The position numbers and the translations under genes were made by a program. The notes below the pieces were generated by a model. The model made no database searches. It saw only the letters and a list, made by a program, of their open reading frames with translations, and was not told the DNA's origin. Positions 1-64,000 of a stretch of 64,000 nucleotides of DNA are shown here, piece after piece. Each line of letters begins with the position of its first letter. The first letter of the stretch is position 1. This stretch comes from a virus. The stretch lies in IMG/VR virus record IMGVR_UViG_3300028840_004314, positions 1 to 64,000 of that record; one strand, 5' to 3'.

Positions 1-159
1 GGTGTGGACGAATCGGATCTTCGCGATATGTTGGAGATTATGCCACTACAACAGGACGTTCATCCTTCGGAAGAAGGGGATACACCTTCAGAGGTTTTTG
101 TTAACTACATCAAGTTTGCCCTGGGTGAAGGATTCTTGGATGGGGGTGGGTTCGCCTAA
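1..159 (+). CDS. 3' end of an acidic hypothetical protein (5'-truncated by the window)
   Basis: Frame 1 is open from base 1 (GVDESDLRDMLE...GGGFA) to TAA 157-159, which overlaps the next ATG (TAATG). Confidence 0.7.
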   Translation, partial: GVDESDLRDMLEIMPLQQDVHPSEEGDTPSEVFVNYIKFALGEGFLDGGGFA

Positions 160-509
160 TGATCAAAGACTTGCTACAAATCTTGTTAGAAGGCCAAGGC
201 CTATCAGAAGCCCACCGGGATCTGTTCCAGCCAGACAAAAGGGAACAGGAGGTGTACTACCTGGGTGGATTGCACATCCCTTTGGAAATAGTAATCTACT
301 GGAACAGGCCTTTGGAGGGATTGGAGAAGGATATGTTGTATCCCTTCATCCTATCCTTGGCGAGAACAGAATCGGAAGGGATCCCAAAACTAGGGGCCCC
401 ACTAATAGAAGGGATTGTAGATGCGTCGATGAATGTGGAGAGTGTTAACCCTTCGGGCGGTATCGAAGCGGTTATGGAGATTCTTATCAAGAGTGCCACC
501 AAGGAGTAG
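159..509 (+). CDS. Hypothetical protein with leader and EAHRDLF tag (putative internal head protein)
   Basis: MIKDLLQILLEGQGLSE-AHRDLFQP; shares KDMLYPFIL / KDEILYPFVL with the next ORF. Confidence 0.75.
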   Translation: MIKDLLQILLEGQGLSEAHRDLFQPDKREQEVYYLGGLHIPLEIVIYWNRPLEGLEKDMLYPFILSLARTESEGIPKLGAPLIEGIVDASMNVESVNPSGGIEAVMEILIKSATKE

Positions 510-512
510 ATT

Positions 513-1187
513 GTGAGCCAGGAACTACTACAAAAACTATTGGAAGCACATCGAGACCTCTTCAAGCCTGGACAGGTACCGGAGGACATGCACTTCTTTG
601 TACTACCCGAGGCGGAGTTCGCCTTCACGGACGGGTTGTCTCTGGTGATTGATGAGAGGGAGGAAAACAGGCGATTCTCCAAGGATGAAATACTCTACCC
701 GTTTGTACTGTATGCCAATCCACATTTTACTGGGCAAGTCCTAGTAAGAGGTTATTTTGATGATGCTGGTTTTGTTCATACTATCACCAAAATGGAGGAT
801 AAGGAGTTACTTGTCCAAGGACTGTTTGAGCAGATGACCCCCGTCGAAAGGAACGCGACGGAGGTTCCGGAGGCGGTCCAGGAGGCCCACCGGGATCTTT
901 TCAAGCGTATGTCTAAGGAAGAGGCAGACCAAATCGAGGATACGACGGAGGTTTGGTTGCAGGATAATGAGTACATGGATATGTACAAGATGGTGGACGA
1001 TGGTGAAGGGCACGCCTCCTTGTATCTTGTGGAGCATCCGAGTATGGAGGAAGAACTGATAGCCAAGTTTGAGTATGGGGGAGCAGGTGTAACGGATGTA
1101 GTGGAGATGGATCAGGTGGCTGTACTGAATGCCATCTCTGGATTTTTCACAGGTGGGGCCACCAATTACAACGAGCCACCAGTGTAG
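513..1187 (+). CDS. Acidic hypothetical protein with two EAHRDLF tags
   Basis: GTG start after AAGGAG; LLE-AHRDLFKP at 543 and VQE-AHRDLFKR at 882. Confidence 0.8.
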   Translation: MSQELLQKLLEAHRDLFKPGQVPEDMHFFVLPEAEFAFTDGLSLVIDEREENRRFSKDEILYPFVLYANPHFTGQVLVRGYFDDAGFVHTITKMEDKELLVQGLFEQMTPVERNATEVPEAVQEAHRDLFKRMSKEEADQIEDTTEVWLQDNEYMDMYKMVDDGEGHASLYLVEHPSMEEELIAKFEYGGAGVTDVVEMDQVAVLNAISGFFTGGATNYNEPPV

Positions 1188-1215
1188 CTTTTACTTCTTT
1201 TTGAAAGGGTGTACG

Positions 1216-1704
1216 ATGAAGCGAATGTTTATGTGTGCAGTATTGATTGTGCTACTGACAGGAGGTTGTGGCGAACAGATCTCAGCCGTTAGGGAGGAGA
1301 TTAGGGATCCCAACAGTCCTACCCAAAAGGTCGTTGAGGACATCAACAAGATCGGGGAGACGATTGAGCCTATTGTGAAGATCGTCGAGAAGACTCCTTG
1401 GGGAGCCCCCGTGTCCCTGGTTTTTAATGGTGTGATGGGTGCCGTGGCCTTCTTGTATCAGCAGAGACGCAAAAAGGAACGCAAGGCATTACAGGGAACT
1501 GTGGCATCGTTACAGGTTCTTAAGTCCAGTTTGGCAGCCGCGAGTCCTACCAAGAATTTGATTAAGGAAGCGTGTAACGTCATTCAGGACGCGGAGATCC
1601 AGGCGGAGGTTGCGAAACTCCGGGCCGACCCCACCACTAAGATATTGGTGGACAATGCCCTGGCGGACATGGCGATTGCGACCAAAACGCCGACTACACA
1701 GTAG
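1216..1704 (+). CDS. Putative lipoprotein/membrane protein
   Basis: MKR plus hydrophobic stretch plus LTGG-C lipobox-like site; second hydrophobic segment followed by QRRKK. Confidence 0.7.
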   Translation: MKRMFMCAVLIVLLTGGCGEQISAVREEIRDPNSPTQKVVEDINKIGETIEPIVKIVEKTPWGAPVSLVFNGVMGAVAFLYQQRRKKERKALQGTVASLQVLKSSLAAASPTKNLIKEACNVIQDAEIQAEVAKLRADPTTKILVDNALADMAIATKTPTTQ

Positions 1705-1725
1705 AATACTTTTCTTTTCTTGGCA

Positions 1726-1762
1726 GGGTGGTCCGCAGGGTGTGGGCGGGCCACCCAGTTTT
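1726..1762 (+). terminator. Putative intrinsic terminator
   Basis: 11-bp stem GGGTGGTCCGC/GCGGGCCACCC with one G-U pair, then AGTTTT. Confidence 0.5.
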
Positions 1763-1786
1763 CCTTGGGTGATGGGAGTAACAACC

Positions 1787-2077
1787 ATGTTGAAGTTTTC
1801 ATTAGAAGGTAACTTGAATAATCCCGCCGATCAGGTGGCCCTTAAGATGGCTCTGCACGGTGAGGACTTTTGTAGTATTGTACATTCACTGTCTCTGGAG
1901 TTACACTCCTTGGCGAATCCCCCTGGAGGAGTGTTTCCCGCGGAGATGCCAAAGGATCCGGAGGAGGCTTACTTGTTCGCCCTCCGAAAGGTATCCGAGT
2001 CTCTTTTCGAGGACATTGAGATCCACGGAGTGAATCCGGATTGGTGTGAGATGTGTCCTGAGGATACAGATGCTTAA
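1787..2077 (+). CDS. Hypothetical protein
   Basis: ATG after GGGAG; overlaps the next start. Confidence 0.6.
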   Translation: MLKFSLEGNLNNPADQVALKMALHGEDFCSIVHSLSLELHSLANPPGGVFPAEMPKDPEEAYLFALRKVSESLFEDIEIHGVNPDWCEMCPEDTDA

Positions 2078-2711
2078 CGAAATCTATGACACTTTGACAG
2101 AAGCCCACAGGGATCTCTTCAAACCTTGGGATTTGGACGACTGGATCTCCGATCAGATGAAGGAGACAGGAGCCAAGTGGAGGCTGAACGTCCGTGGTAA
2201 CAAGTGGGTCGTAGAGGGTGATGTAGTAATACCCATCGCCACGGAAATGACACAATTACCAGTGTCCTTTGTGTCCGTGTCTGGGAACTTCATCGCAGAG
2301 GATGTATCCCTAACTACACTGAAGGGATGTCCATCCGTGGTAGGTGGTAGCTTCAATGTATCCCACAATCCACTACAAACCTTGGAGTTTGGTCCATACA
2401 TAGTACACGGGAATTACATGGCGATGGATTGTGACATTGTGGACCTGCGTTGTGGCGAGACTGTGTGTGTCGGCGATTTCTCCGTGATGTACAACAGGAT
2501 TACAACGCTGTATGGTATGCCCAAGTACGTTGGTGGGGATTTGATTGTAGCACACAACCGGTTGGAGAACCTAGGAAACACAGCTGCAGTTGTTGTAGAA
2601 GGTAAGATTTACTACTTTCCACAGAGTTCCAAAACAACGGCCTTGGGTTCGGATTGGTGGGAGTCTACTTTCGAGGGTGATAGGGAAAAAAGAATGTCAG
2701 AATGGGAGTAA
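2070..2711 (+). CDS. Phage LRR-like repeat protein with leader and EAHRDLF tag
   Basis: MLNEIYDTLTE-AHRDLFKP; ~22-aa repeats LxTLxGxPxxVGGxFxxxxN. Confidence 0.8.
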   Translation: MLNEIYDTLTEAHRDLFKPWDLDDWISDQMKETGAKWRLNVRGNKWVVEGDVVIPIATEMTQLPVSFVSVSGNFIAEDVSLTTLKGCPSVVGGSFNVSHNPLQTLEFGPYIVHGNYMAMDCDIVDLRCGETVCVGDFSVMYNRITTLYGMPKYVGGDLIVAHNRLENLGNTAAVVVEGKIYYFPQSSKTTALGSDWWESTFEGDREKRMSEWE

Positions 2712-2714
2712 ATC

Positions 2715-3128
2715 ATGACGGTCAGTAGGGAAAGTGTAATCAACTATGTGATGACGGGACAGAAGCCGGAAGAGTCTGGTGTCCCTGACAATAATCTGCA
2801 GGAACACAACATGCAGGATTCCTTGCCTAACATTCCTCCTTCAGATAGGGGACCAGGTGGGCCTAAATCGTCGAGCGATGCCTGGTCCCCAGTTTTTGAA
2901 ACCACATTGGAGGCCATCCTGGAGTATGTACAGACACACGGACGTCGATGTAACTACAAGATGATTGAACGGATGGCGTCCAAGGCTCTGGGGAAGAAGA
3001 GTGACATGGAGGAGAAAGTCCAGGAGGTTATGGAGCCGAAGACCACCCCTAGTGCAACGGAAACCAAACAAACCATGTCCGAGAATGTGGTGGATCACCT
3101 GGACACCCTGTTGAAGGCCTTGTCGTAA
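2715..3128 (+). CDS. Hypothetical protein
   Basis: ORF with GGAG RBS, coupled to the next gene. Confidence 0.65.
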   Translation: MTVSRESVINYVMTGQKPEESGVPDNNLQEHNMQDSLPNIPPSDRGPGGPKSSSDAWSPVFETTLEAILEYVQTHGRRCNYKMIERMASKALGKKSDMEEKVQEVMEPKTTPSATETKQTMSENVVDHLDTLLKALS

Positions 3129-3856
3129 TGAGCGATCTGTTGACCACATTATTGGAAGCCCATTCAGACCTTTTCCAGCCAATGCCGGAGAAGGAATGGA
3201 TCGAACTTCTTCTTGAACAGGATGGGTGGACTAGGAACAAGGATGGAACTATCTCTGTAGACGGAGATGTGAATTTATCCAGTTGGGATTTCATTAGAAT
3301 TCCTATGAAGTTCAAGGAGGTTACGGGTAGTTTCAATGTGGCGAGCAACAGTTTGGAAACCTTGGAGGGATGTCCAAAAGTGGTTGGTGGATCCTTCATA
3401 TGTTCGTACAATATGTTGGATGACTTGAAGGGAGGGCCACAGGCGGTTGGGCTTCACTACAAGTGTGACAACGCTATGTTGACTTCCTTGGATGGGTCTC
3501 CATCTCGTATAATTGGTGGCTTTGATTGTCGTTTCAACAATTTGGAAACCCTGGAAGGTGGTCCGGATTATGTGGAGGCGGATTTTCTTTGTGCCTCCAA
3601 TCAACTCACCAATTTGGAGGGAGGACCACTGGAGGTGGGTGGGTCTTTGGATGTGAATGATAACGAACTGACCAGTTTGGAAGGGGCCCCGAGACGTATT
3701 GGACGGTATGTGTATCTTCGAAATAACAAATTGACCTCCTTGGAAGGCCTACCAGCGGAGGTGTATCCGAGCCAGTTCAAGAGTTTGAACTACAATCCAG
3801 CGTCTCGGGAAGAGTTACTATCAACTATTGGATTTGACAATGAACACGCAGATTGA
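3128..3856 (+). CDS. Phage LRR-like repeat protein with leader and EAHSDLF tag
   Basis: MSDLLTTLLE-AHSDLFQPMPEKE; about seven LxSLEGxPxxVGGxFxCxxN repeats. Confidence 0.85.
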   Translation: MSDLLTTLLEAHSDLFQPMPEKEWIELLLEQDGWTRNKDGTISVDGDVNLSSWDFIRIPMKFKEVTGSFNVASNSLETLEGCPKVVGGSFICSYNMLDDLKGGPQAVGLHYKCDNAMLTSLDGSPSRIIGGFDCRFNNLETLEGGPDYVEADFLCASNQLTNLEGGPLEVGGSLDVNDNELTSLEGAPRRIGRYVYLRNNKLTSLEGLPAEVYPSQFKSLNYNPASREELLSTIGFDNEHAD

Positions 3857-4211
3857 ACTAGTACAAAGAGTGTGCGAAGCTGAAGGAAGATTTAACAACA
3901 CATCCTACGAGTCAACTGTACGGCAGGCGTCGGAGTGTTTGAACAAGAAGCAGTATGGACGTTGTGTAGAACTGTTAAGCACTCTACCTACCAACAAAGA
4001 ACTGTTACAACAACTGATAGAAAACCTCAAGGGCAAGTCAGTGTACAGTACACTAAAGAAGTTGGAAAAAGGTCGGATTGATAACAAATATCAGAAACTA
4101 AAAGCCTTGTCATCCCTGTTAACACATACTATAATAGAATGTGAGAAGGGTAATTTTCATTACCGTCCATTGATCATTTATCTGTATGAAAGAATAGGAG
4201 CCGCCATGTAA
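3840..4211 (+). CDS. Hypothetical helical protein
   Basis: Leader-like MNTQIELVQRVCE-A; coupled ORF. Confidence 0.65.
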   Translation: MNTQIELVQRVCEAEGRFNNTSYESTVRQASECLNKKQYGRCVELLSTLPTNKELLQQLIENLKGKSVYSTLKKLEKGRIDNKYQKLKALSSLLTHTIIECEKGNFHYRPLIIYLYERIGAAM

Positions 4212-4525
4212 TGAAAGATTTGTTGGATAATCTGTTGGAGGCCCACAGGGATGTATTCTCTCCTGAAAACCTTCCCCCCGAGGAACAGGACAAGTGGGAG
4301 AAGGATCAAGTCATGTCTAACTGGGAGCCGGAGGATATTGATACCTTGGCTCGTGGTGTTTTGAATCAGATGCGTAGGGCCATGGAAGCGGTGATGAAGG
4401 AAAAGTGGGACGAGGCCGTACGGTTGTATCCACAACAAGTACTGTCAGCTATCGCCCTTACCCTGGATGAACGTGGATGGGATATAGCTCCACCCGACAA
4501 CATAGAGGACTACCTGGACGTTTAG
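4211..4525 (+). CDS. Small acidic protein with leader and EAHRDVF tag
   Basis: MKDLLDNLLE-AHRDVFSP. Confidence 0.8.
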   Translation: MKDLLDNLLEAHRDVFSPENLPPEEQDKWEKDQVMSNWEPEDIDTLARGVLNQMRRAMEAVMKEKWDEAVRLYPQQVLSAIALTLDERGWDIAPPDNIEDYLDV

Positions 4526-4526
4526 T

Positions 4527-5873
4527 ATGCTAGATCTACCCTTTACAGACATATGGGAACAAGCCGCCCCCGCCGCCCCTACGAGGCCGACGGAGGTACC
4601 TGTCACTCCGCGGACGCCCAGGAAACGTCCTCCCAGTCCTATTAAGCCAGTACCTCGTAAACGTCCCAAGCCCAAAGGGGAGAACCGGGACGTAGAGCTG
4701 TTTAAGCGGAGTCGGGAAAACAAGGCCCCGGCGGTGGAGAACTCCTTACTCGGTCGCCTGCGTTCCATCATGGAGATGGCGTTTGATCCTGGAAGGTTTC
4801 CTGACTTTGTTGATCCTGGCAAGCGTGATTGGATCGAGACCGGGGACGAGGAGTTGGACAAGATCCTTCCCAACCTCACCAACACCGAGCAGACCTACTT
4901 GGAGATGGTTACCAGTGACAGTTATCAGAGGATAGTTTCCAGGTTGGAACAATACACTGGTCTGGAAGCGGACGAATTACAGTTACCCTCTGTGTTTAGT
5001 TTGTGTGCTCAAACCATGGAGAAGACTACGGAGTTGGAGAAGGCTCACCAAAGGGAGTTGGAAGACGTAGCCCTGGAGCTTGTACTAGGATTGGATGAAT
5101 ACAAAATCGTTCATGAAGCCTGGTTGAATGGTGAGGTGGAGTTTGACGTTCGCTTCAGTGAGTATGGTATGGAGTTGCCAGAGGGAGGTCCACAGGAACA
5201 GGACCAGGAACTCACCGACGAGGAAGAGATGAACGTGGATCTTACGGATGAGTTGGAAGATCTGGATGATGAGGGTCTGAAGAGAAGGGTGGCCAACATT
5301 CTTACTCAGGGCAGTGCCAGTAACAAGTTGTACTTGTTTAACATGGTGATGGACACTATCAAGAAGATGGATGAGGATCTTCCCCAGTTGTATGGTGTAA
5401 TCGCCGTGTGTGCCCAGCTAGGGTACTTCGTAGTGCCCTTCGGTTATGAGGAGATGGCCAAAGACAATACAATGATAGGGACGGAAGAAGTTACACCTAA
5501 GGATGACAATTATGTAATCAAGGCCCGTGGGGCCTTTTTCCCATTGTTGGTCAGTGAGTTGGTGAAAGGAATAGAGGAGTGGATCTCAATCCGTGAAACC
5601 ACTGGCCAACACGAAGAACAAGACACCCTGGAGAAGGAAACTCAGGATCTTATTGTAGGACCTGAGGTGTACAACAAGGTGGCTTCCATGGTTCCCACCG
5701 AGGACAGGGAACTACTTCCTTTGATTCGGAAGTATCTGTTGGATTTGGACGTGGAGGATATCCGAGACCTTTTGGGTGGTGACGAACAAATCATGAAGGA
5801 ACTTATTCAACGGGCCAGGGAGGCCTGGGACGCGTATGTCGATCAAAAAGAAGAATTGGAAGAACCTAACTAA
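4527..5873 (+). CDS. Large acidic hypothetical protein (putative internal head protein)
   Basis: 448 aa; Pro/Arg/Lys-rich N-terminal linker with IWE and IME candidate cleavage sites. Confidence 0.75.
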   Translation: MLDLPFTDIWEQAAPAAPTRPTEVPVTPRTPRKRPPSPIKPVPRKRPKPKGENRDVELFKRSRENKAPAVENSLLGRLRSIMEMAFDPGRFPDFVDPGKRDWIETGDEELDKILPNLTNTEQTYLEMVTSDSYQRIVSRLEQYTGLEADELQLPSVFSLCAQTMEKTTELEKAHQRELEDVALELVLGLDEYKIVHEAWLNGEVEFDVRFSEYGMELPEGGPQEQDQELTDEEEMNVDLTDELEDLDDEGLKRRVANILTQGSASNKLYLFNMVMDTIKKMDEDLPQLYGVIAVCAQLGYFVVPFGYEEMAKDNTMIGTEEVTPKDDNYVIKARGAFFPLLVSELVKGIEEWISIRETTGQHEEQDTLEKETQDLIVGPEVYNKVASMVPTEDRELLPLIRKYLLDLDVEDIRDLLGGDEQIMKELIQRAREAWDAYVDQKEELEEPN

Positions 5874-5888
5874 TTGGGAGCTTTAATC

Positions 5889-6518
5889 ATGTCGGATTTT
5901 AAAGATGCCGTTGAATTCATGACAGATGAAATTGAGAATCAGGCCAAACTCCTGGAGGACTCCAAGTTGAATGAGTCCGAGGACAAACCCAAGGACAAGG
6001 AAGTGGACGAGAAGAAGAAGGCTCCCAAGTGCAAGAAGTGTGGTGCCACCCACTGGCCGTTCCAGAAATGTGGGGCCAAGAAGAAGGGCAAGGACGACAA
6101 GAAGGAAGAGAAGCCCAAGAAGAAGTCCAAGAAGGACATGGAAGAGCGTCGGGCCGCCTGGAAGAAACGTCTGGCCGAGCGTCGTCGCAGGATCAAGGAG
6201 GAGGCCATGGACTCCGAGGACGACTATGTCGAGCCCACGGATGAAAAGAAGGAATGTGACGAGGAGAAACTTCCCTGTGGGTGTATGGGAAAGTGCACCT
6301 GCGAAGAGAAAAAGGAGTGTGACGAGAGCAAGGTCAACGAGGAAGCCGACTCCAAGGAGAAGCAACGCAACGAGAAGCTTCTGAAGGGCGAGATCGTTTA
6401 TGAGGAGTTCGTCAAGGGCTGCTTAGGTGGCCTGGCGGAAGTCTCCATCGTTGAAGGGGCCCTCGTACTGAAGAACGACCATGGAAAGGAAGTGAAGTTC
6501 GATCTTCCAAAGGAGTAG
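5889..6518 (+). CDS. Lys/Glu-rich low-complexity protein with Cys clusters (prohead-core-like)
   Basis: Highly charged; CKKC..H....C and CGCMGKCTC; LLE/LNE/IKE/VNE sites; C/G-ending codon bias like the capsid gene. Confidence 0.7.
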   Translation: MSDFKDAVEFMTDEIENQAKLLEDSKLNESEDKPKDKEVDEKKKAPKCKKCGATHWPFQKCGAKKKGKDDKKEEKPKKKSKKDMEERRAAWKKRLAERRRRIKEEAMDSEDDYVEPTDEKKECDEEKLPCGCMGKCTCEEKKECDESKVNEEADSKEKQRNEKLLKGEIVYEEFVKGCLGGLAEVSIVEGALVLKNDHGKEVKFDLPKE

Positions 6519-6575
6519 GAGACACACGTTCGGTAGTACAACCTTTTACAATCACCATGACAGGAGTGTAAAATC

Positions 6576-6950
6576 ATGGCTTTAGCAAATACAATGGTGA
6601 CATACCAGTCCGCCGGAAGTGATCCTGGTGTAATCAAGCAGGCCTACGTTCCGTTGGAATCTGGGGCTACCACCTACACAATTGTGGAGGCAGTGACAGG
6701 GGCCCAGATTCAGGTTCTGTCCATCGCCATTGATACTAACGTGGCCTCCAAGGCGGAGTTTAAATCCCAGGCGGACGTCATCGCTTCGTTCACCATGCAA
6801 CAGAACACCAATGTGTGGAAACACTCCGACAACTCGGAGCGTCCTTTGTTCTGTACGAACACGGGAAACGCCTTACTGCTCACCATGTCAGGGGCCGTCA
6901 ACGCGGGAGGCGTGTATGTACAATGGAGGGAACGTACGCCCACCTCGTAG
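6576..6950 (+). CDS. Small beta-rich virion-type protein
   Basis: AGGAG RBS; beta-strand-rich 124 aa. Confidence 0.7.
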   Translation: MALANTMVTYQSAGSDPGVIKQAYVPLESGATTYTIVEAVTGAQIQVLSIAIDTNVASKAEFKSQADVIASFTMQQNTNVWKHSDNSERPLFCTNTGNALLLTMSGAVNAGGVYVQWRERTPTS

Positions 6951-6999
6951 TTGATCTTTTAGTCATTCTATTACCGTGGGTCATTTTTTGGAGCGCATC

Positions 7000-9147
7000 A
7001 TGCGGAAAGACATTGTAGATATCCTAGTCGATGGTGGAGTTAAGTTGGTTCATGAATCCGCCCATCACATTACAAAGGTTCACCGTACAAAGGTGAACGA
7101 ACAGGGTGTGGATGAAGAGCCATTGAAGCTCCCCGCCTCCGAGGACGTTCCCATGGGAGACGATATCCCTACTGATGAGGAGGTACCTCCAACGGGTGGT
7201 ATACCTGAGGAGGAGAAAGAGCAGGAGCCAGTTAGCAAACGATACCTCGGAAAGGCCGGGGACAACTACCTGTACTTCGTTACGAAACAGAACGACGGGG
7301 ATCAGGTGGAAGATATGCAGATACTGAATCAGGATGAGGAAGTAGTGTACAGTGCGGCCGACGCCGACGAGGATTTCTCCAACTTTGACGAGTTTCTCTT
7401 GCATGCCATTCACAACACCGAGATGGACGACGTCGCCAAGGACGTGTACGACGAGTTCATCTATCCGAAGTTGGTTGAACCCGAGATGCCCGAGGACGCT
7501 CTGGCTATGGGCGATGAAGAGGAGGGGCCGATGGATGATGCGGGTCCTGGTCCCTCCAGGTCCAGGAAACCTTCCAGGTTGGGTCCGATCGGTAAAAAGG
7601 GCCCCTTAAGCGGACCTAAGGGTGGACCAGAGGGTGGACCGGAGGAGGGCCCCTCCTTAGGTGGGCCTAAATCCCCGACACCACCCATGAAGGATGAAGA
7701 GGGTCCCGAGGGTGGGCCGAGAAGTCCGGAGAAGCCACCTGTGCCCGAGCCTGAAATGGACGAGCCTCCAATTGGTGAGCCCGAGCCCGAGGAGAAACCT
7801 CGTCGTCGGCCTCGTAGACGTCCTCCGACTTCACCAAAGTCCTTTGGACCGGACCTTCGTCCCAGGGAGTCCAGGAGACGTGGTCGAAGAGTGAAGGAGG
7901 CCCATCGTGATTCATTTGAACCAGACGAGATCGAACTTCCTCAGGCGCTTCACCAGGCCATTATGAGCCTTCGGAACGATCCGGAGTTACAGGCTGTCGG
8001 TATTGGTGATACAGCCACGGATGAGGGTATTTCCATGTCAGTGGAGTACCTTCTTCAAAATGGATTACAGTCCATGGATTCTTTGTTGGACAACACAGGA
8101 GGAGATCCCTATAATCTTCTTCCCACGGAGGACGAGGCTGATAACATGGAACCCGAAAGTTGGGATCCCATGCAGTTTGCCTCTGTGCAGAAGGGCGTGA
8201 AGAAGATCACTCAAACAGTGTACAAAGCCTTGGAGGACTCTTGGGACGAGTTGCAGCAATATGATCCTCAGACGGTGGGTGTAGAGGTGTACGACATACT
8301 CCATACGTCTGATGATTCGGAGTACGACGACGAGGAGGATGGGGATTGGACCCAGGAGAATGAACGCCGGAAAAAGATGAACGAGATCTTTTATGGTAAG
8401 CAGGACGAAGGTCCAACCCTTTCGGATATGCCCAAACCCTTGGTGGATGCCCTGAAAAAGATCAAGTCGGATCCGGAGCTTCAGACGTTGGGTGTAGGTG
8501 ATACTGCCACGGACGAAGGTATTTTCCATGCCATCGCCTACATTTTTGAAGAGGGGTTGGACGGTTTCAATACATTACTCCAAACGGAGTCCGGTGAGTT
8601 GATGGATCCGTATAACCTTCTTCCGACTGAGCAGGAGGCCAAGGATGCCGAGCTGTCCGATTACGATCCTACAAGGTATCCTTCTGTACAGAAAGGAATG
8701 AAGAAGATAACACAGATGTTGCAGGCAGGTTTGGAGAAGAGCTGGAGTGGGTTGGAGACCTCCGGGTTGGATGGTAATGAAATACTCCACGTTCTGTACA
8801 GTTGGTTTCACTTTGGAAGTGAAGAGGACGACGAGGAGGAGGCCGCTCCGGAGTTTGAAAGTAGGAAACGTCCTACTAAGGAGAGTCGTGTAAACGAGGA
8901 GCGTTACACATATTCCGGACCCACTGGTGACAACCACTACTTCCTGGACTTCAACGACGCCGAAGAGGAAATGATGGTGACGGATGACAAGGGCAACTCC
9001 TTGATCTCGGGCACTTATGGAACGAAGGGAGAGACGTATACGATCCAGAGTCCCCACGCTGTGGCCAAGTTGGTGTTGGATTTGTTCCAAGAGGAGGACG
9101 AGAAGGTATCAGCCGGATGGAGACTTATGAAGAGGCGGGTATGTTGA
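7000..9147 (+). CDS. Multi-domain acidic protein (putative polyprotein) with an internal ~164-aa duplication and an EAHRDSF tag
   Basis: Two copies of DPELQxxGxGDTATDEGI...DPYNLLPTE...SVQKGxKKITQ; basic linkers ending VKE, MNE, VNE. Confidence 0.8.
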   Translation: MRKDIVDILVDGGVKLVHESAHHITKVHRTKVNEQGVDEEPLKLPASEDVPMGDDIPTDEEVPPTGGIPEEEKEQEPVSKRYLGKAGDNYLYFVTKQNDGDQVEDMQILNQDEEVVYSAADADEDFSNFDEFLLHAIHNTEMDDVAKDVYDEFIYPKLVEPEMPEDALAMGDEEEGPMDDAGPGPSRSRKPSRLGPIGKKGPLSGPKGGPEGGPEEGPSLGGPKSPTPPMKDEEGPEGGPRSPEKPPVPEPEMDEPPIGEPEPEEKPRRRPRRRPPTSPKSFGPDLRPRESRRRGRRVKEAHRDSFEPDEIELPQALHQAIMSLRNDPELQAVGIGDTATDEGISMSVEYLLQNGLQSMDSLLDNTGGDPYNLLPTEDEADNMEPESWDPMQFASVQKGVKKITQTVYKALEDSWDELQQYDPQTVGVEVYDILHTSDDSEYDDEEDGDWTQENERRKKMNEIFYGKQDEGPTLSDMPKPLVDALKKIKSDPELQTLGVGDTATDEGIFHAIAYIFEEGLDGFNTLLQTESGELMDPYNLLPTEQEAKDAELSDYDPTRYPSVQKGMKKITQMLQAGLEKSWSGLETSGLDGNEILHVLYSWFHFGSEEDDEEEAAPEFESRKRPTKESRVNEERYTYSGPTGDNHYFLDFNDAEEEMMVTDDKGNSLISGTYGTKGETYTIQSPHAVAKLVLDLFQEEDEKVSAGWRLMKRRVC

Positions 9148-10082
9148 CCAACGACAAAGGGTTGGTGATTCATCTGGACAACGGACAGTCGTTCACCGTT
9201 ACTGTAAAGAGGTACAAAGGAGATGGTAGTGTAAGTGAAAAGGACATTGTTGAAATACTGCCGTACCTAAACGCCGAACTGGAGGATAACTGGAGTAAGC
9301 TGGGAGACGACGACAATGAAGACATGGAGGAAGGGAAGAAGTTCGACAAGTGTGTAAAGGACGGTGGTCGTGTACGTCGAGTGTCCGGGGAGAAGAAACA
9401 TGGCCTGGACAAGGATGAGTATGTGAACTACTGTTACAGTGGTGGAGATTCCTTCCGAGGTGAAGTGAAGAAGAAAAAGACAAAGGAGGCCTGTGGTAAA
9501 ATCCATCGCGACAAGAGCAAAAAGAAGGTGAACGAGACCTGGGACGAAGGTCCCTTCCGTCGGATGTGGGACGAGCAACAGGATCCCAAGGCCATTCTGA
9601 TCGCCAATCTCATCGCCGAGGTGTGGAATGGTGGCTTTGAACAGTGGGTCGCCAATACCTCCACGGGGGATCAAACAGACACCCGGGATGCCCTGGAACC
9701 CATTCAAGGGGAGAATGTAAAGAAGCTGGCCAAGATGGTGGATGAAATCATTTCCATGCAAGTTCCTGCCTCTACTCCTTGGATAGAGGAGGAGTCGTGG
9801 TATCAGGACAATGAGGAGAGGTTGGACGCCATGGATCGGGAGTTTTACGACGTGGATGAAGTAGTGGTCAATGAGTTGGACGCCCACTATGGTGGAGACC
9901 TTTCCGGAACCGCGAAGTACAATTTCGAGGGTATCCAGGTGGAAGGTGAAGACGGGAATTACAGGATTCGAACCAAGGAAGGGGTGACACATTGTAGTGA
10001 AGCTGCTATACTGGCGTGGTCAGGAGCCGACTCCATAACGGAGGAAGTACTGAAAGTGTTTGTAACTGAAGCCATCAATTAA
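9117..10082 (+). CDS. Multi-domain protein with a DMP19/DUF4375-like domain; possibly the frameshifted continuation of 7000..9147
   Basis: LIAEVWNGGFEQW motif; 31-nt overlap with the upstream ORF in the -1 frame. Confidence 0.7.
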   Translation: METYEEAGMLTNDKGLVIHLDNGQSFTVTVKRYKGDGSVSEKDIVEILPYLNAELEDNWSKLGDDDNEDMEEGKKFDKCVKDGGRVRRVSGEKKHGLDKDEYVNYCYSGGDSFRGEVKKKKTKEACGKIHRDKSKKKVNETWDEGPFRRMWDEQQDPKAILIANLIAEVWNGGFEQWVANTSTGDQTDTRDALEPIQGENVKKLAKMVDEIISMQVPASTPWIEEESWYQDNEERLDAMDREFYDVDEVVVNELDAHYGGDLSGTAKYNFEGIQVEGEDGNYRIRTKEGVTHCSEAAILAWSGADSITEEVLKVFVTEAIN

Positions 10083-10093
10083 GGTGACAATAG

Positions 10094-10810
10094 ATGGATC
10101 CATACTTGACATTAGTGAAACGTCTGTCTCTTATGGAGGCGGAGGCTTCCTTGGCCATTTCCGAGGCCTTGGACAAACCTGAAGATCTCTACAAGCAGTA
10201 CGTGGAGACAGAAAAGGTGGACGAGCAGGATTTCGAGTACTTCCGAGATCAGGATCCTACTGCCGACAAGTATCTGTCTTGGATGCTGAAACAAGTGGCT
10301 CGGTATGGAGAACAGTATTCTAATCTTGAGATCGCCAATGTAGTGAAGGAATTCGAGCAACAGAAGAAGCGGAAGAAACTGAGTCAGCCGGACATTAACC
10401 AGCATGACATGGAATCCGCCAGACATGACATCGAAAACGCCAAGAAGATGGAGACTCAGCAGGACAAGAAGAAGATCCAGGGGGAAGGGATTGAGATCCT
10501 GGAGGATGACGAGAACAAGCGTGTTGCACTGATCACATCCTACGAGGCCTGTCATAAGTACGGTAAGGGTAGTAAGTGGTGTGTATCTGCAGATCCTCCC
10601 CAGGGCAAAAAGGACTGGGATCAGTACTATCGCCAACGGGAGAGGATTTACATTGTATGGGACAAGAACAAACCGCATGACCCAAAGTACCACAAGTGGT
10701 TGATCGAAGTCCCATTACATGGAGAGCCAACCGCCTGGGACGCCCAGGACAACGATTATACATTCGAAAAGTATTTGGAAATCACTGGGTTCGGTGAGGA
10801 AGACGACTAA
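10094..10810 (+). CDS. Large-phage protein with DP..KY..W and YGxGxKWC motifs (possibly PcfJ-like)
   Basis: DPTADKYLSWM, ACHKYGKGSKWCVSA, WDAQD; leader ending LME-A / ISE-A. Confidence 0.7.
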   Translation: MDPYLTLVKRLSLMEAEASLAISEALDKPEDLYKQYVETEKVDEQDFEYFRDQDPTADKYLSWMLKQVARYGEQYSNLEIANVVKEFEQQKKRKKLSQPDINQHDMESARHDIENAKKMETQQDKKKIQGEGIEILEDDENKRVALITSYEACHKYGKGSKWCVSADPPQGKKDWDQYYRQRERIYIVWDKNKPHDPKYHKWLIEVPLHGEPTAWDAQDNDYTFEKYLEITGFGEEDD

Positions 10811-10849
10811 ACCAATCAGAACCTTCAAGTTGAATTAGGAGCCATTCTA

Positions 10850-12715
10850 ATGAAAGAGCAGTTATTTGAAACCAGTTTCGTGAAGGCCGACATACTTGAA
10901 TCTGATTCGGCGAAGCTTCCCAAGGGTGTCCTGTGTCAGGGTGTGTGGCCGATTTGCAACATCGGTAAATTGAACCACAACAATCGGATGTACGAGAAGG
11001 ACGTTTACGAGAGGGTGATCGCAAACGCCCTGATTACCGAGAAGATGAAGAACAGGACCCTGTACGGTGAACCCGAGCATCCTCAGGAGACCCAGTCGTC
11101 CTTGGATCGTACTTCTCACATCGTCACCGACATGTGGATCGATGAGAAAACCGACCGCGTGATGAACAGGATTGAAGTCCTGAACACCCCTGGTGGTCAG
11201 CTCATCAATACACTCCTGGAGGCAGGGTGCCTTGTGGGTGTATCCACACGGGCCGAGGGAGAACTGGAGGAGGTTCGCGAAGGTCAGAAAGAACCTTACA
11301 TGAGAGTCGTTCCGGAGTCGTACAATTATGTAACCACGGACTTCACGGCCGATCCCAGCACACTTGGGGCCATTCCTGTCCAAGTGGAGAAGAACGTCGT
11401 GAACCAGGTACAGGAGGCCTTGAAGGAAGGTAAAGTGGACAAACGCTTTGCCTGTTCCTTGCTGGAGTCCTGTAAGAGCAAGGAGGCGAAGACTCTTCTG
11501 GAAACCGTCCAGGAAAAGGAGGAGCCCACGGAGAAGGAGCCTACCAACGAGAAAGATGAATCCCCCTGGCGTAAGCTGAAGGTGGGAGACAAAGTGAAGT
11601 ACGAAGGAAAGGAGTACTCCGTCAAAGGTATTTCATTGGAGGAAAGCACCGTGGATATTTCAACCGATGATGGAACGGTGGTATCCGTCAATGATCCCGA
11701 CTCACTTGTCGTGATCACACCTCCTGATGGATCTGCTGTACCAGTTACTGATGAACCTCCATCATCACCCCCAGTGGACCTGGAGGACGTCGTTCCTCCA
11801 GGTCCCGATATTGACGTGGCCATGGAACCTCCTGGAGTACCCGAGGAGGACCTTGAGGCCGAATTGGAACCCGAAGGCCCCTCCGGACCAGAAGCCCTAG
11901 GCCTGGACCTGGAAGAGCCGGAGGAGGTTCCTGAGCTCGAAGAGGAGCCAGAGGAGGAGGAAGAGGACGAAGAGGAGATGAACGACAGTAAGAAAGCCTC
12001 CTCTGGTGATGACAAATTGGACGAGACGGACGATCAGAAGGCCAAGGAGTCCAAGACTCCCGCGTCGGACCTAACCAAGGAGATATTGTCCAACAAGATC
12101 GACAAGGCCCTGGCTGAAGCCCAACGAGACAAGGCTGTTGAAGTGGCCAGTGAGATTGAGGAACAACGTGTGAAGGAAATCGCCATCCTCACCAAGAAGC
12201 TGAACGCCCTCCGCGAAGAGTTGAAACCGGAGGACAGGAGTGTACTGGACCAGGCCCTGGCGGAGAACGAGGCCCTTCAGAAGAAGATCCAGGAAATGAA
12301 GAAACAGGCGAAGCTTCTTATGGAGAAGATCAGTAAGATCAAGGAGTCCTTCGCCGCTCAGTTGTCGACCGTTAAGGAAGGCGTCGTGAAGATGGAGGAG
12401 GACTTCAAGAAGAAGTTGGAAGAGGAGAAGAAGAGGTTGGCAGAGGAAGCCCACCAGGTATTTATGGAGAGATACGCCAAGTATAAAATCGAAACGTCAG
12501 GTCTGCCCGTGACGGAGAAGGTTCGAACACTTATCGAATCCTGCGACACGCCAGAGGAGGCGGATGAGTTGGTGGAACATGTACGCGATACGCTTCGCGA
12601 GAGTGCACTTCACTCCGAAAAGTTGGAGAGCGTGGATGTGGACGCCATGAAGGAAAACTCCGGCCAAGTTTACATTGATAAGGTGGTCGGGGATTTCATG
12701 GACGCGATGATATAG
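10850..12715 (+). CDS. T4 gp21-like prohead protease fused to an acidic, coiled-coil scaffold
   Basis: NHNNRMY, YGEPEHP, GVSTRAEG and DFTADPS motifs; C-terminal E/K coiled coil; directly upstream of the capsid gene. Confidence 0.9.
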   Translation: MKEQLFETSFVKADILESDSAKLPKGVLCQGVWPICNIGKLNHNNRMYEKDVYERVIANALITEKMKNRTLYGEPEHPQETQSSLDRTSHIVTDMWIDEKTDRVMNRIEVLNTPGGQLINTLLEAGCLVGVSTRAEGELEEVREGQKEPYMRVVPESYNYVTTDFTADPSTLGAIPVQVEKNVVNQVQEALKEGKVDKRFACSLLESCKSKEAKTLLETVQEKEEPTEKEPTNEKDESPWRKLKVGDKVKYEGKEYSVKGISLEESTVDISTDDGTVVSVNDPDSLVVITPPDGSAVPVTDEPPSSPPVDLEDVVPPGPDIDVAMEPPGVPEEDLEAELEPEGPSGPEALGLDLEEPEEVPELEEEPEEEEEDEEEMNDSKKASSGDDKLDETDDQKAKESKTPASDLTKEILSNKIDKALAEAQRDKAVEVASEIEEQRVKEIAILTKKLNALREELKPEDRSVLDQALAENEALQKKIQEMKKQAKLLMEKISKIKESFAAQLSTVKEGVVKMEEDFKKKLEEEKKRLAEEAHQVFMERYAKYKIETSGLPVTEKVRTLIESCDTPEEADELVEHVRDTLRESALHSEKLESVDVDAMKENSGQVYIDKVVGDFMDAMI

Positions 12716-12766
12716 TGTCGTCGCCCATAGTTAGCCACAACACTTAGTTTTGTAAAGGAACTAGTG

Positions 12767-14305
12767 ATGAAGAAATCGACCATTCAAAATCTGGCTGAGG
12801 CCAGGTATCAGCAGATCCTGCAGCAGCAGGAGCAGCTCATCGAGGGGTGGAAGCCCATCCTCAACGCGTGCAACAAGTGGAATGAGGAACACCGCGGAGA
12901 GCCCCTGGATAAGCACCAGATGAGAAACATCGCACAGTGCCTGGAGAACGCCTACATCGAGGGCTCCTTCCGCCAGCACAGCAAGATGTTTGAGGCCACC
13001 ACCGAGGACAACATCAGCTTCCTGGGCGTTCAGCTGCCCGTGATTGCTGCCATCGTTCCCTCGCTGGTGCTGAATGACGTCGCCGTTGTGCAGGCCTTGG
13101 ACCGTCGAACCGGTTCCGTGTTCTATCTGGACGTTAAGGCCGGCTCCACCAAGGGTGGTGTCACGAGCGGAGACGTTCTGATGGATGCCAAGACTGGCCA
13201 TGCCAGGACCAAGACCAACCGCCTGTACGCCGCGGCCATCGTCGAGAACGAGACCCTGGTGGACGAGGGTGGTGGAGGTGCCGCCACGTACACTGGTACG
13301 GTGGATTTCGCCCCCGGGTTGATCAACCTGGAGTACGTGACCATCAAGGATTCCAGTGGAACCGTGCTGGGCCGTTCCAACAGCTCAGGTACGATCACCG
13401 ATGCCACCTCCGGCAGTACGGGTGTTACCGGTACCATCACCGCGGCAGGTGTGTACAGCATCGACTTCAGTGCCACGTCTCTCGGCTCTGGAAATGGTGC
13501 CACGATCACCTACCACTACCAGTACGACCTGCCCACCGATGCCTATGGCAACAATGATGGTGTCCCCCAGATGGACATCAACATCAGCTCGAGTGCCATC
13601 GAGTCCATCGACTTCCCCGTGAGGTCGCGGTACAGCATCGGTGCCATGTTCGACCTGAAGAAGGCACATGGCATGGACCTCGAGTCCGAGGTTGTGAAGT
13701 ACCTGGGTGGCGAAGTCCGCTGGACCGTGGATCATTATGGCATCGACCTGATCGAGACCGCGGCCACTGGTGGGTATGATCCCATCGCGGGGGCCAATTT
13801 CAGCCCCGCGACCGCGATCACGGCCTGGAACGCCAACGTCGGCTCCGGTGAGCCCTGGATCTGGAAAAAGGAGGAGTTCATAGATCGTATCTATGAAGGC
13901 TCCAACAACATCCAGTCCAAGACGCTGCGCGCGATCGGTAATTTCATTATCGCCGATCTGAACGTGTGTCGTGTGATCAGCCAGCACAGCAAGTTCAAGG
14001 GCAATGCCAATATCACTGGCAAGAAGGCCCCGACTGGCCCGGTGAACATCGGTACGCTGGACAACCGATTCACCGTCGTTCAGGATCCCTTCCTGACCAC
14101 CAATCGTTACCTGGTGGGCTACAAGGGCGATCACTTCTTGAACGCGGGCATGATTTACGCCCCGTACATCCCGCTGTTCGCCAGCCCCACGCTGACGACC
14201 GCGGACCTGATCGCCCAGAAGGGCTTCATGAGCTCGGCTGGGTTCAAGATCACGAACGCCGGTATGTTCACCTACGGCTCCATCAGCGGTACCTACTTTA
14301 GCTAG
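12767..14305 (+). CDS. Major capsid protein (T4 gp23-like)
   Basis: VQALDRRTGSVFYL, DLKKAHGMDLESE, AGMIYAPYIPL; strong codon bias; candidate maturation site MFE-ATT. Confidence 0.95.
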   Translation: MKKSTIQNLAEARYQQILQQQEQLIEGWKPILNACNKWNEEHRGEPLDKHQMRNIAQCLENAYIEGSFRQHSKMFEATTEDNISFLGVQLPVIAAIVPSLVLNDVAVVQALDRRTGSVFYLDVKAGSTKGGVTSGDVLMDAKTGHARTKTNRLYAAAIVENETLVDEGGGGAATYTGTVDFAPGLINLEYVTIKDSSGTVLGRSNSSGTITDATSGSTGVTGTITAAGVYSIDFSATSLGSGNGATITYHYQYDLPTDAYGNNDGVPQMDINISSSAIESIDFPVRSRYSIGAMFDLKKAHGMDLESEVVKYLGGEVRWTVDHYGIDLIETAATGGYDPIAGANFSPATAITAWNANVGSGEPWIWKKEEFIDRIYEGSNNIQSKTLRAIGNFIIADLNVCRVISQHSKFKGNANITGKKAPTGPVNIGTLDNRFTVVQDPFLTTNRYLVGYKGDHFLNAGMIYAPYIPLFASPTLTTADLIAQKGFMSSAGFKITNAGMFTYGSISGTYFS

Positions 14306-14347
14306 TAGGCCCGGCGATGCTCTCTAGTCGTTAACGGTGAGTAATCA

Positions 14348-14379
14348 GGGAGGGGTCCGCGTGGCCCCTCCCTTTCTTT
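14348..14379 (+). terminator. Intrinsic terminator after the capsid gene
   Basis: GGGAGGGG...CCCCTCCC stem followed by TTTCTTT. Confidence 0.8.
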
Positions 14380-14414
14380 GTAACAACTGGGAAATGGTGA
14401 TTGGAGATTGAAAA

Positions 14415-15029
14415 ATGGTAGTGAAACAGATCATAGCACTGAAGAATGTAATGATCAACACCGGGATTGAGAAAGTACATCTTATTCCGAATGAGACGTA
14501 CAACATGAAGTTCCAGAGTGAACCTCAATTTCAGGCCTTGTTGGCCTTTGGCAACTTCAAGGAACACTTCTCGGAAGTGCCTGTACTTCCTCCGAGACAG
14601 GAGGAGCCTTCGGCGGACGTGGATTCAGAACCTAAGCGTCAGAAGGTCAACCATCCGCCAGTGGTGGAGGAGATTCCTCCCACAAGGGATGTACGGCCCG
14701 AGGCTGTCACAGAGGTTATCCCTCCCCTGAGGGACGAGGCCTCCGAGCAGGAGGACGATCAGAAGTCCGAGGACGATCAGAAGCCCAGACGGCGTAGGCG
14801 TCGTAGGAAGGCCGAGGAAACCACCGAGGAACTGCCCACCAGGGAACCAAAGGTGAAGTTGCAGGAACCTACTATTAAATTGGAAGTTGCCAAACGCGGC
14901 TGTGAAAACTGTAACAACGAAATGGTCTGTGTAGGCCAGTCCAATGTGGATGGTCTCCTCAAGACCAAGATGCTGTGTCCGGTGTGCGGGGAAACAGGTG
15001 TGATTACAGTCGATCCAAACCAGACGTAG
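14415..15029 (+). CDS. Hypothetical protein with a C-terminal Zn ribbon
   Basis: CENC...CPVC; poly-Arg stretch. Confidence 0.7.
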   Translation: MVVKQIIALKNVMINTGIEKVHLIPNETYNMKFQSEPQFQALLAFGNFKEHFSEVPVLPPRQEEPSADVDSEPKRQKVNHPPVVEEIPPTRDVRPEAVTEVIPPLRDEASEQEDDQKSEDDQKPRRRRRRRKAEETTEELPTREPKVKLQEPTIKLEVAKRGCENCNNEMVCVGQSNVDGLLKTKMLCPVCGETGVITVDPNQT

Positions 15030-15043
15030 TACCCAGGTAGAAA

Positions 15044-16090
15044 ATGTCTGAAACCATATTCAGTGTAGAGTCCGGGGATACACTTGATTTTGCTTGTGGG
15101 TATACCTACTCCTATGGCCCTGTGTTTTATTGTCCTGCGGACTTTGAAATCACAGAAGTACATATCTATTTGAAGCGTGTGTACAATCCGGATGGTGAAG
15201 ATGTCAATGTTGATTTGTACCGGGCGGATGAAGACGGACTTATAACTGGATCCATTCTTTCTACTGGTTCCGGTAGTACTGCGGGATTAAGTACAAGTAC
15301 CCCTACTTGGTATCAAGTCAACATGTCGTCGTATAATCTGTCTGTTGGGTTGAAGTACATTCTGGCTTTTTGGTCGAACTCCCCAAGATACTTTCAAGTA
15401 CGTGGTACGGCCGATTTGGAAACTACGGATCCTGTAATAGGTAATTCGTATACAGCCAATCATTGGAGTACTAGTACAATGCAGAACTCCAAGGGCTTTG
15501 AGTTGTTATTCAAAGTCGTTGGGAATTATGGTGCCAGTGCTTATCTACTCAGGACGGGGTGGATAGGGTACATCTATCAAAATGCAACACTGCGACAAAC
15601 AGCCACGTGGAGAGCCCAGACTTTTACAACACCCGCGGACGGGTTTACGATGACTCGTTTTGATACACGACTTCTTCGTAGTGCGGGAGCGTCGGGAACA
15701 GTGTATGCGGATTTGTTTGCCACGGATGGATCAGGACATCCAACTGGATCTGCTCTGGCCACGTCGTCCATTGATGCTTCTACATTAACTACAAACTCCG
15801 TTGGGGCCATGACGCCGTTTACTTTTAGTTACGCCTTGTCAGGGTCCACTAAATACGCGATGAGTTTTCGAACGGATGCCACAGCGGATAATGTGGTGTC
15901 CATTAGGAGATCCCCATCCGCCACCTATTCCAGATATGGTGGAGGGAACTATGAGGTTTCCGCGGATCAAGGATCCAGTTGGACAACGTACACAGCCTAT
16001 GAACATGAATTCTCCATTTATTCAGAATTCAGGTCGACGGCGGGAGCCGCCCAGGCCTTTCATCATTATCAAAAGTTAGCTAGGGGCTAG
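15044..16090 (+). CDS. Virion protein with two related beta-sandwich domains
   Basis: Internal similarity (VDLYRAD..G..TGSIL / ADLFATD..G.PTGSAL); AQTFT motif. Confidence 0.65.
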   Translation: MSETIFSVESGDTLDFACGYTYSYGPVFYCPADFEITEVHIYLKRVYNPDGEDVNVDLYRADEDGLITGSILSTGSGSTAGLSTSTPTWYQVNMSSYNLSVGLKYILAFWSNSPRYFQVRGTADLETTDPVIGNSYTANHWSTSTMQNSKGFELLFKVVGNYGASAYLLRTGWIGYIYQNATLRQTATWRAQTFTTPADGFTMTRFDTRLLRSAGASGTVYADLFATDGSGHPTGSALATSSIDASTLTTNSVGAMTPFTFSYALSGSTKYAMSFRTDATADNVVSIRRSPSATYSRYGGGNYEVSADQGSSWTTYTAYEHEFSIYSEFRSTAGAAQAFHHYQKLARG

Positions 16091-16093
16091 ACT

Positions 16094-18877
16094 ATGCGGG
16101 AATTAGAGGCCAACACACAAGTCAAGGTTCGTATTGGTCCTGTTGTGGATGTTACTGATGCTGTTACTCCAGTAACCACCCTTAATTTGGGTACCGCGGA
16201 CGAAGCCGAGCTCTTGAAACATGATGGGGCCGCCACAGTGGACATATCAGGAAACACTTTCGCCGCTGTAACAGGTTCAGATGGTTGGTACGATCTTACG
16301 TTAACGGCTGGGAATCTGGATACAGAAGGCGATTTGACTGTAGTGATACAGGACGATAATGTCTGTATGCCAGTCTACGCCCACTTTGAAGTTGTGTCCC
16401 AAGCCTATTACCAGAGTAAGTACGGGGCCAAGGATACCGGATACATGGATGTGAATGTTAAGGCCATTAGTGAGGATACAGCCGCCGCGGACGCCTTGGA
16501 GGCCCAGTTTGATGGTACAGGATTGTCGGGGGACACCTACCCTGCCACGCAAGCCCAGGTGGGTAATCTGTCAACCGGGTCAGCTAGCATTAGTACCACT
16601 GTTTCTAGCACGGAGGCCGTCCTTCCGGCGGTGGTAGGTACTCCTACCAATACGTACACCGCTACATATGAGGAGGATGGGACGTATCATTCCTGGGCTC
16701 CCAGTGGTGGTACCCTGGAGTTTGCGTACAACTTTAACATCGGAGCGAACGCTTCTCCCACCATAATAACCTGGATAGGTTATTGTCAGGGCAATAATGA
16801 CACAATCGGTGTTTATGCTAGAAACTGGGTCGCAGGTACCTGGGAACAAATAGGAACTATTGATGGTACTGCTTTGGCAACACAGCAGACTAGGGTATTG
16901 GACCTTACTACATCCCATGTGAATACTGGAGCAAACGCTGGGGATGTAAGAATTCGATTCTATTCCACAGGTGGTCCAGTTGTTACTACGTTTGCCACGG
17001 ATAGGATGTTGTGTTCCTACACAATCACCAACCAGTCGGTTGGGTATGCGATGGGGGCCATTTGGGTCGACACAAACGCCAGTAATACAAACACAGTCGC
17101 CTTTGTGGATGGTGTGGCTGACAATCCAGTGTCCACCTGGGCGGCGGCCTTGACATTGTCGGCTTCCACGGGAATTAACAACTTTCAGGTGGCGGGTGGA
17201 TCCAGTATTACACTGTCTGCCAATTCGGATAATTACTCCATTCATGGGGATGGGTTATTCACCTTGGCTTTGGGCAATCAAAGTATCGCCAATACACATA
17301 TTCACCAGGCCACAATTAGTGGAGTTGGTTCCGGGTCAGGGGCCATTATGGAAGATTGTAGAATTTCTGCGGATACTTCCTTGGGTCCATGTTATGTTGT
17401 ACGAAGTGGATTTAACACTCCAAGTGGACAGCCTTTTGTAGCCAATGGAAATGGAGAGTATGTGTTTGTGGATTGTGTGTCCTTGGTGGCTGGTTCTGGT
17501 ACACCCTACTTTGACTTCTCTGGTACTGGAGCCTCCAGTGGTGTGAACATAAGAAGGTGGGCAGGTGGAACGAATATCACATTGGATAGTGATAACACGT
17601 TAAGCCTGGAAGTTTTGGCTGGTGGTGGTCAGACGGTTACTACTGGTGGTGGTAATGTTGAAATTCGTGGTTGTTGTAGGTCTGTTACTGTTACCATGTC
17701 GGCGGCTGAAACAGTTCAGTTCGCTGGTGTTACCGGTCCAATTACATTGTCTGGTACTACAAATGGAACGGTGAATTTGTATGGTGTATCTGCGTCCCTA
17801 ACGGATAACACCAGTAACGCCACTGTGACGGATGAAACAGTCTCTAATCCTAACGCGGCTGATGCAGTTTGGGATGAGCAGATCACTAATCAGATTCATA
17901 ATGGGGCCCAGAGTGCTGGTAAGAGGTTGCGACAGTTGTCGTCCCCAGTGATACACGAAGGAACGGCACAGGGTGGAACCAGTACGAGTATCACGTTGGA
18001 TGCTGGGGCCAGTGCTGTGGATGGAACATATGATCCTTCCAACCTTGTAATATCCGGAGGTACTGGAATTGGTCAGTCTAGGCAGATATTGGAGTACAAT
18101 GGAAGTACAAAGGTGGCCTATGTGAATAGGGACTGGAAAGTTACTCCGGACGCCACCAGTGAATTTGTGATTTATGCCTCGGTGGGTGATACGCATATCA
18201 ACGAAGGAGCGGCACAGGGTGGTAGTACTAACACCATCACGTTGAACTCCTTGGCTTCTAGTGTGGATGACATATACAATGAACAGACGGTGTTTATTGT
18301 GGCGGGTACTGGGGCGGATCAGTGTAGAAACGTTGTGGATTATGTTGGATCCACCAGGGTGGCGACTGTGGAACATGATTGGGAGGTTACTCCCGATGCC
18401 ACCTCTGTGTATGTGATGTTACCCTCCGGAAACCACCTGTTGACAGAATTAAATGCTGAAATGGATACAGCCATCGCGGACGCTTCTTTGGCTACAGCGG
18501 CCTCCATAACAACACTCCGTGGGACTGATAATGATACGTTGAAAACCCTAAGCGATCAGTTGGATGGTACAGCCACGGCGGCGGCCTTGACAACACTCCG
18601 TGGGGCTGACAATGACACGTTGAAAACTTTGAGTGATCAGTTGGATGGTACAGCCACGGCGGCAGCCATAACCGCACTGCGTGGAGCAGACAATGACACG
18701 TTGAAAACTTTGAGTGATCAGATAGATTTATTGGCTACAGCTGCAGCCATTGTGGCCATGAGAGGGGCCGATAACGATACATTGAAAACTCTAAGTGATC
18801 AGATAGATGCCATAAGTACTACTATGTCTAACACCAATAACGTGTCTCGTACAAGTGATGTGATAATCAGGAAGTAG
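16094..18877 (+). CDS. Large Thr/Gly/Ala-rich fibre or decoration protein
   Basis: 927 aa; two EGxAQGGxxxxITL...GTG..Q.R....Y.GST...W.VTPDATS repeats; C-terminal 27-aa repeats. Confidence 0.75.
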   Translation: MRELEANTQVKVRIGPVVDVTDAVTPVTTLNLGTADEAELLKHDGAATVDISGNTFAAVTGSDGWYDLTLTAGNLDTEGDLTVVIQDDNVCMPVYAHFEVVSQAYYQSKYGAKDTGYMDVNVKAISEDTAAADALEAQFDGTGLSGDTYPATQAQVGNLSTGSASISTTVSSTEAVLPAVVGTPTNTYTATYEEDGTYHSWAPSGGTLEFAYNFNIGANASPTIITWIGYCQGNNDTIGVYARNWVAGTWEQIGTIDGTALATQQTRVLDLTTSHVNTGANAGDVRIRFYSTGGPVVTTFATDRMLCSYTITNQSVGYAMGAIWVDTNASNTNTVAFVDGVADNPVSTWAAALTLSASTGINNFQVAGGSSITLSANSDNYSIHGDGLFTLALGNQSIANTHIHQATISGVGSGSGAIMEDCRISADTSLGPCYVVRSGFNTPSGQPFVANGNGEYVFVDCVSLVAGSGTPYFDFSGTGASSGVNIRRWAGGTNITLDSDNTLSLEVLAGGGQTVTTGGGNVEIRGCCRSVTVTMSAAETVQFAGVTGPITLSGTTNGTVNLYGVSASLTDNTSNATVTDETVSNPNAADAVWDEQITNQIHNGAQSAGKRLRQLSSPVIHEGTAQGGTSTSITLDAGASAVDGTYDPSNLVISGGTGIGQSRQILEYNGSTKVAYVNRDWKVTPDATSEFVIYASVGDTHINEGAAQGGSTNTITLNSLASSVDDIYNEQTVFIVAGTGADQCRNVVDYVGSTRVATVEHDWEVTPDATSVYVMLPSGNHLLTELNAEMDTAIADASLATAASITTLRGTDNDTLKTLSDQLDGTATAAALTTLRGADNDTLKTLSDQLDGTATAAAITALRGADNDTLKTLSDQIDLLATAAAIVAMRGADNDTLKTLSDQIDAISTTMSNTNNVSRTSDVIIRK
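18491..18814 (+). repeat. 4 x 81-bp coding tandem repeat (ATAAxxxxxRGxDNDTLKTLSDQxD)
   Basis: Units start at 18491, 18572, 18653 and 18734. Confidence 0.9.
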
Positions 18878-18878
18878 G

Positions 18879-20456
18879 ATGGACGTACAAGAATTAAAAA
18901 CTGAAGTATCCAAGATTGAGCCTCTACAGGATCGTAATCGCGACGAATGGGAGTCCTCGATCAGTTCCAGGGATTGTGATGTGAAATACGACTACGCCCT
19001 GGCTCGAGCCTTGGAGTCCTACGCAAAGAAACTTCCTATCCTGAGACAGTACATCCTGGATACAGAGGGAGACGAGTATCTGTCAGATATTCGACAACAG
19101 GCCATTGAGAAGGTTGACAGGATATTAGATAAGGCGGGTTGTTGTATCAAGGAACAGGAGCTGCGAAGTAAGCGGTTGGTGTCACGAAAACCACACCATA
19201 CCACTTACTACATCGACTACGGTGGTGGGAACGATTCCAACACCGGGCTATCTACAGGACAGGCTTGGAAGACCTTGGCAAAGTATACATCCTCCACAGT
19301 AAGGACCGCCGGCGATATCGCTTTATTGAGGGCCAATGTAACCTGGACTCCTTCTGCCATTGTTAACTTCGATGAAGATGGTACAAAGGACGCCCCCATA
19401 TACATGATCGGCTGTGACAGTGTTACAAATGATCCTTGGGGGGATGGGAGTGATGTAAAACCTATCATAGATTTTCAGGACCTTAGTAGATACCTTAGTT
19501 TCAATACAGACGATTGGTGGTGGTTGAAGCGGTTGGATATTCAAAAGTGTGGGGCCTCCACCGGAGCCGTCTTTATCAACAACAGTAATTATTGGACACT
19601 TGAAGATAGTAAAGTCAGTGATGGTCTTAACAGTACAATAGAAGGACTACAATTCTCCGGAAATTACGTTTTAAGGCGAATCTACGGATGTGAATTTGAA
19701 AATACAGGTGGAACTGCCATCTTTGCCAACTCAGGGAACTATGAAATTAGAAATACTATTATCAATCCAGGAACAGGGGCGGGATGCTACGAAGGTATTT
19801 ACTGCCTGGGCGGTAAGATAGACTTCCATAGTGTACAATTTGCCAGCGATGGACAAACCTTCACACGAAGTCAGATTTACGCTGTACAAGGTTTCCGTAT
19901 AAACGGAGACGCCGTTACGTGTGGTGTAACTACAGATATAGTATTTCAAACCCCATTTGCCGGGGCCTATGTGCAAATGGGTGGTTGGCCGGATTCCGAC
20001 GGGGCCTACTACAGGGACCGATACGGTGTCATTACAAAGACCACTACTAGCCCAAGAACGGGTGGGTCCCAATCAATGGCTAAAATGGAACCTACAAGTG
20101 AAGTAGGTTTATACGCCCCATTGACTTTAGGAAATCCATCGACAGGGTTTACCCCTGTATGGGTAGGAGCGGGATCCTATACAGCCACGGTGTATGCTAG
20201 AACAGGTTCTGCCTGGGACACCGCTTTGGCGGCGGGAGAATGTTATCTGAAGTGTTCCTACTTGGATCATGCAACTAACAATACACGCACGTTTGTACAA
20301 AGTACAGAGACAATAACCAACGACGGTGCCTGGACCGCCTTTACATGTGCGATCTCTCCGGCGGCGGAAGGGTGGGTATTTTTCTGGTTCTGTTTGGCCG
20401 AATACGAGGACGACACGGAGTACATTGAAGTAGACGTTTTACCTGAAATTGGGTAG
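18879..20456 (+). CDS. Right-handed beta-helix (pectin-lyase-like) virion protein, paralog 1
   Basis: TYYID..GGND.NTGLS..QAWKT start of the beta-helix; paralogous to the next gene. Confidence 0.8.
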   Translation: MDVQELKTEVSKIEPLQDRNRDEWESSISSRDCDVKYDYALARALESYAKKLPILRQYILDTEGDEYLSDIRQQAIEKVDRILDKAGCCIKEQELRSKRLVSRKPHHTTYYIDYGGGNDSNTGLSTGQAWKTLAKYTSSTVRTAGDIALLRANVTWTPSAIVNFDEDGTKDAPIYMIGCDSVTNDPWGDGSDVKPIIDFQDLSRYLSFNTDDWWWLKRLDIQKCGASTGAVFINNSNYWTLEDSKVSDGLNSTIEGLQFSGNYVLRRIYGCEFENTGGTAIFANSGNYEIRNTIINPGTGAGCYEGIYCLGGKIDFHSVQFASDGQTFTRSQIYAVQGFRINGDAVTCGVTTDIVFQTPFAGAYVQMGGWPDSDGAYYRDRYGVITKTTTSPRTGGSQSMAKMEPTSEVGLYAPLTLGNPSTGFTPVWVGAGSYTATVYARTGSAWDTALAAGECYLKCSYLDHATNNTRTFVQSTETITNDGAWTAFTCAISPAAEGWVFFWFCLAEYEDDTEYIEVDVLPEIG

Positions 20457-20465
20457 TGTGTTTGA

Positions 20466-22058
20466 ATGGGACTAGCTGAACTTAAAAAAGAAATCGCCCA
20501 GAATGCTACTTTCCAAGGTAGAAGTAGGGAGGGCTGGGAAGCCATCATACGAAGGCGAGCCATACATGTGAAGTATGGAGACGATCTTGAACACGCCATA
20601 AGGTGTTATGTTCGAGAGATACCACGTCTACGAAGGATGTTGGCTTTGAAGGAGAATCAATGGGAGCGGGCACAACAGAAGTTAGTGAGGTTAATGGATA
20701 AGTTAGCCTGCTGTTTAAAAGAACAGGAGTTAAGGAAGGCCGGGGAAGTTATAAGAAACCCCCACCACACCACGTACTACATCGACTATGGAAGTGGAAA
20801 CGATGCCAATACTGGACTTTCTACGGGACAGTCCTGGAAGACCATCACACAGTACACTACTACGACAGTCCGCAGTGCCGGCGATATTGCCCTGCTGAGG
20901 GCCAATGTAACCTGGACACAGGGAACAGAAGCGGTGGACATTACGTGTGACGAGGATGGAACCCTGGATGCCTACATTAGTATCATCGGTTGTGATAGTG
21001 TAACTAATGATCCATGGTCGGATGGGAGTGATGTAAAACCCATCATCGATTTTGAGGACGCCGCCTACCAGATCGACCTTACTAGCGACGATTACTGGTG
21101 GCTGGAGAGGTTGGACATTCAAAGAGGGGCAGATACCAATGGGTATTTGTACATTAACAATGGAATAAACAATCGGATCAAGGATTGTAAATTCAGCCTT
21201 GGTACTAATGCCAGTTCCATAGGTGTTAAGGTTGAAGGGACGGCCCCGTGGAACAATGTTTTGGATGGCTGTACCTTTGTGGATAACAATGGAACGGACA
21301 TTTCCAATGTTACCGGTGTACTGGTAGTAAAGGATTGTACCTTCAACGCTGGGTCGGTGGATGGCTGTGATGTTTGCATGTCGGTTTCCAACATGTCAGA
21401 GATCCATATCCACGATGGTTCCATAGGTTCAGACGCCGTGGACTATGACACGGCCGTATTTAGTATTGAAAGTACTGGAGGCGGAGGTCAGATTTCCGGA
21501 GTTGGTGTTACTGTTGGATGTACTTTATCCACTACTGGATTCGCGGCCGCCACAGCAGGTAGTTTTTTGAAATTGGGCGATTGTCCCTCCGCTGGGGACG
21601 CGTACGAGGAAACCTGGCTGGGCACTATCACAAGAACGACTGCAGATATTCGGGCAGGTGGTGGAACCTCTATGGCTAAGATGGAGCCCAGTTCCGCGGT
21701 GGGTTTGTACAACCCACTGGTGTTTGGTGATGTGGAAACAGGATTCCGGGCCATGTGGGGTACATCAGGTGCCTACACAGCCACGGTGTACGTGAGAACA
21801 GGTTCAGCTTGGGACAGTGCTTTGACGGCCGCCGAGTGCTATCTAATGTGTTCCTACCTGGATCATTCAACTAACGCCACCAGGACCTTTGTACAAAGTA
21901 CCGAAACGATAACCAACGACGCGGCTTGGACAGCCCTAACTTGTAGTTTAACTCCACAACAGGAAGGATGGATGTACTTCTGGATTTACTTGGCGGAGTA
22001 CGAGGACGCCACGGAGTACATTGAAGTTGACATACTACCTGTAGTGGTTAAGGCCTAG
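20466..22058 (+). CDS. Right-handed beta-helix virion protein, paralog 2
   Basis: Same N- and C-terminal blocks as 18879..20456 with a divergent middle. Confidence 0.8.
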   Translation: MGLAELKKEIAQNATFQGRSREGWEAIIRRRAIHVKYGDDLEHAIRCYVREIPRLRRMLALKENQWERAQQKLVRLMDKLACCLKEQELRKAGEVIRNPHHTTYYIDYGSGNDANTGLSTGQSWKTITQYTTTTVRSAGDIALLRANVTWTQGTEAVDITCDEDGTLDAYISIIGCDSVTNDPWSDGSDVKPIIDFEDAAYQIDLTSDDYWWLERLDIQRGADTNGYLYINNGINNRIKDCKFSLGTNASSIGVKVEGTAPWNNVLDGCTFVDNNGTDISNVTGVLVVKDCTFNAGSVDGCDVCMSVSNMSEIHIHDGSIGSDAVDYDTAVFSIESTGGGGQISGVGVTVGCTLSTTGFAAATAGSFLKLGDCPSAGDAYEETWLGTITRTTADIRAGGGTSMAKMEPSSAVGLYNPLVFGDVETGFRAMWGTSGAYTATVYVRTGSAWDSALTAAECYLMCSYLDHSTNATRTFVQSTETITNDAAWTALTCSLTPQQEGWMYFWIYLAEYEDATEYIEVDILPVVVKA

Positions 22059-22087
22059 GACGATCAGAAGCCCAAGGTGATTTAGAA

Positions 22088-22780
22088 ATGACAACACCCT
22101 TTGCCAGAGCAGAATGGATAGGAGGATCTCCCTTTATGGTGGGATCCCTCCTCTACAATGTGGAGGGATGGTCTGGAGGGGCCCCATACCTTGCGGCAGA
22201 TCCAACGAGAACGGACGCCGAATGGTTAAGGACTTCTACACAAAGTTGGGCGTATCCAGACACAGAGTGGGAAGGTGTAATTCCAATCGCTCGTGGAACG
22301 CGTCATATTGGATTTACAGATTGGGTGGAGACTATCAATGATGGAATTGGAGTAACCGACGTCGATGTAGGAAGTGTAGGTTTTCCACGTACAATTTCTG
22401 ACGCCCTAGGTATGGCGGATTCAACTACAAAAGTATCTACTTTTGTTCGTACCGTGGCAGAATCTTTAGGGTTGACGGATGTCACGTCTTCCCAGTATAA
22501 TGGAGTACGATCCATAGACGATGGTATCGCAATCACCGATGTTAGTACAAGGGTATCCACTTTTGTTCGTTCTTTGGTAGACACCCTAGGATTATCTGAC
22601 GCCGTGGTCAAGGACATGACTTGGACCATACTGGATTCCATGGGATACAGTGATTCACAGTTAGTGAGTTTTGGTCATGTAAGAACTATCAATGATGTAC
22701 TCGGTATGTTGGATGAAAAGGAAAAGGTGGAATTCGCTCTAGGTATGTGTGCTTTTTTGGTGATAAAACAGAGCAAGTAG
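22088..22780 (+). CDS. Virion structural protein with short R(T/S)xxDxLGxxD repeats
   Basis: RTISDALGMAD, RTVAESLGLTD, RSLVDTLGLSD, RTINDVLGMLD. Confidence 0.65.
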   Translation: MTTPFARAEWIGGSPFMVGSLLYNVEGWSGGAPYLAADPTRTDAEWLRTSTQSWAYPDTEWEGVIPIARGTRHIGFTDWVETINDGIGVTDVDVGSVGFPRTISDALGMADSTTKVSTFVRTVAESLGLTDVTSSQYNGVRSIDDGIAITDVSTRVSTFVRSLVDTLGLSDAVVKDMTWTILDSMGYSDSQLVSFGHVRTINDVLGMLDEKEKVEFALGMCAFLVIKQSK

Positions 22781-22793
22781 AAAGGACCTAACC

Positions 22794-23291
22794 ATGCTAG
22801 AAAGTAAAATCGGACTTCGTGGTGAAGTGATAGCCGAACTCCGTGGCCCGGATGGGAAGCTGAAGCAAAGATCGGTTACACATAACTTGGTGACCGACCA
22901 AGGCGATGATTTCGCCAAGTCTGCCATTTACTCTGCGGCGTACAGTACCTGGGGAATGAAGCTCGGTACCGCCAGTACGGCGGCTGCCAAGAATGGGGCG
23001 GGAAGTTTCATCGCCGTTGGCGACTACGTGAGTGGTTCAGCCCAGGCTCTGGATGATTCCACTCCGAAGGAAGGAGCGGCTGCCAATATTGTCCAATTCC
23101 GAAGACTGTGGGCGGCCGGGGAGGGTACCAGTGCCACGATCAATCGGGTGGCTATTGTGAATAACACAACGGACGCCGGGGAGGCAGATGCCACGGGAAC
23201 CTTCGCCATCTCCGTCTTTTCTGCCACAATCGCCAAAGGGGCCGGCGACACTCTCACGGTGACATGGAATGTCACTTACACTGGAGCCTAA
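22794..23291 (+). CDS. Virion structural protein (tail/fibre associated)
   Basis: HNLVTDQG near the N-terminus and KGAGDTLTVTW at the C-terminus, a pattern typical of phage structural proteins. Confidence 0.7.
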   Translation: MLESKIGLRGEVIAELRGPDGKLKQRSVTHNLVTDQGDDFAKSAIYSAAYSTWGMKLGTASTAAAKNGAGSFIAVGDYVSGSAQALDDSTPKEGAAANIVQFRRLWAAGEGTSATINRVAIVNNTTDAGEADATGTFAISVFSATIAKGAGDTLTVTWNVTYTGA

Positions 23292-23293
23292 TC

Positions 23294-23905
23294 ATGCAAC
23301 GGTTTGTAGCTGCTGTAGACAATGTGTTGATTTTTGATCTGGTTGCCAAGGAGAGCGGATCAGCCATTTCGTCGGGTACTGTTAACTTCTACCTGGTGGC
23401 TGATTCAGGATCCAACCAGGGCAAATGGTGGAACGCCTCTACCAAGACTTGGTCGGCCACAAAAGTCTCCGCTGGTGTAGGGACCTACAAGGACGGGAGT
23501 ACATGGAGGGTCACCGTAGACGCCGACGCCTGGGTAACCAGAACACATTACATAGTGTACGCGGAAACCGCGGCCGGGACTCACATCCCGTATTCGGAGA
23601 AGGTGGTGGAATTGGAATATTCCACTGGTGTGGGTACTGTAGTTGTGACGGATACTTATGGTGGAGGGGATTACAGATACCTTACATCGGCTGGTATTGG
23701 AATTGAAAACGCCCTGGTGTACGCCTTCCTATCCTCGGATTACAGTGCGGATAATGTGGGATCCGCCTACATCAAGGCACAAACAACTACTACAAGCACT
23801 GGGGAATGGAATAGCCCATTGAATTTGGATCCTGGGACGTATACCTTGTACTATTACAAGGCGAATGCCTACGGTCCTGATATTACGACTCTTGAGGTGT
23901 CATAA
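23294..23905 (+). CDS. Beta-rich virion protein
   Basis: TTTTSTGEW...LDPGTYTL Ig/transthyretin-like C-terminus. Confidence 0.65.
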   Translation: MQRFVAAVDNVLIFDLVAKESGSAISSGTVNFYLVADSGSNQGKWWNASTKTWSATKVSAGVGTYKDGSTWRVTVDADAWVTRTHYIVYAETAAGTHIPYSEKVVELEYSTGVGTVVVTDTYGGGDYRYLTSAGIGIENALVYAFLSSDYSADNVGSAYIKAQTTTTSTGEWNSPLNLDPGTYTLYYYKANAYGPDITTLEVS

Positions 23906-24939
23906 TGGCTGTTATTGGGACTCCTGTAACTACTACTACGACCACATCCACTGGGGATGTAACGATATACGAGACCTTTCAAAAGAATGGTGTGTATTTC
24001 GATCCCACTTCCGTGGTGTTGAGTGATACTACTGGTACCTACGGAGTGAAGCGGGACGATACCGATGCCGTGGTAGTGGCGGCGGGTACGGCTTTCACCA
24101 AGACGGCCACAGGGAAGTATGAGTACACCTTCACTCCTAGTGTGGGTGGGTTGACTTACACCTATGTTACTAAATGGGTACACGAGGGAGAAACGTTCCA
24201 TGATTCGGAACGTGTTACAGATCGGGCGGGAAGTAGTCTGGCCTCCCAGAGGTCCACAAGTAAGTGGCTCACCTGGTTTGCCAATCAGGCGCTTCCTCGT
24301 ACACTCGCCACTCCACAGGCGGGTCAAGAACAAATCATCGAGACTGCCATCCGATTTTGGAACACACATAGTGCCTACAAACTCAGTACAATGGTGGACA
24401 CGCCGGCCCAGGGTGGTAGGGTCCAGCTGAATTCACAATTCAAGAACGTCGTACAAGCCTATCCTAGCCAGCAGGCGTCCACCATTTTAAATCACCATCC
24501 ATTGTGGACATTGGTTGGTGTGGAGATCCTGGATAATGTGACAGGGGACTTGATCCTCATGTCAGAGGCGTATAAGAACTACCAGATCTATACAGGAACG
24601 GACTTCCGATGGATGTGGGTAAAGTCGGATGACCCCGACACCGGTGGGTACCTGTACGTTAGGAACCCTCCCAACAATTCCTCCAAACTTCTGGTGGTGG
24701 GTACAAAACGAATTACGTCTACGGAAGATGTAATCATAGAGCCTGTGTTGGAATGGCTTCTTCGGTACGCCTGGGCGTTGTTGAAGAAACATGAGGGACG
24801 GGCCTTACGGGCCGCCGAGACGGCCGGTATCAAAACGGATGGATCGGATTGGTACAGCGAAGGAGAAGAGGAACGGAAACAATTGGAGGAAGAATTGTCC
24901 AGAAATGGTAGATGGGTAGCTTTTGCTAGGAGATGTTAA
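23905..24939 (+). CDS. Neck/head-tail adaptor (T4 gp13-like) with an N-terminal Ig-like domain
   Basis: C-terminal W..RYA.AL.K..EG....DG....EG..E...LEEEL pattern; position in the module. Confidence 0.65.
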   Translation: MAVIGTPVTTTTTTSTGDVTIYETFQKNGVYFDPTSVVLSDTTGTYGVKRDDTDAVVVAAGTAFTKTATGKYEYTFTPSVGGLTYTYVTKWVHEGETFHDSERVTDRAGSSLASQRSTSKWLTWFANQALPRTLATPQAGQEQIIETAIRFWNTHSAYKLSTMVDTPAQGGRVQLNSQFKNVVQAYPSQQASTILNHHPLWTLVGVEILDNVTGDLILMSEAYKNYQIYTGTDFRWMWVKSDDPDTGGYLYVRNPPNNSSKLLVVGTKRITSTEDVIIEPVLEWLLRYAWALLKKHEGRALRAAETAGIKTDGSDWYSEGEEERKQLEEELSRNGRWVAFARRC

Positions 24940-24969
24940 AGTGATAACAACATACTAGGAACACTGAGC

Positions 24970-25245
24970 ATGCCAAAGAGGAAGCCGGTTAGAACACATA
25001 CGTTCCGTTACGGTGTTTACAGAATCGAAGAGGCCTTGGGGGCCGATGGTGTTTGTGATGTACCAGACAACAGATTACGAAAAACACTGGATATGATGAT
25101 CTACCAGGGAAATAGTCTAAGGGCGTTGAGAACGGCGATACATGAATCCATGCACGCCGAAGGTGTACCTGACAGATTCGTCCATGGGCTGACTCCTGAT
25201 AGGATCGCCAGTTTTCTATGGAGACTTGGTTGGCGACGAAGATGA
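24970..25245 (+). CDS. Small HExxH metallopeptidase-like protein
   Basis: TAIHESMHA. Confidence 0.55.
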   Translation: MPKRKPVRTHTFRYGVYRIEEALGADGVCDVPDNRLRKTLDMMIYQGNSLRALRTAIHESMHAEGVPDRFVHGLTPDRIASFLWRLGWRRR

Positions 25246-25877
25246 TTAAACACATCGAACAATTAATGGAAGCCCATAGGGACATCTTCAAGCCAATGCC
25301 AGAGGATGAACAGAGAAACATCTGGACTGACTTCCTGGCACAAATGGTGATATTGGAGGGATGGAAACTCACAGATCATGGAATAGAAGTTCCAGGTACT
25401 GTGAATTTCGGGGAGGATTTTACAGATGTGGAGGAACTACCCTTTAAATTCTGGACTGTAGGAGGCGATTTTCTCATATACAATGGAGTGTTGGCCACCT
25501 TGGCAGGTTGTCCAGTTCAAGTAAAGAAAACTTTCGACTGTGAAGGTAACATGCTGACTTCGTTGAAGGGTGGACCGAAATTTGTAGGGGCTCATTACGA
25601 ATGTGGTTGGAATGTATTGAATTCCTTGGAAGGGGCCCCGGAGTTTATACCTGGAAACTTCTCTTGTAGCAATAATAACTTGGTTGATTTACGAGGTGGT
25701 CCAAGGGTGGTGATGGGTGACTATCGTTGTGAAAACTGTAACATAAGATCCTTCAAAGGGGCCCCAGAATATGTGGGCGGGAATTTCTACTATGCTAAGA
25801 ATTCTGTGGATCTGGAGGATTACAAAGAACTACAGAAATGGTGGCTTCAACTTCGCCGAGAAGGTTTGAAGATATGA
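25242..25877 (+). CDS. Phage LRR-like repeat protein with leader and EAHRDIF tag
   Basis: MIKHIEQLME-AHRDIFKPMPEDE; LxSLxGxPxxVGxxFxCxxN repeats. Confidence 0.85.
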   Translation: MIKHIEQLMEAHRDIFKPMPEDEQRNIWTDFLAQMVILEGWKLTDHGIEVPGTVNFGEDFTDVEELPFKFWTVGGDFLIYNGVLATLAGCPVQVKKTFDCEGNMLTSLKGGPKFVGAHYECGWNVLNSLEGAPEFIPGNFSCSNNNLVDLRGGPRVVMGDYRCENCNIRSFKGAPEYVGGNFYYAKNSVDLEDYKELQKWWLQLRREGLKI

Positions 25878-26560
25878 TATTTGATATTGTAGATCGTATA
25901 ATCAATGAGATCTCCTATCGTGGTACGGTACGAAAACAGAGATCCATTAACAGGCTGTTTCCTGATTTTGACGACAAGGTCCAGGGAGTAAGAAGCCGTG
26001 GTGGATTACGTCTCCAGGGACAGGACGAGAATACCTGGTACTTCAAGATCCATTCCGGTACCAAAGACAACGTTTGGTATGATGGTGTATTGGAGTGGTT
26101 GGATACACTGGATGTACTCCAAGAACAGGTATTCAATCGCCGCCTATGGGTGAAGGACAAAACACGGGTGGATCGTCGGCGGTTGGCCAAGGAGGTTTTG
26201 TACACGGCCAACATACGCTGGTTTTGTAGCTGTCCGGCCTTTCAGTATTGGGGCCCCTCGTACATCCTCAGTCTTTCCAGATACGATGGGAAGTACGGGG
26301 ATAGGGAAACCAGGCCACCTCGTATCAGGAACCCGCGGCAGTATGGTGCGGTGTGTAAACACCTGCAGAACCTAATCAACGTTCTGCCATTTTATGAATC
26401 CGATGTGGCTCGGTGGCTGACTGATTACTATGACGATGTAATACAGGAGTTGGAGTTGGCAGCCAGGGAGAACTACGGATGGATCCAAGCTGGGGCGGAG
26501 GAGCTTGGTAGACGTCAAGAGGAGCAAGAAGTAGAACAGGAAACGGAAAGGGAAGGATAA
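25874..26560 (+). CDS. SWIM-type zinc-finger protein
   Basis: CSCPAF...VCKHL; leader MIFDIVDRIINE. Confidence 0.7.
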   Translation: MIFDIVDRIINEISYRGTVRKQRSINRLFPDFDDKVQGVRSRGGLRLQGQDENTWYFKIHSGTKDNVWYDGVLEWLDTLDVLQEQVFNRRLWVKDKTRVDRRRLAKEVLYTANIRWFCSCPAFQYWGPSYILSLSRYDGKYGDRETRPPRIRNPRQYGAVCKHLQNLINVLPFYESDVARWLTDYYDDVIQELELAARENYGWIQAGAEELGRRQEEQEVEQETEREG

Positions 26561-26754
26561 TGAGTAGAATGGGGTGTCCACGTCGTGGTAGACTGTTGTT
26601 GGAATGTCAGGAGGACTTCAGTCGACGCATCGACGAGGAGGAAAGGATGTTACTTATGGAGACGGAGGGACTTAGTCGTGAATTCCTCCGGACAGTGAAT
26701 GGAGACGGGGTGAGTTGGAAAGGGTCCCAGTTCAGAATAAAGAGGCCGAAGTGA
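26560..26754 (+). CDS. Small hypothetical protein
   Basis: Coupled on both sides (TAATG, TGATG). Confidence 0.5.
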   Translation: MSRMGCPRRGRLLLECQEDFSRRIDEEERMLLMETEGLSREFLRTVNGDGVSWKGSQFRIKRPK

Positions 26755-27641
26755 TGTTTGATCTGATTGAAAATATCGAGAACTACGACGTGGTGAACGA
26801 GACTACCACCGAGGACAACGTGTCTTTTGTACCGGCACAAATGGGAGTAGTACAACACAGGTTGAAATCCTTGTCCAAGAAGAAAACCGATTGGAACCTG
26901 GAGGTCCTGGAGGACATGAACAAGCGGGCCGTGATGTTTGAAGATCAAATGGCCTTCATTGTCCCCGATGAACATTGGTCTGTGTTCCAGTCCATTTTTG
27001 GATCGGAGGATTTGAAGACGGGTAGTGTAGTAAACCTTCAACGATTCTTGAACGAATCCATGGAGGATGAGCTGGAAACCTTGAACAATGAGGTCCGTCC
27101 GGCTATAATTAATCTATATGAGTCATCTATTTTTGATGCGGCCGACGCGAATATACGAAGATGGATGGCTTTTTTCAAGAGAAGCGACCACGTTCCACAA
27201 TCGGATGTGCTTGTTTCTTTCATCGACAAGCAAAAACAGTTGGCGGCCGTTATTACTGGTCTGAAGAAAGCCTACGGAGGGGAGAAGGGCAGTTTGGAGA
27301 TGCTGCTGGATGCTTTGGAACAAAAGGATCCTTTGTCCACGTTTGAGATATTCAAACGCCGCACCTATTTGTATGGGGCCAAAGTATCCAGTTTTTATGA
27401 AGGCGTCCAATTGTATTTTGTATCAACGATTGATCCAACGTACACTTTACAGGAAAAGGTGGTCATAAGGTCGGAAGGAGTCGCCGAAGAGTTAACAGTA
27501 GACATGGGAAACGTTAGAGTTGTGCGTGATACTATCTATCCGATAGGGGAACAGTTCAGCTCTAGCTTCTTTAACCTCCTACGTACAGCCTTGGATGACT
27601 ACACCACGGATGCTGTGGCCTCAATGGACGAGGAGAGTTAG
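26754..27641 (+). CDS. Acidic hypothetical protein
   Basis: Leader MFDLIENIE..VVNE; internal FLNE-S. Confidence 0.7.
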   Translation: MFDLIENIENYDVVNETTTEDNVSFVPAQMGVVQHRLKSLSKKKTDWNLEVLEDMNKRAVMFEDQMAFIVPDEHWSVFQSIFGSEDLKTGSVVNLQRFLNESMEDELETLNNEVRPAIINLYESSIFDAADANIRRWMAFFKRSDHVPQSDVLVSFIDKQKQLAAVITGLKKAYGGEKGSLEMLLDALEQKDPLSTFEIFKRRTYLYGAKVSSFYEGVQLYFVSTIDPTYTLQEKVVIRSEGVAEELTVDMGNVRVVRDTIYPIGEQFSSSFFNLLRTALDDYTTDAVASMDEES

Positions 27642-27675
27642 AAATCCACGAGTGTTTAACAATCAGGAGTAAACG

Positions 27676-28119
27676 ATGAACGTCACAAAGAGAATTTTGG
27701 AAGCCAAGGAGATTTCTTTGTTCAAGAAACTTCTAACTGTTATGGGGGATTACTGTGTATCCTTCCCTGCCACAGGTGTTGACAGATTGTTAGACGCCGT
27801 GATGGCGGCTGGGAAGAAGGTTCTTCCCTCGGACAAAAGAGCCCAGGCCATTCTGAACCACGTTTTGGATCAGGATTCGTGTGCGGCCGCCGTTCAGTGT
27901 CTGCTCAACAAACGGTTTTCCGATCTTCCGGCGGACATTCGCCCCATTGCCAAGATAAGGCGAAGACATGAAGTGGTCGTATGGAACCGCGGCGGTACCA
28001 TTTACGACAAGATCCAAGGATTGATCAACTGGGAGGGTGGAAGTGGATCGGGTAACTGGTCCACCGTGGAAGGAGACAAGGCCACATTACTGGATACGGA
28101 ACAACCCGAGGACGAGTAA
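27676..28119 (+). CDS. Hypothetical protein
   Basis: AGGAG RBS; leader MNVTKRILE-A. Confidence 0.7.
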   Translation: MNVTKRILEAKEISLFKKLLTVMGDYCVSFPATGVDRLLDAVMAAGKKVLPSDKRAQAILNHVLDQDSCAAAVQCLLNKRFSDLPADIRPIAKIRRRHEVVVWNRGGTIYDKIQGLINWEGGSGSGNWSTVEGDKATLLDTEQPEDE

Positions 28120-28123
28120 ACCG

Positions 28124-28675
28124 ATGAGTGGTGTACAAGTAGATTTTAGTGACCTTCTTACGACGATCCAAGAATTAGAGGAACGGGTCATCTCCGAAAA
28201 GACCTCCGTACCTTCGGAGTTTTCCTACGATCCTATCATAAAGGCTTTTTGGGATCGAATCGTAAAGGAGGAGAGGGAGGCCAAGAACATACGTTTTGAC
28301 ATGGAAAACGACGATCCCATAGGAAAACCTAAGAAGGTTACTTTGGATATGAATTATCCAAATGGTGATCCAGTGGCCTTTCTAGCTCAGTTGTATAGTG
28401 CTGGTGGTGATTGGCAGAACTCCGTGGGCTACTTTCGTTGTCAGGATAGGCACAGGTACTTCATTGTTATTCCAGGACCGGAGGTCAACAAAAATCTGAG
28501 GAAGGACGAGGAAGGTTACTCCGTCAGTGATAACAACGAGGAGGACGGGGAGATGGTAACTGATATGGAGAAGGAACTTTGGGAAGCCATGAAACAAGAG
28601 GTGGCAGAGCGTTTTACAAAACACGTTAACGCAGACGACCATGACACGGAACCGGAGCGTGTATTTTACAATTAG
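28124..28675 (+). CDS. Acidic hypothetical protein
   Basis: Leader DLLTTIQELEERVISE. Confidence 0.7.
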   Translation: MSGVQVDFSDLLTTIQELEERVISEKTSVPSEFSYDPIIKAFWDRIVKEEREAKNIRFDMENDDPIGKPKKVTLDMNYPNGDPVAFLAQLYSAGGDWQNSVGYFRCQDRHRYFIVIPGPEVNKNLRKDEEGYSVSDNNEEDGEMVTDMEKELWEAMKQEVAERFTKHVNADDHDTEPERVFYN

Positions 28676-28684
28676 GAGCCTGAA

Positions 28685-29809
28685 ATGATTAACGAACTCT
28701 ATGACATCCTGGAGAGTATGGAGCCTTGTTGGGAGAAGGCCCCCACCATACCGGAACAACCTGTTGTCCAGAATCCTGGTGTTAACGATAAGGAGCCGGA
28801 ACTGGACAAGGAGGATGACACTGTGGTGGATCCTGAAAAGGTACATCCTGATAAGGAACCCAGTGGGATGGAACCTGTTTCTGGTAAGGAGACTGAACAG
28901 GATGTGAAGGAGTCTGAGAAGCCGGAGTACGATTTGGAGGGGGCCAAGGAAGCCATTGATTACGCCCAGTCTCTTATCGCCTCCGCGGAGAGTCCGGACC
29001 GGGACGCCGTGATACGCTCCGTCCAAGAAGAGTACGACCTCAGCCCACAGGAGGCCTCCATCGTTGTTGACCAAGCCAGGAAGGGTATGCTGGAGAAAGG
29101 AACCTTAAAGCTACCCGATAGTTTGGATCCGCTTCGTCTCTGTGACGACTGTTGCTGCACCTTCCGATCCAAGACAAGGGAGTGTACAGAGTGCCAGTCC
29201 AAGAATACCTTTTCTCTGTTGGAAAACGAGGAGGACATCCAGGCCGACCTGGACGACATCACCGACGAGGTAGCCATGCAGGTCCTGGATACAGGTGGAA
29301 CTATTCATCCTGGCAAACTGAAGAATCTGAGACTCCAGGTCGAAGAGTTTTTGAAGGGTATCGGTTACGACATTGACAAGCACAACCCAGAGGACGTGAT
29401 TCAGGCCATCGTCAATACCCTTCACACCTACGAAAGTAAGGTGACTGAGAAGTCGGAGGACGTTGAAGACGCCCTTACTGACATTGTGATCGATGTTGGT
29501 ATGGAGATTGGAGGCGATCCGGAGGACCTGAAAGCCAAAGTCAAGTCCTTCTTGGATCACATGGACTTTTCCTACGACAAGGACGACGTGGGAGAAGTGA
29601 CTCAGGCCATTATCTCCACCCTGAAGACCTATCAGGAGTCCAGGGCCAAGAAGTTAAAGGAGCAAGACATGACCCCGCATCTTCGGGTAGTGGCCAGAGG
29701 ACTCGAGGATCGGCGGGACGCCGAACAGATCGCCCAGTCCAAAAATGGACGGGTCGCCACGGATGATAGGGACGAAGAGAAATTCATGGTTGTTGTGGAT
29801 GCTTCCTAA
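28685..29809 (+). CDS. Multi-domain acidic protein with a Zn ribbon and a duplicated helical domain
   Basis: Leader MINELYDILE-S; CDDC...CTEC; two copies of ED....L.DI...V.M...FL....D..DK.....V.QAI..TL.TY. Confidence 0.75.
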   Translation: MINELYDILESMEPCWEKAPTIPEQPVVQNPGVNDKEPELDKEDDTVVDPEKVHPDKEPSGMEPVSGKETEQDVKESEKPEYDLEGAKEAIDYAQSLIASAESPDRDAVIRSVQEEYDLSPQEASIVVDQARKGMLEKGTLKLPDSLDPLRLCDDCCCTFRSKTRECTECQSKNTFSLLENEEDIQADLDDITDEVAMQVLDTGGTIHPGKLKNLRLQVEEFLKGIGYDIDKHNPEDVIQAIVNTLHTYESKVTEKSEDVEDALTDIVIDVGMEIGGDPEDLKAKVKSFLDHMDFSYDKDDVGEVTQAIISTLKTYQESRAKKLKEQDMTPHLRVVARGLEDRRDAEQIAQSKNGRVATDDRDEEKFMVVVDAS

Positions 29810-30768
29810 TGATTTTTGAAGACCTACTCCAAAGTGTAGAAGAGGCGGGGTACATACTCCGTAAGGTGAAGGCCCCTTCTCGTCGGTGGATTTGGGAGTC
29901 CGTGGTGGACTACCCCAAGCCAGCCCTTCCCACTATTTGGAGGAAGGAAGGGGAAAAGTGGATTCTACGTGAAGAGGTTAGGGCCCAGATCAATGAGATC
30001 CTGGACACCTATCCGAAGTTTGATCTACTTCAAATAGGGGATCAGATCCACATCACTGGATCCATCGGTACTAACCAGTACACTCCGGATGCTGACATCG
30101 ATGTACATATTGTAGTCGATCCAGGAATGTTCGGGGACCCAGAAGGGATACAACGAGAGGTGTTCAAGTTCTTCATAGATGCGGACAACCGAATCGAAGG
30201 ACACCCCGTGGAAGTGTATCTCCAGTACAACCCTGCTCAAGAAATGTTGTCGGATGCTGTATACGACTACAGGTCCGAGGAATGGGTGGTAGGACCTAAA
30301 CTCGTAGACCCCTCTTATGACCCCCAGGAGGACTTTTCGGGCGTCCTGGCTGATGTCAGGGCCCAGGCCAGCCGGGCGGACCTAGGGATCGGTGAGCTAC
30401 GTAGGGACATCGTGGATTATGAGACAATCCAGCAGGCCATTGAGGGCCTACCAAGTAGGGAACAGAAGATACTCCTCACGAAGTTACAGGGGAAGTTGGT
30501 GGAGATACAACAGGATATTGATACCCTGTTGGACTTAAAGAAGGGTTGGGGTTTGATGCGACGGAAGTCCTCCATTCCAAAGGATGAAACGGAGGCCCTT
30601 CAAAGTGTAGACCTGGCCAAGAGTTGGAGAGACGCGAATTTTACGTTCAAGATGTTGAACAGATACAAGTACATGCGGGTGATCGCTCTGTTGGATGGAA
30701 TTGTAACGGGTAAAACGCTGGACGATGAAACCTTGGACACCATTAAGTCGGTTACAGGAATAGTGTAA
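29809..30768 (+). CDS. Nucleotidyltransferase (Pol-beta superfamily)
   Basis: ITGSIG......ADIDVHIVVD (GS plus DxD), then PVEVY; helical C-terminus. Confidence 0.8.
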   Translation: MIFEDLLQSVEEAGYILRKVKAPSRRWIWESVVDYPKPALPTIWRKEGEKWILREEVRAQINEILDTYPKFDLLQIGDQIHITGSIGTNQYTPDADIDVHIVVDPGMFGDPEGIQREVFKFFIDADNRIEGHPVEVYLQYNPAQEMLSDAVYDYRSEEWVVGPKLVDPSYDPQEDFSGVLADVRAQASRADLGIGELRRDIVDYETIQQAIEGLPSREQKILLTKLQGKLVEIQQDIDTLLDLKKGWGLMRRKSSIPKDETEALQSVDLAKSWRDANFTFKMLNRYKYMRVIALLDGIVTGKTLDDETLDTIKSVTGIV

Positions 30769-31142
30769 TGAGAAAAATCAACGAGTCCATGTACATCTAC
30801 AGCCAGGACGAGTTAGGTCAGCTTCCCAACTTGTCTTTGAAAAAGAACATTCAGGATTTTTCTCTGTCTGATTTAACGAGGGCCCTTGGACCCGCCAGTT
30901 GGGAGTATGATCCGGCTTCAGGTGTATCGGAGTTACAGGATTACATCTGGGTTGGGAATTTGGATGGAGAAGATTTTATCATCGCCAACCATGGCACTGG
31001 TCCGGCGTACAAGGCCAGTGATGAAGAGTTGGATCCTGAATTTGAAGACTGGTGGTTCGGCGGAAAAGCCGATCCTGAAAAAGTAAAGGAGTACATCCAA
31101 CTGGAGTTGTCGTACAAAGAGATGTTTGGTGAGTACCAATAA
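30768..31142 (+). CDS. Small acidic hypothetical protein
   Basis: MRKINE-S start; coupled. Confidence 0.65.
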   Translation: MRKINESMYIYSQDELGQLPNLSLKKNIQDFSLSDLTRALGPASWEYDPASGVSELQDYIWVGNLDGEDFIIANHGTGPAYKASDEELDPEFEDWWFGGKADPEKVKEYIQLELSYKEMFGEYQ

Positions 31143-31618
31143 TGTCGAAGTTAATCCCAAGGTCCACGATAGATGCGTTGCGACAAAACGTTGTTGTCGC
31201 ACTCGATATGACAGGCATCGACTGTGACCTATACATCCCGAACAATAGTGAGTCAGTAGAATCCGAGGATGCCTACGCCACCCCCGCCTCGTACACGTAC
31301 ACTCACTACACGACGGATGTTTTCATTGAATGGTCGCCTAACACACATCGTTTACGGGCCTTGGGTTTGTTTACAGATGATACAAACCCAATTATCTGTA
31401 AATTCCCTCACAAGGGCGTGAACGACTCGGGTGTGACAGTTGCAATGGATCCGCTGATTAACAGTTATTTCAGTATCGATCCGGAGTATGTTCCATCCAA
31501 CTTTTCCGGGTTCGATGAATTTCTGATAGTAGATATTCAAATACCGGCGATGCATGATGCCGCCATTGTGAAGTATTACAAGGTGGTGCCAAGAAGAAAA
31601 GAAACGTCTAGTGGATAG
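31142..31618 (+). CDS. Putative head-closure/neck protein (gp14-like position)
   Basis: GIDCDLY, LRALGLF; lies ahead of the tail terminator and sheath. Confidence 0.45.
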   Translation: MSKLIPRSTIDALRQNVVVALDMTGIDCDLYIPNNSESVESEDAYATPASYTYTHYTTDVFIEWSPNTHRLRALGLFTDDTNPIICKFPHKGVNDSGVTVAMDPLINSYFSIDPEYVPSNFSGFDEFLIVDIQIPAMHDAAIVKYYKVVPRRKETSSG

Positions 31619-31627
31619 AGGTGTAAC

Positions 31628-31834
31628 ATGAGAGTAAACAGTATCAAAAACACAGGACATAGTCCAGTAACTGTGGAGTTGAAAGAGGGTGGAACTGTTC
31701 AGCTTCCAGTTGGGTGTGAACTCCAAGGAGTGGAAGTGAAAGGTCCTGGTTCCATAAAGGGAGAACATGAAGCCATTTACGACTGTAGTGATGTACGGGA
31801 ATCCGGTCATGGACTTCAGAGATTGGACGGGTAA
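31628..31834 (+). CDS. Small hypothetical protein
   Basis: GAGGTG RBS. Confidence 0.55.
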   Translation: MRVNSIKNTGHSPVTVELKEGGTVQLPVGCELQGVEVKGPGSIKGEHEAIYDCSDVRESGHGLQRLDG

Positions 31835-31835
31835 C

Positions 31836-32108
31836 ATGCAGTATGATCCACAATTGGTGACGGCTACTACCCAAGGTTGTGTGGAGGCCTGGTGCCAATA
31901 CCAGGAAGCTCATAGGAATGTGTTGGATCAGCTGGATGAGATGGGAGTTTGTTCTTGTCCAAACTGTGCTGCCATTCCAAATTGGTCTCTGGAAGGGTTT
32001 ATTGAAAATTGGATGAACCTGTATGTACTAGGAAACGATCCAGTTTTCCGACAAACTGTGATGACTGCCGTGATACAACACTTGGCCGGGCGACACAAAG
32101 GTAAATAG
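31836..32108 (+). CDS. Small hypothetical protein
   Basis: CSCPNC; fills the gap between genes. Confidence 0.5.
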   Translation: MQYDPQLVTATTQGCVEAWCQYQEAHRNVLDQLDEMGVCSCPNCAAIPNWSLEGFIENWMNLYVLGNDPVFRQTVMTAVIQHLAGRHKGK

Positions 32109-32110
32109 TA

Positions 32111-32827
32111 ATGGCCTCTTTTATCAAAACAATTGATTTGGCAGCAAGATCCGCGTTATACTCTAAGTTCAGGAGTATAATGGGACTTACTTCCATCAAT
32201 GAGGGAGTAGTGTACTTTCCGAAGGAAGTCGCCTTTCGAGAACTGTCGGAAAAGAAAGGGGCCCAGCTGACGGAGTTCGTTAATCTATGGAGGAGTAAAA
32301 CAGGACCGTCGTGGGATAGAATGAGAACTCCCGCGGCCAGGCGTGGCATGAACATGGCGTATGTCAGTGGAACCACCAATGAGATAACGCGTGTAACAGC
32401 TATGCCAATCGACTTGGGGTATGATGTTTGGTTCTGGACACTGGATTTGGATATTCTGAATCAGGTGAGTGAAACGTATTTGTTGTGGCAACACGCGAAT
32501 CCGTACATGTCTCTAACGTACGCGGATTCCTTTCCTATGGAATTGGATCTACACTTTGGAGACATGGTGTATGAGGGTACACAACAGAACATGTACAATG
32601 AAGGTGAACACCACATACTACATGTTCCACTGCGGGTTGATGGTTGGATACCATCTTCGAGTACATCGAAGTTGATCGAAACCATCATTATGCGTATTTG
32701 GGATGAAGATGATCTGGAGTCCCCCTACGAGGAAGTTATACCCTCCACTGGGGACAATTATGATGCGGAAGTAGCCGCCCGGTTGATCTTGTCTACCAGG
32801 ACAATTACTTCAACGTCAATAACATAA
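32111..32827 (+). CDS. Tail terminator/sheath stabiliser (gp15-like)
   Basis: PIDLGYDVWFW...LNQ..E, LRVDGW; directly upstream of the sheath. Confidence 0.65.
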   Translation: MASFIKTIDLAARSALYSKFRSIMGLTSINEGVVYFPKEVAFRELSEKKGAQLTEFVNLWRSKTGPSWDRMRTPAARRGMNMAYVSGTTNEITRVTAMPIDLGYDVWFWTLDLDILNQVSETYLLWQHANPYMSLTYADSFPMELDLHFGDMVYEGTQQNMYNEGEHHILHVPLRVDGWIPSSSTSKLIETIIMRIWDEDDLESPYEEVIPSTGDNYDAEVAARLILSTRTITSTSIT

Positions 32828-32860
32828 GTAGTTAATCCTTAGTAAGTAGGAGAAAACAAA

Positions 32861-34510
32861 ATGGCCTTCTATTTGTCACCGGGTGTGTATACCAAAGAAA
32901 CAGATCTGTCGACTCTCGTTCCTCGTATCGCAACCACCACAGCAGGGTTGGTCGGGTACTCCAAACGTGGTACGACCGACACTAATCTCATCACCTCCGC
33001 TCAGGACTTTGTTGCTGAGTATGGGGAGCCGGAAGTGGGTACCTATTTCCACTACACGGCCCTGGCCTACTTGGAGCAGGGCACACAACTCTACTGCAAG
33101 CGCGTTATCAACGGGGCCCTGTTTGGTGGTATGCATGTTGTCCAGTCTGGGGCCTCCGGCAATAACGTGGCCTTTGACACAGGACAGTCCACCGCGGCTT
33201 TTTACAATCAGTCGGGATTGTCGGATGAGCTGTTCAGTATCGTCGCCGCCAACCAAGGGGCCTGGGGCAATTCCATCTCCTGTATCATCAAGAATGTGCA
33301 GGGGGCCGTCTCCGAGGTGACCGAGCAGTACACGTTTGAGATCGATGTCTATTGGACGGACTCGGATGGGAATTCATCCAGGGTGGAGAACTGGAAGGTG
33401 TCCAGGAAGACAAAGCTGGATGGCAATGGGAAACAGTTGTACTTGGAATCCAGGATCAACGGATACAGCAAGTACATCAAAGTCTACGACAACACCGGAT
33501 TGGCCGACACAGTGGTTCCCAAGACCAACGCGACGGCTGTATCCTTGGCAGGTGGGTCCGATGGTAGTGTTGCAACGGCCGCCCAGATCGCCGGCACGGC
33601 CTCGGCCTCCTCTGGTTGGTACGCCCTCCAGAATCCGGACGACGTGGACGTTCGTGTCCTCCTGGGAGGCGGTTTTACGTCCAGTCACAGTGCCAGTGAC
33701 ATCGTAACCATTCAAAGTGCCATGAAAACCGTGGCGGAAGCCAGAAAAGACTGCGTGGCCATTCTGGATGTACCATATTCGGAAACGGCGGACGTCGATG
33801 ACACTGTCACCTTCCGAAGTACTACCCAGGCCTTTGACAGTTCCTACTGTGCTCTGTACTCCCCCTGGGTGAAAATCAACGACAATTACAACGACCGCGT
33901 GGTTGATGTACCTCCGAGTGGGTACGTTGGGGCACAGTTGGCATACAACGATTACGTCAAGTATCCCTGGTTCGCCGCGGCTGGCCACAACCGAGGAAAA
34001 GTCAATTCCTTGTCATTGTCCAAGGTGTTTACGGAGGGTATGAGAAACACTATTCATGCCCAACAGATCAATCCGTTGCAGGTGTTCCGCGGTCGTGGTG
34101 TTCGTATTTGGGGAGAATTGACAGAACAGTCGAAATCGTCTGCCCTGTCTAGCCTGGCAGTCCGCCGAACGTTGATTATCATCGAGAAGTCCATCTCGGT
34201 GGTACTCCAGGACTTCGTGTTTGAGCCCAACAGTGAGCTAACCAGGTTCCGTATCGAACAAATCTGTACGGAGTACCTGAGTACTCTGTCGTCTCAAGGG
34301 GCCTTCCAAACGGAGGCCGGCGATGATGGGTTCACTGTGGTCTGTAATACCACAAACAATACGCCTGCGGTGATTGATGCCCACGAGCTTCATGTGGATA
34401 TCTTTGTGAAACCCTCCAGGGCCGCCTATTACATCCAGCTGCAGACGATCATCACTACGTCGGGAACCTCGTTCAACGAGCTGGTGGCACGTGGGGCCTT
34501 GTTCCAGTAA
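32861..34510 (+). CDS. Contractile tail sheath protein (gp18-like)
   Basis: YLSPGVYTKETDLS, PPSG, PWFAAAG.NRG, INP, IWG, VRR, FVFEPN. Confidence 0.97.
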   Translation: MAFYLSPGVYTKETDLSTLVPRIATTTAGLVGYSKRGTTDTNLITSAQDFVAEYGEPEVGTYFHYTALAYLEQGTQLYCKRVINGALFGGMHVVQSGASGNNVAFDTGQSTAAFYNQSGLSDELFSIVAANQGAWGNSISCIIKNVQGAVSEVTEQYTFEIDVYWTDSDGNSSRVENWKVSRKTKLDGNGKQLYLESRINGYSKYIKVYDNTGLADTVVPKTNATAVSLAGGSDGSVATAAQIAGTASASSGWYALQNPDDVDVRVLLGGGFTSSHSASDIVTIQSAMKTVAEARKDCVAILDVPYSETADVDDTVTFRSTTQAFDSSYCALYSPWVKINDNYNDRVVDVPPSGYVGAQLAYNDYVKYPWFAAAGHNRGKVNSLSLSKVFTEGMRNTIHAQQINPLQVFRGRGVRIWGELTEQSKSSALSSLAVRRTLIIIEKSISVVLQDFVFEPNSELTRFRIEQICTEYLSTLSSQGAFQTEAGDDGFTVVCNTTNNTPAVIDAHELHVDIFVKPSRAAYYIQLQTIITTSGTSFNELVARGALFQ

Positions 34511-34562
34511 TCTATAAGCCGATGACTTTTACCCTGACCGGTAGTTTATAGGAGACCTTATC

Positions 34563-35066
34563 ATGGCTTACATGTCAGTAGACTCATTAAGAAACAACCT
34601 AACCAATCCCGCTCGCGGGTATCTCTGGGAGGCCCTGATTCCGAATCCTCCCAGTGGTGACTCGGAGACCATGTTGCTGAGGTGTGTTTCCGCCAGCCTT
34701 CCTTCCAGGTCGTTTGGTGCCATCCTGATTCCGTTCAAACAGAGTGCAGGGGTGAAGTTTCCTGGGAAACTCACCTACGACCACATCATAGACCTCACCT
34801 TCTTGGAAGGGGAGGACAGGGCTATGTTCGATGCCTTCTATGAGTGGTGTAACACCATCGTCAATGACAAAACAGGCGTTGGTTCGGTGTCTGTCAAGAC
34901 GGACATCTATCTCCATCTGTTGAATACTGATGGGGAGGTGGCTTTGAAGATCCGTTTGGTGGGCTGTTACCCTGAACGTATGTCCGATGTTCCCCTGGAT
35001 ATGGGTTCCGAGGCGGAGATGCGGTTCACCATTGGATTCTCGTTTGATCGTTGGGAAAAGGGATAA
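34563..35066 (+). CDS. Tail tube protein (gp19-like)
   Basis: NPARGYLW, ASLP, KFPGK, GCYP, FSFDRW; follows the sheath. Confidence 0.9.
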   Translation: MAYMSVDSLRNNLTNPARGYLWEALIPNPPSGDSETMLLRCVSASLPSRSFGAILIPFKQSAGVKFPGKLTYDHIIDLTFLEGEDRAMFDAFYEWCNTIVNDKTGVGSVSVKTDIYLHLLNTDGEVALKIRLVGCYPERMSDVPLDMGSEAEMRFTIGFSFDRWEKG

Positions 35067-35668
35067 TGAGCCTTTTAGAGTTCCATGCCAACTATCCTCC
35101 AATTGTGCACGCCCAGAGGGCCTACAACTGGGAGGTTCTATTTCCGGATATCCGAGGCATACCCTTCATCGGTAACATTGAGGGGTATGCTGTGTCCAAA
35201 TTCTGCCAAAACGCTTCTTTTGGTCAGTATAACATTGGACAGACTACGGAAGTAAAGGAAGGTGTGGAACAGGCTTTCTTCGCGGACCTATTATCCTTGG
35301 AAACCGCTAGCTTCACCTTTATTTGTCCAGTTCCAGATAACGTGATGTTTTACTTCACGTCCTGGAAAAGCCTGATTGTGGATAAACGAGGTCATTACAG
35401 CCCAGCCAACAAGTACAAAAAGACCATCACAGTGATACTGTATGATAGGTCCGGCCTACCTTCCAACTTTATTCGGTTGGAGAAGGCGTTTCCTATCAAG
35501 TATCCCGCTTACAGTCTGACCTACGCCGGGGAGGAACTTGTAAGGTACGATGTGGATGTGAAATTTGACAAGATCAGTATGGGGACCACGGCTGTGGCCT
35601 CAGCTGTTGGAGGTATTATTGAGGGGGTGAATAGTGGAGTGCAGGCTATAACCGATGTAGTGTTTTAG
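35066..35668 (+). CDS. Second tube-fold protein (tube initiator, gp54-like)
   Basis: QRAYNWEV..., YKK.I.V.LYD..G, AFP, similar to the tube fold. Confidence 0.7.
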   Translation: MSLLEFHANYPPIVHAQRAYNWEVLFPDIRGIPFIGNIEGYAVSKFCQNASFGQYNIGQTTEVKEGVEQAFFADLLSLETASFTFICPVPDNVMFYFTSWKSLIVDKRGHYSPANKYKKTITVILYDRSGLPSNFIRLEKAFPIKYPAYSLTYAGEELVRYDVDVKFDKISMGTTAVASAVGGIIEGVNSGVQAITDVVF

Positions 35669-35682
35669 AAAGGAATAGAGAG

Positions 35683-36375
35683 ATGAGTCGAGTACAAGTA
35701 CATCTACCTTCAGGGTGCCAGCCCTACCCTGAGGTAGATCCGGAGGAGGTTTACCTACACACCTTTAAGGGTAAACACCAGCAAATCATCGCCGAGATGG
35801 GCCCTAAGAATCTGAAGAAGAAGTTCCTCCACTTGATGGAGGATGTTTTGGAGGGTCCGGATCCCAAACTTCTCACTTCTGGAGACGTAAAACACATCAT
35901 GCTGTGGGAGTTAATCAACTCCTATTCTCATCTGTACGGCGTACGATTCCAGTGTCCTGCATGTCAGTTGAAGGTGAAAATGCAGGTGGATCTTACCATG
36001 ATTGAAAGCCATGAGATGATTTCCTTTTCTGGACATCACGAGGTGGAACTTTCCGATGGGAAAACAATGCGGATTCGTCCGTATACCATAATGGATGAAA
36101 TAGAATCCGTGAATTACGCCTTGTCAGGAAAATCCCCCGTGCTTTACGATTTGGCGTTGACAATGATTCTGGAGGATACAAACGTTCTGGAGCGGTTGAC
36201 GATGTTAGAGAACATGGACGCCAGGGATGTACAAGCCATTCAGCAAGGACACAAGGAGTTGGAACATGGACCTGACATGTTGGCTCCTTTCACTTGTCCC
36301 TACTGTGATGAGGAGGACCGCGTCGCGGTTCCCTTTCGGTTTGACGGAATTATTCTCCTCGGGATGGGATCTTGA
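35683..36375 (+). CDS. Baseplate hub/tail assembly chaperone (gp26-like)
   Basis: LPSG..Y, L..GD, CPAC...CPYC; between tube and tape measure. Confidence 0.8.
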   Translation: MSRVQVHLPSGCQPYPEVDPEEVYLHTFKGKHQQIIAEMGPKNLKKKFLHLMEDVLEGPDPKLLTSGDVKHIMLWELINSYSHLYGVRFQCPACQLKVKMQVDLTMIESHEMISFSGHHEVELSDGKTMRIRPYTIMDEIESVNYALSGKSPVLYDLALTMILEDTNVLERLTMLENMDARDVQAIQQGHKELEHGPDMLAPFTCPYCDEEDRVAVPFRFDGIILLGMGS

Positions 36376-36541
36376 ACAATTATGGGGCTGTAAATTCGAT
36401 CTGTTGTATTACACTTCCATAGGAGGGGAGGCGTTTGATAATACGGATCTGAAACAATTGAAATGGCTCCATGGGAAACTGATCGAACAAAGAAAAAAGG
36501 AAATGGAACCTCCTAACAAGGTTGTAGAATACCCGAGTTGA
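36335..36541 (+). CDS. gp51-like chaperone extension, probably reached by a +1 frameshift from the upstream gene
   Basis: +1 frame reads FGLTELFSSG...FDLLYY...LKWL..KLIEQRKKE; no RBS-supported start; CCC TTT CGG at 36331-36339. Confidence 0.6.
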   Translation, partial: FGLTELFSSGWDLEQLWGCKFDLLYYTSIGGEAFDNTDLKQLKWLHGKLIEQRKKEMEPPNKVVEYPS

Positions 36542-36542
36542 A

Positions 36543-38120
36543 ATGGCTAAACAGATCCTAACCAAAGCGAGCGTTGATAAGGCCATACTCCTTCAAAAGA
36601 GATTGGCGGAGGCGTACCTTCCCTTCTTTCAGTACGCTGTAACCTTCCTGGACGAACTGGGAAAACAGGGTAGGGATGAAAAAGGACGATACACTCCGAA
36701 ACGTCAGGTACGGGAGGCCTCCTTGGCTCGGGCGGCCATTGGGTACACCAAGAGATCCATTCGACTTATTGCGAAGGTGTACTTGAGTGAGACAAAACCA
36801 GAGGACAAGGATCTACAGGAACTTAATTTCAATCTGGACATTATACAGCAAAACTATGATGACATAGTACAGCTGTTGGATTCCGAGGAACAGGTGGCTG
36901 GTAAGTTGGACGACGCCTTGTCCAATCTGGGTTTGTCTGCCAGGGATTTGGATATGCGAGTCAAGGCCCAGCGGAAACGTCGACAAAGTGGGAGGGCTGG
37001 TCTTCGTCAGGGATTTGGTATACCGTACTTCAAGACGATCGCCGCCTACGGAGGTTTGAAGGCCGTTACGCAGGCCCTAGGTCCGTTGATGGGTCCTTTG
37101 TATGGTCCGCTTTCCCTATTGGGAGATATTGGTTTTGGTGTAGGTCGTGGTGGTATTGGTTTGTACAACACTCTTTTCAACAGGGAAAAGGGTGGGCCAA
37201 TTGGTGGAGGTATAACTGACTTTAGTTTCCTGGAGGATGACGTTCCGATGGGACAGCCGGCGGCCGCCCCCGCAGCTACTGCGGCAGGTCCTTCAATTTC
37301 TCCGGCAGCCATCAAAAGCTCCATAACTGGTGGAATATCCGCTGGGCTGTTTGACTTTTTTAATGATGGGGCCCTTAAAGCCAAGTACACTGCCAGGGCC
37401 TTAAGAGCCTTGGAAACCATGGCCGGTCAGGATGGGAAAGGTGGAAAGTCCTCTTGGATTGGTAAGTTGGGGGATACATTCAAGTCAGTACTGGCTGGTA
37501 TGGGACTGAGCGGTGGATTATCTGGGTTGTTATCCTCCTCCATTGTAAAGGGATTGGCCAAGTCATCCTTTGCGATCGCCGCCGCGGCTGTTACATTGTA
37601 CGCCGGGAAGGTGTTGTGGGATCGTTGGGAGAAGACAAAGGATGCTGTAGGAGAGTTTATAGAATCCCGTGGTAGGGAAACAGGATTCACCCAAAAACTG
37701 TTGGACCAGGCCCGTGCCCGACGTGAGGCTGGCGATTTTGAAGGTGCCAACCGATTGGAGGCCTCGGCTTACGCCACCTCCGAACAGGGAAAGTTAGTTA
37801 CAGCGGAACAAATGTACGGGGCCATAACAGGTACTCCTATACCCTCAGGGGAAGGGCTGCCAGAGGTGCCTATTGGAACCAGAAACCCCGAATTAGATGC
37901 CGTAATGGATAAGGTATTCCCCAATATGGGACCCAAACTTCCTACAAGGGAGCAGCTGTCCCAGCCAGATCCATTCGCTTCTCCGGCTTGGCAGGAGTTT
38001 TTGAAAGAATTGAAAGCCATGAATCAAGGCGGTAGTCTAGACACAGAACGTATGATGGAGCCATCCCCCGTGGGTACTTCCAGGGAGACGGACGCCATTA
38101 ACAGAATACCGGGTGAATAA
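36543..38120 (+). CDS. Tape-measure-like protein
   Basis: Helical and Gly/Ala-rich with hydrophobic segments; between chaperone and baseplate genes. Confidence 0.7.
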   Translation: MAKQILTKASVDKAILLQKRLAEAYLPFFQYAVTFLDELGKQGRDEKGRYTPKRQVREASLARAAIGYTKRSIRLIAKVYLSETKPEDKDLQELNFNLDIIQQNYDDIVQLLDSEEQVAGKLDDALSNLGLSARDLDMRVKAQRKRRQSGRAGLRQGFGIPYFKTIAAYGGLKAVTQALGPLMGPLYGPLSLLGDIGFGVGRGGIGLYNTLFNREKGGPIGGGITDFSFLEDDVPMGQPAAAPAATAAGPSISPAAIKSSITGGISAGLFDFFNDGALKAKYTARALRALETMAGQDGKGGKSSWIGKLGDTFKSVLAGMGLSGGLSGLLSSSIVKGLAKSSFAIAAAAVTLYAGKVLWDRWEKTKDAVGEFIESRGRETGFTQKLLDQARARREAGDFEGANRLEASAYATSEQGKLVTAEQMYGAITGTPIPSGEGLPEVPIGTRNPELDAVMDKVFPNMGPKLPTREQLSQPDPFASPAWQEFLKELKAMNQGGSLDTERMMEPSPVGTSRETDAINRIPGE

Positions 38121-38122
38121 TT

Positions 38123-38998
38123 ATGGGTACTACATCGAATGTAGTTTCATTTAGTGCCACCATTAGTAACGCTACTGGTGTTATCAATTCTTCTGCCAGA
38201 TCCTACCAGGATACTCGATGGGGCCCCGCCGGAGACTTTGGTTATGTGGGACAGAGTGTCAATCCCAATTATGTAATCATCATCCGAAGTCAGCAGTTGA
38301 TGTGTTCGGTTAGGGCCTTGTTACAAGACAAGTTTACCATGAAGGCCACGTCGGAATGGCGTTCTGTTTTTGGTGGTGGTAGAATATCCTCCCGTATTCA
38401 AGAGGGTATCCAATATCTAACAGGAAGGGCCCTTGTGAATAAGTTGATGTCCCGTCGAATATGGTCGGGCACATCTCCTTTGACATTTACTATTCCATTG
38501 AAATTCGAAGCTCTGGACGATGCTCTATCCGAGGTGTTTCTTCCCTGTCTGAAGCTGGAGCAAATGGTTTTACCTACCCAGTTTGACACCAATAGTACAG
38601 GGGAGGTAGCTGTGGAGGGACAGGGAAGAGGCCTGTTGAATAGGTTCTCTGTTACTCCTCCTGGACCGTCTCCGTATGAGGATCTTCCTGGTTGGAAGGA
38701 TGATGACTCCAGACGTAAAGGGTCGGAGCGTATTAGTGTTTCCATTGGCAATTTGGTGAACTTCCCCAACGTTATTATGAGGGAAGTTACAATCGATCTT
38801 GCTAACAAGTTCACGGAGGAAGGGCATCCAGTATCTGGCACGGCGAACATAGTCTTTGAAACCTACACCATGCTAACAAAGGAAGATGTACTTGGTGGGG
38901 AGGAGGCTTTCGCCAGTACCAAGGGACGTGCAGAAAATAGTTCTTTGGTCTCCGCGGTACTTAGTGGTAGTGAAAAGTATGGAGTGATAGCCGGATGA
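38123..38998 (+). CDS. Baseplate/tube-junction protein (gp48-like)
   Basis: WSGTSPLTF.I.L.F, ISVSIG, G.PVS; position. Confidence 0.6.
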   Translation: MGTTSNVVSFSATISNATGVINSSARSYQDTRWGPAGDFGYVGQSVNPNYVIIIRSQQLMCSVRALLQDKFTMKATSEWRSVFGGGRISSRIQEGIQYLTGRALVNKLMSRRIWSGTSPLTFTIPLKFEALDDALSEVFLPCLKLEQMVLPTQFDTNSTGEVAVEGQGRGLLNRFSVTPPGPSPYEDLPGWKDDDSRRKGSERISVSIGNLVNFPNVIMREVTIDLANKFTEEGHPVSGTANIVFETYTMLTKEDVLGGEEAFASTKGRAENSSLVSAVLSGSEKYGVIAG

Positions 38999-39300
38999 AC
39001 CGACTAAAATTCTTCCAAAAAGTAACTGTAAACGGTACTCCAGAGGTGGACTTCCTCTGGAACAATCTGTCGAAATTCGAACTGAAATACGAGCCGTTCT
39101 ACTATCGTATTGAAGAAGAGGATTTCATGCGGCCAGATCTTATCAGTTACAAGATATATGGCTCAGTAAGATACTGGTGGGTGATCCTCTTGGTGAATAA
39201 AGTACAGGACCCTTACTCGGAGTTGACAGTAGGAGCCCTTATTCAACTACCGTCTATGCAGGACATCTATGAGTTCAACAAACGCTGGAGAGCCCGTTAA
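38995..39300 (+). CDS. Baseplate wedge LysM protein (gp53-like)
   Basis: RPDLISYKIYG...YWWVILLVN...DP. Confidence 0.9.
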   Translation: MNRLKFFQKVTVNGTPEVDFLWNNLSKFELKYEPFYYRIEEEDFMRPDLISYKIYGSVRYWWVILLVNKVQDPYSELTVGALIQLPSMQDIYEFNKRWRAR

Positions 39301-40532
39301 TGGCCGTAGCTGCCCAATCTGTTCCTACTGGTTTACCAGGTGAATACAGTCTTCGTGTGAAGTTTGCGAACGACGACGATCTTGTTTTGGATCCTCGGGG
39401 TATTCGTGAACTCAGTATCACACACGACCTGAACAGAACACTTCCTTCCTTTAGGTTGAAGACGGAGGATGGTACTGGTATACTAAGCCATTTCACCAGC
39501 GTAGATGTCACGCGAACCATAACAATTGAAATTGGGAGTAAGTCGGGGGAATTGGATCCTTTTGTATCGTATACGTTCGACGACTATCGGAAGTTTCCAA
39601 ATTCCAATGACATCTATGACATTGAAGGGCTGTTGTCAGTACCTAATGTGTTTTCTCCTAGTTTCTGTAGGTCGTTTTCCTCCCCTAAGGCCGCCATCGA
39701 ACAGGTGGGTGCCGACATGGGAATGGATGAAGTAGTTGTAAGTTCCAGTCTGGATTACGATAGGAACATCGTACAGCCGGATTGGTCGAATGCCACCTTT
39801 CTGAATTATCTGTCCAGTACGGTGGTAGGGGCCTCCCAGGAGGCCGGGTACTATTATTTCATCCGCAAGGAGGACCAGAAACTTAAGTTGTTTTTCAAAC
39901 ACCTTGGAGAATTAGTTCACTCTCCAGTTAAGTACAATTTCGTGGTGGGATCCGCCTTCGAGACCAAAACCAAGAAGGGTGATACCGTTCAGTACTATCC
40001 AGTATGGAATTACCGCGTTGAGGAAAACCACCTGACGGTTGGAATCAAAGGCCTGACAAAACGTGGATACACGTATTTCGACTACGATACAGGAACCTTC
40101 AAATACAATGAAGTGAATTTGGATTCCTTCCCGTCCTGTGCGGAGGCCTTTCTGATATCCAAGGATGATGACGCCGGACGTTTTCTGGATGTAGATACAG
40201 GTCAGACAAGCGCATACACCTCGGACTTTGTGGGACAGGTAAAGGGAACACATTACAAGAGAACAAACAAACTCGTACGGATGTGGATAACGTCCTTTGG
40301 TTTAGGGGATCTACATTCTGGTGATACTATTCTGTTAAAGTGGACTATTGGTGTTCTTCCGAACAGTGAGATGGAGTACCAGTACCAGGGGTACTGGATG
40401 GTGGAGAAGGTGATACATAGGTTCGGTATGACTTGGATCTCCGAGATTCTACTTTGTAGGAATGGAGTAGATGTTGGGGATCTAAACACATCCTTGGAAG
40501 TCGCCAGTAGAGTTCAAAGGAAGAAGGTATAA
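39300..40532 (+). CDS. Baseplate hub (gp27/gpD-like)
   Basis: Q..WSN..FL, G...L..GD.I, YQGYWMVEKVIH. Confidence 0.75.
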   Translation: MAVAAQSVPTGLPGEYSLRVKFANDDDLVLDPRGIRELSITHDLNRTLPSFRLKTEDGTGILSHFTSVDVTRTITIEIGSKSGELDPFVSYTFDDYRKFPNSNDIYDIEGLLSVPNVFSPSFCRSFSSPKAAIEQVGADMGMDEVVVSSSLDYDRNIVQPDWSNATFLNYLSSTVVGASQEAGYYYFIRKEDQKLKLFFKHLGELVHSPVKYNFVVGSAFETKTKKGDTVQYYPVWNYRVEENHLTVGIKGLTKRGYTYFDYDTGTFKYNEVNLDSFPSCAEAFLISKDDDAGRFLDVDTGQTSAYTSDFVGQVKGTHYKRTNKLVRMWITSFGLGDLHSGDTILLKWTIGVLPNSEMEYQYQGYWMVEKVIHRFGMTWISEILLCRNGVDVGDLNTSLEVASRVQRKKV

Positions 40533-40807
40533 TGGCTTCAAAAAACATAGCTTGTTTAGGTGATGGGGCCACTCACTCGGGTTCTATTGTCACATCCGGG
40601 CAGGATGGGAGCTTCACGCTCAACGGGTTGGAAGTCGCCGTGGAAGGGGCCCGATTTTCTTGTAACATAAAGAAACATGGAACGACGGATATTACACCGG
40701 CTTCCACCACTACTGGTGCCAATGGGAAAGCCATCATAGGTACTGGTTCCGTGGCTGGCTGTGGGGCCGTGATAACGCCTCCGGATAGAAAGGCCTACAT
40801 AGGATGA
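40532..40807 (+). CDS. PAAR-domain spike tip protein
   Basis: IACLGD..TH.G, NG..VA..G...C...HG, GS...CGA.I. Confidence 0.9.
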   Translation: MASKNIACLGDGATHSGSIVTSGQDGSFTLNGLEVAVEGARFSCNIKKHGTTDITPASTTTGANGKAIIGTGSVAGCGAVITPPDRKAYIG

Positions 40808-41451
40808 GAGAGTTACTAGACATCTTATTTGAAGCTGACGAAAAGAAACGTCATCGGGATTTGTTTCGTCCTGTAACTCCGGAGGAACAGGATGAAATGT
40901 ACAAGGAGGAGGTTCGTGGATTTATCGAATGGGTTCAGGCTCTACCAGGTATTATAGTACATCGCGATGGTTCTTTGTCTACCAACGGAGATGTTAACAT
41001 AGCGGACTGGTTGGACGGATATACTGGCGGGGAAGAAGTGCAATTAGACGGACAACTTCCGTTCAAGTTTAGGTACGTTGGAGGAGATTTTGACTGTTCC
41101 CACTTACTTCTTCATACACTTAAGGGTTGTCCTAGAAATGTAGGAGGAAGTTTCTTTTGTGAACATAACAGTTTGGACTCTCTGGAAGGTGGTCCTAACA
41201 AAGTGGGAGGGATGTACGATTGTTCCGACAATGAATTAACTACTTTGTATGGTGTGGCAGACACGATTGGGGACAATCGAGTTTTTGACTGTTCAAATAA
41301 CGCGTTAGAGGAGATAGATGAACTTCCTTCAAATGTGGATGGTTGTGATGTGGTTGCCGGCGGTAATGTAGAGTATCAGAAGAGGATGGTCTACGACTAC
41401 TTCGGAGAGGATTACGACGAGGATGATGAAGATTGGGAGATAGAGGCGTAA
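40804..41451 (+). CDS. Phage LRR-like repeat protein with leader and HRDLF tag, inside the baseplate module
   Basis: MRELLDILFE-ADEKKR-HRDLFRPVTPEE; LxTLxGCPxxVGGxFxCxxN repeats. Confidence 0.85.
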   Translation: MRELLDILFEADEKKRHRDLFRPVTPEEQDEMYKEEVRGFIEWVQALPGIIVHRDGSLSTNGDVNIADWLDGYTGGEEVQLDGQLPFKFRYVGGDFDCSHLLLHTLKGCPRNVGGSFFCEHNSLDSLEGGPNKVGGMYDCSDNELTTLYGVADTIGDNRVFDCSNNALEEIDELPSNVDGCDVVAGGNVEYQKRMVYDYFGEDYDEDDEDWEIEA

Positions 41452-41729
41452 TGGAGAGGCCTGAGGAAAGTACTAAATTACAGCGGGTATGTAGTAAACG
41501 TACCATATGTGAAGTACATCGTCAGATAAAAGATTTGGTATTTTTCGATGGTGACAAAAAGGAGATTTTGGCTTTAGTGGATGAAGCCTTTGAGATGGGT
41601 GTGGCGATGACTAAGAAGTTGGTGGAGTACAAGTGTAGTTTGCCTGACTGGAAAAAGAACACCAACAAGGAGGAGATCGCCCGTATTCGGAAACTACGAT
41701 TGGAATTGGAACGTCATGACAATGGATGA
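41451..41729 (+). CDS. Small hypothetical protein
   Basis: RTICEVHRQI...EAFEMG..M.KKL.EYK; coupled. Confidence 0.65.
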   Translation: MERPEESTKLQRVCSKRTICEVHRQIKDLVFFDGDKKEILALVDEAFEMGVAMTKKLVEYKCSLPDWKKNTNKEEIARIRKLRLELERHDNG

Positions 41730-42414
41730 TCACAAGTTTACAGGAATGTACCGCGGAAAAGTACTGGCTACCGACGCCAATGAGTCCAACCAATATGGAC
41801 GGCTCAAGGTGGAGGTATATCCCATGATGTTGGGTAAAGCCACTGCCGTGGAACAAGGGAAACTGGGCAACACAGTTGAAGGAATGACTACATCACAAAT
41901 GCCTTGGGCTGTTCCTGCAACTCCACTCTTCTCTGGGGCTGGATCTGGACATGGTTGGTTCGCTGTACCTGAGGTAGGATCCTATGTGTTCGTGTTCTTT
42001 TTGGAGGGCGACATCAACCAACCAGTGTACTTTGCGGAGGCCCCCACGGGATCCCACGGACTACCGGCCTCCCGTACGACTAATTACCCTGCCAGGAGGG
42101 TCCTCCGGACCAAGGCTGGGTTGGAAGTCATCTTTGACGATACTGACACCCAGATCGATATAAAACAGCCTACAGGGTCGTACATTCGGTTGGACAGCGA
42201 TGGTAATATCAAGGTGGTAGCCACGGGAGATGTAGATGTACAATCGGAGGGTGACACAAACATAACATCTGAGGGTGATACACAAATAACGACAACTAAA
42301 AGTGCGAAGGTGAACTCCACAGAAGGGGTACAAGTTACAAGTGTAGGTCCCGTTACAGTAACATCTTCTTCCACAGTAACCATAACTGGAACAGCCGTGA
42401 GTATAAACACATGA
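41716..42414 (+). CDS. Baseplate central spike (gp5/VgrG-like OB fold plus beta-helix)
   Basis: YRGKV, GRLKV, WAVP, VPEVGS.V.V.F.EGD...PVY; Val/Thr beta repeats. Confidence 0.92.
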   Translation: MTMDDHKFTGMYRGKVLATDANESNQYGRLKVEVYPMMLGKATAVEQGKLGNTVEGMTTSQMPWAVPATPLFSGAGSGHGWFAVPEVGSYVFVFFLEGDINQPVYFAEAPTGSHGLPASRTTNYPARRVLRTKAGLEVIFDDTDTQIDIKQPTGSYIRLDSDGNIKVVATGDVDVQSEGDTNITSEGDTQITTTKSAKVNSTEGVQVTSVGPVTVTSSSTVTITGTAVSINT

Positions 42415-42713
42415 ACCTAATACAACAACTAATGGAAGCCGATGATGGACATCGCGAACTGTTTCGTCCTATGGACAGTAAGGAAGTACACAAGGCTGAT
42501 GCCAATATGTCTGTGGATGATCTAAACAGGGAGGCCAATAATGTGTATCAACAGTTTCGTTCGGAACTCATAGAGATGGTCAAACACATTGGGGAAGGTC
42601 GTGGGGAGAATTTGCTGGAAGGTGTGTGTGAATTTATCTACGAGGACAGGCAGGAAATCATTGATATGATCATCGAGGGACTGGGCAATCCTGGTATGTT
42701 TGGAGCAGGCTAA
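42411..42713 (+). CDS. Small helical protein with leader and HRELF tag
   Basis: MNLIQQLME-ADDG-HRELFRPMDSKE. Confidence 0.75.
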   Translation: MNLIQQLMEADDGHRELFRPMDSKEVHKADANMSVDDLNREANNVYQQFRSELIEMVKHIGEGRGENLLEGVCEFIYEDRQEIIDMIIEGLGNPGMFGAG

Positions 42714-43111
42714 TGGCACTTGTAAGTACAATTGAAACAGTATGGAGTGACTTGGATCCGGCCTTGGTGACGGATGCTCAGGGGGATATCAAGAAGGGAC
42801 TGAACCTGGAGGCGGTGAAGGGATCCATTGACAATATACTTCACACAAACCGCGGGGAGAGATTATGGCTTCCTGAATTTGGATCTTCCCTGATGGATGT
42901 GTTATTCGAGCCCATTAGTGAAGAAACCTTTGCGAATTTGGCCTCCACCTTGAAAGAAGAATTGACGAAATGGGATGATCGCATTATAATCAATTCCATT
43001 GATTACACGGGTGATCCTGATTCCCACCAAATTACTTTGAAAATGCAATTCAGTGCTCGTGGGTACGATAGTGTTTTCCAGTACTCCACTACAATTGTTG
43101 GTACAGGATAA
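42713..43111 (+). CDS. Baseplate wedge/sheath initiator (gp25-like)
   Basis: SI.NIL.T.RGER..LPEFGS.L...LFEP, WDDRI. Confidence 0.93.
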   Translation: MALVSTIETVWSDLDPALVTDAQGDIKKGLNLEAVKGSIDNILHTNRGERLWLPEFGSSLMDVLFEPISEETFANLASTLKEELTKWDDRIIINSIDYTGDPDSHQITLKMQFSARGYDSVFQYSTTIVGTG

Positions 43112-43117
43112 TCAATT

Positions 43118-44830
43118 ATGGCTACAACTAATCCCCTCAGCTATACCACGTACGACTTTGACTCCATCAAAACACAGTTGGAGACAAGGTTGAAAGCCAC
43201 GGACGCCTGGAAGGACACTTATGAATCCTCCACTGGGCAGACGATGATCGAGATGTTGGCTGCCACTCTCCAACTGGCTATGTTCTATCTGGAGAGAAGG
43301 GCGGAGGAGTGTTACATTGACACAGCCCAGAATCGTTCCAGCGTGGTGAATCTGTGTAGACTAATCAATTACACACCTAAACGGAAAATCTCCGCCACAG
43401 GAACGCTGACATTCTCTATCGCCACAGCCAAATCTGTACGTGTGTACATCCCTCAGTACACCTCTTGCCAGACAGTCAACGGGGTGAAGTTTGTTACTAC
43501 TACGGATGTAACTATTGAGGCTGGACAAACCTCTGTGGATGTAACTGCCATTGAAGGATCGCTCATCACAGAGTCCTTCACTGGTGATGGTACAGCCGAT
43601 CAGGAACTATCCATAGACGATACGGCCGTGGAGAATGACGACCATACCGCCATCACTGGGTTTTCAGCCATCCGTGTAACTGTGGCGGGGGAGGATTGGA
43701 CAAAAGTAACATCCTTCCTGTCATCCACCAACACCAGCAAGCACTACCGTCTCAGGGAGGAATTGGATCAGACGATGACCGTCATATTCGGGGATGATAT
43801 CCGTGGAAAGGCCCCAGAAACTGGTGATACCATCACCGTGAGATACATTCGATCCACTGGGGCGGACGGTAACGTGTACGAGACGGGGAAGGTCACCACC
43901 CTAAATGACACTATTTACGACGCGGCTTCCGCAGAAACTACTGTTACTGTAACTAACAGTACAACTATGTCGGGTGGGGATGATGAAGAGGGGATCGAGG
44001 AGATTCGGACGGAGGCCCCCGATGTGTTTAGTACGGGGGACAGGGCAGTTACGAAGAACGATTTCAAGGCCCTCATCCAAAACTATGGTAGTGTAGCGGA
44101 CGTAAACGTGTGGGGAGAGAATGAGGAGAGTCCGCCCAACTACAACATGTTCAACAAGGTAAGGATTGTGATGTTGATCGACGGGTGGGCGGATCCCACT
44201 ACAAGTTTCAAGACGGCCCTGTCGGATTACTTGTACGAGAAATCCATGTTGACGGTGAAGTACGAGTACATCGACGCCCAGATTTTGAACGTTATTGCCA
44301 TGGTTGATGCCACCGTCAACGAAGGATATTCACTAAGCCAGACGGAGTCTGATATTGGTACTGCGTTGGACGCCGAATTCGTGTTGGGTTCCACTACCAA
44401 GTTGGGAACCAGTAAGTATGTGTCGAACTTGATTGAAACCATCGACGATTTGGCAGCCATTAACTATCATCATTTAACCCTTGAAATCAAACAAACACTT
44501 TCAACTTCAGCAGATTCAGGATACGATTATGGGGCAACACTGTACGCCACACCTTTGAAGACTTCAAGTGTAAAGGTGTATGTTGGCAGTACTCAGGTAG
44601 CCATCGACGATGGTTCTGGGGCCTTAACTGATCAGTCCTCCACATACACAGTTACTGGTACTGTAAATTACACTACTGGTGCTGTGAATGTAAACTTCAC
44701 GCCTGACGTATCTGGGGAGAGCGTTTACGTTCGATACCGACAGGATCAGAACGGGGATATCATTGTAGGCAACAAACAGGTATGCAAATTGGATTCCACC
44801 GAGGTTTCAAGCATCGCATACGTATCTTAG
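43118..44830 (+). CDS. Baseplate wedge (gp6/baseplate J-like)
   Basis: DFDSIK..L, E.YIDTA..RSSV, FGD...GK.P, GG.D.E..EEIR..AP, RAVT..DF. Confidence 0.93.
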   Translation: MATTNPLSYTTYDFDSIKTQLETRLKATDAWKDTYESSTGQTMIEMLAATLQLAMFYLERRAEECYIDTAQNRSSVVNLCRLINYTPKRKISATGTLTFSIATAKSVRVYIPQYTSCQTVNGVKFVTTTDVTIEAGQTSVDVTAIEGSLITESFTGDGTADQELSIDDTAVENDDHTAITGFSAIRVTVAGEDWTKVTSFLSSTNTSKHYRLREELDQTMTVIFGDDIRGKAPETGDTITVRYIRSTGADGNVYETGKVTTLNDTIYDAASAETTVTVTNSTTMSGGDDEEGIEEIRTEAPDVFSTGDRAVTKNDFKALIQNYGSVADVNVWGENEESPPNYNMFNKVRIVMLIDGWADPTTSFKTALSDYLYEKSMLTVKYEYIDAQILNVIAMVDATVNEGYSLSQTESDIGTALDAEFVLGSTTKLGTSKYVSNLIETIDDLAAINYHHLTLEIKQTLSTSADSGYDYGATLYATPLKTSSVKVYVGSTQVAIDDGSGALTDQSSTYTVTGTVNYTTGAVNVNFTPDVSGESVYVRYRQDQNGDIIVGNKQVCKLDSTEVSSIAYVS

Positions 44831-44845
44831 TACTGGAGTTTTAAA

Positions 44846-45238
44846 ATGGCAAACAACAGATCGACAAGTGCATCAAACGGAACAAATGGAACGAAGGCCT
44901 CTCTACATAAGGGCTTGACCATAGCCCTGGCGATCTTTTCCATTGTGTCGATCGCCTACACGGCGGGAATCACCATCCGAAGTACTTCGGTAGAGGACCT
45001 TCTAAAGGAATCTCAGAAGCAGTCCAAGGATGATATTCATCTTCAAAATCAGGCCGAACAGGTGGACGAGGATCTCCAGGATCTGAAGGTGGATGGCTGT
45101 CTACCCGCCCAGCAAAATGAGAAGGATATCATAGCAATCCAGGGTAATCTGGAACATCTGAAGAATGGACAGACCAGTATTATCCGGAGTCTGGATGATT
45201 TGAAAAAGGAAGTCAACAGATCCAATTCTGAAAGATAG
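44846..45238 (+). CDS. Single-TM coiled-coil protein (possibly lysis related)
   Basis: Hydrophobic LTIALAIFSIVSIAYTAGI followed by a coiled coil. Confidence 0.55.
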   Translation: MANNRSTSASNGTNGTKASLHKGLTIALAIFSIVSIAYTAGITIRSTSVEDLLKESQKQSKDDIHLQNQAEQVDEDLQDLKVDGCLPAQQNEKDIIAIQGNLEHLKNGQTSIIRSLDDLKKEVNRSNSER

Positions 45239-45241
45239 ACC

Positions 45242-46336
45242 ATGGCCGTTGACCTATTAAAAGTATTCCCAGAGAAGTTTCATAGTTCGGAGTTGTTGCA
45301 GGCCTACTTCGATACCTACGAGTATTACCTGGACGACTTCATAACTAAGACTGGGTCTCTACTTCAATTACAGGATCCTAACGAGGTTAGTGCCACCTAT
45401 CTGCAAAGGTTGGCTAACCTGTTGAACTTCAAGCTCAGTAATCCGGATTCTGTTAGTGATGCCATTCGACGTAATGAGCTGATCGGGGCCGTGGACTGGT
45501 ACAAAATGAAAGGGACCTACGAGTCCCTGTTACTCATCGCCCTCTGGGTGAAATTCGATTTCACCATTTACGATAAGTACACCAACGACTATTCCACCTT
45601 TGTGGATCAGGAGTGGTTTGTTGGTGAGGAGGATGAAAACCCGACTGGGTTGGATTCCACGTATTACAAGAGTCCTCACTTTGGTTTGAGTGTGTCCTTG
45701 AACCAGGTGAGGGACGCCGGGACTTACGACGAAGGTTATTTGGATCGACATCTATGGCGTCCCTCCCTGTTTGTAGGTATCACTGACCATGTGGAGAAAA
45801 CCAGACCTGTAAACACGGTTCCATCTTACTTGATCGAACACAATTGCCTCACGGATGAGACGTTGGCAGCGGTGGAAATAGCCACTACGGAAACGGTTAC
45901 GAAGATTGTAGGTACATGGCCGGCCAGTAAATTGGTGTTTGATGGTGATGGTTTGTCCACCCCCAACCAACGATACTTTGACAATGGAGATCAGTTTGAT
46001 CAGGATCCATCCAGTTACATTGCCACTATTACTGGTTGGAAATTGAGCACAGGTGGTGGATCCGGTATGTTGGATCTTACACAGGATTCCTCTTCCTACT
46101 CCCTGGATAATGTTGTACTTACTGGTACCGTGGATGGTTATTCTGTATCCGACAGTGAAATACAGATTTGGTTTACCGTTCCTCAAGCCACCGTACAATA
46201 TGATATAAGCCAATTGGGTTTGTATGTTCAGATTCCTTCCGAGGAACTAATCATCGCTTCCACGTTTCCAGAGATCAACAAAGGAAGTAGTACAGCCCTG
46301 AAGGTTATCGTTACAATAGATAGATCCCAAACCTAG
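45242..46336 (+). CDS. Baseplate wedge protein (tail protein I / gp7-like)
   Basis: YL..LA.LL, WYK.KGT.ES, RPV. Confidence 0.75.
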   Translation: MAVDLLKVFPEKFHSSELLQAYFDTYEYYLDDFITKTGSLLQLQDPNEVSATYLQRLANLLNFKLSNPDSVSDAIRRNELIGAVDWYKMKGTYESLLLIALWVKFDFTIYDKYTNDYSTFVDQEWFVGEEDENPTGLDSTYYKSPHFGLSVSLNQVRDAGTYDEGYLDRHLWRPSLFVGITDHVEKTRPVNTVPSYLIEHNCLTDETLAAVEIATTETVTKIVGTWPASKLVFDGDGLSTPNQRYFDNGDQFDQDPSSYIATITGWKLSTGGGSGMLDLTQDSSSYSLDNVVLTGTVDGYSVSDSEIQIWFTVPQATVQYDISQLGLYVQIPSEELIIASTFPEINKGSSTALKVIVTIDRSQT

Positions 46337-46346
46337 GAGATTTACA

Positions 46347-47534
46347 ATGCCGGCGAATGAAGGTTCACAAACACTTAGCATTAAGTACTTGGATGATGTT
46401 GACAGTGCCAAGGTCAACGAGAGATTCCTTAACACAAGGGACACCGGCATCTACGAGGGTGGGTACATCACTATCACTGATGGAGCCACCGGAGCCATTT
46501 CCTTGTCACCTGTTGTATGTGAGATAGGTGACGGTTCCTATCAGGTCCGGGCCCAAACTACCACCGCTGTTACCAAGACATTGGTGGAGACCACCGGGGA
46601 GTACTTGGTACTTCGATGGACTTACACGGGGGCCAACACCGACTTCATGGAGATTCTGGTTTCCAATAACCCCCAGAGTACCGACTTGATTGTTGGGCAA
46701 GGTGTATGGACGGCTGGAACCCTTACCAGTATCACCTACGCTGACAGGAAAACTCCTGTTAACATGTGGAAGTACCTGCAGGTGGTTCCGACGTCTCCCG
46801 CCAGTTCCAGTGTCCGAGTACGTCCAGGAACTTACATGTCTGGAAGTGGTCCAGTGTCTATCACGGATCAATCTGTGAGTTTGGCCAGTTACTCCGCGGG
46901 GGAGGTTGTTTACATATACATAAACTCTGCGGGAGCCGTTGCCCATTCGACGTCTTCATCCTCCTATCTTGGGAATGTACTGTTGGCTTCCATTACTATT
47001 CCTGTGAGTGGGACTATCGCGGCCACAGATATCTCAGATGTTCGTAGCTTCCTCAGTCCTACATACAACTCTCAGGAAAGAACCGCTTACATAAAGATTA
47101 TTGACAAGAAATCCAATGGAACCGATGGACAATCCATGAGTGGTAACAGTTGGAACACCAGGGAATTGACGGATGAAATTTCCGACACACACAATTTGGC
47201 AACATTGTCTTCCAACCAGATCACACTATTGGCCGGTACTTATGAGTGTAGTATCGTGGCTCCGGTCACCGCCGCAGCCACACATGTATCCCAACTGTAT
47301 AATGTTACGGATGGAGACACAGAGGTTCTTGGACTGGGTACAGCGGGGGCTGCCAGTTCCAATGAAACACACGATAGCCCAATACGTGGACAGTTTACTA
47401 TCACCACTAGTAAAGTGTTTGATATTAGAACGTACGTGTCGGATAACAGTAAATCGGGTATATCACAGGAAGCCTTATCTGGTGTGGACAACATTTATAC
47501 TATAGCGGAGTTTTGGAGAATTGGTTACTCCTAA
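46347..47534 (+). CDS. Tail fibre/baseplate-attached protein
   Basis: GIYEGG N-terminus, I.D.RSF junction, C-terminal WNTREL...ITL.AGTY domain. Confidence 0.65.
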   Translation: MPANEGSQTLSIKYLDDVDSAKVNERFLNTRDTGIYEGGYITITDGATGAISLSPVVCEIGDGSYQVRAQTTTAVTKTLVETTGEYLVLRWTYTGANTDFMEILVSNNPQSTDLIVGQGVWTAGTLTSITYADRKTPVNMWKYLQVVPTSPASSSVRVRPGTYMSGSGPVSITDQSVSLASYSAGEVVYIYINSAGAVAHSTSSSSYLGNVLLASITIPVSGTIAATDISDVRSFLSPTYNSQERTAYIKIIDKKSNGTDGQSMSGNSWNTRELTDEISDTHNLATLSSNQITLLAGTYECSIVAPVTAAATHVSQLYNVTDGDTEVLGLGTAGAASSNETHDSPIRGQFTITTSKVFDIRTYVSDNSKSGISQEALSGVDNIYTIAEFWRIGYS

Positions 47535-47546
47535 GAAAGGTGATGG

Positions 47547-48293
47547 ATGGGATATGGGTTAACACGCAATAAGAAGAAGTTGATCGTCAGAAGAACTAAG
47601 GTACGTCCGGCCCTGGACGCCCACCATATTGAGGAGGTGTTGTCCAGTGGTTGTTGGTCAGGTGAGAGATGTTTTTTACTGGGTGGTGGTCCCTCGTTAG
47701 TTAACTTCGATTTCTCCAAATTGGATGGCGAACTTACTATTGGAGTTAACAAAACTTTCAACGATTACTACTGTACAGTTAATTACTCCATGGACATAGG
47801 ATTCTATGATTACATTACGAATCCTTCCCCACACCCACCTCACAAGGCTCTGTGTAAAAGGTGGGAGGAGTATCCTGGTATAAAAGCCATCCTAGTACCG
47901 GATAGGCCTTTTCGATTCAAAGACAACTCCTATGTTGTGCCGAAGGTAGCCAAGGAGTGTATCAATCTGGAGGTTATGGATGGGATCTTTCCAGGAAACA
48001 ATAGTGGATTTGGGGCCCTAATGTTGGCTTTACAGTTTGGAGCCAACCCAATTTACTTACTAGGCTATGATTTCAAAACGACAAAAACAAAAACGCACTA
48101 TCATGAAGGTTACGAACACTACCGTAAGCAGGACACGGACAGTTTACAGCCAGTTTTGGACAAGTTTCGTCGTCAATTCGAAAGGTTGGAGCCGACGTTC
48201 CGCTCATTAGATGTCTCAATCATCAACCTGAATCGTGAAAGTGCTCTAGAATGCTTCCCAAAAGGCCGGATAGAAAATCTGTTAAAAGGGTGA
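47547..48293 (+). CDS. Maf/DUF115-like putative glycosyltransferase
   Basis: LLGGGPSL, IGVN, NSG..AL.LA..GA..IYLLGYD, HYH. Confidence 0.75.
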   Translation: MGYGLTRNKKKLIVRRTKVRPALDAHHIEEVLSSGCWSGERCFLLGGGPSLVNFDFSKLDGELTIGVNKTFNDYYCTVNYSMDIGFYDYITNPSPHPPHKALCKRWEEYPGIKAILVPDRPFRFKDNSYVVPKVAKECINLEVMDGIFPGNNSGFGALMLALQFGANPIYLLGYDFKTTKTKTHYHEGYEHYRKQDTDSLQPVLDKFRRQFERLEPTFRSLDVSIINLNRESALECFPKGRIENLLKG

Positions 48294-49123
48294 AAGTTGT
48301 GGGGTATGGAAAATTACGTACGAGGAAGTCCACCCAATTCAACACTAAGCACGTATCACCTAAACCGGCCTTAAACATTTCTACGAAACAACGAAGTAGG
48401 GTTCCAAAAATCCCTACTGCCATACCCACAGCTACTCCATCCCCGAGCAAGAAACAACTATTCATTGTAGGTGGCGGATCCAGTCTGGCCAATTTCGAAT
48501 TTAGTCGCCTGATGGGGCGGGATGTGATGTGTGTCAATACAGCCATATTCAGTGTTCCCTTCGCCAAATACTTTGTAACGAAGGATTACACCTGGTTAGT
48601 GAAGAAGGGTGTAGTAAAAAGCAACACACAGTATGGTAATAGGGAAAGGTTTCTGAATCACAAAGCCATAAAGGTGTTCATGGCTTGTTTAGGAGAGACG
48701 TTGGTGTGTACTCCTGAGGGGTACATTGATACCAAATTCAGTTTGAGATACGACCTTACTATGTTTCATACCATTTTGGACTGTATGAAGAAGGGAGGAA
48801 TCGGTCTTACGAAGAAGGACGCCAGGTACGCGGGCGATAGTGGATACAGTGCACTACAATTGGCAGTCATATTGAAGTATGATCAGATCTTTCTACTTGG
48901 GTACGATATGACTACCACCAACAAAACACATTATCATCGAGGGTATGGAGATGGGGTGAAAGAATTTCAGACCCGACTTGATAGATATTTGGTACACTAC
49001 AGCAGGGCGATGGATGATATTAAGGAGAAGACAGAGATAGAGGTATTTAGCTGTTCCCCTATCAGTCGATTGAATGAATTTGTACCGTTCAGGGACATCC
49101 AGGAGGTTTTATGCGCTCGTTAA
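48290..49123 (+). CDS. Maf/DUF115-like putative glycosyltransferase
   Basis: IVGGGSSL, CVN, DSGYSALQLA...IFLLGYD, HYH; GTG start inferred. Confidence 0.75.
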   Translation: MKVVGYGKLRTRKSTQFNTKHVSPKPALNISTKQRSRVPKIPTAIPTATPSPSKKQLFIVGGGSSLANFEFSRLMGRDVMCVNTAIFSVPFAKYFVTKDYTWLVKKGVVKSNTQYGNRERFLNHKAIKVFMACLGETLVCTPEGYIDTKFSLRYDLTMFHTILDCMKKGGIGLTKKDARYAGDSGYSALQLAVILKYDQIFLLGYDMTTTNKTHYHRGYGDGVKEFQTRLDRYLVHYSRAMDDIKEKTEIEVFSCSPISRLNEFVPFRDIQEVLCAR

Positions 49124-49806
49124 CAATAGTGATAGCCACAAGACATCGACAGGAAAAGTTGGAGAAAACACTCAACTCCATTCCAATACATGATTGGATT
49201 GACTTGATCATAGTGTGTGATGGCGATGTAGAGACATACCAATGGTTGAACGGCAATAAGGATCGGTACAACCCAATGTATACTTTGCTACTTCCAAAGC
49301 ACGTGGGATCTGTGGCCGCCCGAAATAGGGTAACTCCTAGTATCCAGGATGGATTTCTGTGGGCCACGGATGACATCATCTTCAAGGAGGGATCTATCGA
49401 GAGCGCCTTTAAAACATTCAACAAGTATTTTCCGGATGATGATGGAGTAGTAGGGTTTGTACAAGAACCCGGTGACTTCCATCCTACTGGTGTAGGACTG
49501 ATGGGACTGAGATTTCTGATGAGATACCCAGGGATGAAGCCTTTTTATCCCGGGTTTTACCATTTCGCCTGTCAGGAGATCCTATACCTGGCAGATGGAC
49601 GGTTTGAACAGGATCCCAACGCTGTTGTGATACATAAACATCCTGATGCACACCCAGAGGAAAAGGACATCACACACGTGGAAGCCAGAAGGTATAAAGC
49701 CCAGGACATGGCGTTGATAGCGGATCGAAAAAACCAGAACTTAGTATGGGGCCGTGACGATGAGGATCCACCAAGCGGACATATCGAAGAGCCTCCGTCA
49801 GTTTGA
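49111..49806 (+). CDS. GT-A (family 2-like) glycosyltransferase
   Basis: IVIATRHR, IIVCDG, ARN, TDD. Confidence 0.75.
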   Translation: MRSLTIVIATRHRQEKLEKTLNSIPIHDWIDLIIVCDGDVETYQWLNGNKDRYNPMYTLLLPKHVGSVAARNRVTPSIQDGFLWATDDIIFKEGSIESAFKTFNKYFPDDDGVVGFVQEPGDFHPTGVGLMGLRFLMRYPGMKPFYPGFYHFACQEILYLADGRFEQDPNAVVIHKHPDAHPEEKDITHVEARRYKAQDMALIADRKNQNLVWGRDDEDPPSGHIEEPPSV

Positions 49807-50575
49807 ACCGGCCCTTCGCAAAAAGTTTCAACTGGAGAAGTACATTCGTATCACCCAGCCAGCCATTTTCTATGGGTGTCTGTCAGCTCACACTGCCAGG
49901 AAAATCATCAACCATAAAACAACGGCCGTGGTTTGCTGGCGTGGTACTGATGCCCAAAACTTGGCTAAGGCCCGACAAGGACTCCTGAAGGATCGTAAAC
50001 TGGCTGAAGTGTTAGTACGAATGGTGGATTGTGACCATATAAAACATGTAGCCATTTCGGAGTTCATCGAGAAGGATTTACAAATAGCAGGAGTCCCTTA
50101 CAAGAGTGTTCCTGTGACGACGTTGGATCCAAACAAATGTAGACCTCTTCCTCGTGGGGACTGCCTGTATAGTTATGGACATCGCAGGCGTCCCCATATT
50201 TACAACGCCGCTTTAGTAGAAGCCGTGTTCCAAGAATTTCCTTCGGAGTATTGTTTGTATGGGGAGTTAGGAAGTAAAAACACCAGAATGCATCAAGACA
50301 TGTTTAAGGTGTACATTCAGGTGGCGGTGGGTCTCCGTCTTACACAACATGATGGACTTCCAAATACTGTACTAGAATTAGGTTTGATGGGTAGACCTTG
50401 TATCTACAATGGAAAACTACCCAACGCCATTCCTTGGCGGAACAAGAAACATATCATACAGATCTGCCGACAACAACAGCAACGACGAGGAGAAATAGAT
50501 GCGGACATTGCGGAAGCTGTCCGAGAATACATAACTATCAAGGACGATTGGCTAAGGACGGAGTTTTACGAATGA
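49760..50575 (+). CDS. GT-B-like glycosyltransferase
   Basis: W.GTD, RLT.HDG.PNT.LE..LMGR. Confidence 0.65.
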   Translation: MRIHQADISKSLRQFEPALRKKFQLEKYIRITQPAIFYGCLSAHTARKIINHKTTAVVCWRGTDAQNLAKARQGLLKDRKLAEVLVRMVDCDHIKHVAISEFIEKDLQIAGVPYKSVPVTTLDPNKCRPLPRGDCLYSYGHRRRPHIYNAALVEAVFQEFPSEYCLYGELGSKNTRMHQDMFKVYIQVAVGLRLTQHDGLPNTVLELGLMGRPCIYNGKLPNAIPWRNKKHIIQICRQQQQRRGEIDADIAEAVREYITIKDDWLRTEFYE

Positions 50576-52056
50576 ATCCGAAAGTATCGGTAATAGTTAC
50601 ATTGTATAACTACAAGGAGTACATCCCTGAGTGTATAAACTCCTTTTTGATTCAGGACTTTCCCGACTCTGAGATGGTTATTGTGGATGATGGATCCACG
50701 GATGATCCGGTTCCAACCCTACTCCCCTATTTGAACAAGAGGGTTAGGTTGTTTCAAATACCACACAGTAACTATGCCTGTGCCAAGAATGTTGGTATTC
50801 AAAAAGCCAGGGCGGACATCCTAGTAATGTTGGACGCCGATGACATGTTAACACAGGATGGAATCTCCACCCGCTATACGAAGATCCAGGAAGGGTACGA
50901 CCTGGTCCACGGACCGTCCATCCGCTTGGAAAGGGGCGGGGCCCGTCGTATTGACCCCATGTGGGATAAATGGGTGGAGACGCGTAGTCCTAAGTGGATA
51001 CATGCCCAGGGTGTAATGCTTAGGAAATGGATCCACCGGGAGATAGGTTTGTATGACAGCTGGTTTTGGGCCAAGGCGGATCGGGAGATGTTTTACAGGA
51101 TCGCCCAGGCCAAATACAAGATTGGAAGTGTGGATCGTCCTGTGTCCTTTTACAGGATACACTCCCGCCAGATGCACAGAAGTAAAAAGAAACAACAAGA
51201 CAAGGACACCTTGAGTCGTAGGATGACAAAAGTGTTGGAGAGAAGGAGGAAAGGGAGTTTCAAAGGATTACAGATTTTGGAGACCGCAATGAAACCAGAA
51301 CCACTCAGTCAGATGTTTCAATATAAGGAAAGTGATATAGCTGTTGTCCTTGGTTCTGGTCAGTCGATCAACAGAATAAGTAAGGCAGAATGGAAGGCCA
51401 TTATACACAAGACAGATACATGGGCCATGAACAATTGGGTGTATCATCCTACCGTAGTTCCAAAGTTCTACCATGTGGAAGCCAAATGGTACAACTACAA
51501 TCTACTACGAGAAAGGTTGGAGGAGAAGAGATCCCAGTATCACAATACCAAGTTCCTGTTTGAAAAAGGTAAAGGTATTCGCCACCCACAACAGGGAAGT
51601 AAGTGGTTGCACATGGTCGCCGATGGTTTTCCCTACAAATTCGAGTACCCTATGAAGAAAAGGGATCCCAAGAGGACCCATCCAGTCTATTCGGCAGATT
51701 ACACAATGGATGGTGTGTACCTTACTAAAAGCTATGACATGTCCATGACATGTTTGTTAGAGTTGTTGTACAAGTTTGGGTACAAGTGGGTGGTGCTGTA
51801 CGGGGTGGATCTTACTAACAGTTACTACTTCTGGTCGGGACATGAAGCCAAGTATGGGCAGGTACATCACCAAACAAACAAGGCACACGAAGGGAAGGAT
51901 CCAAAGCTACCACACAACACAGCCCTTATTAGTGATTTCATTGTGGATTTCCATGAGAGGAGATTCAAACCCAGTAACAGGGAAATACTAGTAGGTCACA
52001 CAAAGACAGCCTTGTGGCCAAGATTGGATTGTTCAACTGTAAGGGAATTGCTATGA
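50572..52056 (+). CDS. GT2 glycosyltransferase fused to a Maf/DUF115-like domain
   Basis: N-terminal VDDGSTD, AKNVG, LDADD; C-terminal VLGSGQSI, AMN, VLYGVDL. Confidence 0.85.
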   Translation: MNPKVSVIVTLYNYKEYIPECINSFLIQDFPDSEMVIVDDGSTDDPVPTLLPYLNKRVRLFQIPHSNYACAKNVGIQKARADILVMLDADDMLTQDGISTRYTKIQEGYDLVHGPSIRLERGGARRIDPMWDKWVETRSPKWIHAQGVMLRKWIHREIGLYDSWFWAKADREMFYRIAQAKYKIGSVDRPVSFYRIHSRQMHRSKKKQQDKDTLSRRMTKVLERRRKGSFKGLQILETAMKPEPLSQMFQYKESDIAVVLGSGQSINRISKAEWKAIIHKTDTWAMNNWVYHPTVVPKFYHVEAKWYNYNLLRERLEEKRSQYHNTKFLFEKGKGIRHPQQGSKWLHMVADGFPYKFEYPMKKRDPKRTHPVYSADYTMDGVYLTKSYDMSMTCLLELLYKFGYKWVVLYGVDLTNSYYFWSGHEAKYGQVHHQTNKAHEGKDPKLPHNTALISDFIVDFHERRFKPSNREILVGHTKTALWPRLDCSTVRELL

Positions 52057-53021
52057 AAGTGTTCGTACCTGCCCTACAGAAGGCCCCTGGAGGAGGGAAA
52101 AGTGCCTTCTATCATCGTCTCGCCAAGGAGATGAGGAAACAGGGAGTGGATGTAATCGCCGATCCGGAGGAGATCTGTGACATCAGTCTTAACAATGTGA
52201 TAGCCTCTCATGGACCCAGTCGCAAGAAGGTGGTACGTATAGATGGAATATGGCATGATACTGCAAAGCCCTGGAAAGCCAGGAACGCGGCCATCTCCAA
52301 GAGCCTTCACGAATCCGATGGAGTAGTGTATCAGTCGGAATTCTCCGCGAAGATGGGGGATGTATTTCTTGGAAAATACAAGGGACCTCGGGCTGTAATA
52401 CACAATGGAATGGATAGCCGGGAGTTCGCCTCCGTAAAACCTGACAAGTCCATTCTTACTGGCCGTTTTAACTTTTTGGCTGTGTCCAAATGGAGGCCAC
52501 ACAAAAGACTACATGAGATTGTAGATTCCTTTTTGTTAGCTGGAATCAAGGACAGTCTATTGGTGATAGCCGGAGATTTATCCAGGGCGGGTCTAAGACC
52601 ACAGGCCATGCAAAACATCCGATCCCATCCACGTATAAAGTACGTCGGCGTTTTACCACAAGCCAGATTGGCGTCTCTTTGGAAGGGGGCCACGGCTTCC
52701 ATTCACCTCTGTTGGTCGGATTCCTGCCCTAACAGTGTAGTGGAAGCCATCGTACACGGAGTTCCTGTCATCTGTACAAACACGGGAGGTACTCCTGAAT
52801 TGGTAAGGCCTTCTGGAGGTAAGATCGTTTACTTGGATCATGATTATCCCATGGTGGCCTGTGACCTTTACCATCCTCCTCCCATAAACAAGAGGGCACT
52901 GGCGACCGCCATGCAGGAGGTTACTAAGGTTAGTCGTATCATATCCTGTGACCACGTGCATATCAAAAACATTGCAAAGCAATACATTTCCTTTCTGGAG
53001 GAAGTACTGTGCAAGAGTTAA
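52053..53021 (+). CDS. GT4-family glycosyltransferase
   Basis: VIHNG, HKR, DSCPNSVVEA..HGVPVI.T..GG.PE. Confidence 0.88.
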   Translation: MKVFVPALQKAPGGGKSAFYHRLAKEMRKQGVDVIADPEEICDISLNNVIASHGPSRKKVVRIDGIWHDTAKPWKARNAAISKSLHESDGVVYQSEFSAKMGDVFLGKYKGPRAVIHNGMDSREFASVKPDKSILTGRFNFLAVSKWRPHKRLHEIVDSFLLAGIKDSLLVIAGDLSRAGLRPQAMQNIRSHPRIKYVGVLPQARLASLWKGATASIHLCWSDSCPNSVVEAIVHGVPVICTNTGGTPELVRPSGGKIVYLDHDYPMVACDLYHPPPINKRALATAMQEVTKVSRIISCDHVHIKNIAKQYISFLEEVLCKS

Positions 53022-53785
53022 TCTCCATTGTATCTACCCTCTACAACTATGAGCGGTATCTTCGAGATCTAATCGACTCCTGTAAAGCCCAAACGTGGGA
53101 TAATTGGGAACTAATCATTGTGGATGATGGTTCTACCGATAACCCTCTTCCTACCATAACAGAGTGTGCAGATGGTTGGAAGGGTGGTACAATTAGATAC
53201 ATTCCCTTGTCGCGGAATTTTGGATACAGTTACGCCAAGAACATTGGTATAGATGAATCCAGGGGAGAATACATTGTCATGATCGATGCGGATGACATGT
53301 TGATTCCGGATTCACTTAAACACAGGTATGAAGTACTACAAAATACCGACAAGTTGTGGGTCCATGGAAACGTGTTACAGAGAACGGAGGATGGAAAATA
53401 CCACGTTAGTGATATGAATAAACGCACACTGCTCAGGAGAGAACTACTGAGGCAGGGAAAGGATTTGAATACATATTACCATCATCGATTGATACACGCC
53501 CAGGGTGTAATGGTACGAAGGGAATTTCATCGTCGCCTCGGTTTGTATGATGCCAGCCTCCGATTTTCTTCCGATAACGAAATGTTCCGTAGAGCCATTC
53601 GTTTCGGGATTCTTCCGGAGTACACAGGAAGGGTGGTGGCCGTTTACAGGTGTCATACTCACAGGATGAGTAAATCACCTGACAAGAAGAAACAAATCAA
53701 ACAAGTCAAGCAATACATTTTGGATGTAGTTGAAAAGCGTTTTAAGGAAGGTATCAACGAAACCAATACTTGGGTTTTACAATGA
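53009..53785 (+). CDS. GT2-family glycosyltransferase
   Basis: WELIIVDDGSTD, AKNIG, IDADD; paralog of the N-terminal half of 50572..52056. Confidence 0.88.
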   Translation: MQELISIVSTLYNYERYLRDLIDSCKAQTWDNWELIIVDDGSTDNPLPTITECADGWKGGTIRYIPLSRNFGYSYAKNIGIDESRGEYIVMIDADDMLIPDSLKHRYEVLQNTDKLWVHGNVLQRTEDGKYHVSDMNKRTLLRRELLRQGKDLNTYYHHRLIHAQGVMVRREFHRRLGLYDASLRFSSDNEMFRRAIRFGILPEYTGRVVAVYRCHTHRMSKSPDKKKQIKQVKQYILDVVEKRFKEGINETNTWVLQ

Positions 53786-54450
53786 ACCAGAGAATAGTTA
53801 CATTGATTCCTGCTCGCGGTGGAAGCCAGGGAGTCCGTCGAAAGAATGTTGCCATGGTGGCCGGTATGCCTTTGGTTGCTTACAATATCACGGCGTCTCT
53901 CCTTTCCAAATCAAAGGAAACTTGGGTATCAACTGACAGTACATACATCAAAGAGGTGGCCCTAAGATACGGGGCTAACGTCCTGGACCGTCCAAAATCC
54001 TTAGGAAAGGCGGATAGTACAACGGAGTCGGTTATTGATCACTTTCTGTCCGAAGTGGAATGTGACACCGTGATATTGATGCAACCCACTTCTCCATTCA
54101 CCCTTCCCGAAGATATTAATAGGGGAATACATATTTTCGTGAAAGGACGGTTTCAATCCGTGTTCAGCTGTGTTGAAACAAACGATATGTTGATTTGGAA
54201 ATTCCGAGGAAGGAAGTTTGGTCCAATCAACTATGACCCCCGCAACCGTGGTAACAGACAAACACGACAAGATACCATTTATTGGGAGAATGGGGCCTTT
54301 TACATTTTTACAAAGAAAATGTTTCTAAGGAAACAGTGTAGATTAGGTGGTAAAATTGGAAGAGTACCGATGCCATTTTGGAGATCCTTTCAAGTGGATG
54401 AACCGGAGGACCTCCAAGGTGTGCGTAAACTAATGGGAGGATGGGAGTAG
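53782..54450 (+). CDS. neuA: CMP-nonulosonate (acylneuraminate) cytidylyltransferase
   Basis: IPARGGSQG..RKN, VSTDS, QPTSP, ENGAFY. Confidence 0.92.
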   Translation: MNQRIVTLIPARGGSQGVRRKNVAMVAGMPLVAYNITASLLSKSKETWVSTDSTYIKEVALRYGANVLDRPKSLGKADSTTESVIDHFLSEVECDTVILMQPTSPFTLPEDINRGIHIFVKGRFQSVFSCVETNDMLIWKFRGRKFGPINYDPRNRGNRQTRQDTIYWENGAFYIFTKKMFLRKQCRLGGKIGRVPMPFWRSFQVDEPEDLQGVRKLMGGWE

Positions 54451-54452
54451 GG

Positions 54453-54704
54453 ATGGACCAGGGATACAATACTTGTATTTTATGTGGTGCCAATACATTC
54501 CAACATGATGAGATTTGTCTTCATTGTTGTCGACATGGATGTAGACACAATGAAATGAAAGATAGGAAAGCCTTGAGTCCTCATTTTATGTTTCCAGAGG
54601 ATACCCCGGAGGCTGAGATGGCGGATAGTGAGGTGGAGGATAGGTGGTACAACTCTCCTCCACCTGGAACCCATTTAGTAAATGGCCGACCAATACTAGA
54701 GTGA
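54453..54704 (+). CDS. Small Cys-rich hypothetical protein
   Basis: CILCG...CLHC. Confidence 0.45.
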   Translation: MDQGYNTCILCGANTFQHDEICLHCCRHGCRHNEMKDRKALSPHFMFPEDTPEAEMADSEVEDRWYNSPPPGTHLVNGRPILE

Positions 54705-54709
54705 TCAAA

Positions 54710-54913
54710 ATGAGTACTAACAATAAAATGTTGTACGTCAAGGGAAAGTTGTTCTACTGTGAATGTGGATGTAATGTATTTCACGAGTGTGTCAAAAGAG
54801 TTCCCGAGGATCCTAACGTAAAAAGATACCTCTGTAACAGTTGTGACGTCGGATATTATGGAGAAGTAGCTGATGAGTCCCCCGAAGGAGACAATCTTGG
54901 AAAAGTTGTATAA
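54710..54913 (+). CDS. Small Zn-ribbon protein
   Basis: FYCECGCNVF...Y.CNSC. Confidence 0.55.
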   Translation: MSTNNKMLYVKGKLFYCECGCNVFHECVKRVPEDPNVKRYLCNSCDVGYYGEVADESPEGDNLGKVV

Positions 54914-55688
54914 CGTCAAGGGAAAAACAATCGTTCTTACTGGAGCTTCCGGGTATCTGGCTGTAGAGCTCAGTTTACATCTGTATCACCTTGGTGCCCA
55001 GGTGATAGGTTTGGACAAGGACAAGTCAACCTCTGGTCAATACTACAAATTCTTTCAAGTGGATTTCAATAGTCCGGAGTTTCCGAAGGTGTTGGAACGT
55101 ATCACAAAGGAGGAGGAACATCTGGACGTTCTGATCAATATGGCTTGGGATTTGTCGTACAACACTGGGTTTAACATCCCAGGGGCCGAGAAATATACCT
55201 ACGAGCATTGGTACAGGAACTTCATGTGTATGTACTGGGCTGTTTTGACCACGACATACATAGGAGAGATGATGAAACAGGAGGGTGATGGAAGTATCAT
55301 CAACATTGGTACAATGTACGCCAAGACGTGTCCGGATCCAAACATGTACATAGGTACTAGATTTCGGAATCCACCCGCCTACTCTGCCATGAAGGCGGCT
55401 TTGGCCATGTACACAAAGAGGTGTGCCGTTGATCTTGGTGTATATGGTGTCCGATGTAATGTTGTACATCCTGGAGCCTTTCCCAAGGTAAAATCCAAGG
55501 CGAATGGGAACGCTGTTGATTTAGATCATGATCAGGATTTTCTCAACAGACTAGAACGTAAGTCCCCACTGAATATAACTGGACATCCGGCGGATTTGGT
55601 GGGGTTGATTGTTTTCTTGTGTAGTGATTGTTCCAGTTATCTAACTGGGCAGGAGATTTCCGTGGACGGAGGTTGGGACATATGGTAG
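54873..55688 (+). CDS. Short-chain dehydrogenase/reductase (PtmA-like)
   Basis: TGASGYL, YSAMK, VRCN..PG, YLTGQ.I.VDGG. Confidence 0.88.
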   Translation: MSPPKETILEKLYNVKGKTIVLTGASGYLAVELSLHLYHLGAQVIGLDKDKSTSGQYYKFFQVDFNSPEFPKVLERITKEEEHLDVLINMAWDLSYNTGFNIPGAEKYTYEHWYRNFMCMYWAVLTTTYIGEMMKQEGDGSIINIGTMYAKTCPDPNMYIGTRFRNPPAYSAMKAALAMYTKRCAVDLGVYGVRCNVVHPGAFPKVKSKANGNAVDLDHDQDFLNRLERKSPLNITGHPADLVGLIVFLCSDCSSYLTGQEISVDGGWDIW

Positions 55689-55770
55689 GGTGGGTGTATG
55701 GGGCCCAGGAGGCCCGGATGGCCCTGTCCTGGTCCGAGGAGGGATCCTCCAGGTTAAGGAGGTGTTTACC

Positions 55771-56589
55771 ATGTTTGACGACGTGAGACCACTTCATGGT
55801 TTGTGTAATGTTAACGTAGAATTGACGTCCAGATGCAACAAAAACTGTTGGATGTGTGGACGTCGGGAACGTGAACGTTTGCACGGGCCCCAAGAAGAAG
55901 GAGACATGACTCAGGAGACCGTTTACAAGATCGCAAATGAACTTCCTCCGGGCCTGTTGGTACAACTACACAACAATGGAGAACCGCTGGTGTATCCACA
56001 TTTTGGGCACGCCGCGGCCTGTTTCAATGTGAGACACTTTACAAACATTGTTACAAACGGGAAGTTGTTGTTTCGAAAACACGATGAAATCATAGGAAAA
56101 CTGGATACTTTATCCGTGTCTGTATTTGAGAATGATCCGGAGGCGGACGCACAATACGCCATTTTGGAGGGGTTTCTTGACAAGAAGGGGGATCAGCGGC
56201 CGTTTGTTACAGCCAGATTGATAGGTAACATCCCTCCAGAACAGGAGAAATGGTATACTGATTTGGGTTTGGAGATTGTACGACGTACTCTTCACGACCC
56301 AAGAGGTAGTGTAAACTACCGCAAGGAACCCACCAAACCAGAGGCAGGTTTTTGTTGGGACATGTTTACGCGGTTGGCGATCAATTACAAGGGGGATGTT
56401 TCGTGTTGTGTACGTTATGATCCCGAGGGGGATCTCGTTCTGGGTAATATAAACGAAACATCCCTTTATGATATGTGGTACGGAGAAAAACGACAGTACA
56501 TGTTAGCCAAGCACATCCAGGGGCGACGATGTGATTTGGATTATTGTGGGAAGAAATGTCACTATTGGGGAGTGCCTACCGGTGTATAG
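55771..56589 (+). CDS. Radical SAM/SPASM-domain protein
   Basis: CNKNCWMC, GEPL, TNG, C...GDV..C...LGNI; TAAGGAGG RBS. Confidence 0.9.
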   Translation: MFDDVRPLHGLCNVNVELTSRCNKNCWMCGRRERERLHGPQEEGDMTQETVYKIANELPPGLLVQLHNNGEPLVYPHFGHAAACFNVRHFTNIVTNGKLLFRKHDEIIGKLDTLSVSVFENDPEADAQYAILEGFLDKKGDQRPFVTARLIGNIPPEQEKWYTDLGLEIVRRTLHDPRGSVNYRKEPTKPEAGFCWDMFTRLAINYKGDVSCCVRYDPEGDLVLGNINETSLYDMWYGEKRQYMLAKHIQGRRCDLDYCGKKCHYWGVPTGV

Positions 56590-56607
56590 GGAGGGTAGGA
56601 GAATACT

Positions 56608-57429
56608 ATGAGCTGTAAGATTGTTGCTGACATTGGAATCAATCACAATGGTGATGTGGATTTGGCGAAACAGATGATATGTATGGCCAAACAGGCCGGA
56701 TGTGATTACGTCAAATTCCAAAAGAGGACCGTGGGTCTGGTGTACACTCAGGAAGAGTTAGACAAACCGAGGGAGTCCCCCTGGGGAACAACGAATCGAC
56801 ACCAAAAGGAGGGTTTGGAATTCACGGAGGCGGAGTATGTGGACATTGATGCCTTCTGTAACAGTATACAGATACCATGGTTCGCTTCTCCTTGGGATCG
56901 TGTGTCTGTTGAATTCCTAACACAGTTCGAGCCTCCGTACATCAAGGTGGCTTCCGCGATGTTAACAAACATTGAAGTGTTGGAGAAGATTCGGGAAACT
57001 GGAATTCCAGTGATCCTTTCCACTGGAATGTCACTACAACATGAATTGGATCAGGCTCTGGAATATCTAGGAGGTCAGGTGGAGTACATTCTGGCTTGTA
57101 CCTCCACCTATCCTACTGCCACGCATGAGATGAATCTCCGGTTCATTACCACCCTGAAGAAGCAGTATCCACACTGGAAGATTGGTTTTTCCAATCATCA
57201 TCCTGGTGTATTTCACATGGCCTCCACGGTGGTTCTTGGGGCCGAGATGATTGAATTTCATATTACTCCTGGACGGTCCTTTTATGGATCTGATCAGGCC
57301 GCCAGTATTGAGGCTGAAGGCGTTCGTAAGTTGGTGAAGTATGTACGGGATACAGAAATTGCCATGGGACACGGTGATTGGACTGTATTCCCGAATGAAA
57401 TTCCGATTCGTGACAAATTACGAAAATGA
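56608..57429 (+). CDS. neuB: N-acetylneuraminate synthase family protein (no C-terminal SAF domain)
   Basis: ADIGINHNGD, VKFQKR, KVAS, STGM, STYP, GFSNH, IEFHIT, GSDQ.AS. Confidence 0.93.
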   Translation: MSCKIVADIGINHNGDVDLAKQMICMAKQAGCDYVKFQKRTVGLVYTQEELDKPRESPWGTTNRHQKEGLEFTEAEYVDIDAFCNSIQIPWFASPWDRVSVEFLTQFEPPYIKVASAMLTNIEVLEKIRETGIPVILSTGMSLQHELDQALEYLGGQVEYILACTSTYPTATHEMNLRFITTLKKQYPHWKIGFSNHHPGVFHMASTVVLGAEMIEFHITPGRSFYGSDQAASIEAEGVRKLVKYVRDTEIAMGHGDWTVFPNEIPIRDKLRK

Positions 57430-57442
57430 GGAGGAGTTTAGG

Positions 57443-58039
57443 ATGTTACTGATCAACGTAGGTGGTGCGAAGGGATTCAAAAACTTTTCTGACAAGGTTA
57501 GGGATAACTGGAAGGTAATGGATGTAGATCCGAAAAAAGCGGACTACCTCTATGACGTAAACAGCACGGAGCCTATCCCATTGAATTCTGACAGTGTGGA
57601 TGGATACTACTGTTCCATGATACTGGAACATGTGGACCCAGGAATTTTACCGGGTTTATTGAAGGAATTCTATCGTACCCTAAAGCCCAATGGAAGGATT
57701 CGGGTGGTAGTTCCTGACTTTCGGTTGGCTTGTTTCCATTACTTGAACGATCCACGTTGGTTGTGGCGAAAGGATCTTCCGACTGGTGACAAAACCTTCC
57801 CGGAAACGGCCCTAGGGAAGTTAATGCCTTGGTTCTATTCCAGGGATGGAGTAGTAAAGGGTGCCATGCGCCATGGTCACAAAATGTGTTTTGACGCGGA
57901 AACCCTGAAGCAGTTTTTTATGGGGGCAGGTTTTCGGGGTATTGTGCAAAGGGACTATAATACAAAGGATTCCATGTTTGATGGAAAGGATTTCAAGAGA
58001 TACGCGGAGTGGTCCATTTACTTGGAGGCACAAAAATAG
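57443..58039 (+). CDS. Class I SAM methyltransferase (type 11-like)
   Basis: INVGG, LEH, E.YR.LKP.G.IR.VVPD. Confidence 0.85.
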   Translation: MLLINVGGAKGFKNFSDKVRDNWKVMDVDPKKADYLYDVNSTEPIPLNSDSVDGYYCSMILEHVDPGILPGLLKEFYRTLKPNGRIRVVVPDFRLACFHYLNDPRWLWRKDLPTGDKTFPETALGKLMPWFYSRDGVVKGAMRHGHKMCFDAETLKQFFMGAGFRGIVQRDYNTKDSMFDGKDFKRYAEWSIYLEAQK

Positions 58040-58098
58040 GTTCTTGATCTGGTCTACATGATATATGTAGGTGAAAGTATGGGTTTAGGAGTGTACTT

Positions 58099-58476
58099 GT
58101 GGATAGAAGAAACTTCTTAAAAAGGTTAGGCGGTACCATTGGGGCTGCTTTAATAGGCGTTAACCTTTTGGAAAAGGAAACTCCTTGGTCCTCCCCTAGT
58201 TCACTTCGTATCGTAACATTGGATTCTTTAGGTTCCAGTGTTTCTACTTGTGACGTGTGTCCTCTCAAAGCCAAAAACAAATGTATGTGTCTTTGTAGAC
58301 TGGGACGTAAACAAAACCCCGAAAACATTGAAAAGTACGAAAGATGGGTAGTCACACAATACGATTCTACCACTAAAGTAGCCACTGTGTCGGAGACCTT
58401 TCCAAAACATATTGGAAATGGTGTATACGAATTCAACGTACAAACCCTAGAGGAACAAAATGCCAAAAAATCTTGA
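58099..58476 (+). CDS. Protein with a twin-arginine-like N-terminus and a Cys cluster
   Basis: MDRRNFLK followed by a hydrophobic stretch; CDVC...CMCLC. Confidence 0.6.
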   Translation: MDRRNFLKRLGGTIGAALIGVNLLEKETPWSSPSSLRIVTLDSLGSSVSTCDVCPLKAKNKCMCLCRLGRKQNPENIEKYERWVVTQYDSTTKVATVSETFPKHIGNGVYEFNVQTLEEQNAKKS

Positions 58477-59023
58477 AGTTAACGATCGTCACAAAATCAT
58501 CGCCTCCCGTTTAGAGGAGTTAGTTCCACCCAAGTCTTCCAGACGACAACGGAAACTGGTGATCGATGTGGGATGCTACAAAGGCCGGCTGGGTTATCTT
58601 CTTCGAAAGATGAAGTACAAAACCATCGGATTCGACATTAGCGTGAAGTGTGTTGATGAATGTCGGAGATTGGGACTTAATACCTTCATCAAAGACATCA
58701 CAAAACAACCATTGAAGGCCTGGCCCAAGGCGGATGCTGTTGTATGCTCCGAATTGTTAGAGCATCTTACAGAGCAAGGATTTCATGTGGCGGTCCGCAA
58801 CTTGGATTCCATGCTGGATTCGGGTGGAGTACTAATCATCACTGTGCCCGAGAAAGAGGAAGCCATCGAGAAACATTCCTTCCACAAAAGGTATGTAACC
58901 TCCAAAATGATCAAGGAAGCCTTCCCAGAGTATGATTTATTGGAGGAATCCTTGGTTTACAAAAACGAGGGAGCCAGACTCCGTAACAGTGCCAACCTTA
59001 TGCTGGTATTCAAGAAACAGTAG
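58460..59023 (+). CDS. Class I SAM methyltransferase
   Basis: IDVGC..G, GFDIS, ELLEHL, GG.LIITVP. Confidence 0.85.
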   Translation: MPKNLEVNDRHKIIASRLEELVPPKSSRRQRKLVIDVGCYKGRLGYLLRKMKYKTIGFDISVKCVDECRRLGLNTFIKDITKQPLKAWPKADAVVCSELLEHLTEQGFHVAVRNLDSMLDSGGVLIITVPEKEEAIEKHSFHKRYVTSKMIKEAFPEYDLLEESLVYKNEGARLRNSANLMLVFKKQ

Positions 59024-59031
59024 GAAGTTAC

Positions 59032-59730
59032 ATGCCATTCTTTAATTACGACGATCTGATCAAGCTACAACTCCGCCGTTTGAAAAAGAAACACATCAAC
59101 ATGGTGGAGATAGGGGCCTTTGATGGTGTGTACCTTCAACAGTACGTGGATTGGTACAGAGGAATCACAATACATGCCATAGAGCCCTGTAAACGGAATT
59201 ACTCCGCCTTGGAAAGGAGATATAGGAAATGTCGCCAGGTACATCCAGTTAACTGTGCCATATCCTCCAAGGAAGGTAAACGGGACTTGTTTATAGTGGA
59301 TCATCCTAAGTATGAAGGGACCAAGTCCTCCCAATCCAATAGTTTGTACAAGAGTTTCGCCCAGAGTAAGAAGTCATCCAAAACACGAGTAGAACAAGTG
59401 GAGACACTTACACTGAAACACTTTTGTGCCCGTTACAAGATCGAATTACTGGACCTGTTGAAATGCAACTGTGAGGGTGGGGAGTACGACATTTTTACCG
59501 ACACACAGGCCACAGTGGATATCCTGTCACGTACTAACATAATTGACATCGTGATCCATGGGAAAAGTCCTTTGTTTATCGAGGAAAAGTACCGTCGCAA
59601 AAAAAGGGAAATCAACGCCTTGTTAAAGGATCTAGGATTTGTTATCCTGGTGGGGCCAGATCTACAAACAATAAAGAAGCTACCATACTACCACATTCGA
59701 CAAGTGTGGACTAGGGATAAATTGAAATGA
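59032..59730 (+). CDS. FkbM-family methyltransferase
   Basis: EIGAFDG, AIEP, DLLKCNCEGGE. Confidence 0.85.
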   Translation: MPFFNYDDLIKLQLRRLKKKHINMVEIGAFDGVYLQQYVDWYRGITIHAIEPCKRNYSALERRYRKCRQVHPVNCAISSKEGKRDLFIVDHPKYEGTKSSQSNSLYKSFAQSKKSSKTRVEQVETLTLKHFCARYKIELLDLLKCNCEGGEYDIFTDTQATVDILSRTNIIDIVIHGKSPLFIEEKYRRKKREINALLKDLGFVILVGPDLQTIKKLPYYHIRQVWTRDKLK

Positions 59731-60320
59731 ATTACATCGTTTGTGGTTACTATACTCTCAACACGGATTACGAGGATATGGCCAAGGATCTGATAAAGAC
59801 CTTGGAGACATGGAACCTGGATTACGATATCAGAGCCATCCAGAACCGTGGTAGCTGGTATACCAACATGCAATACAAACCTACTTTCATTCGTCAAATC
59901 ATGGAGGAGTATCCTGACAAGAATGTAGTGTATTTGGATTGTGATGCTGAGGTGATTCAGGATCCCAAACTGTTTCACTATTTAACATGTGATATCGCTG
60001 TACACGTATTGGATCATTCCAAATACGCCAGGAAGAATCACAAACCTGAGATGTTGAGTGGTACCATCTTTTTTAGAAACACAGAAGGAAACAGAACATT
60101 AGTGGATGAATGGATTCGTATTTGTCGGCAGAATGACAGGATGTGGGATCAGGTGGCTTTGGTGAAAGCCATTGGAACCAAACCGTTCCACAATCTTCCT
60201 GAAGAGTACTGTGTTATTTTCGACTACATGCGTACAGTGGAAAGTCCTGTGATAGTTCATTACCAGGCTTCTAGGAAGTTCCGTAGACAGAATGGACGTG
60301 TAACGACAAGAAAGGTATAA
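59727..60320 (+). CDS. Nucleotide-diphospho-sugar transferase (GT-A)
   Basis: KP.FI, YLDCDA, SGTIFF, WDQ.AL, HYQAS. Confidence 0.8.
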   Translation: MNYIVCGYYTLNTDYEDMAKDLIKTLETWNLDYDIRAIQNRGSWYTNMQYKPTFIRQIMEEYPDKNVVYLDCDAEVIQDPKLFHYLTCDIAVHVLDHSKYARKNHKPEMLSGTIFFRNTEGNRTLVDEWIRICRQNDRMWDQVALVKAIGTKPFHNLPEEYCVIFDYMRTVESPVIVHYQASRKFRRQNGRVTTRKV

Positions 60321-60324
60321 AGAA

Positions 60325-60699
60325 ATGAAAGAAGATCCGTGTAAAGAGGAAAAGTTGAGGAGATATGGACATCCAAAGTTCTATGAGTTGTTGGACGGTA
60401 TGGCAAAACTGCATAGTGAGAAGAATCATGACTATGCGGGAACAGATGATCCTCTCAAGAATTTGAGGTCCTCCACCCGCCTGGGTTTGGAACCATTCAT
60501 GGGCGTGTTGGTTCGTCTTCAAGACAAGTGGAGTCGTTTGGAATCCTACGCCAAACAGGGAAATCTCCTTGTAAAGGGAGAGGGTGTAGAGGATACGCTT
60601 ATGGATAACGCCGTGTATTCCTTGTTGGCTATCATATTGTTACAGGAGGCCGGCGAGAAACAACAAGCCCAGGAGTCTGATCAATCCGAGGACAAATAA
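60325..60699 (+). CDS. DUF1599/Nmad1-like nucleotide-modification-associated protein
   Basis: KNHDYA, DP..N, G...R..DK.SR, EDTL.D.AVY. Confidence 0.8.
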   Translation: MKEDPCKEEKLRRYGHPKFYELLDGMAKLHSEKNHDYAGTDDPLKNLRSSTRLGLEPFMGVLVRLQDKWSRLESYAKQGNLLVKGEGVEDTLMDNAVYSLLAIILLQEAGEKQQAQESDQSEDK

Positions 60700-60700
60700 C

Positions 60701-61156
60701 ATGAAATTCTATCTCGCACATCCAACGGCCGCAAAAAAGGTGATTCGTCAATGGCAACTGAGGGTGGAAAAGGAAACCTCCCTTCGGTTTTTGAATCCTT
60801 TGTTTGATATCGAAGAGGGGATGGGGGATTTTCATGGAAACCTGTTCAAGAGTAAGGAGTTGGTGGAGGCCGATTTGGCCGCCATCTGCAAAGCGGATGG
60901 TATTGTTTCCTTTGTGCTGGATAGAAAGCACTGTTCCACTAACTGGTTCTCCAGAATATGGTGGACGATATTCAATCGTCCAGTGTATTCCTATGGAACT
61001 CCGATGGAGATTTATCAGGGGATGTTGAAAGAACACCACTACATAATTTGTTTGAACAACCAGCATCTTCATCCGTGGATCATGACCATGGGAAAGAAAG
61101 TATTTCGATCTACAAAGGAGTTTGAACGATTTATCGTTACGGAGTTGGGCCAGTAA
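60701..61156 (+). CDS. Nucleoside deoxyribosyltransferase-like protein
   Basis: FYLAHP, NP, DL..I..ADG, S.GT.ME, HPW. Confidence 0.7.
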   Translation: MKFYLAHPTAAKKVIRQWQLRVEKETSLRFLNPLFDIEEGMGDFHGNLFKSKELVEADLAAICKADGIVSFVLDRKHCSTNWFSRIWWTIFNRPVYSYGTPMEIYQGMLKEHHYIICLNNQHLHPWIMTMGKKVFRSTKEFERFIVTELGQ

Positions 61157-61180
61157 ACGAGGTTACACCTAGGAATAGCT

Positions 61181-62560
61181 ATGCCACAACTAAATCCAAA
61201 AATCGAACAAAAGGTCCTGAAGTACATTCAGAAAAATCTGACCGCCTCCGGAAAACTTCCGAAGCCCATCATACAGGTGGCGAATCAGTTTGGTGTACAC
61301 AGACAAACCCTCTCTAAAATGATCAAACAGGTGAAGGACGGAAAGGCCCCTGGTGTTGTTACTCAAGAGGAGAAACTTCCAGTTACGGAATGTGAAAAGA
61401 ATTACAAGGAGGATACTGGTAGTGTCACTACCAGATCTCTTCACATTCGAACAGCCGAGGAGGCCTTGAGATACGCCGAGGTGGATACCGATGTATGGGA
61501 GATCGACAGATACATTGTCAACTCCTGGGAAGTAACCACCAAGCTCCAGAAGTACAAACAAACGTCCAGTGGAGATACTGTGCGGTTGGATGACGAAGTG
61601 GGAACCTACACCAACTACCAGGTGAAGGTGTGGCTTCGAAGAAAACAAAAGGAAGTCCGAGCCATGGAGGTCCTACTCACGGACTTATCCAAACAAGGGA
61701 AGAAAACACTTACTCCCTATCAGTTCAAGATTCCCAAAAAACCGAGGAGACAATTGGAGATCTCCGTGGTCGATCCTCATCTTGGTTTGAGATGTCACAA
61801 AGGAGGATCCGACCACAACTGGAGTATGGATGAATGTGAACAAACCGTGAAGGATATGGTTGAACATGTTCTGGCCGACGTGAAGCCATTCGGTCCGTTT
61901 GAAAAGATCATCTTTCCCTTCGGAAACGACTTCCTGCACGTGGACAATGTATGGGGTTGTACTACACAAGGTACGAACCAAAGTGAGGCGGAGGCCTGGC
62001 AACACATTTACATCAGGGCGGAGAAGTTGGTGTTATGGATTACTGAACGACTGCGGAAGGAGGCCCCACTAAAGATCATTACTGTTCCTGGAAATCACGA
62101 TCGACAAAGTGCCTTCACAATGGGACGATTGTTACAGGCGTACTACCATCAGTTTTGTCAGGTGGAAGTACTGTGTGACGCCAGCCCATACAAGTTCCAC
62201 AAGTATGGTGTTAACTTGATTGGGTTCGAGCACGGACACAGTATCAAGAACACTGTACGATTGGCGGCCTTGATGGCAAACGAGTGTAGAGACATTTGGG
62301 CCAGCACATGTTACCGTGAATGGCATCTAGGAGATCAACACAGGAAAGGATCCTCCAAACCGTCCATGATGGAAGAACAAGGAGTGAGTATCGAGTTCCT
62401 CCCTGGACTTACTCCACCCAATGAATGGCATCGCTTGAAATCCTTCAATTGGCAGAAGCGGGCTGGGCTGGGTTTTGTGTGGGATTACGACGCCGGACTC
62501 AAGGCCCGGGTCAATGTCAATATGGATTCCTACAGCGGTACAATAATGAGGCCAAAATAG
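61181..62560 (+). CDS. Calcineurin-like metallophosphoesterase with an N-terminal HTH
   Basis: DPHLG, GNDFLH.D, GNHD, HGH, H.GD.H. Confidence 0.85.
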   Translation: MPQLNPKIEQKVLKYIQKNLTASGKLPKPIIQVANQFGVHRQTLSKMIKQVKDGKAPGVVTQEEKLPVTECEKNYKEDTGSVTTRSLHIRTAEEALRYAEVDTDVWEIDRYIVNSWEVTTKLQKYKQTSSGDTVRLDDEVGTYTNYQVKVWLRRKQKEVRAMEVLLTDLSKQGKKTLTPYQFKIPKKPRRQLEISVVDPHLGLRCHKGGSDHNWSMDECEQTVKDMVEHVLADVKPFGPFEKIIFPFGNDFLHVDNVWGCTTQGTNQSEAEAWQHIYIRAEKLVLWITERLRKEAPLKIITVPGNHDRQSAFTMGRLLQAYYHQFCQVEVLCDASPYKFHKYGVNLIGFEHGHSIKNTVRLAALMANECRDIWASTCYREWHLGDQHRKGSSKPSMMEEQGVSIEFLPGLTPPNEWHRLKSFNWQKRAGLGFVWDYDAGLKARVNVNMDSYSGTIMRPK

Positions 62561-62563
62561 GAT

Positions 62564-62740
62564 TCCTGGGCCCCTCCTGGGCCCCTCCTAGGGCTTAGGG
62601 CATATGGGGCAACCCCTAGGGCCCTCCTAGGGCGTATGGGCCTCCTGGGCCCCTCCTGGGCCCCTCCTAGGGTCGGGAAAGGGCTGATACCTAAGGGCTT
62701 AGGGGCAAGTAAAAAACCTCCCCTAGGGGCGGCCTGGGAT
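62564..62740. repeat. GC-rich 11-bp-period repeat tract at the convergence of transcription
   Basis: Exact 30-nt direct repeat TCCTGGGCCCCTCCTGGGCCCCTCCTAGGG at 62564-62593 and 62643-62672; several CCTAGG and GGGCCC palindromes. Confidence 0.85.
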
Positions 62741-62772
62741 CGGAAAATAGCACTCATCCCTCTACCTGGGTT

Positions 62773-62808
62773 GGGGACGTCGATTTGGGCGTCCCCTTCC
62801 TTTCCCTT
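62773..62808 (+). terminator. Putative terminator between convergent transcription units
   Basis: GGGGACGTC/GGCGTCCCC stem followed by a pyrimidine run. Confidence 0.55.
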
Positions 62809-63083
62809 TAAATGAATTGACGCCGACGACGTCGACGACTACCTGGGGCGGGCGATACAGTGGTATCCTGAGGAGTGGTGGAAGGAATGGTGGCTGTTGT
62901 AGTAGTACTAGGCAAGGAGGCTATGGAGGCATTCACCTGGGCACAGAATCCATCACATTCCTCCGGTTTGGTACTCTGTCTCTGTTCCACCCAAAACATA
63001 CATCCTGTGACGAGACAGGTTCGTTCCAAAAATGGACACATCTTTTTCTTGGCGACCGCCACGGACATTGATATACGTAACAT
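62808..63083 (-). CDS. Small Cys-containing hypothetical protein
   Basis: AGGAGA RBS; CPF...C....CMFW; poly-Arg C-terminus. Confidence 0.65.
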   Translation of the reverse strand: MLRISMSVAVAKKKMCPFLERTCLVTGCMFWVEQRQSTKPEECDGFCAQVNASIASLPSTTTTATIPSTTPQDTTVSPAPGSRRRRRRQFI

Positions 63084-63094
63084 GTTTTCTCCTG

Positions 63095-63274
63095 TTAGTT
63101 TGTTTCTAAAATGGAGAATCCTTTGTTGTTGAAGTCTTCTTCCACGGCCTCCTGTATCAGTTCCTGACGTTCCTCTTCAGTTTCACATTCGGCCAGATCA
63201 TCGTCGTTAATGGTAGTGTATTGTGGACGGGCCTTTCCGGCGTATCCATCATTGAATTGCCATCTCACCAACAT
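63095..63274 (-). CDS. 59-aa acidic hypothetical protein (absent from the ORF track)
   Basis: AAAAGGAGA RBS; MLVRWQFNDGYAGK...ETN; fills the gap between neighbours. Confidence 0.65.
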   Translation of the reverse strand: MLVRWQFNDGYAGKARPQYTTINDDDLAECETEEERQELIQEAVEEDFNNKGFSILETN

Positions 63275-63289
63275 GTTAGAATCTCCTTT

Positions 63290-63571
63290 TTAACACATAT
63301 CAAAACACAAGGTTCCTAGAATAACGACATCGTTGTAAGGCCAGGGTTCCTGGCAGGCATACATCGTGAACCACCTTTCCATAGGTGTAATGGAATCCAG
63401 GTATTCCCTACACCTTTGTTTGGCAGCCACAGGATCCTGATCCCAACCCTTGGCAAGTTCCAGATACTGGTCATACTGTCTCTGGGATATCAGGTCTATG
63501 TGAACTTCATCATGACTCTCTGGCCACATTAGAAGGTAACCTTCTCTTGTTTTGGTAGGTTCTGGCATCAT
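63290..63571 (-). CDS. Hypothetical protein
   Basis: GAGGAG RBS; ATGA coupling. Confidence 0.65.
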   Translation of the reverse strand: MMPEPTKTREGYLLMWPESHDEVHIDLISQRQYDQYLELAKGWDQDPVAAKQRCREYLDSITPMERWFTMYACQEPWPYNDVVILGTLCFDMC

Positions 63572-63783
63572 AACTCCTCTGTATCCTCTTCCTGTTCATT
63601 AAGTAGGGCTATCTTGAGTTCAATGGAGAGGGCCATACTTCCAGCAAGTTGTACGGCAGGACTCAGTTGGAACTCCCATTCGTTTGTGTACACAGTACGA
63701 TGGGCTTCCCCTACTTTGCAATCATCAATGAAAACATGGTATATTTCACCGGGCTGTTTTTTGAATTGTATTGGACTCGACAT
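63568..63783 (-). CDS. Hypothetical protein
   Basis: GAGGAG RBS; TGATG coupling. Confidence 0.6.
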   Translation of the reverse strand: MSSPIQFKKQPGEIYHVFIDDCKVGEAHRTVYTNEWEFQLSPAVQLAGSMALSIELKIALLNEQEEDTEEL

Positions 63784-64000
63784 CAAAAGATCTCCTCATA
63801 GGTGTTTATGATGCGGAATCCAAGTTGTGTTAACCTACACTTGATTTGGGCATACAACCCACAGACATTCGGATTGGAGGATTGCAACCCACCACGACAG
63901 TCGCCGTCTGTACGTAACTCGATCGAGTGTACTTCGACGTCATCCAGGCCGGTGAGTTCGGGATCCTCCAATGGATCCTTGAAGGGTGTGATATCGATCC
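63783..64000 (-). CDS. Hypothetical protein (5'-truncated by the window)
   Basis: Frame stays open to the window end. Confidence 0.55.
   Translation of the reverse strand, partial: IDITPFKDPLEDPELTGLDDVEVHSIELRTDGDCRGGLQSSNPNVCGLYAQIKCRLTQLGFRIINTYEEIF

Follow-up and report, generated by a model that had tools for sequence, protein, structure and literature searches.

A conserved peptide behind candidate head-protease sites as putative part of a load-and-cut cassette in uncultured T4-core myoviruses

The window analysed here, 64,000 nt of a viral genome, repeatedly encodes a short peptide, AHRDLFxP, shortly behind a hydrophobic-x-Glu sequence (Φ-x-E) on proteins that otherwise differ. What is directly supported is that the motif exists, is modular, goes with Φ-x-E, can be separated from the leader and is conserved at the peptide level. 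Our best explanation, which we hold with about even confidence, is that an amphipathic leader of 9-16 residues, Φ-x-E and the tag together make up a portable 'load-and-cut' cassette, by which a clade of uncultured T4-core myoviruses would equip accessory acidic proteins as head cargo. The tagged genes are given below with the protease and capsid genes (coordinates, strand, product; a slash marks the candidate site here and throughout).

1-159, +, C-terminal 52 codons of P0155, the tenth tagged protein, whose last 52 residues are identical to the translation of 1-159
159-509, +, t159, 116 aa, pI 4.6, leader MIKDLLQILLEGQGLSE, tag at 207-233, body 'module A'
513-1187, +, t513, 224 aa, two modules, N-terminal tag at 543-569
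2070-2711, +, LRR paralogue, 213 aa, tag at 2100-2126
3128-3856, +, t3128, LRR paralogue, 242 aa, tag at 3155-3181 (AHSDLFQP)
4211-4525, +, t4211, small orphan protein, 104 aa, pI 4.2, tag at 4238-4264
6976-9147, +, multi-domain acidic protein, 723 aa, internal tag at 7897-7923 (RRVKE/AHRDSFEP)
10850-12715, +, prohead protease-scaffold-like fusion, 621 aa (Pfam PF03420, E 2.7e-14)
12767-14305, +, gp23-like major capsid protein (tblastn matches to annotated major capsid proteins)
25242-25877, +, LRR paralogue, 211 aa, tag at 25269-25295, inserted between conserved head-completion/neck genes
40804-41451, +, LRR paralogue, 215 aa, tag at 40831-40872, inserted after the PAAR gene
42411-42713, +, small orphan protein, 100 aa, tag at 42435-42470, inserted between spike/hub and gp25-like wedge genes

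Ten copies of the AHRDLFxP type lie within ORFs on the + strand, with their Glu codons at 207, 543, 882, 2100, 3155, 4238, 7897, 25269, 40831 and 42435, exactly where the preliminary description had placed them. A genome-wide scan with its regular expression gives 10 six-frame matches, compared with a mean of 0.01 and a maximum of 1 in 200 shuffles of the 84,485-bp genome. No further copies are found in the 20 kb beyond the window. The initial count of ten copies on 9 proteins is correct for the window but misses a tenth protein with an eleventh copy just upstream of its start. This is P0155, which in its full form has 109 aa and begins MSDILSTLLE/AHEDIFKPMPHEEQ, so that its tag is located upstream of the window. 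For the ORF listed from 2046, ATG 2070 is the more likely start (MLNEIYDTLTE/AHRD).

Pairwise identity among 16 instances in 14 proteins of the lineage (window ORFs and close relatives) is 73% for the 8-residue core, 23% for the 10 residues before it and 9% for the 20 residues after it. The free synonymous variation reported before is borne out, as 55% of identical residue pairs within the 8-codon core differ in their codon. Moreover the DNA upstream of the tag is not conserved. Hence selection acts on the peptide. That the bodies belong to unrelated classes applies to most of them, which share the tag only, but t159 and the N-terminal half of t513 share a body and the four LRR proteins are paralogues. 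The predicted classes in the window and its relatives comprise LRR, β-rich module A, Zn-ribbon modules and helical orphans. The presumed cargo carrying the tag is small and acidic (pI 4.1-5.0).

AHRDLFxP is the variant found in this lineage of a broader motif, D-Φ-F-(K/Q)-P-(A/M)-(S/T)-x-x-E-Φ-x-x-R, of which uncultured phages show 89 instances distributed over 41 proteins, 39 near the N-terminus and 50 at internal module boundaries. D(-2), F(0) and K(+1) are near-invariant. What had been described as a '[MV]xxxE cap' behind the tag corresponds more closely to the capping box of a helix (S/T-x-x-E) plus a hydrophobic staple, with Pro ahead of it. A Φ-x-E occurs at most 9 residues upstream in 85 of the 89 instances, whereas 21.8 are expected (2000 randomisations, maximum 34), and in the window [LV]-x-E precedes all ten copies, in agreement with the hydrophobic-x-E rule proposed earlier. 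A few instances do not show an upstream Glu site, for example three QADD-IFKP copies in P0149; these count against a cassette. The distance from Glu to D-Φ-F varies between 0 and 9 residues across the family, including spacers of 8 residues in the LRR protein at 40804 (LFE/ADEKKRHRDLFRP) and of 6 residues in the protein at 42411 (LME/ADDGHRELFRP). Such variation is ill-suited to rigid binding in S' subsites and likewise speaks against a cassette. Pfam NUP50 (PF08911) was rejected as a relative of the motif: the window proteins give no match, and P0144 and P0148 reach 24-28 bits from summed weak stretches, none of which passes alone. We read the resemblance as convergence on F-x-x-A-S-x-E-E-Φ-x-x-R.

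The multi-part proteins of related phages carry the motif between modules, with 3-7 internal copies at module starts in P0143, P0144, P0145, P0149, P0154, P0157, P0158 and P0160 among others. We assume that these proteins are linked to head modules. In the window, t513 consists of module A, a low-confidence linker, a junction tag at 882-908 (VQE/AHRDLFKR) and module B, and its orthologue P0122 keeps both tags despite an overall identity of 37%. Module A is found alone in t159, P0126 and P0136 and fused to module B via VQE/AHRDLFK in t513 and P0122. In this comparison, modules joined at candidate protease sites also occur on their own, as in a polyprotein. The 723-aa protein has a Pro/Arg-rich linker ahead of its internal tag, at which a tandem domain repeat begins; the start of the second repeat (MNE/IFYG, about 8377-8397) is possibly a degenerate copy, and the basic linkers of this protein end in V/M-N-E on inspection. 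In L005, NVCE/DIFKP connects an LRR module with a conserved head/neck protein. Cassettes and bodies are shuffled throughout, one cassette residing on unrelated bodies and one body being combined with different cassette variants, which supports the earlier suggestion that the tag is interchangeable between cargoes.

The gp21-like protease assigned to 10850 is confirmed by Pfam, the Peptidase_S77 domain (PF03420) covering residues 23-147. H77 and S132 are invariant in an alignment of 7 relatives and are probably the catalytic residues. This protease is presumed to be the enzyme cutting at Φ-x-E. The neighbouring capsid protein matches T4 gp23 structures (E 5e-16) and contains a candidate maturation site, KMFE/ATTEDN, whose residues are invariant compared with the relative L001. 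Candidate Φ-x-E sites lacking the motif are present in the capsid protein and also in the 723-aa protein itself, so that the protease would be able to do without it, another point against the cassette.

Leaders in the window comprise 9-17 residues, being hydrophobic at positions 4, 5, 8 and 9 with Glu at about 10, and those of the MxxLLxxLLE type are found on 8 window ORFs with at least 5 body classes. This pattern agrees with the rules for the capsid-targeting sequence (CTS) of T4, which is 10-19 residues long with targeting determined at residues 4 and 7 and processing at 8 and 10 (PMC9026906). The leader thus resembles a CTS as a propeptide of that size common to unrelated proteins, with [LV]-x-E ahead of all ten tag copies and a Peptidase_S77 encoded by the phage, a comparison that does not apply to the AHRDLF tag. 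The tag was rejected as a CTS in the T4 sense, as its position is C-terminal to the candidate site throughout the window and for 85/89 instances family-wide. Leader and tag are separable elements. The L005 leader MF.QLYEQL occurs on tagged LRRs and on untagged orthologues of conserved head proteins, and in G001, a complete relative, similar leaders are present whereas the tag is absent. In L005-type LRRs the nearest Φ-x-E would leave a leader of 3-7 residues only, an observation unfavourable to a cassette.

In T4 the CTS is found on IPI-III and Alt and is removed by the gp21 protease (PMC9026906, PMC3012670, PMC5694885). Both systems share a leader of ~10 residues ending in hydrophobic-x-Glu (here hydrophobic at about 4 and 8, Glu at about 10) on unrelated, non-essential and fast-evolving proteins, together with a T4-type S77 protease and a gp23-like capsid protein. 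In contrast to T4, the conserved tag is positioned behind the site and would stay on the protein, surpasses the leader in conservation and also marks internal module junctions; no such element behind the site is mentioned in the T4 reviews consulted (PMC9026906, PMC3012670, PMC5694885). At least ten putative cargo proteins are present here compared with the handful named in T4 (IPI-III, Alt; PMC9026906). The cargo is moreover acidic whereas T4 internal proteins are basic, which is a point against the cassette. The preliminary remark that no described system has this form therefore holds for the part behind the site only, since the combination of leader and cleavage is already known from the T4 CTS system (PMC9026906, PMC5694885).

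The giant phages φKZ, 201φ2-1 and SPN3US, in which a gp21-like protease processes numerous head proteins behind Glu (PMC5694885, PMC9026906), are similar in having multi-site propeptides and paralogues with conserved N-termini and diverged bodies. Their sites, however, are A/S/G-x-E with 'extremely few other determinants' (PMC5694885, PMC9026906), while P3 is hydrophobic here, and their propeptides exceed 100 residues in contrast to a 14-residue conserved motif after the site.

Outside the phages, the tag is comparable to encapsulin cargo-loading peptides in being short and portable on diverse cargo. These peptides mark their cargo for enclosure in an HK97-fold shell; unlike the arrangement seen here they attach directly to the inner surface of the shell, mostly reside at the C-terminus and show no coupling to proteolysis.

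The preliminary description favoured an address label: (A)xxD-Φ-F-K-P would be exposed as a new N-terminus upon removal of the leader and act after packaging, be it in retention at the inner shell or portal, in ejection order or on a host target. We consider this unlikely. It would account for the position of the motif, always C-terminal to the candidate site and hence retained, for its presence at internal junctions where a targeting leader is not needed and for its far stronger conservation compared with the leader. The tag is also confined to accessory cargo and missing from leader-bearing conserved head proteins, and the candidate sites lacking the motif suggest that cleavage is independent of it. 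The distance of the new N-terminus to D-Φ-F, however, is not constant, G001 manages without the tag, and a candidate receptor is absent: a comparison of gene content with relatives did not reveal any dedicated-receptor gene co-occurring with the tag, which weighs on the cassette as well. In addition, the AF2 model of t3128 packs the tag against the LRR body rather than leaving it as a free end.

Secondly, the element might be a structural helix start without any signalling role. A cap derived from the 5' end of an ancestral LRR gene would have spread to new cargo genes through recombination on its downstream side and would be retained since it stabilises the first helix of each module, a combined scenario that we regard as quite improbable. 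Positions +2 to +8 (P-[AM]-S-x-x-E-Φ) represent a textbook capping box with hydrophobic staple, LRRs make up the majority of tagged proteins in relatives, and the evident cassette shuffling is in line with such a spread. The AF2 model of t3128 (pLDDT 95.9) comprises helix 2-11, loop 12-20 and helix 21-29; the tag region forms a confident helix-loop-helix on the LRR body (tag pLDDT 86-89), which would suit a structural cap and speaks against the cassette. The nearest solved folds are the LRRs of YopM/IpaH (TM about 0.6), and LRR domains of that type possess N-terminal helical caps. They lack sequence relation to the tag, though, and belong to bacterial type III secretion effectors, whereas the genes here are located in phage structural modules. 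A capping box moreover leaves the near-invariant D(-2), F(0) and K(+1) and the Φ-x-E link unexplained, the motif resides on body classes other than LRR, and 118 of the best 120 LRR homologues carry other N-termini.

A signal for loading at the tail tip or tube, analogous to the T6SS MIX/FIX markers or the N-terminal packing signals of contractile injection systems, is very improbable. Two of the ten tagged genes adjoin PAAR and spike/hub genes, but seven are located upstream of the protease gene, in a block that lies between portal and protease in relatives, and one among neck genes. At 25242, 40804 and 42411, the tagged genes are inserted in neck and baseplate modules syntenic with those of tag-less relatives, an arrangement that supports the cassette; in these relatives the baseplate genes are conserved without tag and inserts. 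The link to the candidate head-protease site holds family-wide. Equally remote is a host-directed short linear motif on ejected effectors such as the β-clamp-binding QL[SD]LF (Gln at 1, aliphatic at 2, Leu/Met at 4, Phe/Leu at 5): D-L-F fits positions 3-5, the clamp can be bound by the LF moiety alone (PMC11139829) and AF2 places the motif in a loop beside a helix, but Gln is replaced by H, E, A or D at position 1 and the aliphatic residue by R, E or D at position 2. In addition, 66/89 instances have I or V at position 4, Ile at this position having been the weaker inhibitor in one study quoted in a review (PMC11139829), and the conserved K-P-A-S-x-x-E is left unexplained.

Returning to the load-and-cut cassette, we propose three steps. 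By analogy with T4, the CTS-like leader would draw the precursor into the prohead core. The S77 protease-scaffold protein would then cut after Glu, both at N-termini and between modules, as suggested by the site statistics and the conserved site of the capsid protein. D-Φ-F-K-P and the capping-box helix would remain on the mature protein; their role, the weakest step of the model, would most likely be exerted before or at cleavage, as a docking and presentation element that, independently of the body, would leave the scissile bond accessible and tether the cargo to the protease or core. A function at this stage, or a purely structural one in starting the helix, agrees with the data as well as or better than a function after packaging. 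In this clade of myoviruses, such a cassette would serve LRR, ankyrin-like, Zn-ribbon and small orphan modules as head cargo.

The preliminary description had listed ten copies of a peptide tag, AHRDLFxP, each following the Glu of a candidate prohead-protease site Φ-x-E (Φ, hydrophobic). All ten are found at these Glu codons, on the plus strand and inside ORFs. Scanning the whole genome with its regular expression yields 10 six-frame matches versus 0.01 expected from shuffles, all of them inside the window and none in the remaining 20 kb. Synonymous codons vary freely as described: within the 8-codon core, different codons are used in 55% of identical residue pairs. Moreover the DNA upstream of the core differs between copies. 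Hence the copies do not represent a DNA repeat. Pairwise identity amounts to 73% in the core, 23% in the preceding 10 residues and 9% in the following 20 residues (16 instances in 14 proteins of the window lineage, comprising window ORFs and close relatives). The pI of all tagged proteins lies in the acidic range, at 4.1-5.0.

The structural module in the window is that of a myovirus whose head core is of the T4 type. The following features were assigned (slash, candidate cut):

1-159: end of an ORF, the C-terminus of database protein P0155 (109 aa), which starts with MSDILSTLLE/AHEDIFKP and thereby adds an eleventh copy shortly before the window
10850-12715: Peptidase_S77 (gp21-like) protease (Pfam, E 2.7e-14), continued in a long C-terminal fusion part that resembles a scaffold
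Directly after the protease gene: gp23-like major capsid protein (tblastn to annotated capsid proteins; T4 gp23 structures, E 5e-16)
After the capsid gene: neck genes
After the capsid gene: probable sheath and tube genes (by position and conservation)
Baseplate region: PAAR, spike/hub and gp25-like wedge genes

The virus record consists of one contig of 84,485 bp without end repeats, of which the window covers the first 64 kb. It starts inside a tagged gene and ends, past the window, inside an open ORF of 593 codons (82707-84485). Because both ends cut genes and no portal gene was recognised in the record, it is probably incomplete between its ends. Pfam and PHROGs gave no annotation for any non-LRR tagged body, nor for most neighbours and other genes of the window.

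The protease fusion comprises 621 aa in the window and 828-1433 aa in relatives (e.g. L001 7162-9987; L006 1331-5632). Its C-terminal part is long, variable, partly acidic and coiled-coil-like. This layout corresponds to that of herpesvirus, whereas T4 has separate gp21 and gp22. A Lys-rich protein encoded upstream of the protease (5889-6518) carries a conserved KCKKCG..HWPFQ.C knuckle; in the relative locus L001 this protein is part of a 695-aa fusion encoded between portal and protease (5021-7108). The major capsid gene of several relatives is apparently split into an N-terminal fragment and the remainder (L002 12528-14608; L005 94-1652 and 12478-12756; L010 8768-10058), with a small Cys-rich ORF between or beside them (e.g. 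L002 12888-13298). The arrangement points to an intron or to insertion of a homing endonuclease. The baseplate order in the window (40532-42713) is PAAR, tagged LRR, small ORF, spike/hub, tagged 100-aa ORF and gp25-like wedge. In the complete relative genome G001 it is hub, PAAR and wedge without inserts.

An exhaustive HMMER search with the tag profile over 1.84 billion representatives returned 29 proteins at E ≤ 1e-3. Many of these comprise 400-1100 aa and carry 3-7 copies internally, where modules begin; P0157 reads ...YIAE/DIFKPAGKKEILNRR.... The AHRDLF form is found on other bodies in a close relative (48-kb contig; P0122, P0128, P0136 and P0138). In relatives with 47-57% protease identity we observed variants, namely MIELLEKLTE-DLFKPY on ankyrin-like ORFs (L002), LLEKMLSIVNE-DSDLDSLFKP (L001/L003, and likewise in P0140, an LRR protein, and P0141, a non-LRR protein of the same NCBI contig) and MFSQLYEQLKGE-DIFKPKSEEEV on LRRs (L005). 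In total 89 motif instances in 41 proteins were collected, 39/89 of them N-terminal-proximal and 50/89 internal. The consensus, with Phe as position 0, is D(-2) [IVL](-1) F(0) K/Q(+1) P(+2) A/M(+3) S(+4) E(+7) [VLI](+8) R(+11). Positions +2 to +8 are predicted to be a classical helix start with Pro, capping box and hydrophobic staple.

In the six-frame translation of more distant T4-like loci (628 kb) the motif pattern gave zero false matches. Neither tag profile nor regular expression matched in G001 or in a second relative genome, G002. Scans of viral contigs with P0122, P0143 and an alignment of P0144/P0145/P0150 returned no relatives, and GenBank phages had no tblastn match to P0145 or P0157. 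The back-translated DNA pattern of E-[DN]-[IV]-F-K-P-A-S-x-x-E had five matches. One of the five is the motif in frame, without leader and without hydrophobic-x-E context.

In L002 (7354-7587 and 14684-14958) the tag heads ankyrin-repeat-like ORFs, one of which has 38 codons only, with another ankyrin-like ORF behind it; this may be due to a frameshift or to a break in the assembly. The Pfam NUP50 model (PF08911) reaches 24-28 bits across the tag motif of multi-copy proteins (P0144 residues 211-240, P0148 residues 169-193). The eukaryotic Nup50 segment F-x-x-A-S-E-E-V-L-K-x-R resembles I-F-K-P-A-S-K-E-E-V-x-x-R of the tag. We rejected this resemblance, which is probably due to convergence.

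The proposed enrichment of the tag behind hydrophobic-x-E holds throughout the collection. [LIVMF]-x-E is located ≤ 9 residues upstream in 85/89 instances, compared to a mean of 21.8 and a maximum of 34 at random positions within the same proteins (2000 trials). The spacing from Φ-x-E to the motif ranges from 0 to 9 residues and is lineage-typical, with 1-2 residues in multi-module proteins and 4 in the window phage. The capsid protein exhibits an invariant Φ-x-E/ATTEDN slightly before the region aligning with mature T4 gp23, which argues for a T4-like protease specificity. T4 propeptides comprise 10-19 residues; their targeting depends on residues 4 and 7, and their processing on residues 8 and 10 (PMC9026906; also PMC5694885, PMC3012670). 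By sequence comparison, the window leaders of the type MxxLLxxLLE fit these rules. A second cleavage site after an acidic pair (x-E-E/Φ) was rejected since P3 is not hydrophobic there.

Leader, i.e. the residues before the site, and tag are separate elements. The L005 leader MF.QLYEQL is found on tagged LRRs and also on orthologues, without tag, of two conserved head proteins of the window, w4527 and w10094. G001 (126.5 kb) has similar leaders (MFQSLLQSVKE, MFMSLLQHIQE) without tag and without LRR genes. In the window itself, several head-module ORFs show leader-like starts but are untagged, e.g. MINELYDILE/S and MDPYLTLVKRLSLME/A.

The bodies had been described as several unrelated classes. 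This stands insofar as several classes share the tag alone: it is the sole common part among the C-half of t513, t4211 and t42411 (tagged window ORFs named by their start) and the C-part of a 723-aa protein. The four LRR proteins are paralogues, and one body, module A, is common to t159 and the N-half of t513. The AF2 model of t3128 is an LRR solenoid (pLDDT 95.9) with YopM/IpaH LRRs as closest folds. That of t513 is poor (pLDDT 53.6), suggesting with low confidence a β-rich module A. Hence AF2 gives nothing firm on the tag outside LRR bodies. For t4211 the Atlas search yielded a single lead only (score 0.75).

The 723-aa protein (6976-9147) is acidic and has a tandem-duplicated domain of ~164 aa (DPELQ..GxGDTATDEGI) with long Pro/Gly/Arg-rich linkers. 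Repeat 1 begins at the tag, repeat 2 at MNE/IFYG. The LRR family of t3128 (3128-3856) has 2121 matches, the best 120 of which (P0001-P0120) mostly show other leaders of the MKHLKLFE-SF or MKYLKLYE-GF type. These likewise end in hydrophobic-x-Glu followed by Phe. Judged by sequence, they may represent a further family of CTS-like leaders on this LRR body (CTS, the T4 capsid-targeting sequence removed by gp21). A Vibrio phage LRR homologue was rejected as tagged cargo; it has neither leader nor tag and adjoins a helicase gene.

The cassette is exchanged between bodies. P0128 and P0126 have in common a 29-residue cassette alone, including an EGQGLS insert, while P0136 combines the body of P0126 with a short cassette. 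Module A is found alone or joined via a junction tag to module B, the C-half body of t513. P0128 as stand-alone module B was ruled out, its similarity to t513 stopping ~16 residues past the tag. In L005, NVCE/DIFKP joins a conserved head/neck protein to an LRR. The tagged genes 25242, 40804 and 42411 interrupt modules whose other genes are syntenic with those of tag-less relatives.

From the sequences, the best-supported reading is a portable cassette by which accessory head cargo would be loaded and cut. The leader would be a CTS analogue, Φ-x-E the protease site and the tag a cargo-side element retained on the mature protein. An action of the tag before or at cleavage, by docking or presentation, would fit its constant position beside the site; however, the spacing varies and some sites lack the motif. 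A purely structural helix cap is supported in part. The consensus includes a capping box and AF2 places the tag on the LRR as a confident helix-loop-helix, but D, F and K as well as the link to Φ-x-E are left unexplained. The preliminary description had favoured a second signal, exposed by cleavage and acting after packaging. Here D-Φ-F-K-P with the capping-box helix would be a true second address label, the exposed new N-terminus of each cargo module after cutting. It would govern later fate (retention on inner shell or portal, tail exit order, or capture of a conserved host protein) and be interchangeable among LRR, ankyrin, Zn-ribbon and orphan modules in several lineages of uncultured phages. 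We consider this unlikely. A tail-tip loading signal or a host motif such as the β-clamp box fits poorly, the β-clamp reading being rejected on motif comparison. Gene comparison with relatives revealed no candidate receptor gene co-occurring with the tag.

The logic of leader plus site is the known T4 system. A full-text literature search with the motif strings gave nothing relevant and returned no conserved post-site motif. We rate as new the conserved motif after the protease site, in a variant of the T4 scheme. To our knowledge, choice, holding and delivery of phage-injected proteins are understood for the T4 CTS only, and up to loading only. The tag is a compact, highly conserved, portable element of 14 residues at what would be the mature end of many unrelated cargo modules, multi-module junctions among them. 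The motif pattern provides a search handle listing candidate injected effectors (LRR, ankyrin binders) in uncultured phages. Should the tag serve in docking or presentation, it would define a minimal cassette by which foreign proteins could be packaged and released in T4-type capsids. Should it act after cleavage, phage cargo would have its first signal for sorting or ejection.

Follow-up and report, generated by a model that had tools for sequence, protein, structure and literature searches.

The T4 head protease gp21 cuts after the Glu of I/L-x-E, the T4 capsid targeting sequence is 10 amino acids long, the T4 internal proteins are basic, and the T4 core genes lie between upstream head genes and the protease gene. 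The head proteases of T4 and of giant phages are described as all cutting C-terminal to Glu, and several cuts per substrate are known, with T4 Alt being cut at ITE-6 and LTE-619 (PMC5694885; PMC10052503). The T4 core proteins are cut to short fragments that leave the capsid (PMC5694885), and all of the identified cuts in SPN3US, the protease self-cleavage product aside, remove N-terminal propeptides without giving several lasting products (PMC10052503). Polyvalent proteins have been proposed to travel in the particle and to reach the host together with the DNA, and they have been likened to viral polyproteins; they, the N4-type virion RNA polymerase among them, are packaged without being cleaved (PMC5512222).

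We analyzed a window of 64,000 nucleotides from an uncultured phage (IMG/VR record IMGVR_UViG_3300028840_004314, positions 1 to 64,000). Just downstream of two of its open reading frames, ORF A and ORF B, come genes for a T4 gp21-type (S77) protease-scaffold and a gp23-type capsid protein. Our main reading, to which we assign a probability of roughly 0.6, is that ORFs A and B together specify a modular polyprotein of head-core and cargo parts, processed by the protease of this phage, whose head is of the T4 type. Such a polyprotein would probably be a variation on capsid targeting and gp21 processing as known from T4, with the modules chained in one polypeptide. The genes concerned are given below, with a slash marking a presumed cut.

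159..4525, + strand: cluster of five tagged stand-alone genes (159, 513, 2070, 3128 and 4211) with M..LL..L-x-E/AHRDLFKP N termini
5874..6518, + strand: head-core ORF with three sites of the same motif and a Zn-knuckle
7000..9147, + strand: ORF A, 715 amino acids from ATG 7000; modular acidic protein with four junction sites
9117..10082, + strand: ORF B, 321 amino acids, in a frame that differs from that of ORF A
10850..12715, + strand: prohead protease (S77, T4 gp21-like, N-terminal ~190 amino acids) fused to an acidic coiled-coil scaffold
12764/12767-14305, + strand: gp23-like capsid gene (Pfam Gp23, 1.2e-40)
12983..12994, + strand: K-M-F-E, the predicted maturation cut, directly before the invariant ATTEDNI

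The protease matched Pfam Peptidase_S77 (E 2.7e-14), phrog_207 (9.2e-36) and, in the PDB, 5jbl, a T4 gp21 chain (E 4.9e-6). Its GExEHP and VGVSTRAEG blocks were kept in four of four relatives (capsid 47 to 54% identical), and an L-K-E at 11420-11428 lies at the boundary between its protease and scaffold domains. The T4 catalytic Ser aligns with the Thr of an S-T pair in the phage protease, making any assignment of its nucleophile tentative. The predicted capsid cut site followed the pattern [KR]-[MIL]-[FL]-E/ATTEDNI in four of four related genes, with weak conservation upstream. Within the ORF at 5874, the sites are LNE (5967-5975), IKE (6192-6200) and VNE (6333-6341), and the Zn-knuckle, CKKCGxxHWPFxxC, is at 6030-6071; in relatives, this knuckle shares an ORF with module A1.

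The order of parts along ORFs A and B is a 34-amino-acid helical leader, A1, A2/A3, A4 plus B1, a mini-module and a terminal DMP19-like domain, connected by linkers that end in [KR]-hydrophobic-[N/K]-Glu.

7000..7101, + strand: leader, 34 amino acids, N-terminal, helical, ending R-T-K-V-N-E
7093-7101, + strand: site 1, VNE of RTKVNE, leader end
7237..7485, + strand: module A1 core, conserved in relatives
7486..7899, + strand: low-complexity spacer, Pro/Gly/Glu-rich, ending RRRGRRVKE
7891-7899, + strand: site 2, VKE of GRRVKE/AHRDSF, in the basic run RRRGRRVKE at the spacer end
7900..8385, + strand: module A2, first copy of a duplicated helical acidic domain, ending KKMNE
8377-8385, + strand: site 3, RKKMNE, A2 end
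8386..8898, + strand: module A3, twin of A2 in the duplication, ending ESRVNE
8890-8898, + strand: site 4, ESRVNE, A3 end
8899..9147, + strand: module A4, 82 amino acids, within which 40 extra letters of two runs' contigs fall, between 9098 and 9099
9330..9485, + strand: mini-module CVxxGGxVRRVSG…YVNYC…GEVKKKK, in ORF B
9486..9536, + strand: basic linker, ending KSKKKVNE
9528-9536, + strand: site 5, VNE of KSKKKVNE, end of the basic linker
9537..10079, + strand: module B2, 181 amino acids, pI 4.13, DMP19-like, with its Pfam match at 9594-9863

An initial annotation of this DNA had proposed a polyprotein of acidic domains separated by basic linkers ending in x-[NK]-E. The five sites that it listed were all present, each having the form [KR]-[VM]-[NK]-E, and they fit the gp21-type rule in having a P1 Glu preceded by a hydrophobic P3. 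The description of the segments held in large part: their pI values ranged from 4.05 to 4.72, but that of B1 was 6.0, and the last 12 residues had a net charge of +2 to +5 in four of the five linkers and +1 in the linker ending KKMNE. This barely basic linker has its site in a predicted helix. Both this site and the acidity of the modules count against our main reading: acidity fits an expelled scaffold, and the T4 internal proteins are basic.

We then compared the frequency of the narrow motif [KR][VILM][NK]E, defined post hoc with the data already seen, to that expected: it occurred 5 times in ORFs A and B versus 0.31 expected (5 or more in 0 of 20,000 composition-preserving shuffles), 8 times over ORFs 5874-10082 versus 0.65 expected, and 7 times elsewhere on the contig versus 4.2 expected. 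Three of these occurrences were in ORF 5874, two were in the protease-scaffold and five were in the remaining ~22,900 amino acids of the contig. In the relative L010, the motif was found twice in the syntenic 694-amino-acid ORF (0.45 expected) and four times in the protease-scaffold (0.56 expected). When the pattern was relaxed to a K/R in position P4 or P5, a hydrophobic P3 and a P1 Glu, it was enriched neither in ORF A (6 versus 3.55, p 0.14) nor in ORF B (3 versus 1.9, p 0.29), which counts against our reading. Because the linkers match the cutting rule of the head protease, the module chain is predicted from the sequence to be packed, in all probability, into the head and separated into its parts there.

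A1 was matched by L010 (tblastn E 1e-10) and by a profile of five relatives (E 2.5e-21), and it is predicted to consist of four strands and two helices with disordered acidic spacers on both sides. An AF2 model from a six-row alignment gave a pLDDT of 62 to 80 in the core and <50 in the spacers, and Foldseek found no match to it in the PDB at E <= 0.001. Thus A1, the only module modeled with an alignment, is predicted to be a folded core between disordered spacers, as the initial annotation expected of its domains. For the whole of ORF A, AlphaFold with a single sequence as input gave an unreliable model (mean pLDDT 39.6), which served only for a rough outline of secondary structure; the spacer at 7486..7899 is predicted, at low confidence, to be unstructured. 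The tandem duplication reported earlier is real, with 7900-8385 and 8386-8898 sharing 45% identity over 132 amino acids (E 3e-37). No relatives of A2 were found other than its in-gene twin A3: a HMMER search of 1.84 billion representatives with 7900-9144 matched only itself, and the ESM Atlas gave no usable match to A2.

A second, looser recurrence, RYLGKAGDNYLYF / YSGPTGDNHYFL, was not significant (BLASTP E 0.13), and a profile of the relatives' A1 gave an i-E of 5.3 there, in A4. A4 may have arisen from part of A1 and decayed since, judging from a similarity that is not significant. The match of A4 to B1 (E 0.028) covered only 11 amino acids. The module that follows A1 in relatives (…TVVDDKGNSF…) was considered as a homolog of A4 or B1 and rejected, since a five-relative profile found neither even at E 10. 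None of A1, A2, A3 and A4 matched anything in Pfam or PHROGs. ORF A had no tblastn match among 50,697 phage records and matched no head-protein family in Pfam, PHROGs or tblastn of phage records; no peptidase family at E up to 5 and no known effector enzyme were found in ORF A or B.

The mini-module is also found at the N termini of the head maturation proteases of other phages: three of the four carriers tested matched head-maturation-protease PHROGs, and one matched Pfam Mu-like_Pro. In a minor co-occurring variant of the basic linker that follows, 9499-9537 is swapped for 72 other letters. B2 matched PF14300 (E 2.1e-10; 41.6 bits versus a cut-off of 25; profile positions 11-100 of 112), its nearest ESM Atlas clusters were DMP19 (score 0.90), and its net charge is -25. 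A word-seeded search found no B2 homologs, and B2 had no match by sequence in the PDB, including the solved DMP19 chains. DMP19 of Neisseria, a DNA mimic, is described as a cytoplasmic bacterial protein. B2 resembles it in its strong acidity and in matching the family model above cut-off but differs in its setting: DMP19 is a free bacterial protein, whereas B2, a putative mimic, is the end domain of a phage head-module protein and follows a basic linker.

The claim that all of this is a single ORF did not hold for the window, in which there are two ORFs in different frames; these are apparently fused in contigs from two public runs. ORF A is also 715 amino acids long in the sequence library, with an alternative start at GTG 6976 and its stop at TGA 9145-9147. 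ORF B more likely starts at ATG 9141, which has AAGAGG 5 nucleotides upstream and overlaps the ORF A stop in ATGTTGA. The contigs of the two runs apparently contain the 40 extra letters between 9098 and 9099, and in this longer form, ORFs A and B are apparently in frame and fused, as read by hand from overlapping loose ends that were also joined by hand and correspond to no stored record. By the same hand reading, the 40 letters encode …E-S-K-L, which with the R-E of the window makes one more junction, KLRE, identical to the KLRE in L010. No repeat of the 20-letter core of the extra letters was found in the window when up to 3 mismatches were allowed. Programmed -1 frameshifting where ORFs A and B overlap was considered and rejected: no slippery run was seen in 9100-9147, and the change of frame is better explained by the 40-letter indel. 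As far as the contigs of these two runs show, the stretch appears to form a single gene in the natural population and two adjoining genes in the window contig. The proposal of an array of cassettes thus kept its modular anatomy and the fit of its junctions to the rule of the neighboring protease, but not its single ORF in the window.

We also investigated whether homologs gain or lose modules at the linkers, and they do so at hydrophobic-x-Glu junctions. Relatives kept A1, the position directly upstream of the protease and a leader whose last residues are hydrophobic-x-Glu (V-[NKDE]-E or I-D-E; KEKVNE, KERVDE, KEEIDE, KEKVEE and REVKE), and A2, A3, A4, the mini-module and B2 were absent from them by similarity. 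Other modules were gained, lost and reshuffled; the Zn-knuckle of ORF 5874 lies within the A1-bearing ORF at the N terminus in L010 and at the C terminus in L011. Four close variants carried four module-sized insertions with hydrophobic-x-E at both ends (EIDE…EIDE, KVEE…QVSE, RVDE…QVSE and KLQE…SLIE). Of the protease-seeded loci L001-L005, the three examined (L002, L004 and L005) were ordinary T4-like marine phages without a counterpart of ORF A.

A2 opens with the tag AHRDSFEP (7900-7923). The initial annotation had noted that this tag is also found at the N termini of stand-alone genes, and it proved to be more widespread than claimed, with E-A-H-R-D-x-F present 10 times on the 84,485-nucleotide contig: 8 times at the N termini of stand-alone ORFs and twice internally (at 7897 in ORF A and at ~882 in ORF 513-1187). 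In addition to the cluster of five, there are tagged stand-alone genes at 25218, 40804 and 42411, and all eight share M..LL..L-x-E-AHRD-x-F-x-P, with paralogy beyond the tag in only four of the eight. Their leader before E/AHRD is ~10 amino acids long, and up to ~17-18 in two. Like the leaders of capsid-targeting proteins, these short leaders give a presumed cut-site ending common to proteins that are largely unrelated otherwise, and they may have a role in loading. ORF A has its own 34-amino-acid leader ending in KVNE and not the tag leader. A tagged LRR-like ortholog has L-L-E/A here and V-N-E/D at the same place in L010. When viral_contigs was searched with a degenerate DNA pattern of the tag, the three stretches found were about the number expected by chance, two being the same sequence on an unrelated high-GC contig, and they were rejected.

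ORFs A and B have no sequence similarity to the T4 internal proteins or Alt. Unlike these, the phage here strings several modules in one polypeptide with internal junctions, its modules are acidic and not basic, and an extra conserved AHRDLFKP follows the presumed cut. The likenesses to T4 IPI-III and Alt, which carry a capsid targeting sequence and are processed by gp21, are the common S77 protease family, a short N-terminal leader ending in hydrophobic-x-Glu and diverse fast-changing cargo genes with only the tag in common (PMC3012670; PMC5694885). Multiple post-Glu cuts per substrate, with genes beside the protease, are likewise described for T4 gp22, gp67 and gp68 and for the propeptides of phiKZ, 201phi2-1 and SPN3US. 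The cuts in T4 cores and giant phages degrade scaffold or trim an N-terminal propeptide so that a single mature product remains, whereas here each segment between sites looks like a folded module in its own right; one such module is of a known family, and the modules are turned over at junctions. The polyvalent proteins of Iyer et al. (2017) also have many unrelated domains per polypeptide and lie near virion genes, but their effector domains are known enzymes, and an embedded peptidase is frequent in them, if not universal (PMC5512222). In ORFs A and B, release would be by the head protease in trans, and the virion-gene context is present, with B2 as the only module of a named family.

Several of these features would also be expected if ORFs A and B encoded only scaffold or core, like T4 gp22, gp67 and gp68, with the acidic pieces being chopped and leaving as DNA enters and nothing being delivered to the host. 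The position between upstream head genes and the protease-scaffold gene mirrors that of the T4 core genes, the modules are strongly acidic, and the conservation of A1 and the leader is that expected of an assembly part. T4 core proteins also leave the capsid as short fragments (PMC5694885). We nevertheless consider this explanation of the whole stretch unlikely: the protease already bears its own long coiled-coil scaffold, A2/A3 and B2 are lineage specific and missing from relatives whose capsid and protease are the same, which would not be expected of an essential core, B2 is a member of a DNA-mimic family, and A2 opens with the tag of eight stand-alone accessory genes. Under the polyprotein reading, the conserved modules may still be assembly-core parts that are degraded and not delivered as cargo.

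Alternatively, the proteins could remain uncleaved, each being a whole multidomain structural or ejection protein whose linkers are flexible hinges and recombination joints, in which case the x-[NK]-E endings would persist because modules are exchanged by recombination in linker-coding DNA. The duplicated junction peptides carried by insertions (AKEEIDE twice in L015) are what recombination between repeated linkers would leave, the looser protease-type motif was unenriched, and polyvalent proteins such as the N4-type virion RNA polymerase are packaged whole (PMC5512222). Set against this are the junction Glu and hydrophobic P3, an exact parallel to the capsid maturation site predicted in four of four relatives, protease-scaffold proteins studded with the same motif, and orthologs that keep the site at the same place though the surrounding residues differ, and we find the uncleaved alternative distinctly improbable. 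That ORFs A and B are cytoplasmic anti-defense or regulatory multidomain proteins merely adjoining head genes would agree with the lack of any head-protein match for ORF A and with the cytoplasmic location described for DMP19, but it is very improbable given the position directly upstream of the protease kept in relatives, the mini-module common to head maturation proteases, and the motif common to the protease-scaffold and capsid precursor.

We infer the loading and cutting of the polyprotein, and the fate and function of the released pieces, to be as follows. The polyprotein would co-assemble with the protease-scaffold in the prohead interior, and the serine protease of gp21 type, whose gene lies 0.8 kb downstream, would cut after the Glu of each linker and free the modules. 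The conserved modules would most likely have a core assembly function, and the variable modules (A2/A3 and the DNA-mimic-like end module) would most likely remain as cargo and enter the host with the DNA. More tentatively, the [KR]-hydrophobic-x-Glu joints could serve both as head-protease cut sites and as recombination joints at which this phage clade inserts, duplicates and swaps cargo inside one head-loaded polyprotein; the injected effectors decoded in this way would be the acidic orphan domain present in two copies and a DNA mimic of DMP19 type directed against DNA-binding defense or nucleoid proteins of the host, and the E/AHRDLFKP stand-alone genes would be the single-module form. If such a double use of the junctions is true, injected effectors would be readable from sequence alone. 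If the junctions are cut, the cargo injected with the DNA could be listed in the same way, including orphan domains that databases cannot name, and its acquisition by insertion at a junction would become visible. Cutting at the junctions would also place a DNA-mimic-family domain inside the virion, and the T4 model of capsid targeting and gp21 processing, so far one of single tagged proteins, would come to cover cassette-like polyproteins as well.

The stretch 7000-10082, which the initial annotation had taken as a single ORF for a probable protease-processed polyprotein, has two ORFs in different frames. From an 84,485-nt IMG/VR contig (completeness estimate 54%) with all long ORFs on the + strand, the window takes the first 64 kb, and the genes of concern are the following.

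6976/7000-9147, + strand: ORF A, 715 aa from the ATG at 7000 (library copy equally long); a leader and modules A1 to A4
9117-10082, + strand: ORF B, 321 aa, frame -1 relative to ORF A; B1, a mini-module and B2
10850-12715, + strand: protease-scaffold gene, a fusion of a Peptidase_S77 domain (T4 gp21-type) with a long acidic coiled-coil (Pfam 2.7e-14, phrog_207 9.2e-36, PDB 5jbl 4.9e-6)
12764-14305, + strand: Gp23-type capsid gene (1.2e-40)
159-4525, 25218-25877, 40804-41451 and 42411-42713, + strand: tagged stand-alone genes

The second ATG of ORF B, at 9141, has AAGAGG 5 bases upstream and an ATGTTGA overlap with the ORF A stop, and in the contig as it stands ORF B looks translationally coupled to ORF A. 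All five x-[NK]-E sites proposed as domain boundaries were found where stated (coordinates are those of the last three residues): RTKVNE (7093-7101), RRVKE (7891-7899), KKMNE (8377-8385), ESRVNE (8890-8898) and KKKVNE (9528-9536). The segments between them are acidic as claimed (pI 4.05-4.72), B1 excepted at 6.0, and the majority of the supposedly basic linkers are net basic. The tandem duplication A2/A3 was confirmed (132 aa at 45% identity, E 3e-37). The loose recurrence suggested for A1 and A4 is not significant (E 0.13), and a profile built from the A1 of five relatives recovered A1 at E 2.5e-21 and gave no better than i-E 5.3 for the beginning of A4.

The motif [KR][VILM][NK]E, defined post hoc from these same sequences, occurs 5 times in ORFs A and B versus 0.31 expected (0 of 20,000 shuffles reach 5), 3 times in the neighboring ORF 5874-6518 (0.33 expected), twice in the protease-scaffold gene (0.40 expected) and 5 times across the contig's other 103 ORFs. 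When the rule is relaxed (K/R at P4 or P5, V/I/L/M at P3, Glu at P1), the protease-scaffold gene has 14 sites versus 5.8 expected (p 0.004) and ORF 5874 has 7 versus 2.5 (p 0.014), with no enrichment in ORF A (6 versus 3.55, p 0.14) or ORF B (3 versus 1.9, p 0.29). Independent domains with disordered linkers fit the prediction for A1: modeled from a six-row alignment, it is a core of four strands and two helices (pLDDT 62-80) with disordered spacers on either side, and a fold search of the PDB gave nothing at E <= 0.001. For ORF A as a whole, a single-sequence model reached only pLDDT 39.6; in its outline one of the four sites falls in a helix and the other three in stretches without structure.

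Capsid-seeded scans yielded three related loci, L010, L011 and L012 (capsid proteins 47-54% identical), and an A1-seeded metagenome scan yielded L013-L017, of which L016 repeats L011. In all 4 capsid genes compared, [KR]-[MIL]-[FL]-E directly precedes an invariant ATTEDNI, upstream of which invariant columns are few and downstream of which they are many, and E/ATTEDNI (slash, presumed cut) is the expected capsid maturation cut as predicted from sequence. In T4 the mature capsid chain lacks 65 residues of the precursor (456 versus 521 in PDB chains). The best match of the window's capsid protein in cultured phages is just 27% identical. Hydrophobic-x-E also closes the protease domain, as LKE in the window, LRE in L010 and, read from the printed sequence, MFE in L011. 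According to PMC5694885, the T4, phiKZ, 201phi2-1 and SPN3US proteases all cleave C-terminal to Glu, multiple cuts per substrate are usual, and T4 Alt is cleaved at ITE-6 and LTE-619; T4 internal proteins, in PMC3012670, are a diverse set with the capsid targeting sequence as sole common part.

We favor, at a probability of about 0.6, a modular polyprotein that would be loaded into the head and that the gp21-type protease would cleave at the junctions, its conserved modules serving assembly and its variable ones traveling as cargo. That the products are a head core merely degraded and then expelled seems unlikely.

The protease-scaffold fusions of the clade range from 621 to 1,021 aa (window 10850-12715; L010 7162-9987; L011 3544-6609; L012 1111-3840), with Cys-rich motifs in L011 and L012. 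Because their middle inserts differ and the fusions have many hydrophobic-x-E sites, they may also carry swappable modules. The L012 capsid gene carries a group I intron at 5194-5458 (Rfam RF00028, 69.6 bits, E 2.1e-17), after which the exon resumes …IYCPYIPLF. The contig also encodes a nucleotidyltransferase-domain protein (NTP_transf_2, 4.7e-6), a tail sheath, a baseplate spike (Phage_base_V) and Baseplate_J (29809-30768; 32861-34510; 41716-44830), and the three tail and baseplate genes indicate a contractile-tailed phage; no homologue of L010's portal was found on this contig.

In L010 and L011, a single ORF just upstream of the protease-scaffold gene replaces ORFs 5874, A and B. A1 is common to the window and its relatives (tblastn E 1e-10), and the Zn-knuckle of ORF 5874 is kept (E 1e-9), N-terminally in L010 and C-terminally in L011; A2, A3, A4, the mini-module and B2 had no similarity match in the relatives. 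ORF 5874-6518 itself is Lys/Glu-rich and contains, besides a CKKCGxxHWPFxxC knuckle, another Cys cluster, and the knuckle is its only part common to the relatives, there within A1's ORF. Leaders end in KEKVNE, KERVDE, KEEIDE, KEKVEE and REVKE in the relatives versus RTKVNE in the window. The A1 homology block starts 3 residues after KVNE in the window and, in L010, 9 residues after RKLRE and behind 425 aa of other modules. The prediction that homologues gain or lose domains at the junctions was upheld in the four close variants L011, L014, L015 and L017: of six indel regions of at least 6 aa, two were low-complexity spacer length changes and a 6-aa loop, and four were module-type insertions with hydrophobic-x-E on both flanks.

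Insertion 1: 44 aa flanked by two copies of AKEEIDE
Insertion 2: about 77 aa flanked by KVEE and QVSE
Insertion 3: a 6-aa remnant ending QVSE
Insertion 4: a CPECG…CHDCG zinc-ribbon flanked by KLQE and SLIE

Contigs of two public sequencing runs from different studies (X1, X2) match 8700-9098 exactly and then continue with 49 letters foreign to the window; in another contig of X2, 9099-9359 is preceded by 21 foreign letters, and no contig in either run spans 9098/9099 as the window does. The loose ends overlap by 11 letters, giving a 40-letter insert (49 = 40 + 9; 30 = 21 + 9, which fits unitigs overlapping by 30); we infer this join, since only letters 1-30 of the loose end were displayed. The window has no copy of the insert's 20-letter core. 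On a hand reading, the insert is stop-free, brings ORF B into frame with ORF A, and ends …E-S-K-L before the window's R-E, creating an extra junction identical to KLRE in L010. Since a stop-free insert joins the two frames, the gene in nature is probably one ORF, about 1,040 codons long, and the window would be either a deletion variant or an assembly fault; this evidence is not fully independent, as the window may itself derive from one of the runs. In minor variants from these runs, 72 other letters take the place of the KKKVNE linker (9499-9537), in frame, and 208 others that of the sequence before 9322. Strain variation in 8700-9600 clusters at the joints in these runs. Uncut hinges doubling as recombination joints are a less probable account than a degraded core.

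The tag E-A-H-R-D-x-F, said to be shared by stand-alone N-termini and one internal domain, is indeed so shared, with 10 copies on the contig, all on the + strand. Eight are N-terminal in ORFs 159, 513, 2070, 3128, 4211, 25218, 40804 and 42411, with 13-50 codons between a preceding stop and the tag, and each follows an amphipathic M..LL..L-x-E (full pattern M..LL..L-x-E-AHRD-x-F-x-P). The internal copies are RRVKE/AHRDSFEP at the start of A2 and AVQE/AHRDLFKR inside ORF 513-1187. The presumed cut (hydrophobic-x-E) therefore falls within the tag, followed by a conserved stretch. The L010 orthologue of an LRR-like tagged gene begins MLSIVNE/DSDLDSLFKP, placing V-N-E where the window has L-L-E. 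Paralogy beyond the tag is limited to four LRR-like proteins (2070, 3128, 25218, 40804; 30-40% identical). ORF 513-1187, with its internal tag at about 876-911 (residue ~123), seems, like ORF A, to encode a modular protein, here with two modules.

B2 is a DMP19-like module (PF14300, 41.6 bits versus a cut-off of 25; nearest Atlas clusters DMP19), and DMP19 is described in PMC3384305 and PMC5722371 as a DNA mimic that keeps NHTF and HU off DNA. The unannotated mini-module (9330-9485; 50-52 aa, Cys/Gly/Lys; CVxxGGxVRRVSG…YVNYC…GEVKKKK) recurs in about six other proteins (P0003-P0008, P0010). Three of the four carriers read have it at the extreme N-terminus, and all three match head-maturation-protease families; the fourth, P0006, has it near the C-terminus and matches no family. 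The carrier proteases come from unrelated phages. The mini-module may serve in docking to the head core or in DNA binding, and we consider it very improbable that ORFs A and B have no connection to the head.

A case comparable to the head-loaded, protease-cut chain that we favor is that of polyvalent proteins, which PMC5512222 proposes to be multi-domain proteins that are packaged and that embedded peptidases release. As far as searched, the literature on T4 and giant-phage head processing and on polyvalent proteins contained no report of a cassette polyprotein cut by the head protease. Relative to that literature, such a polyprotein would be new, a variant of the T4 gp21 theme.
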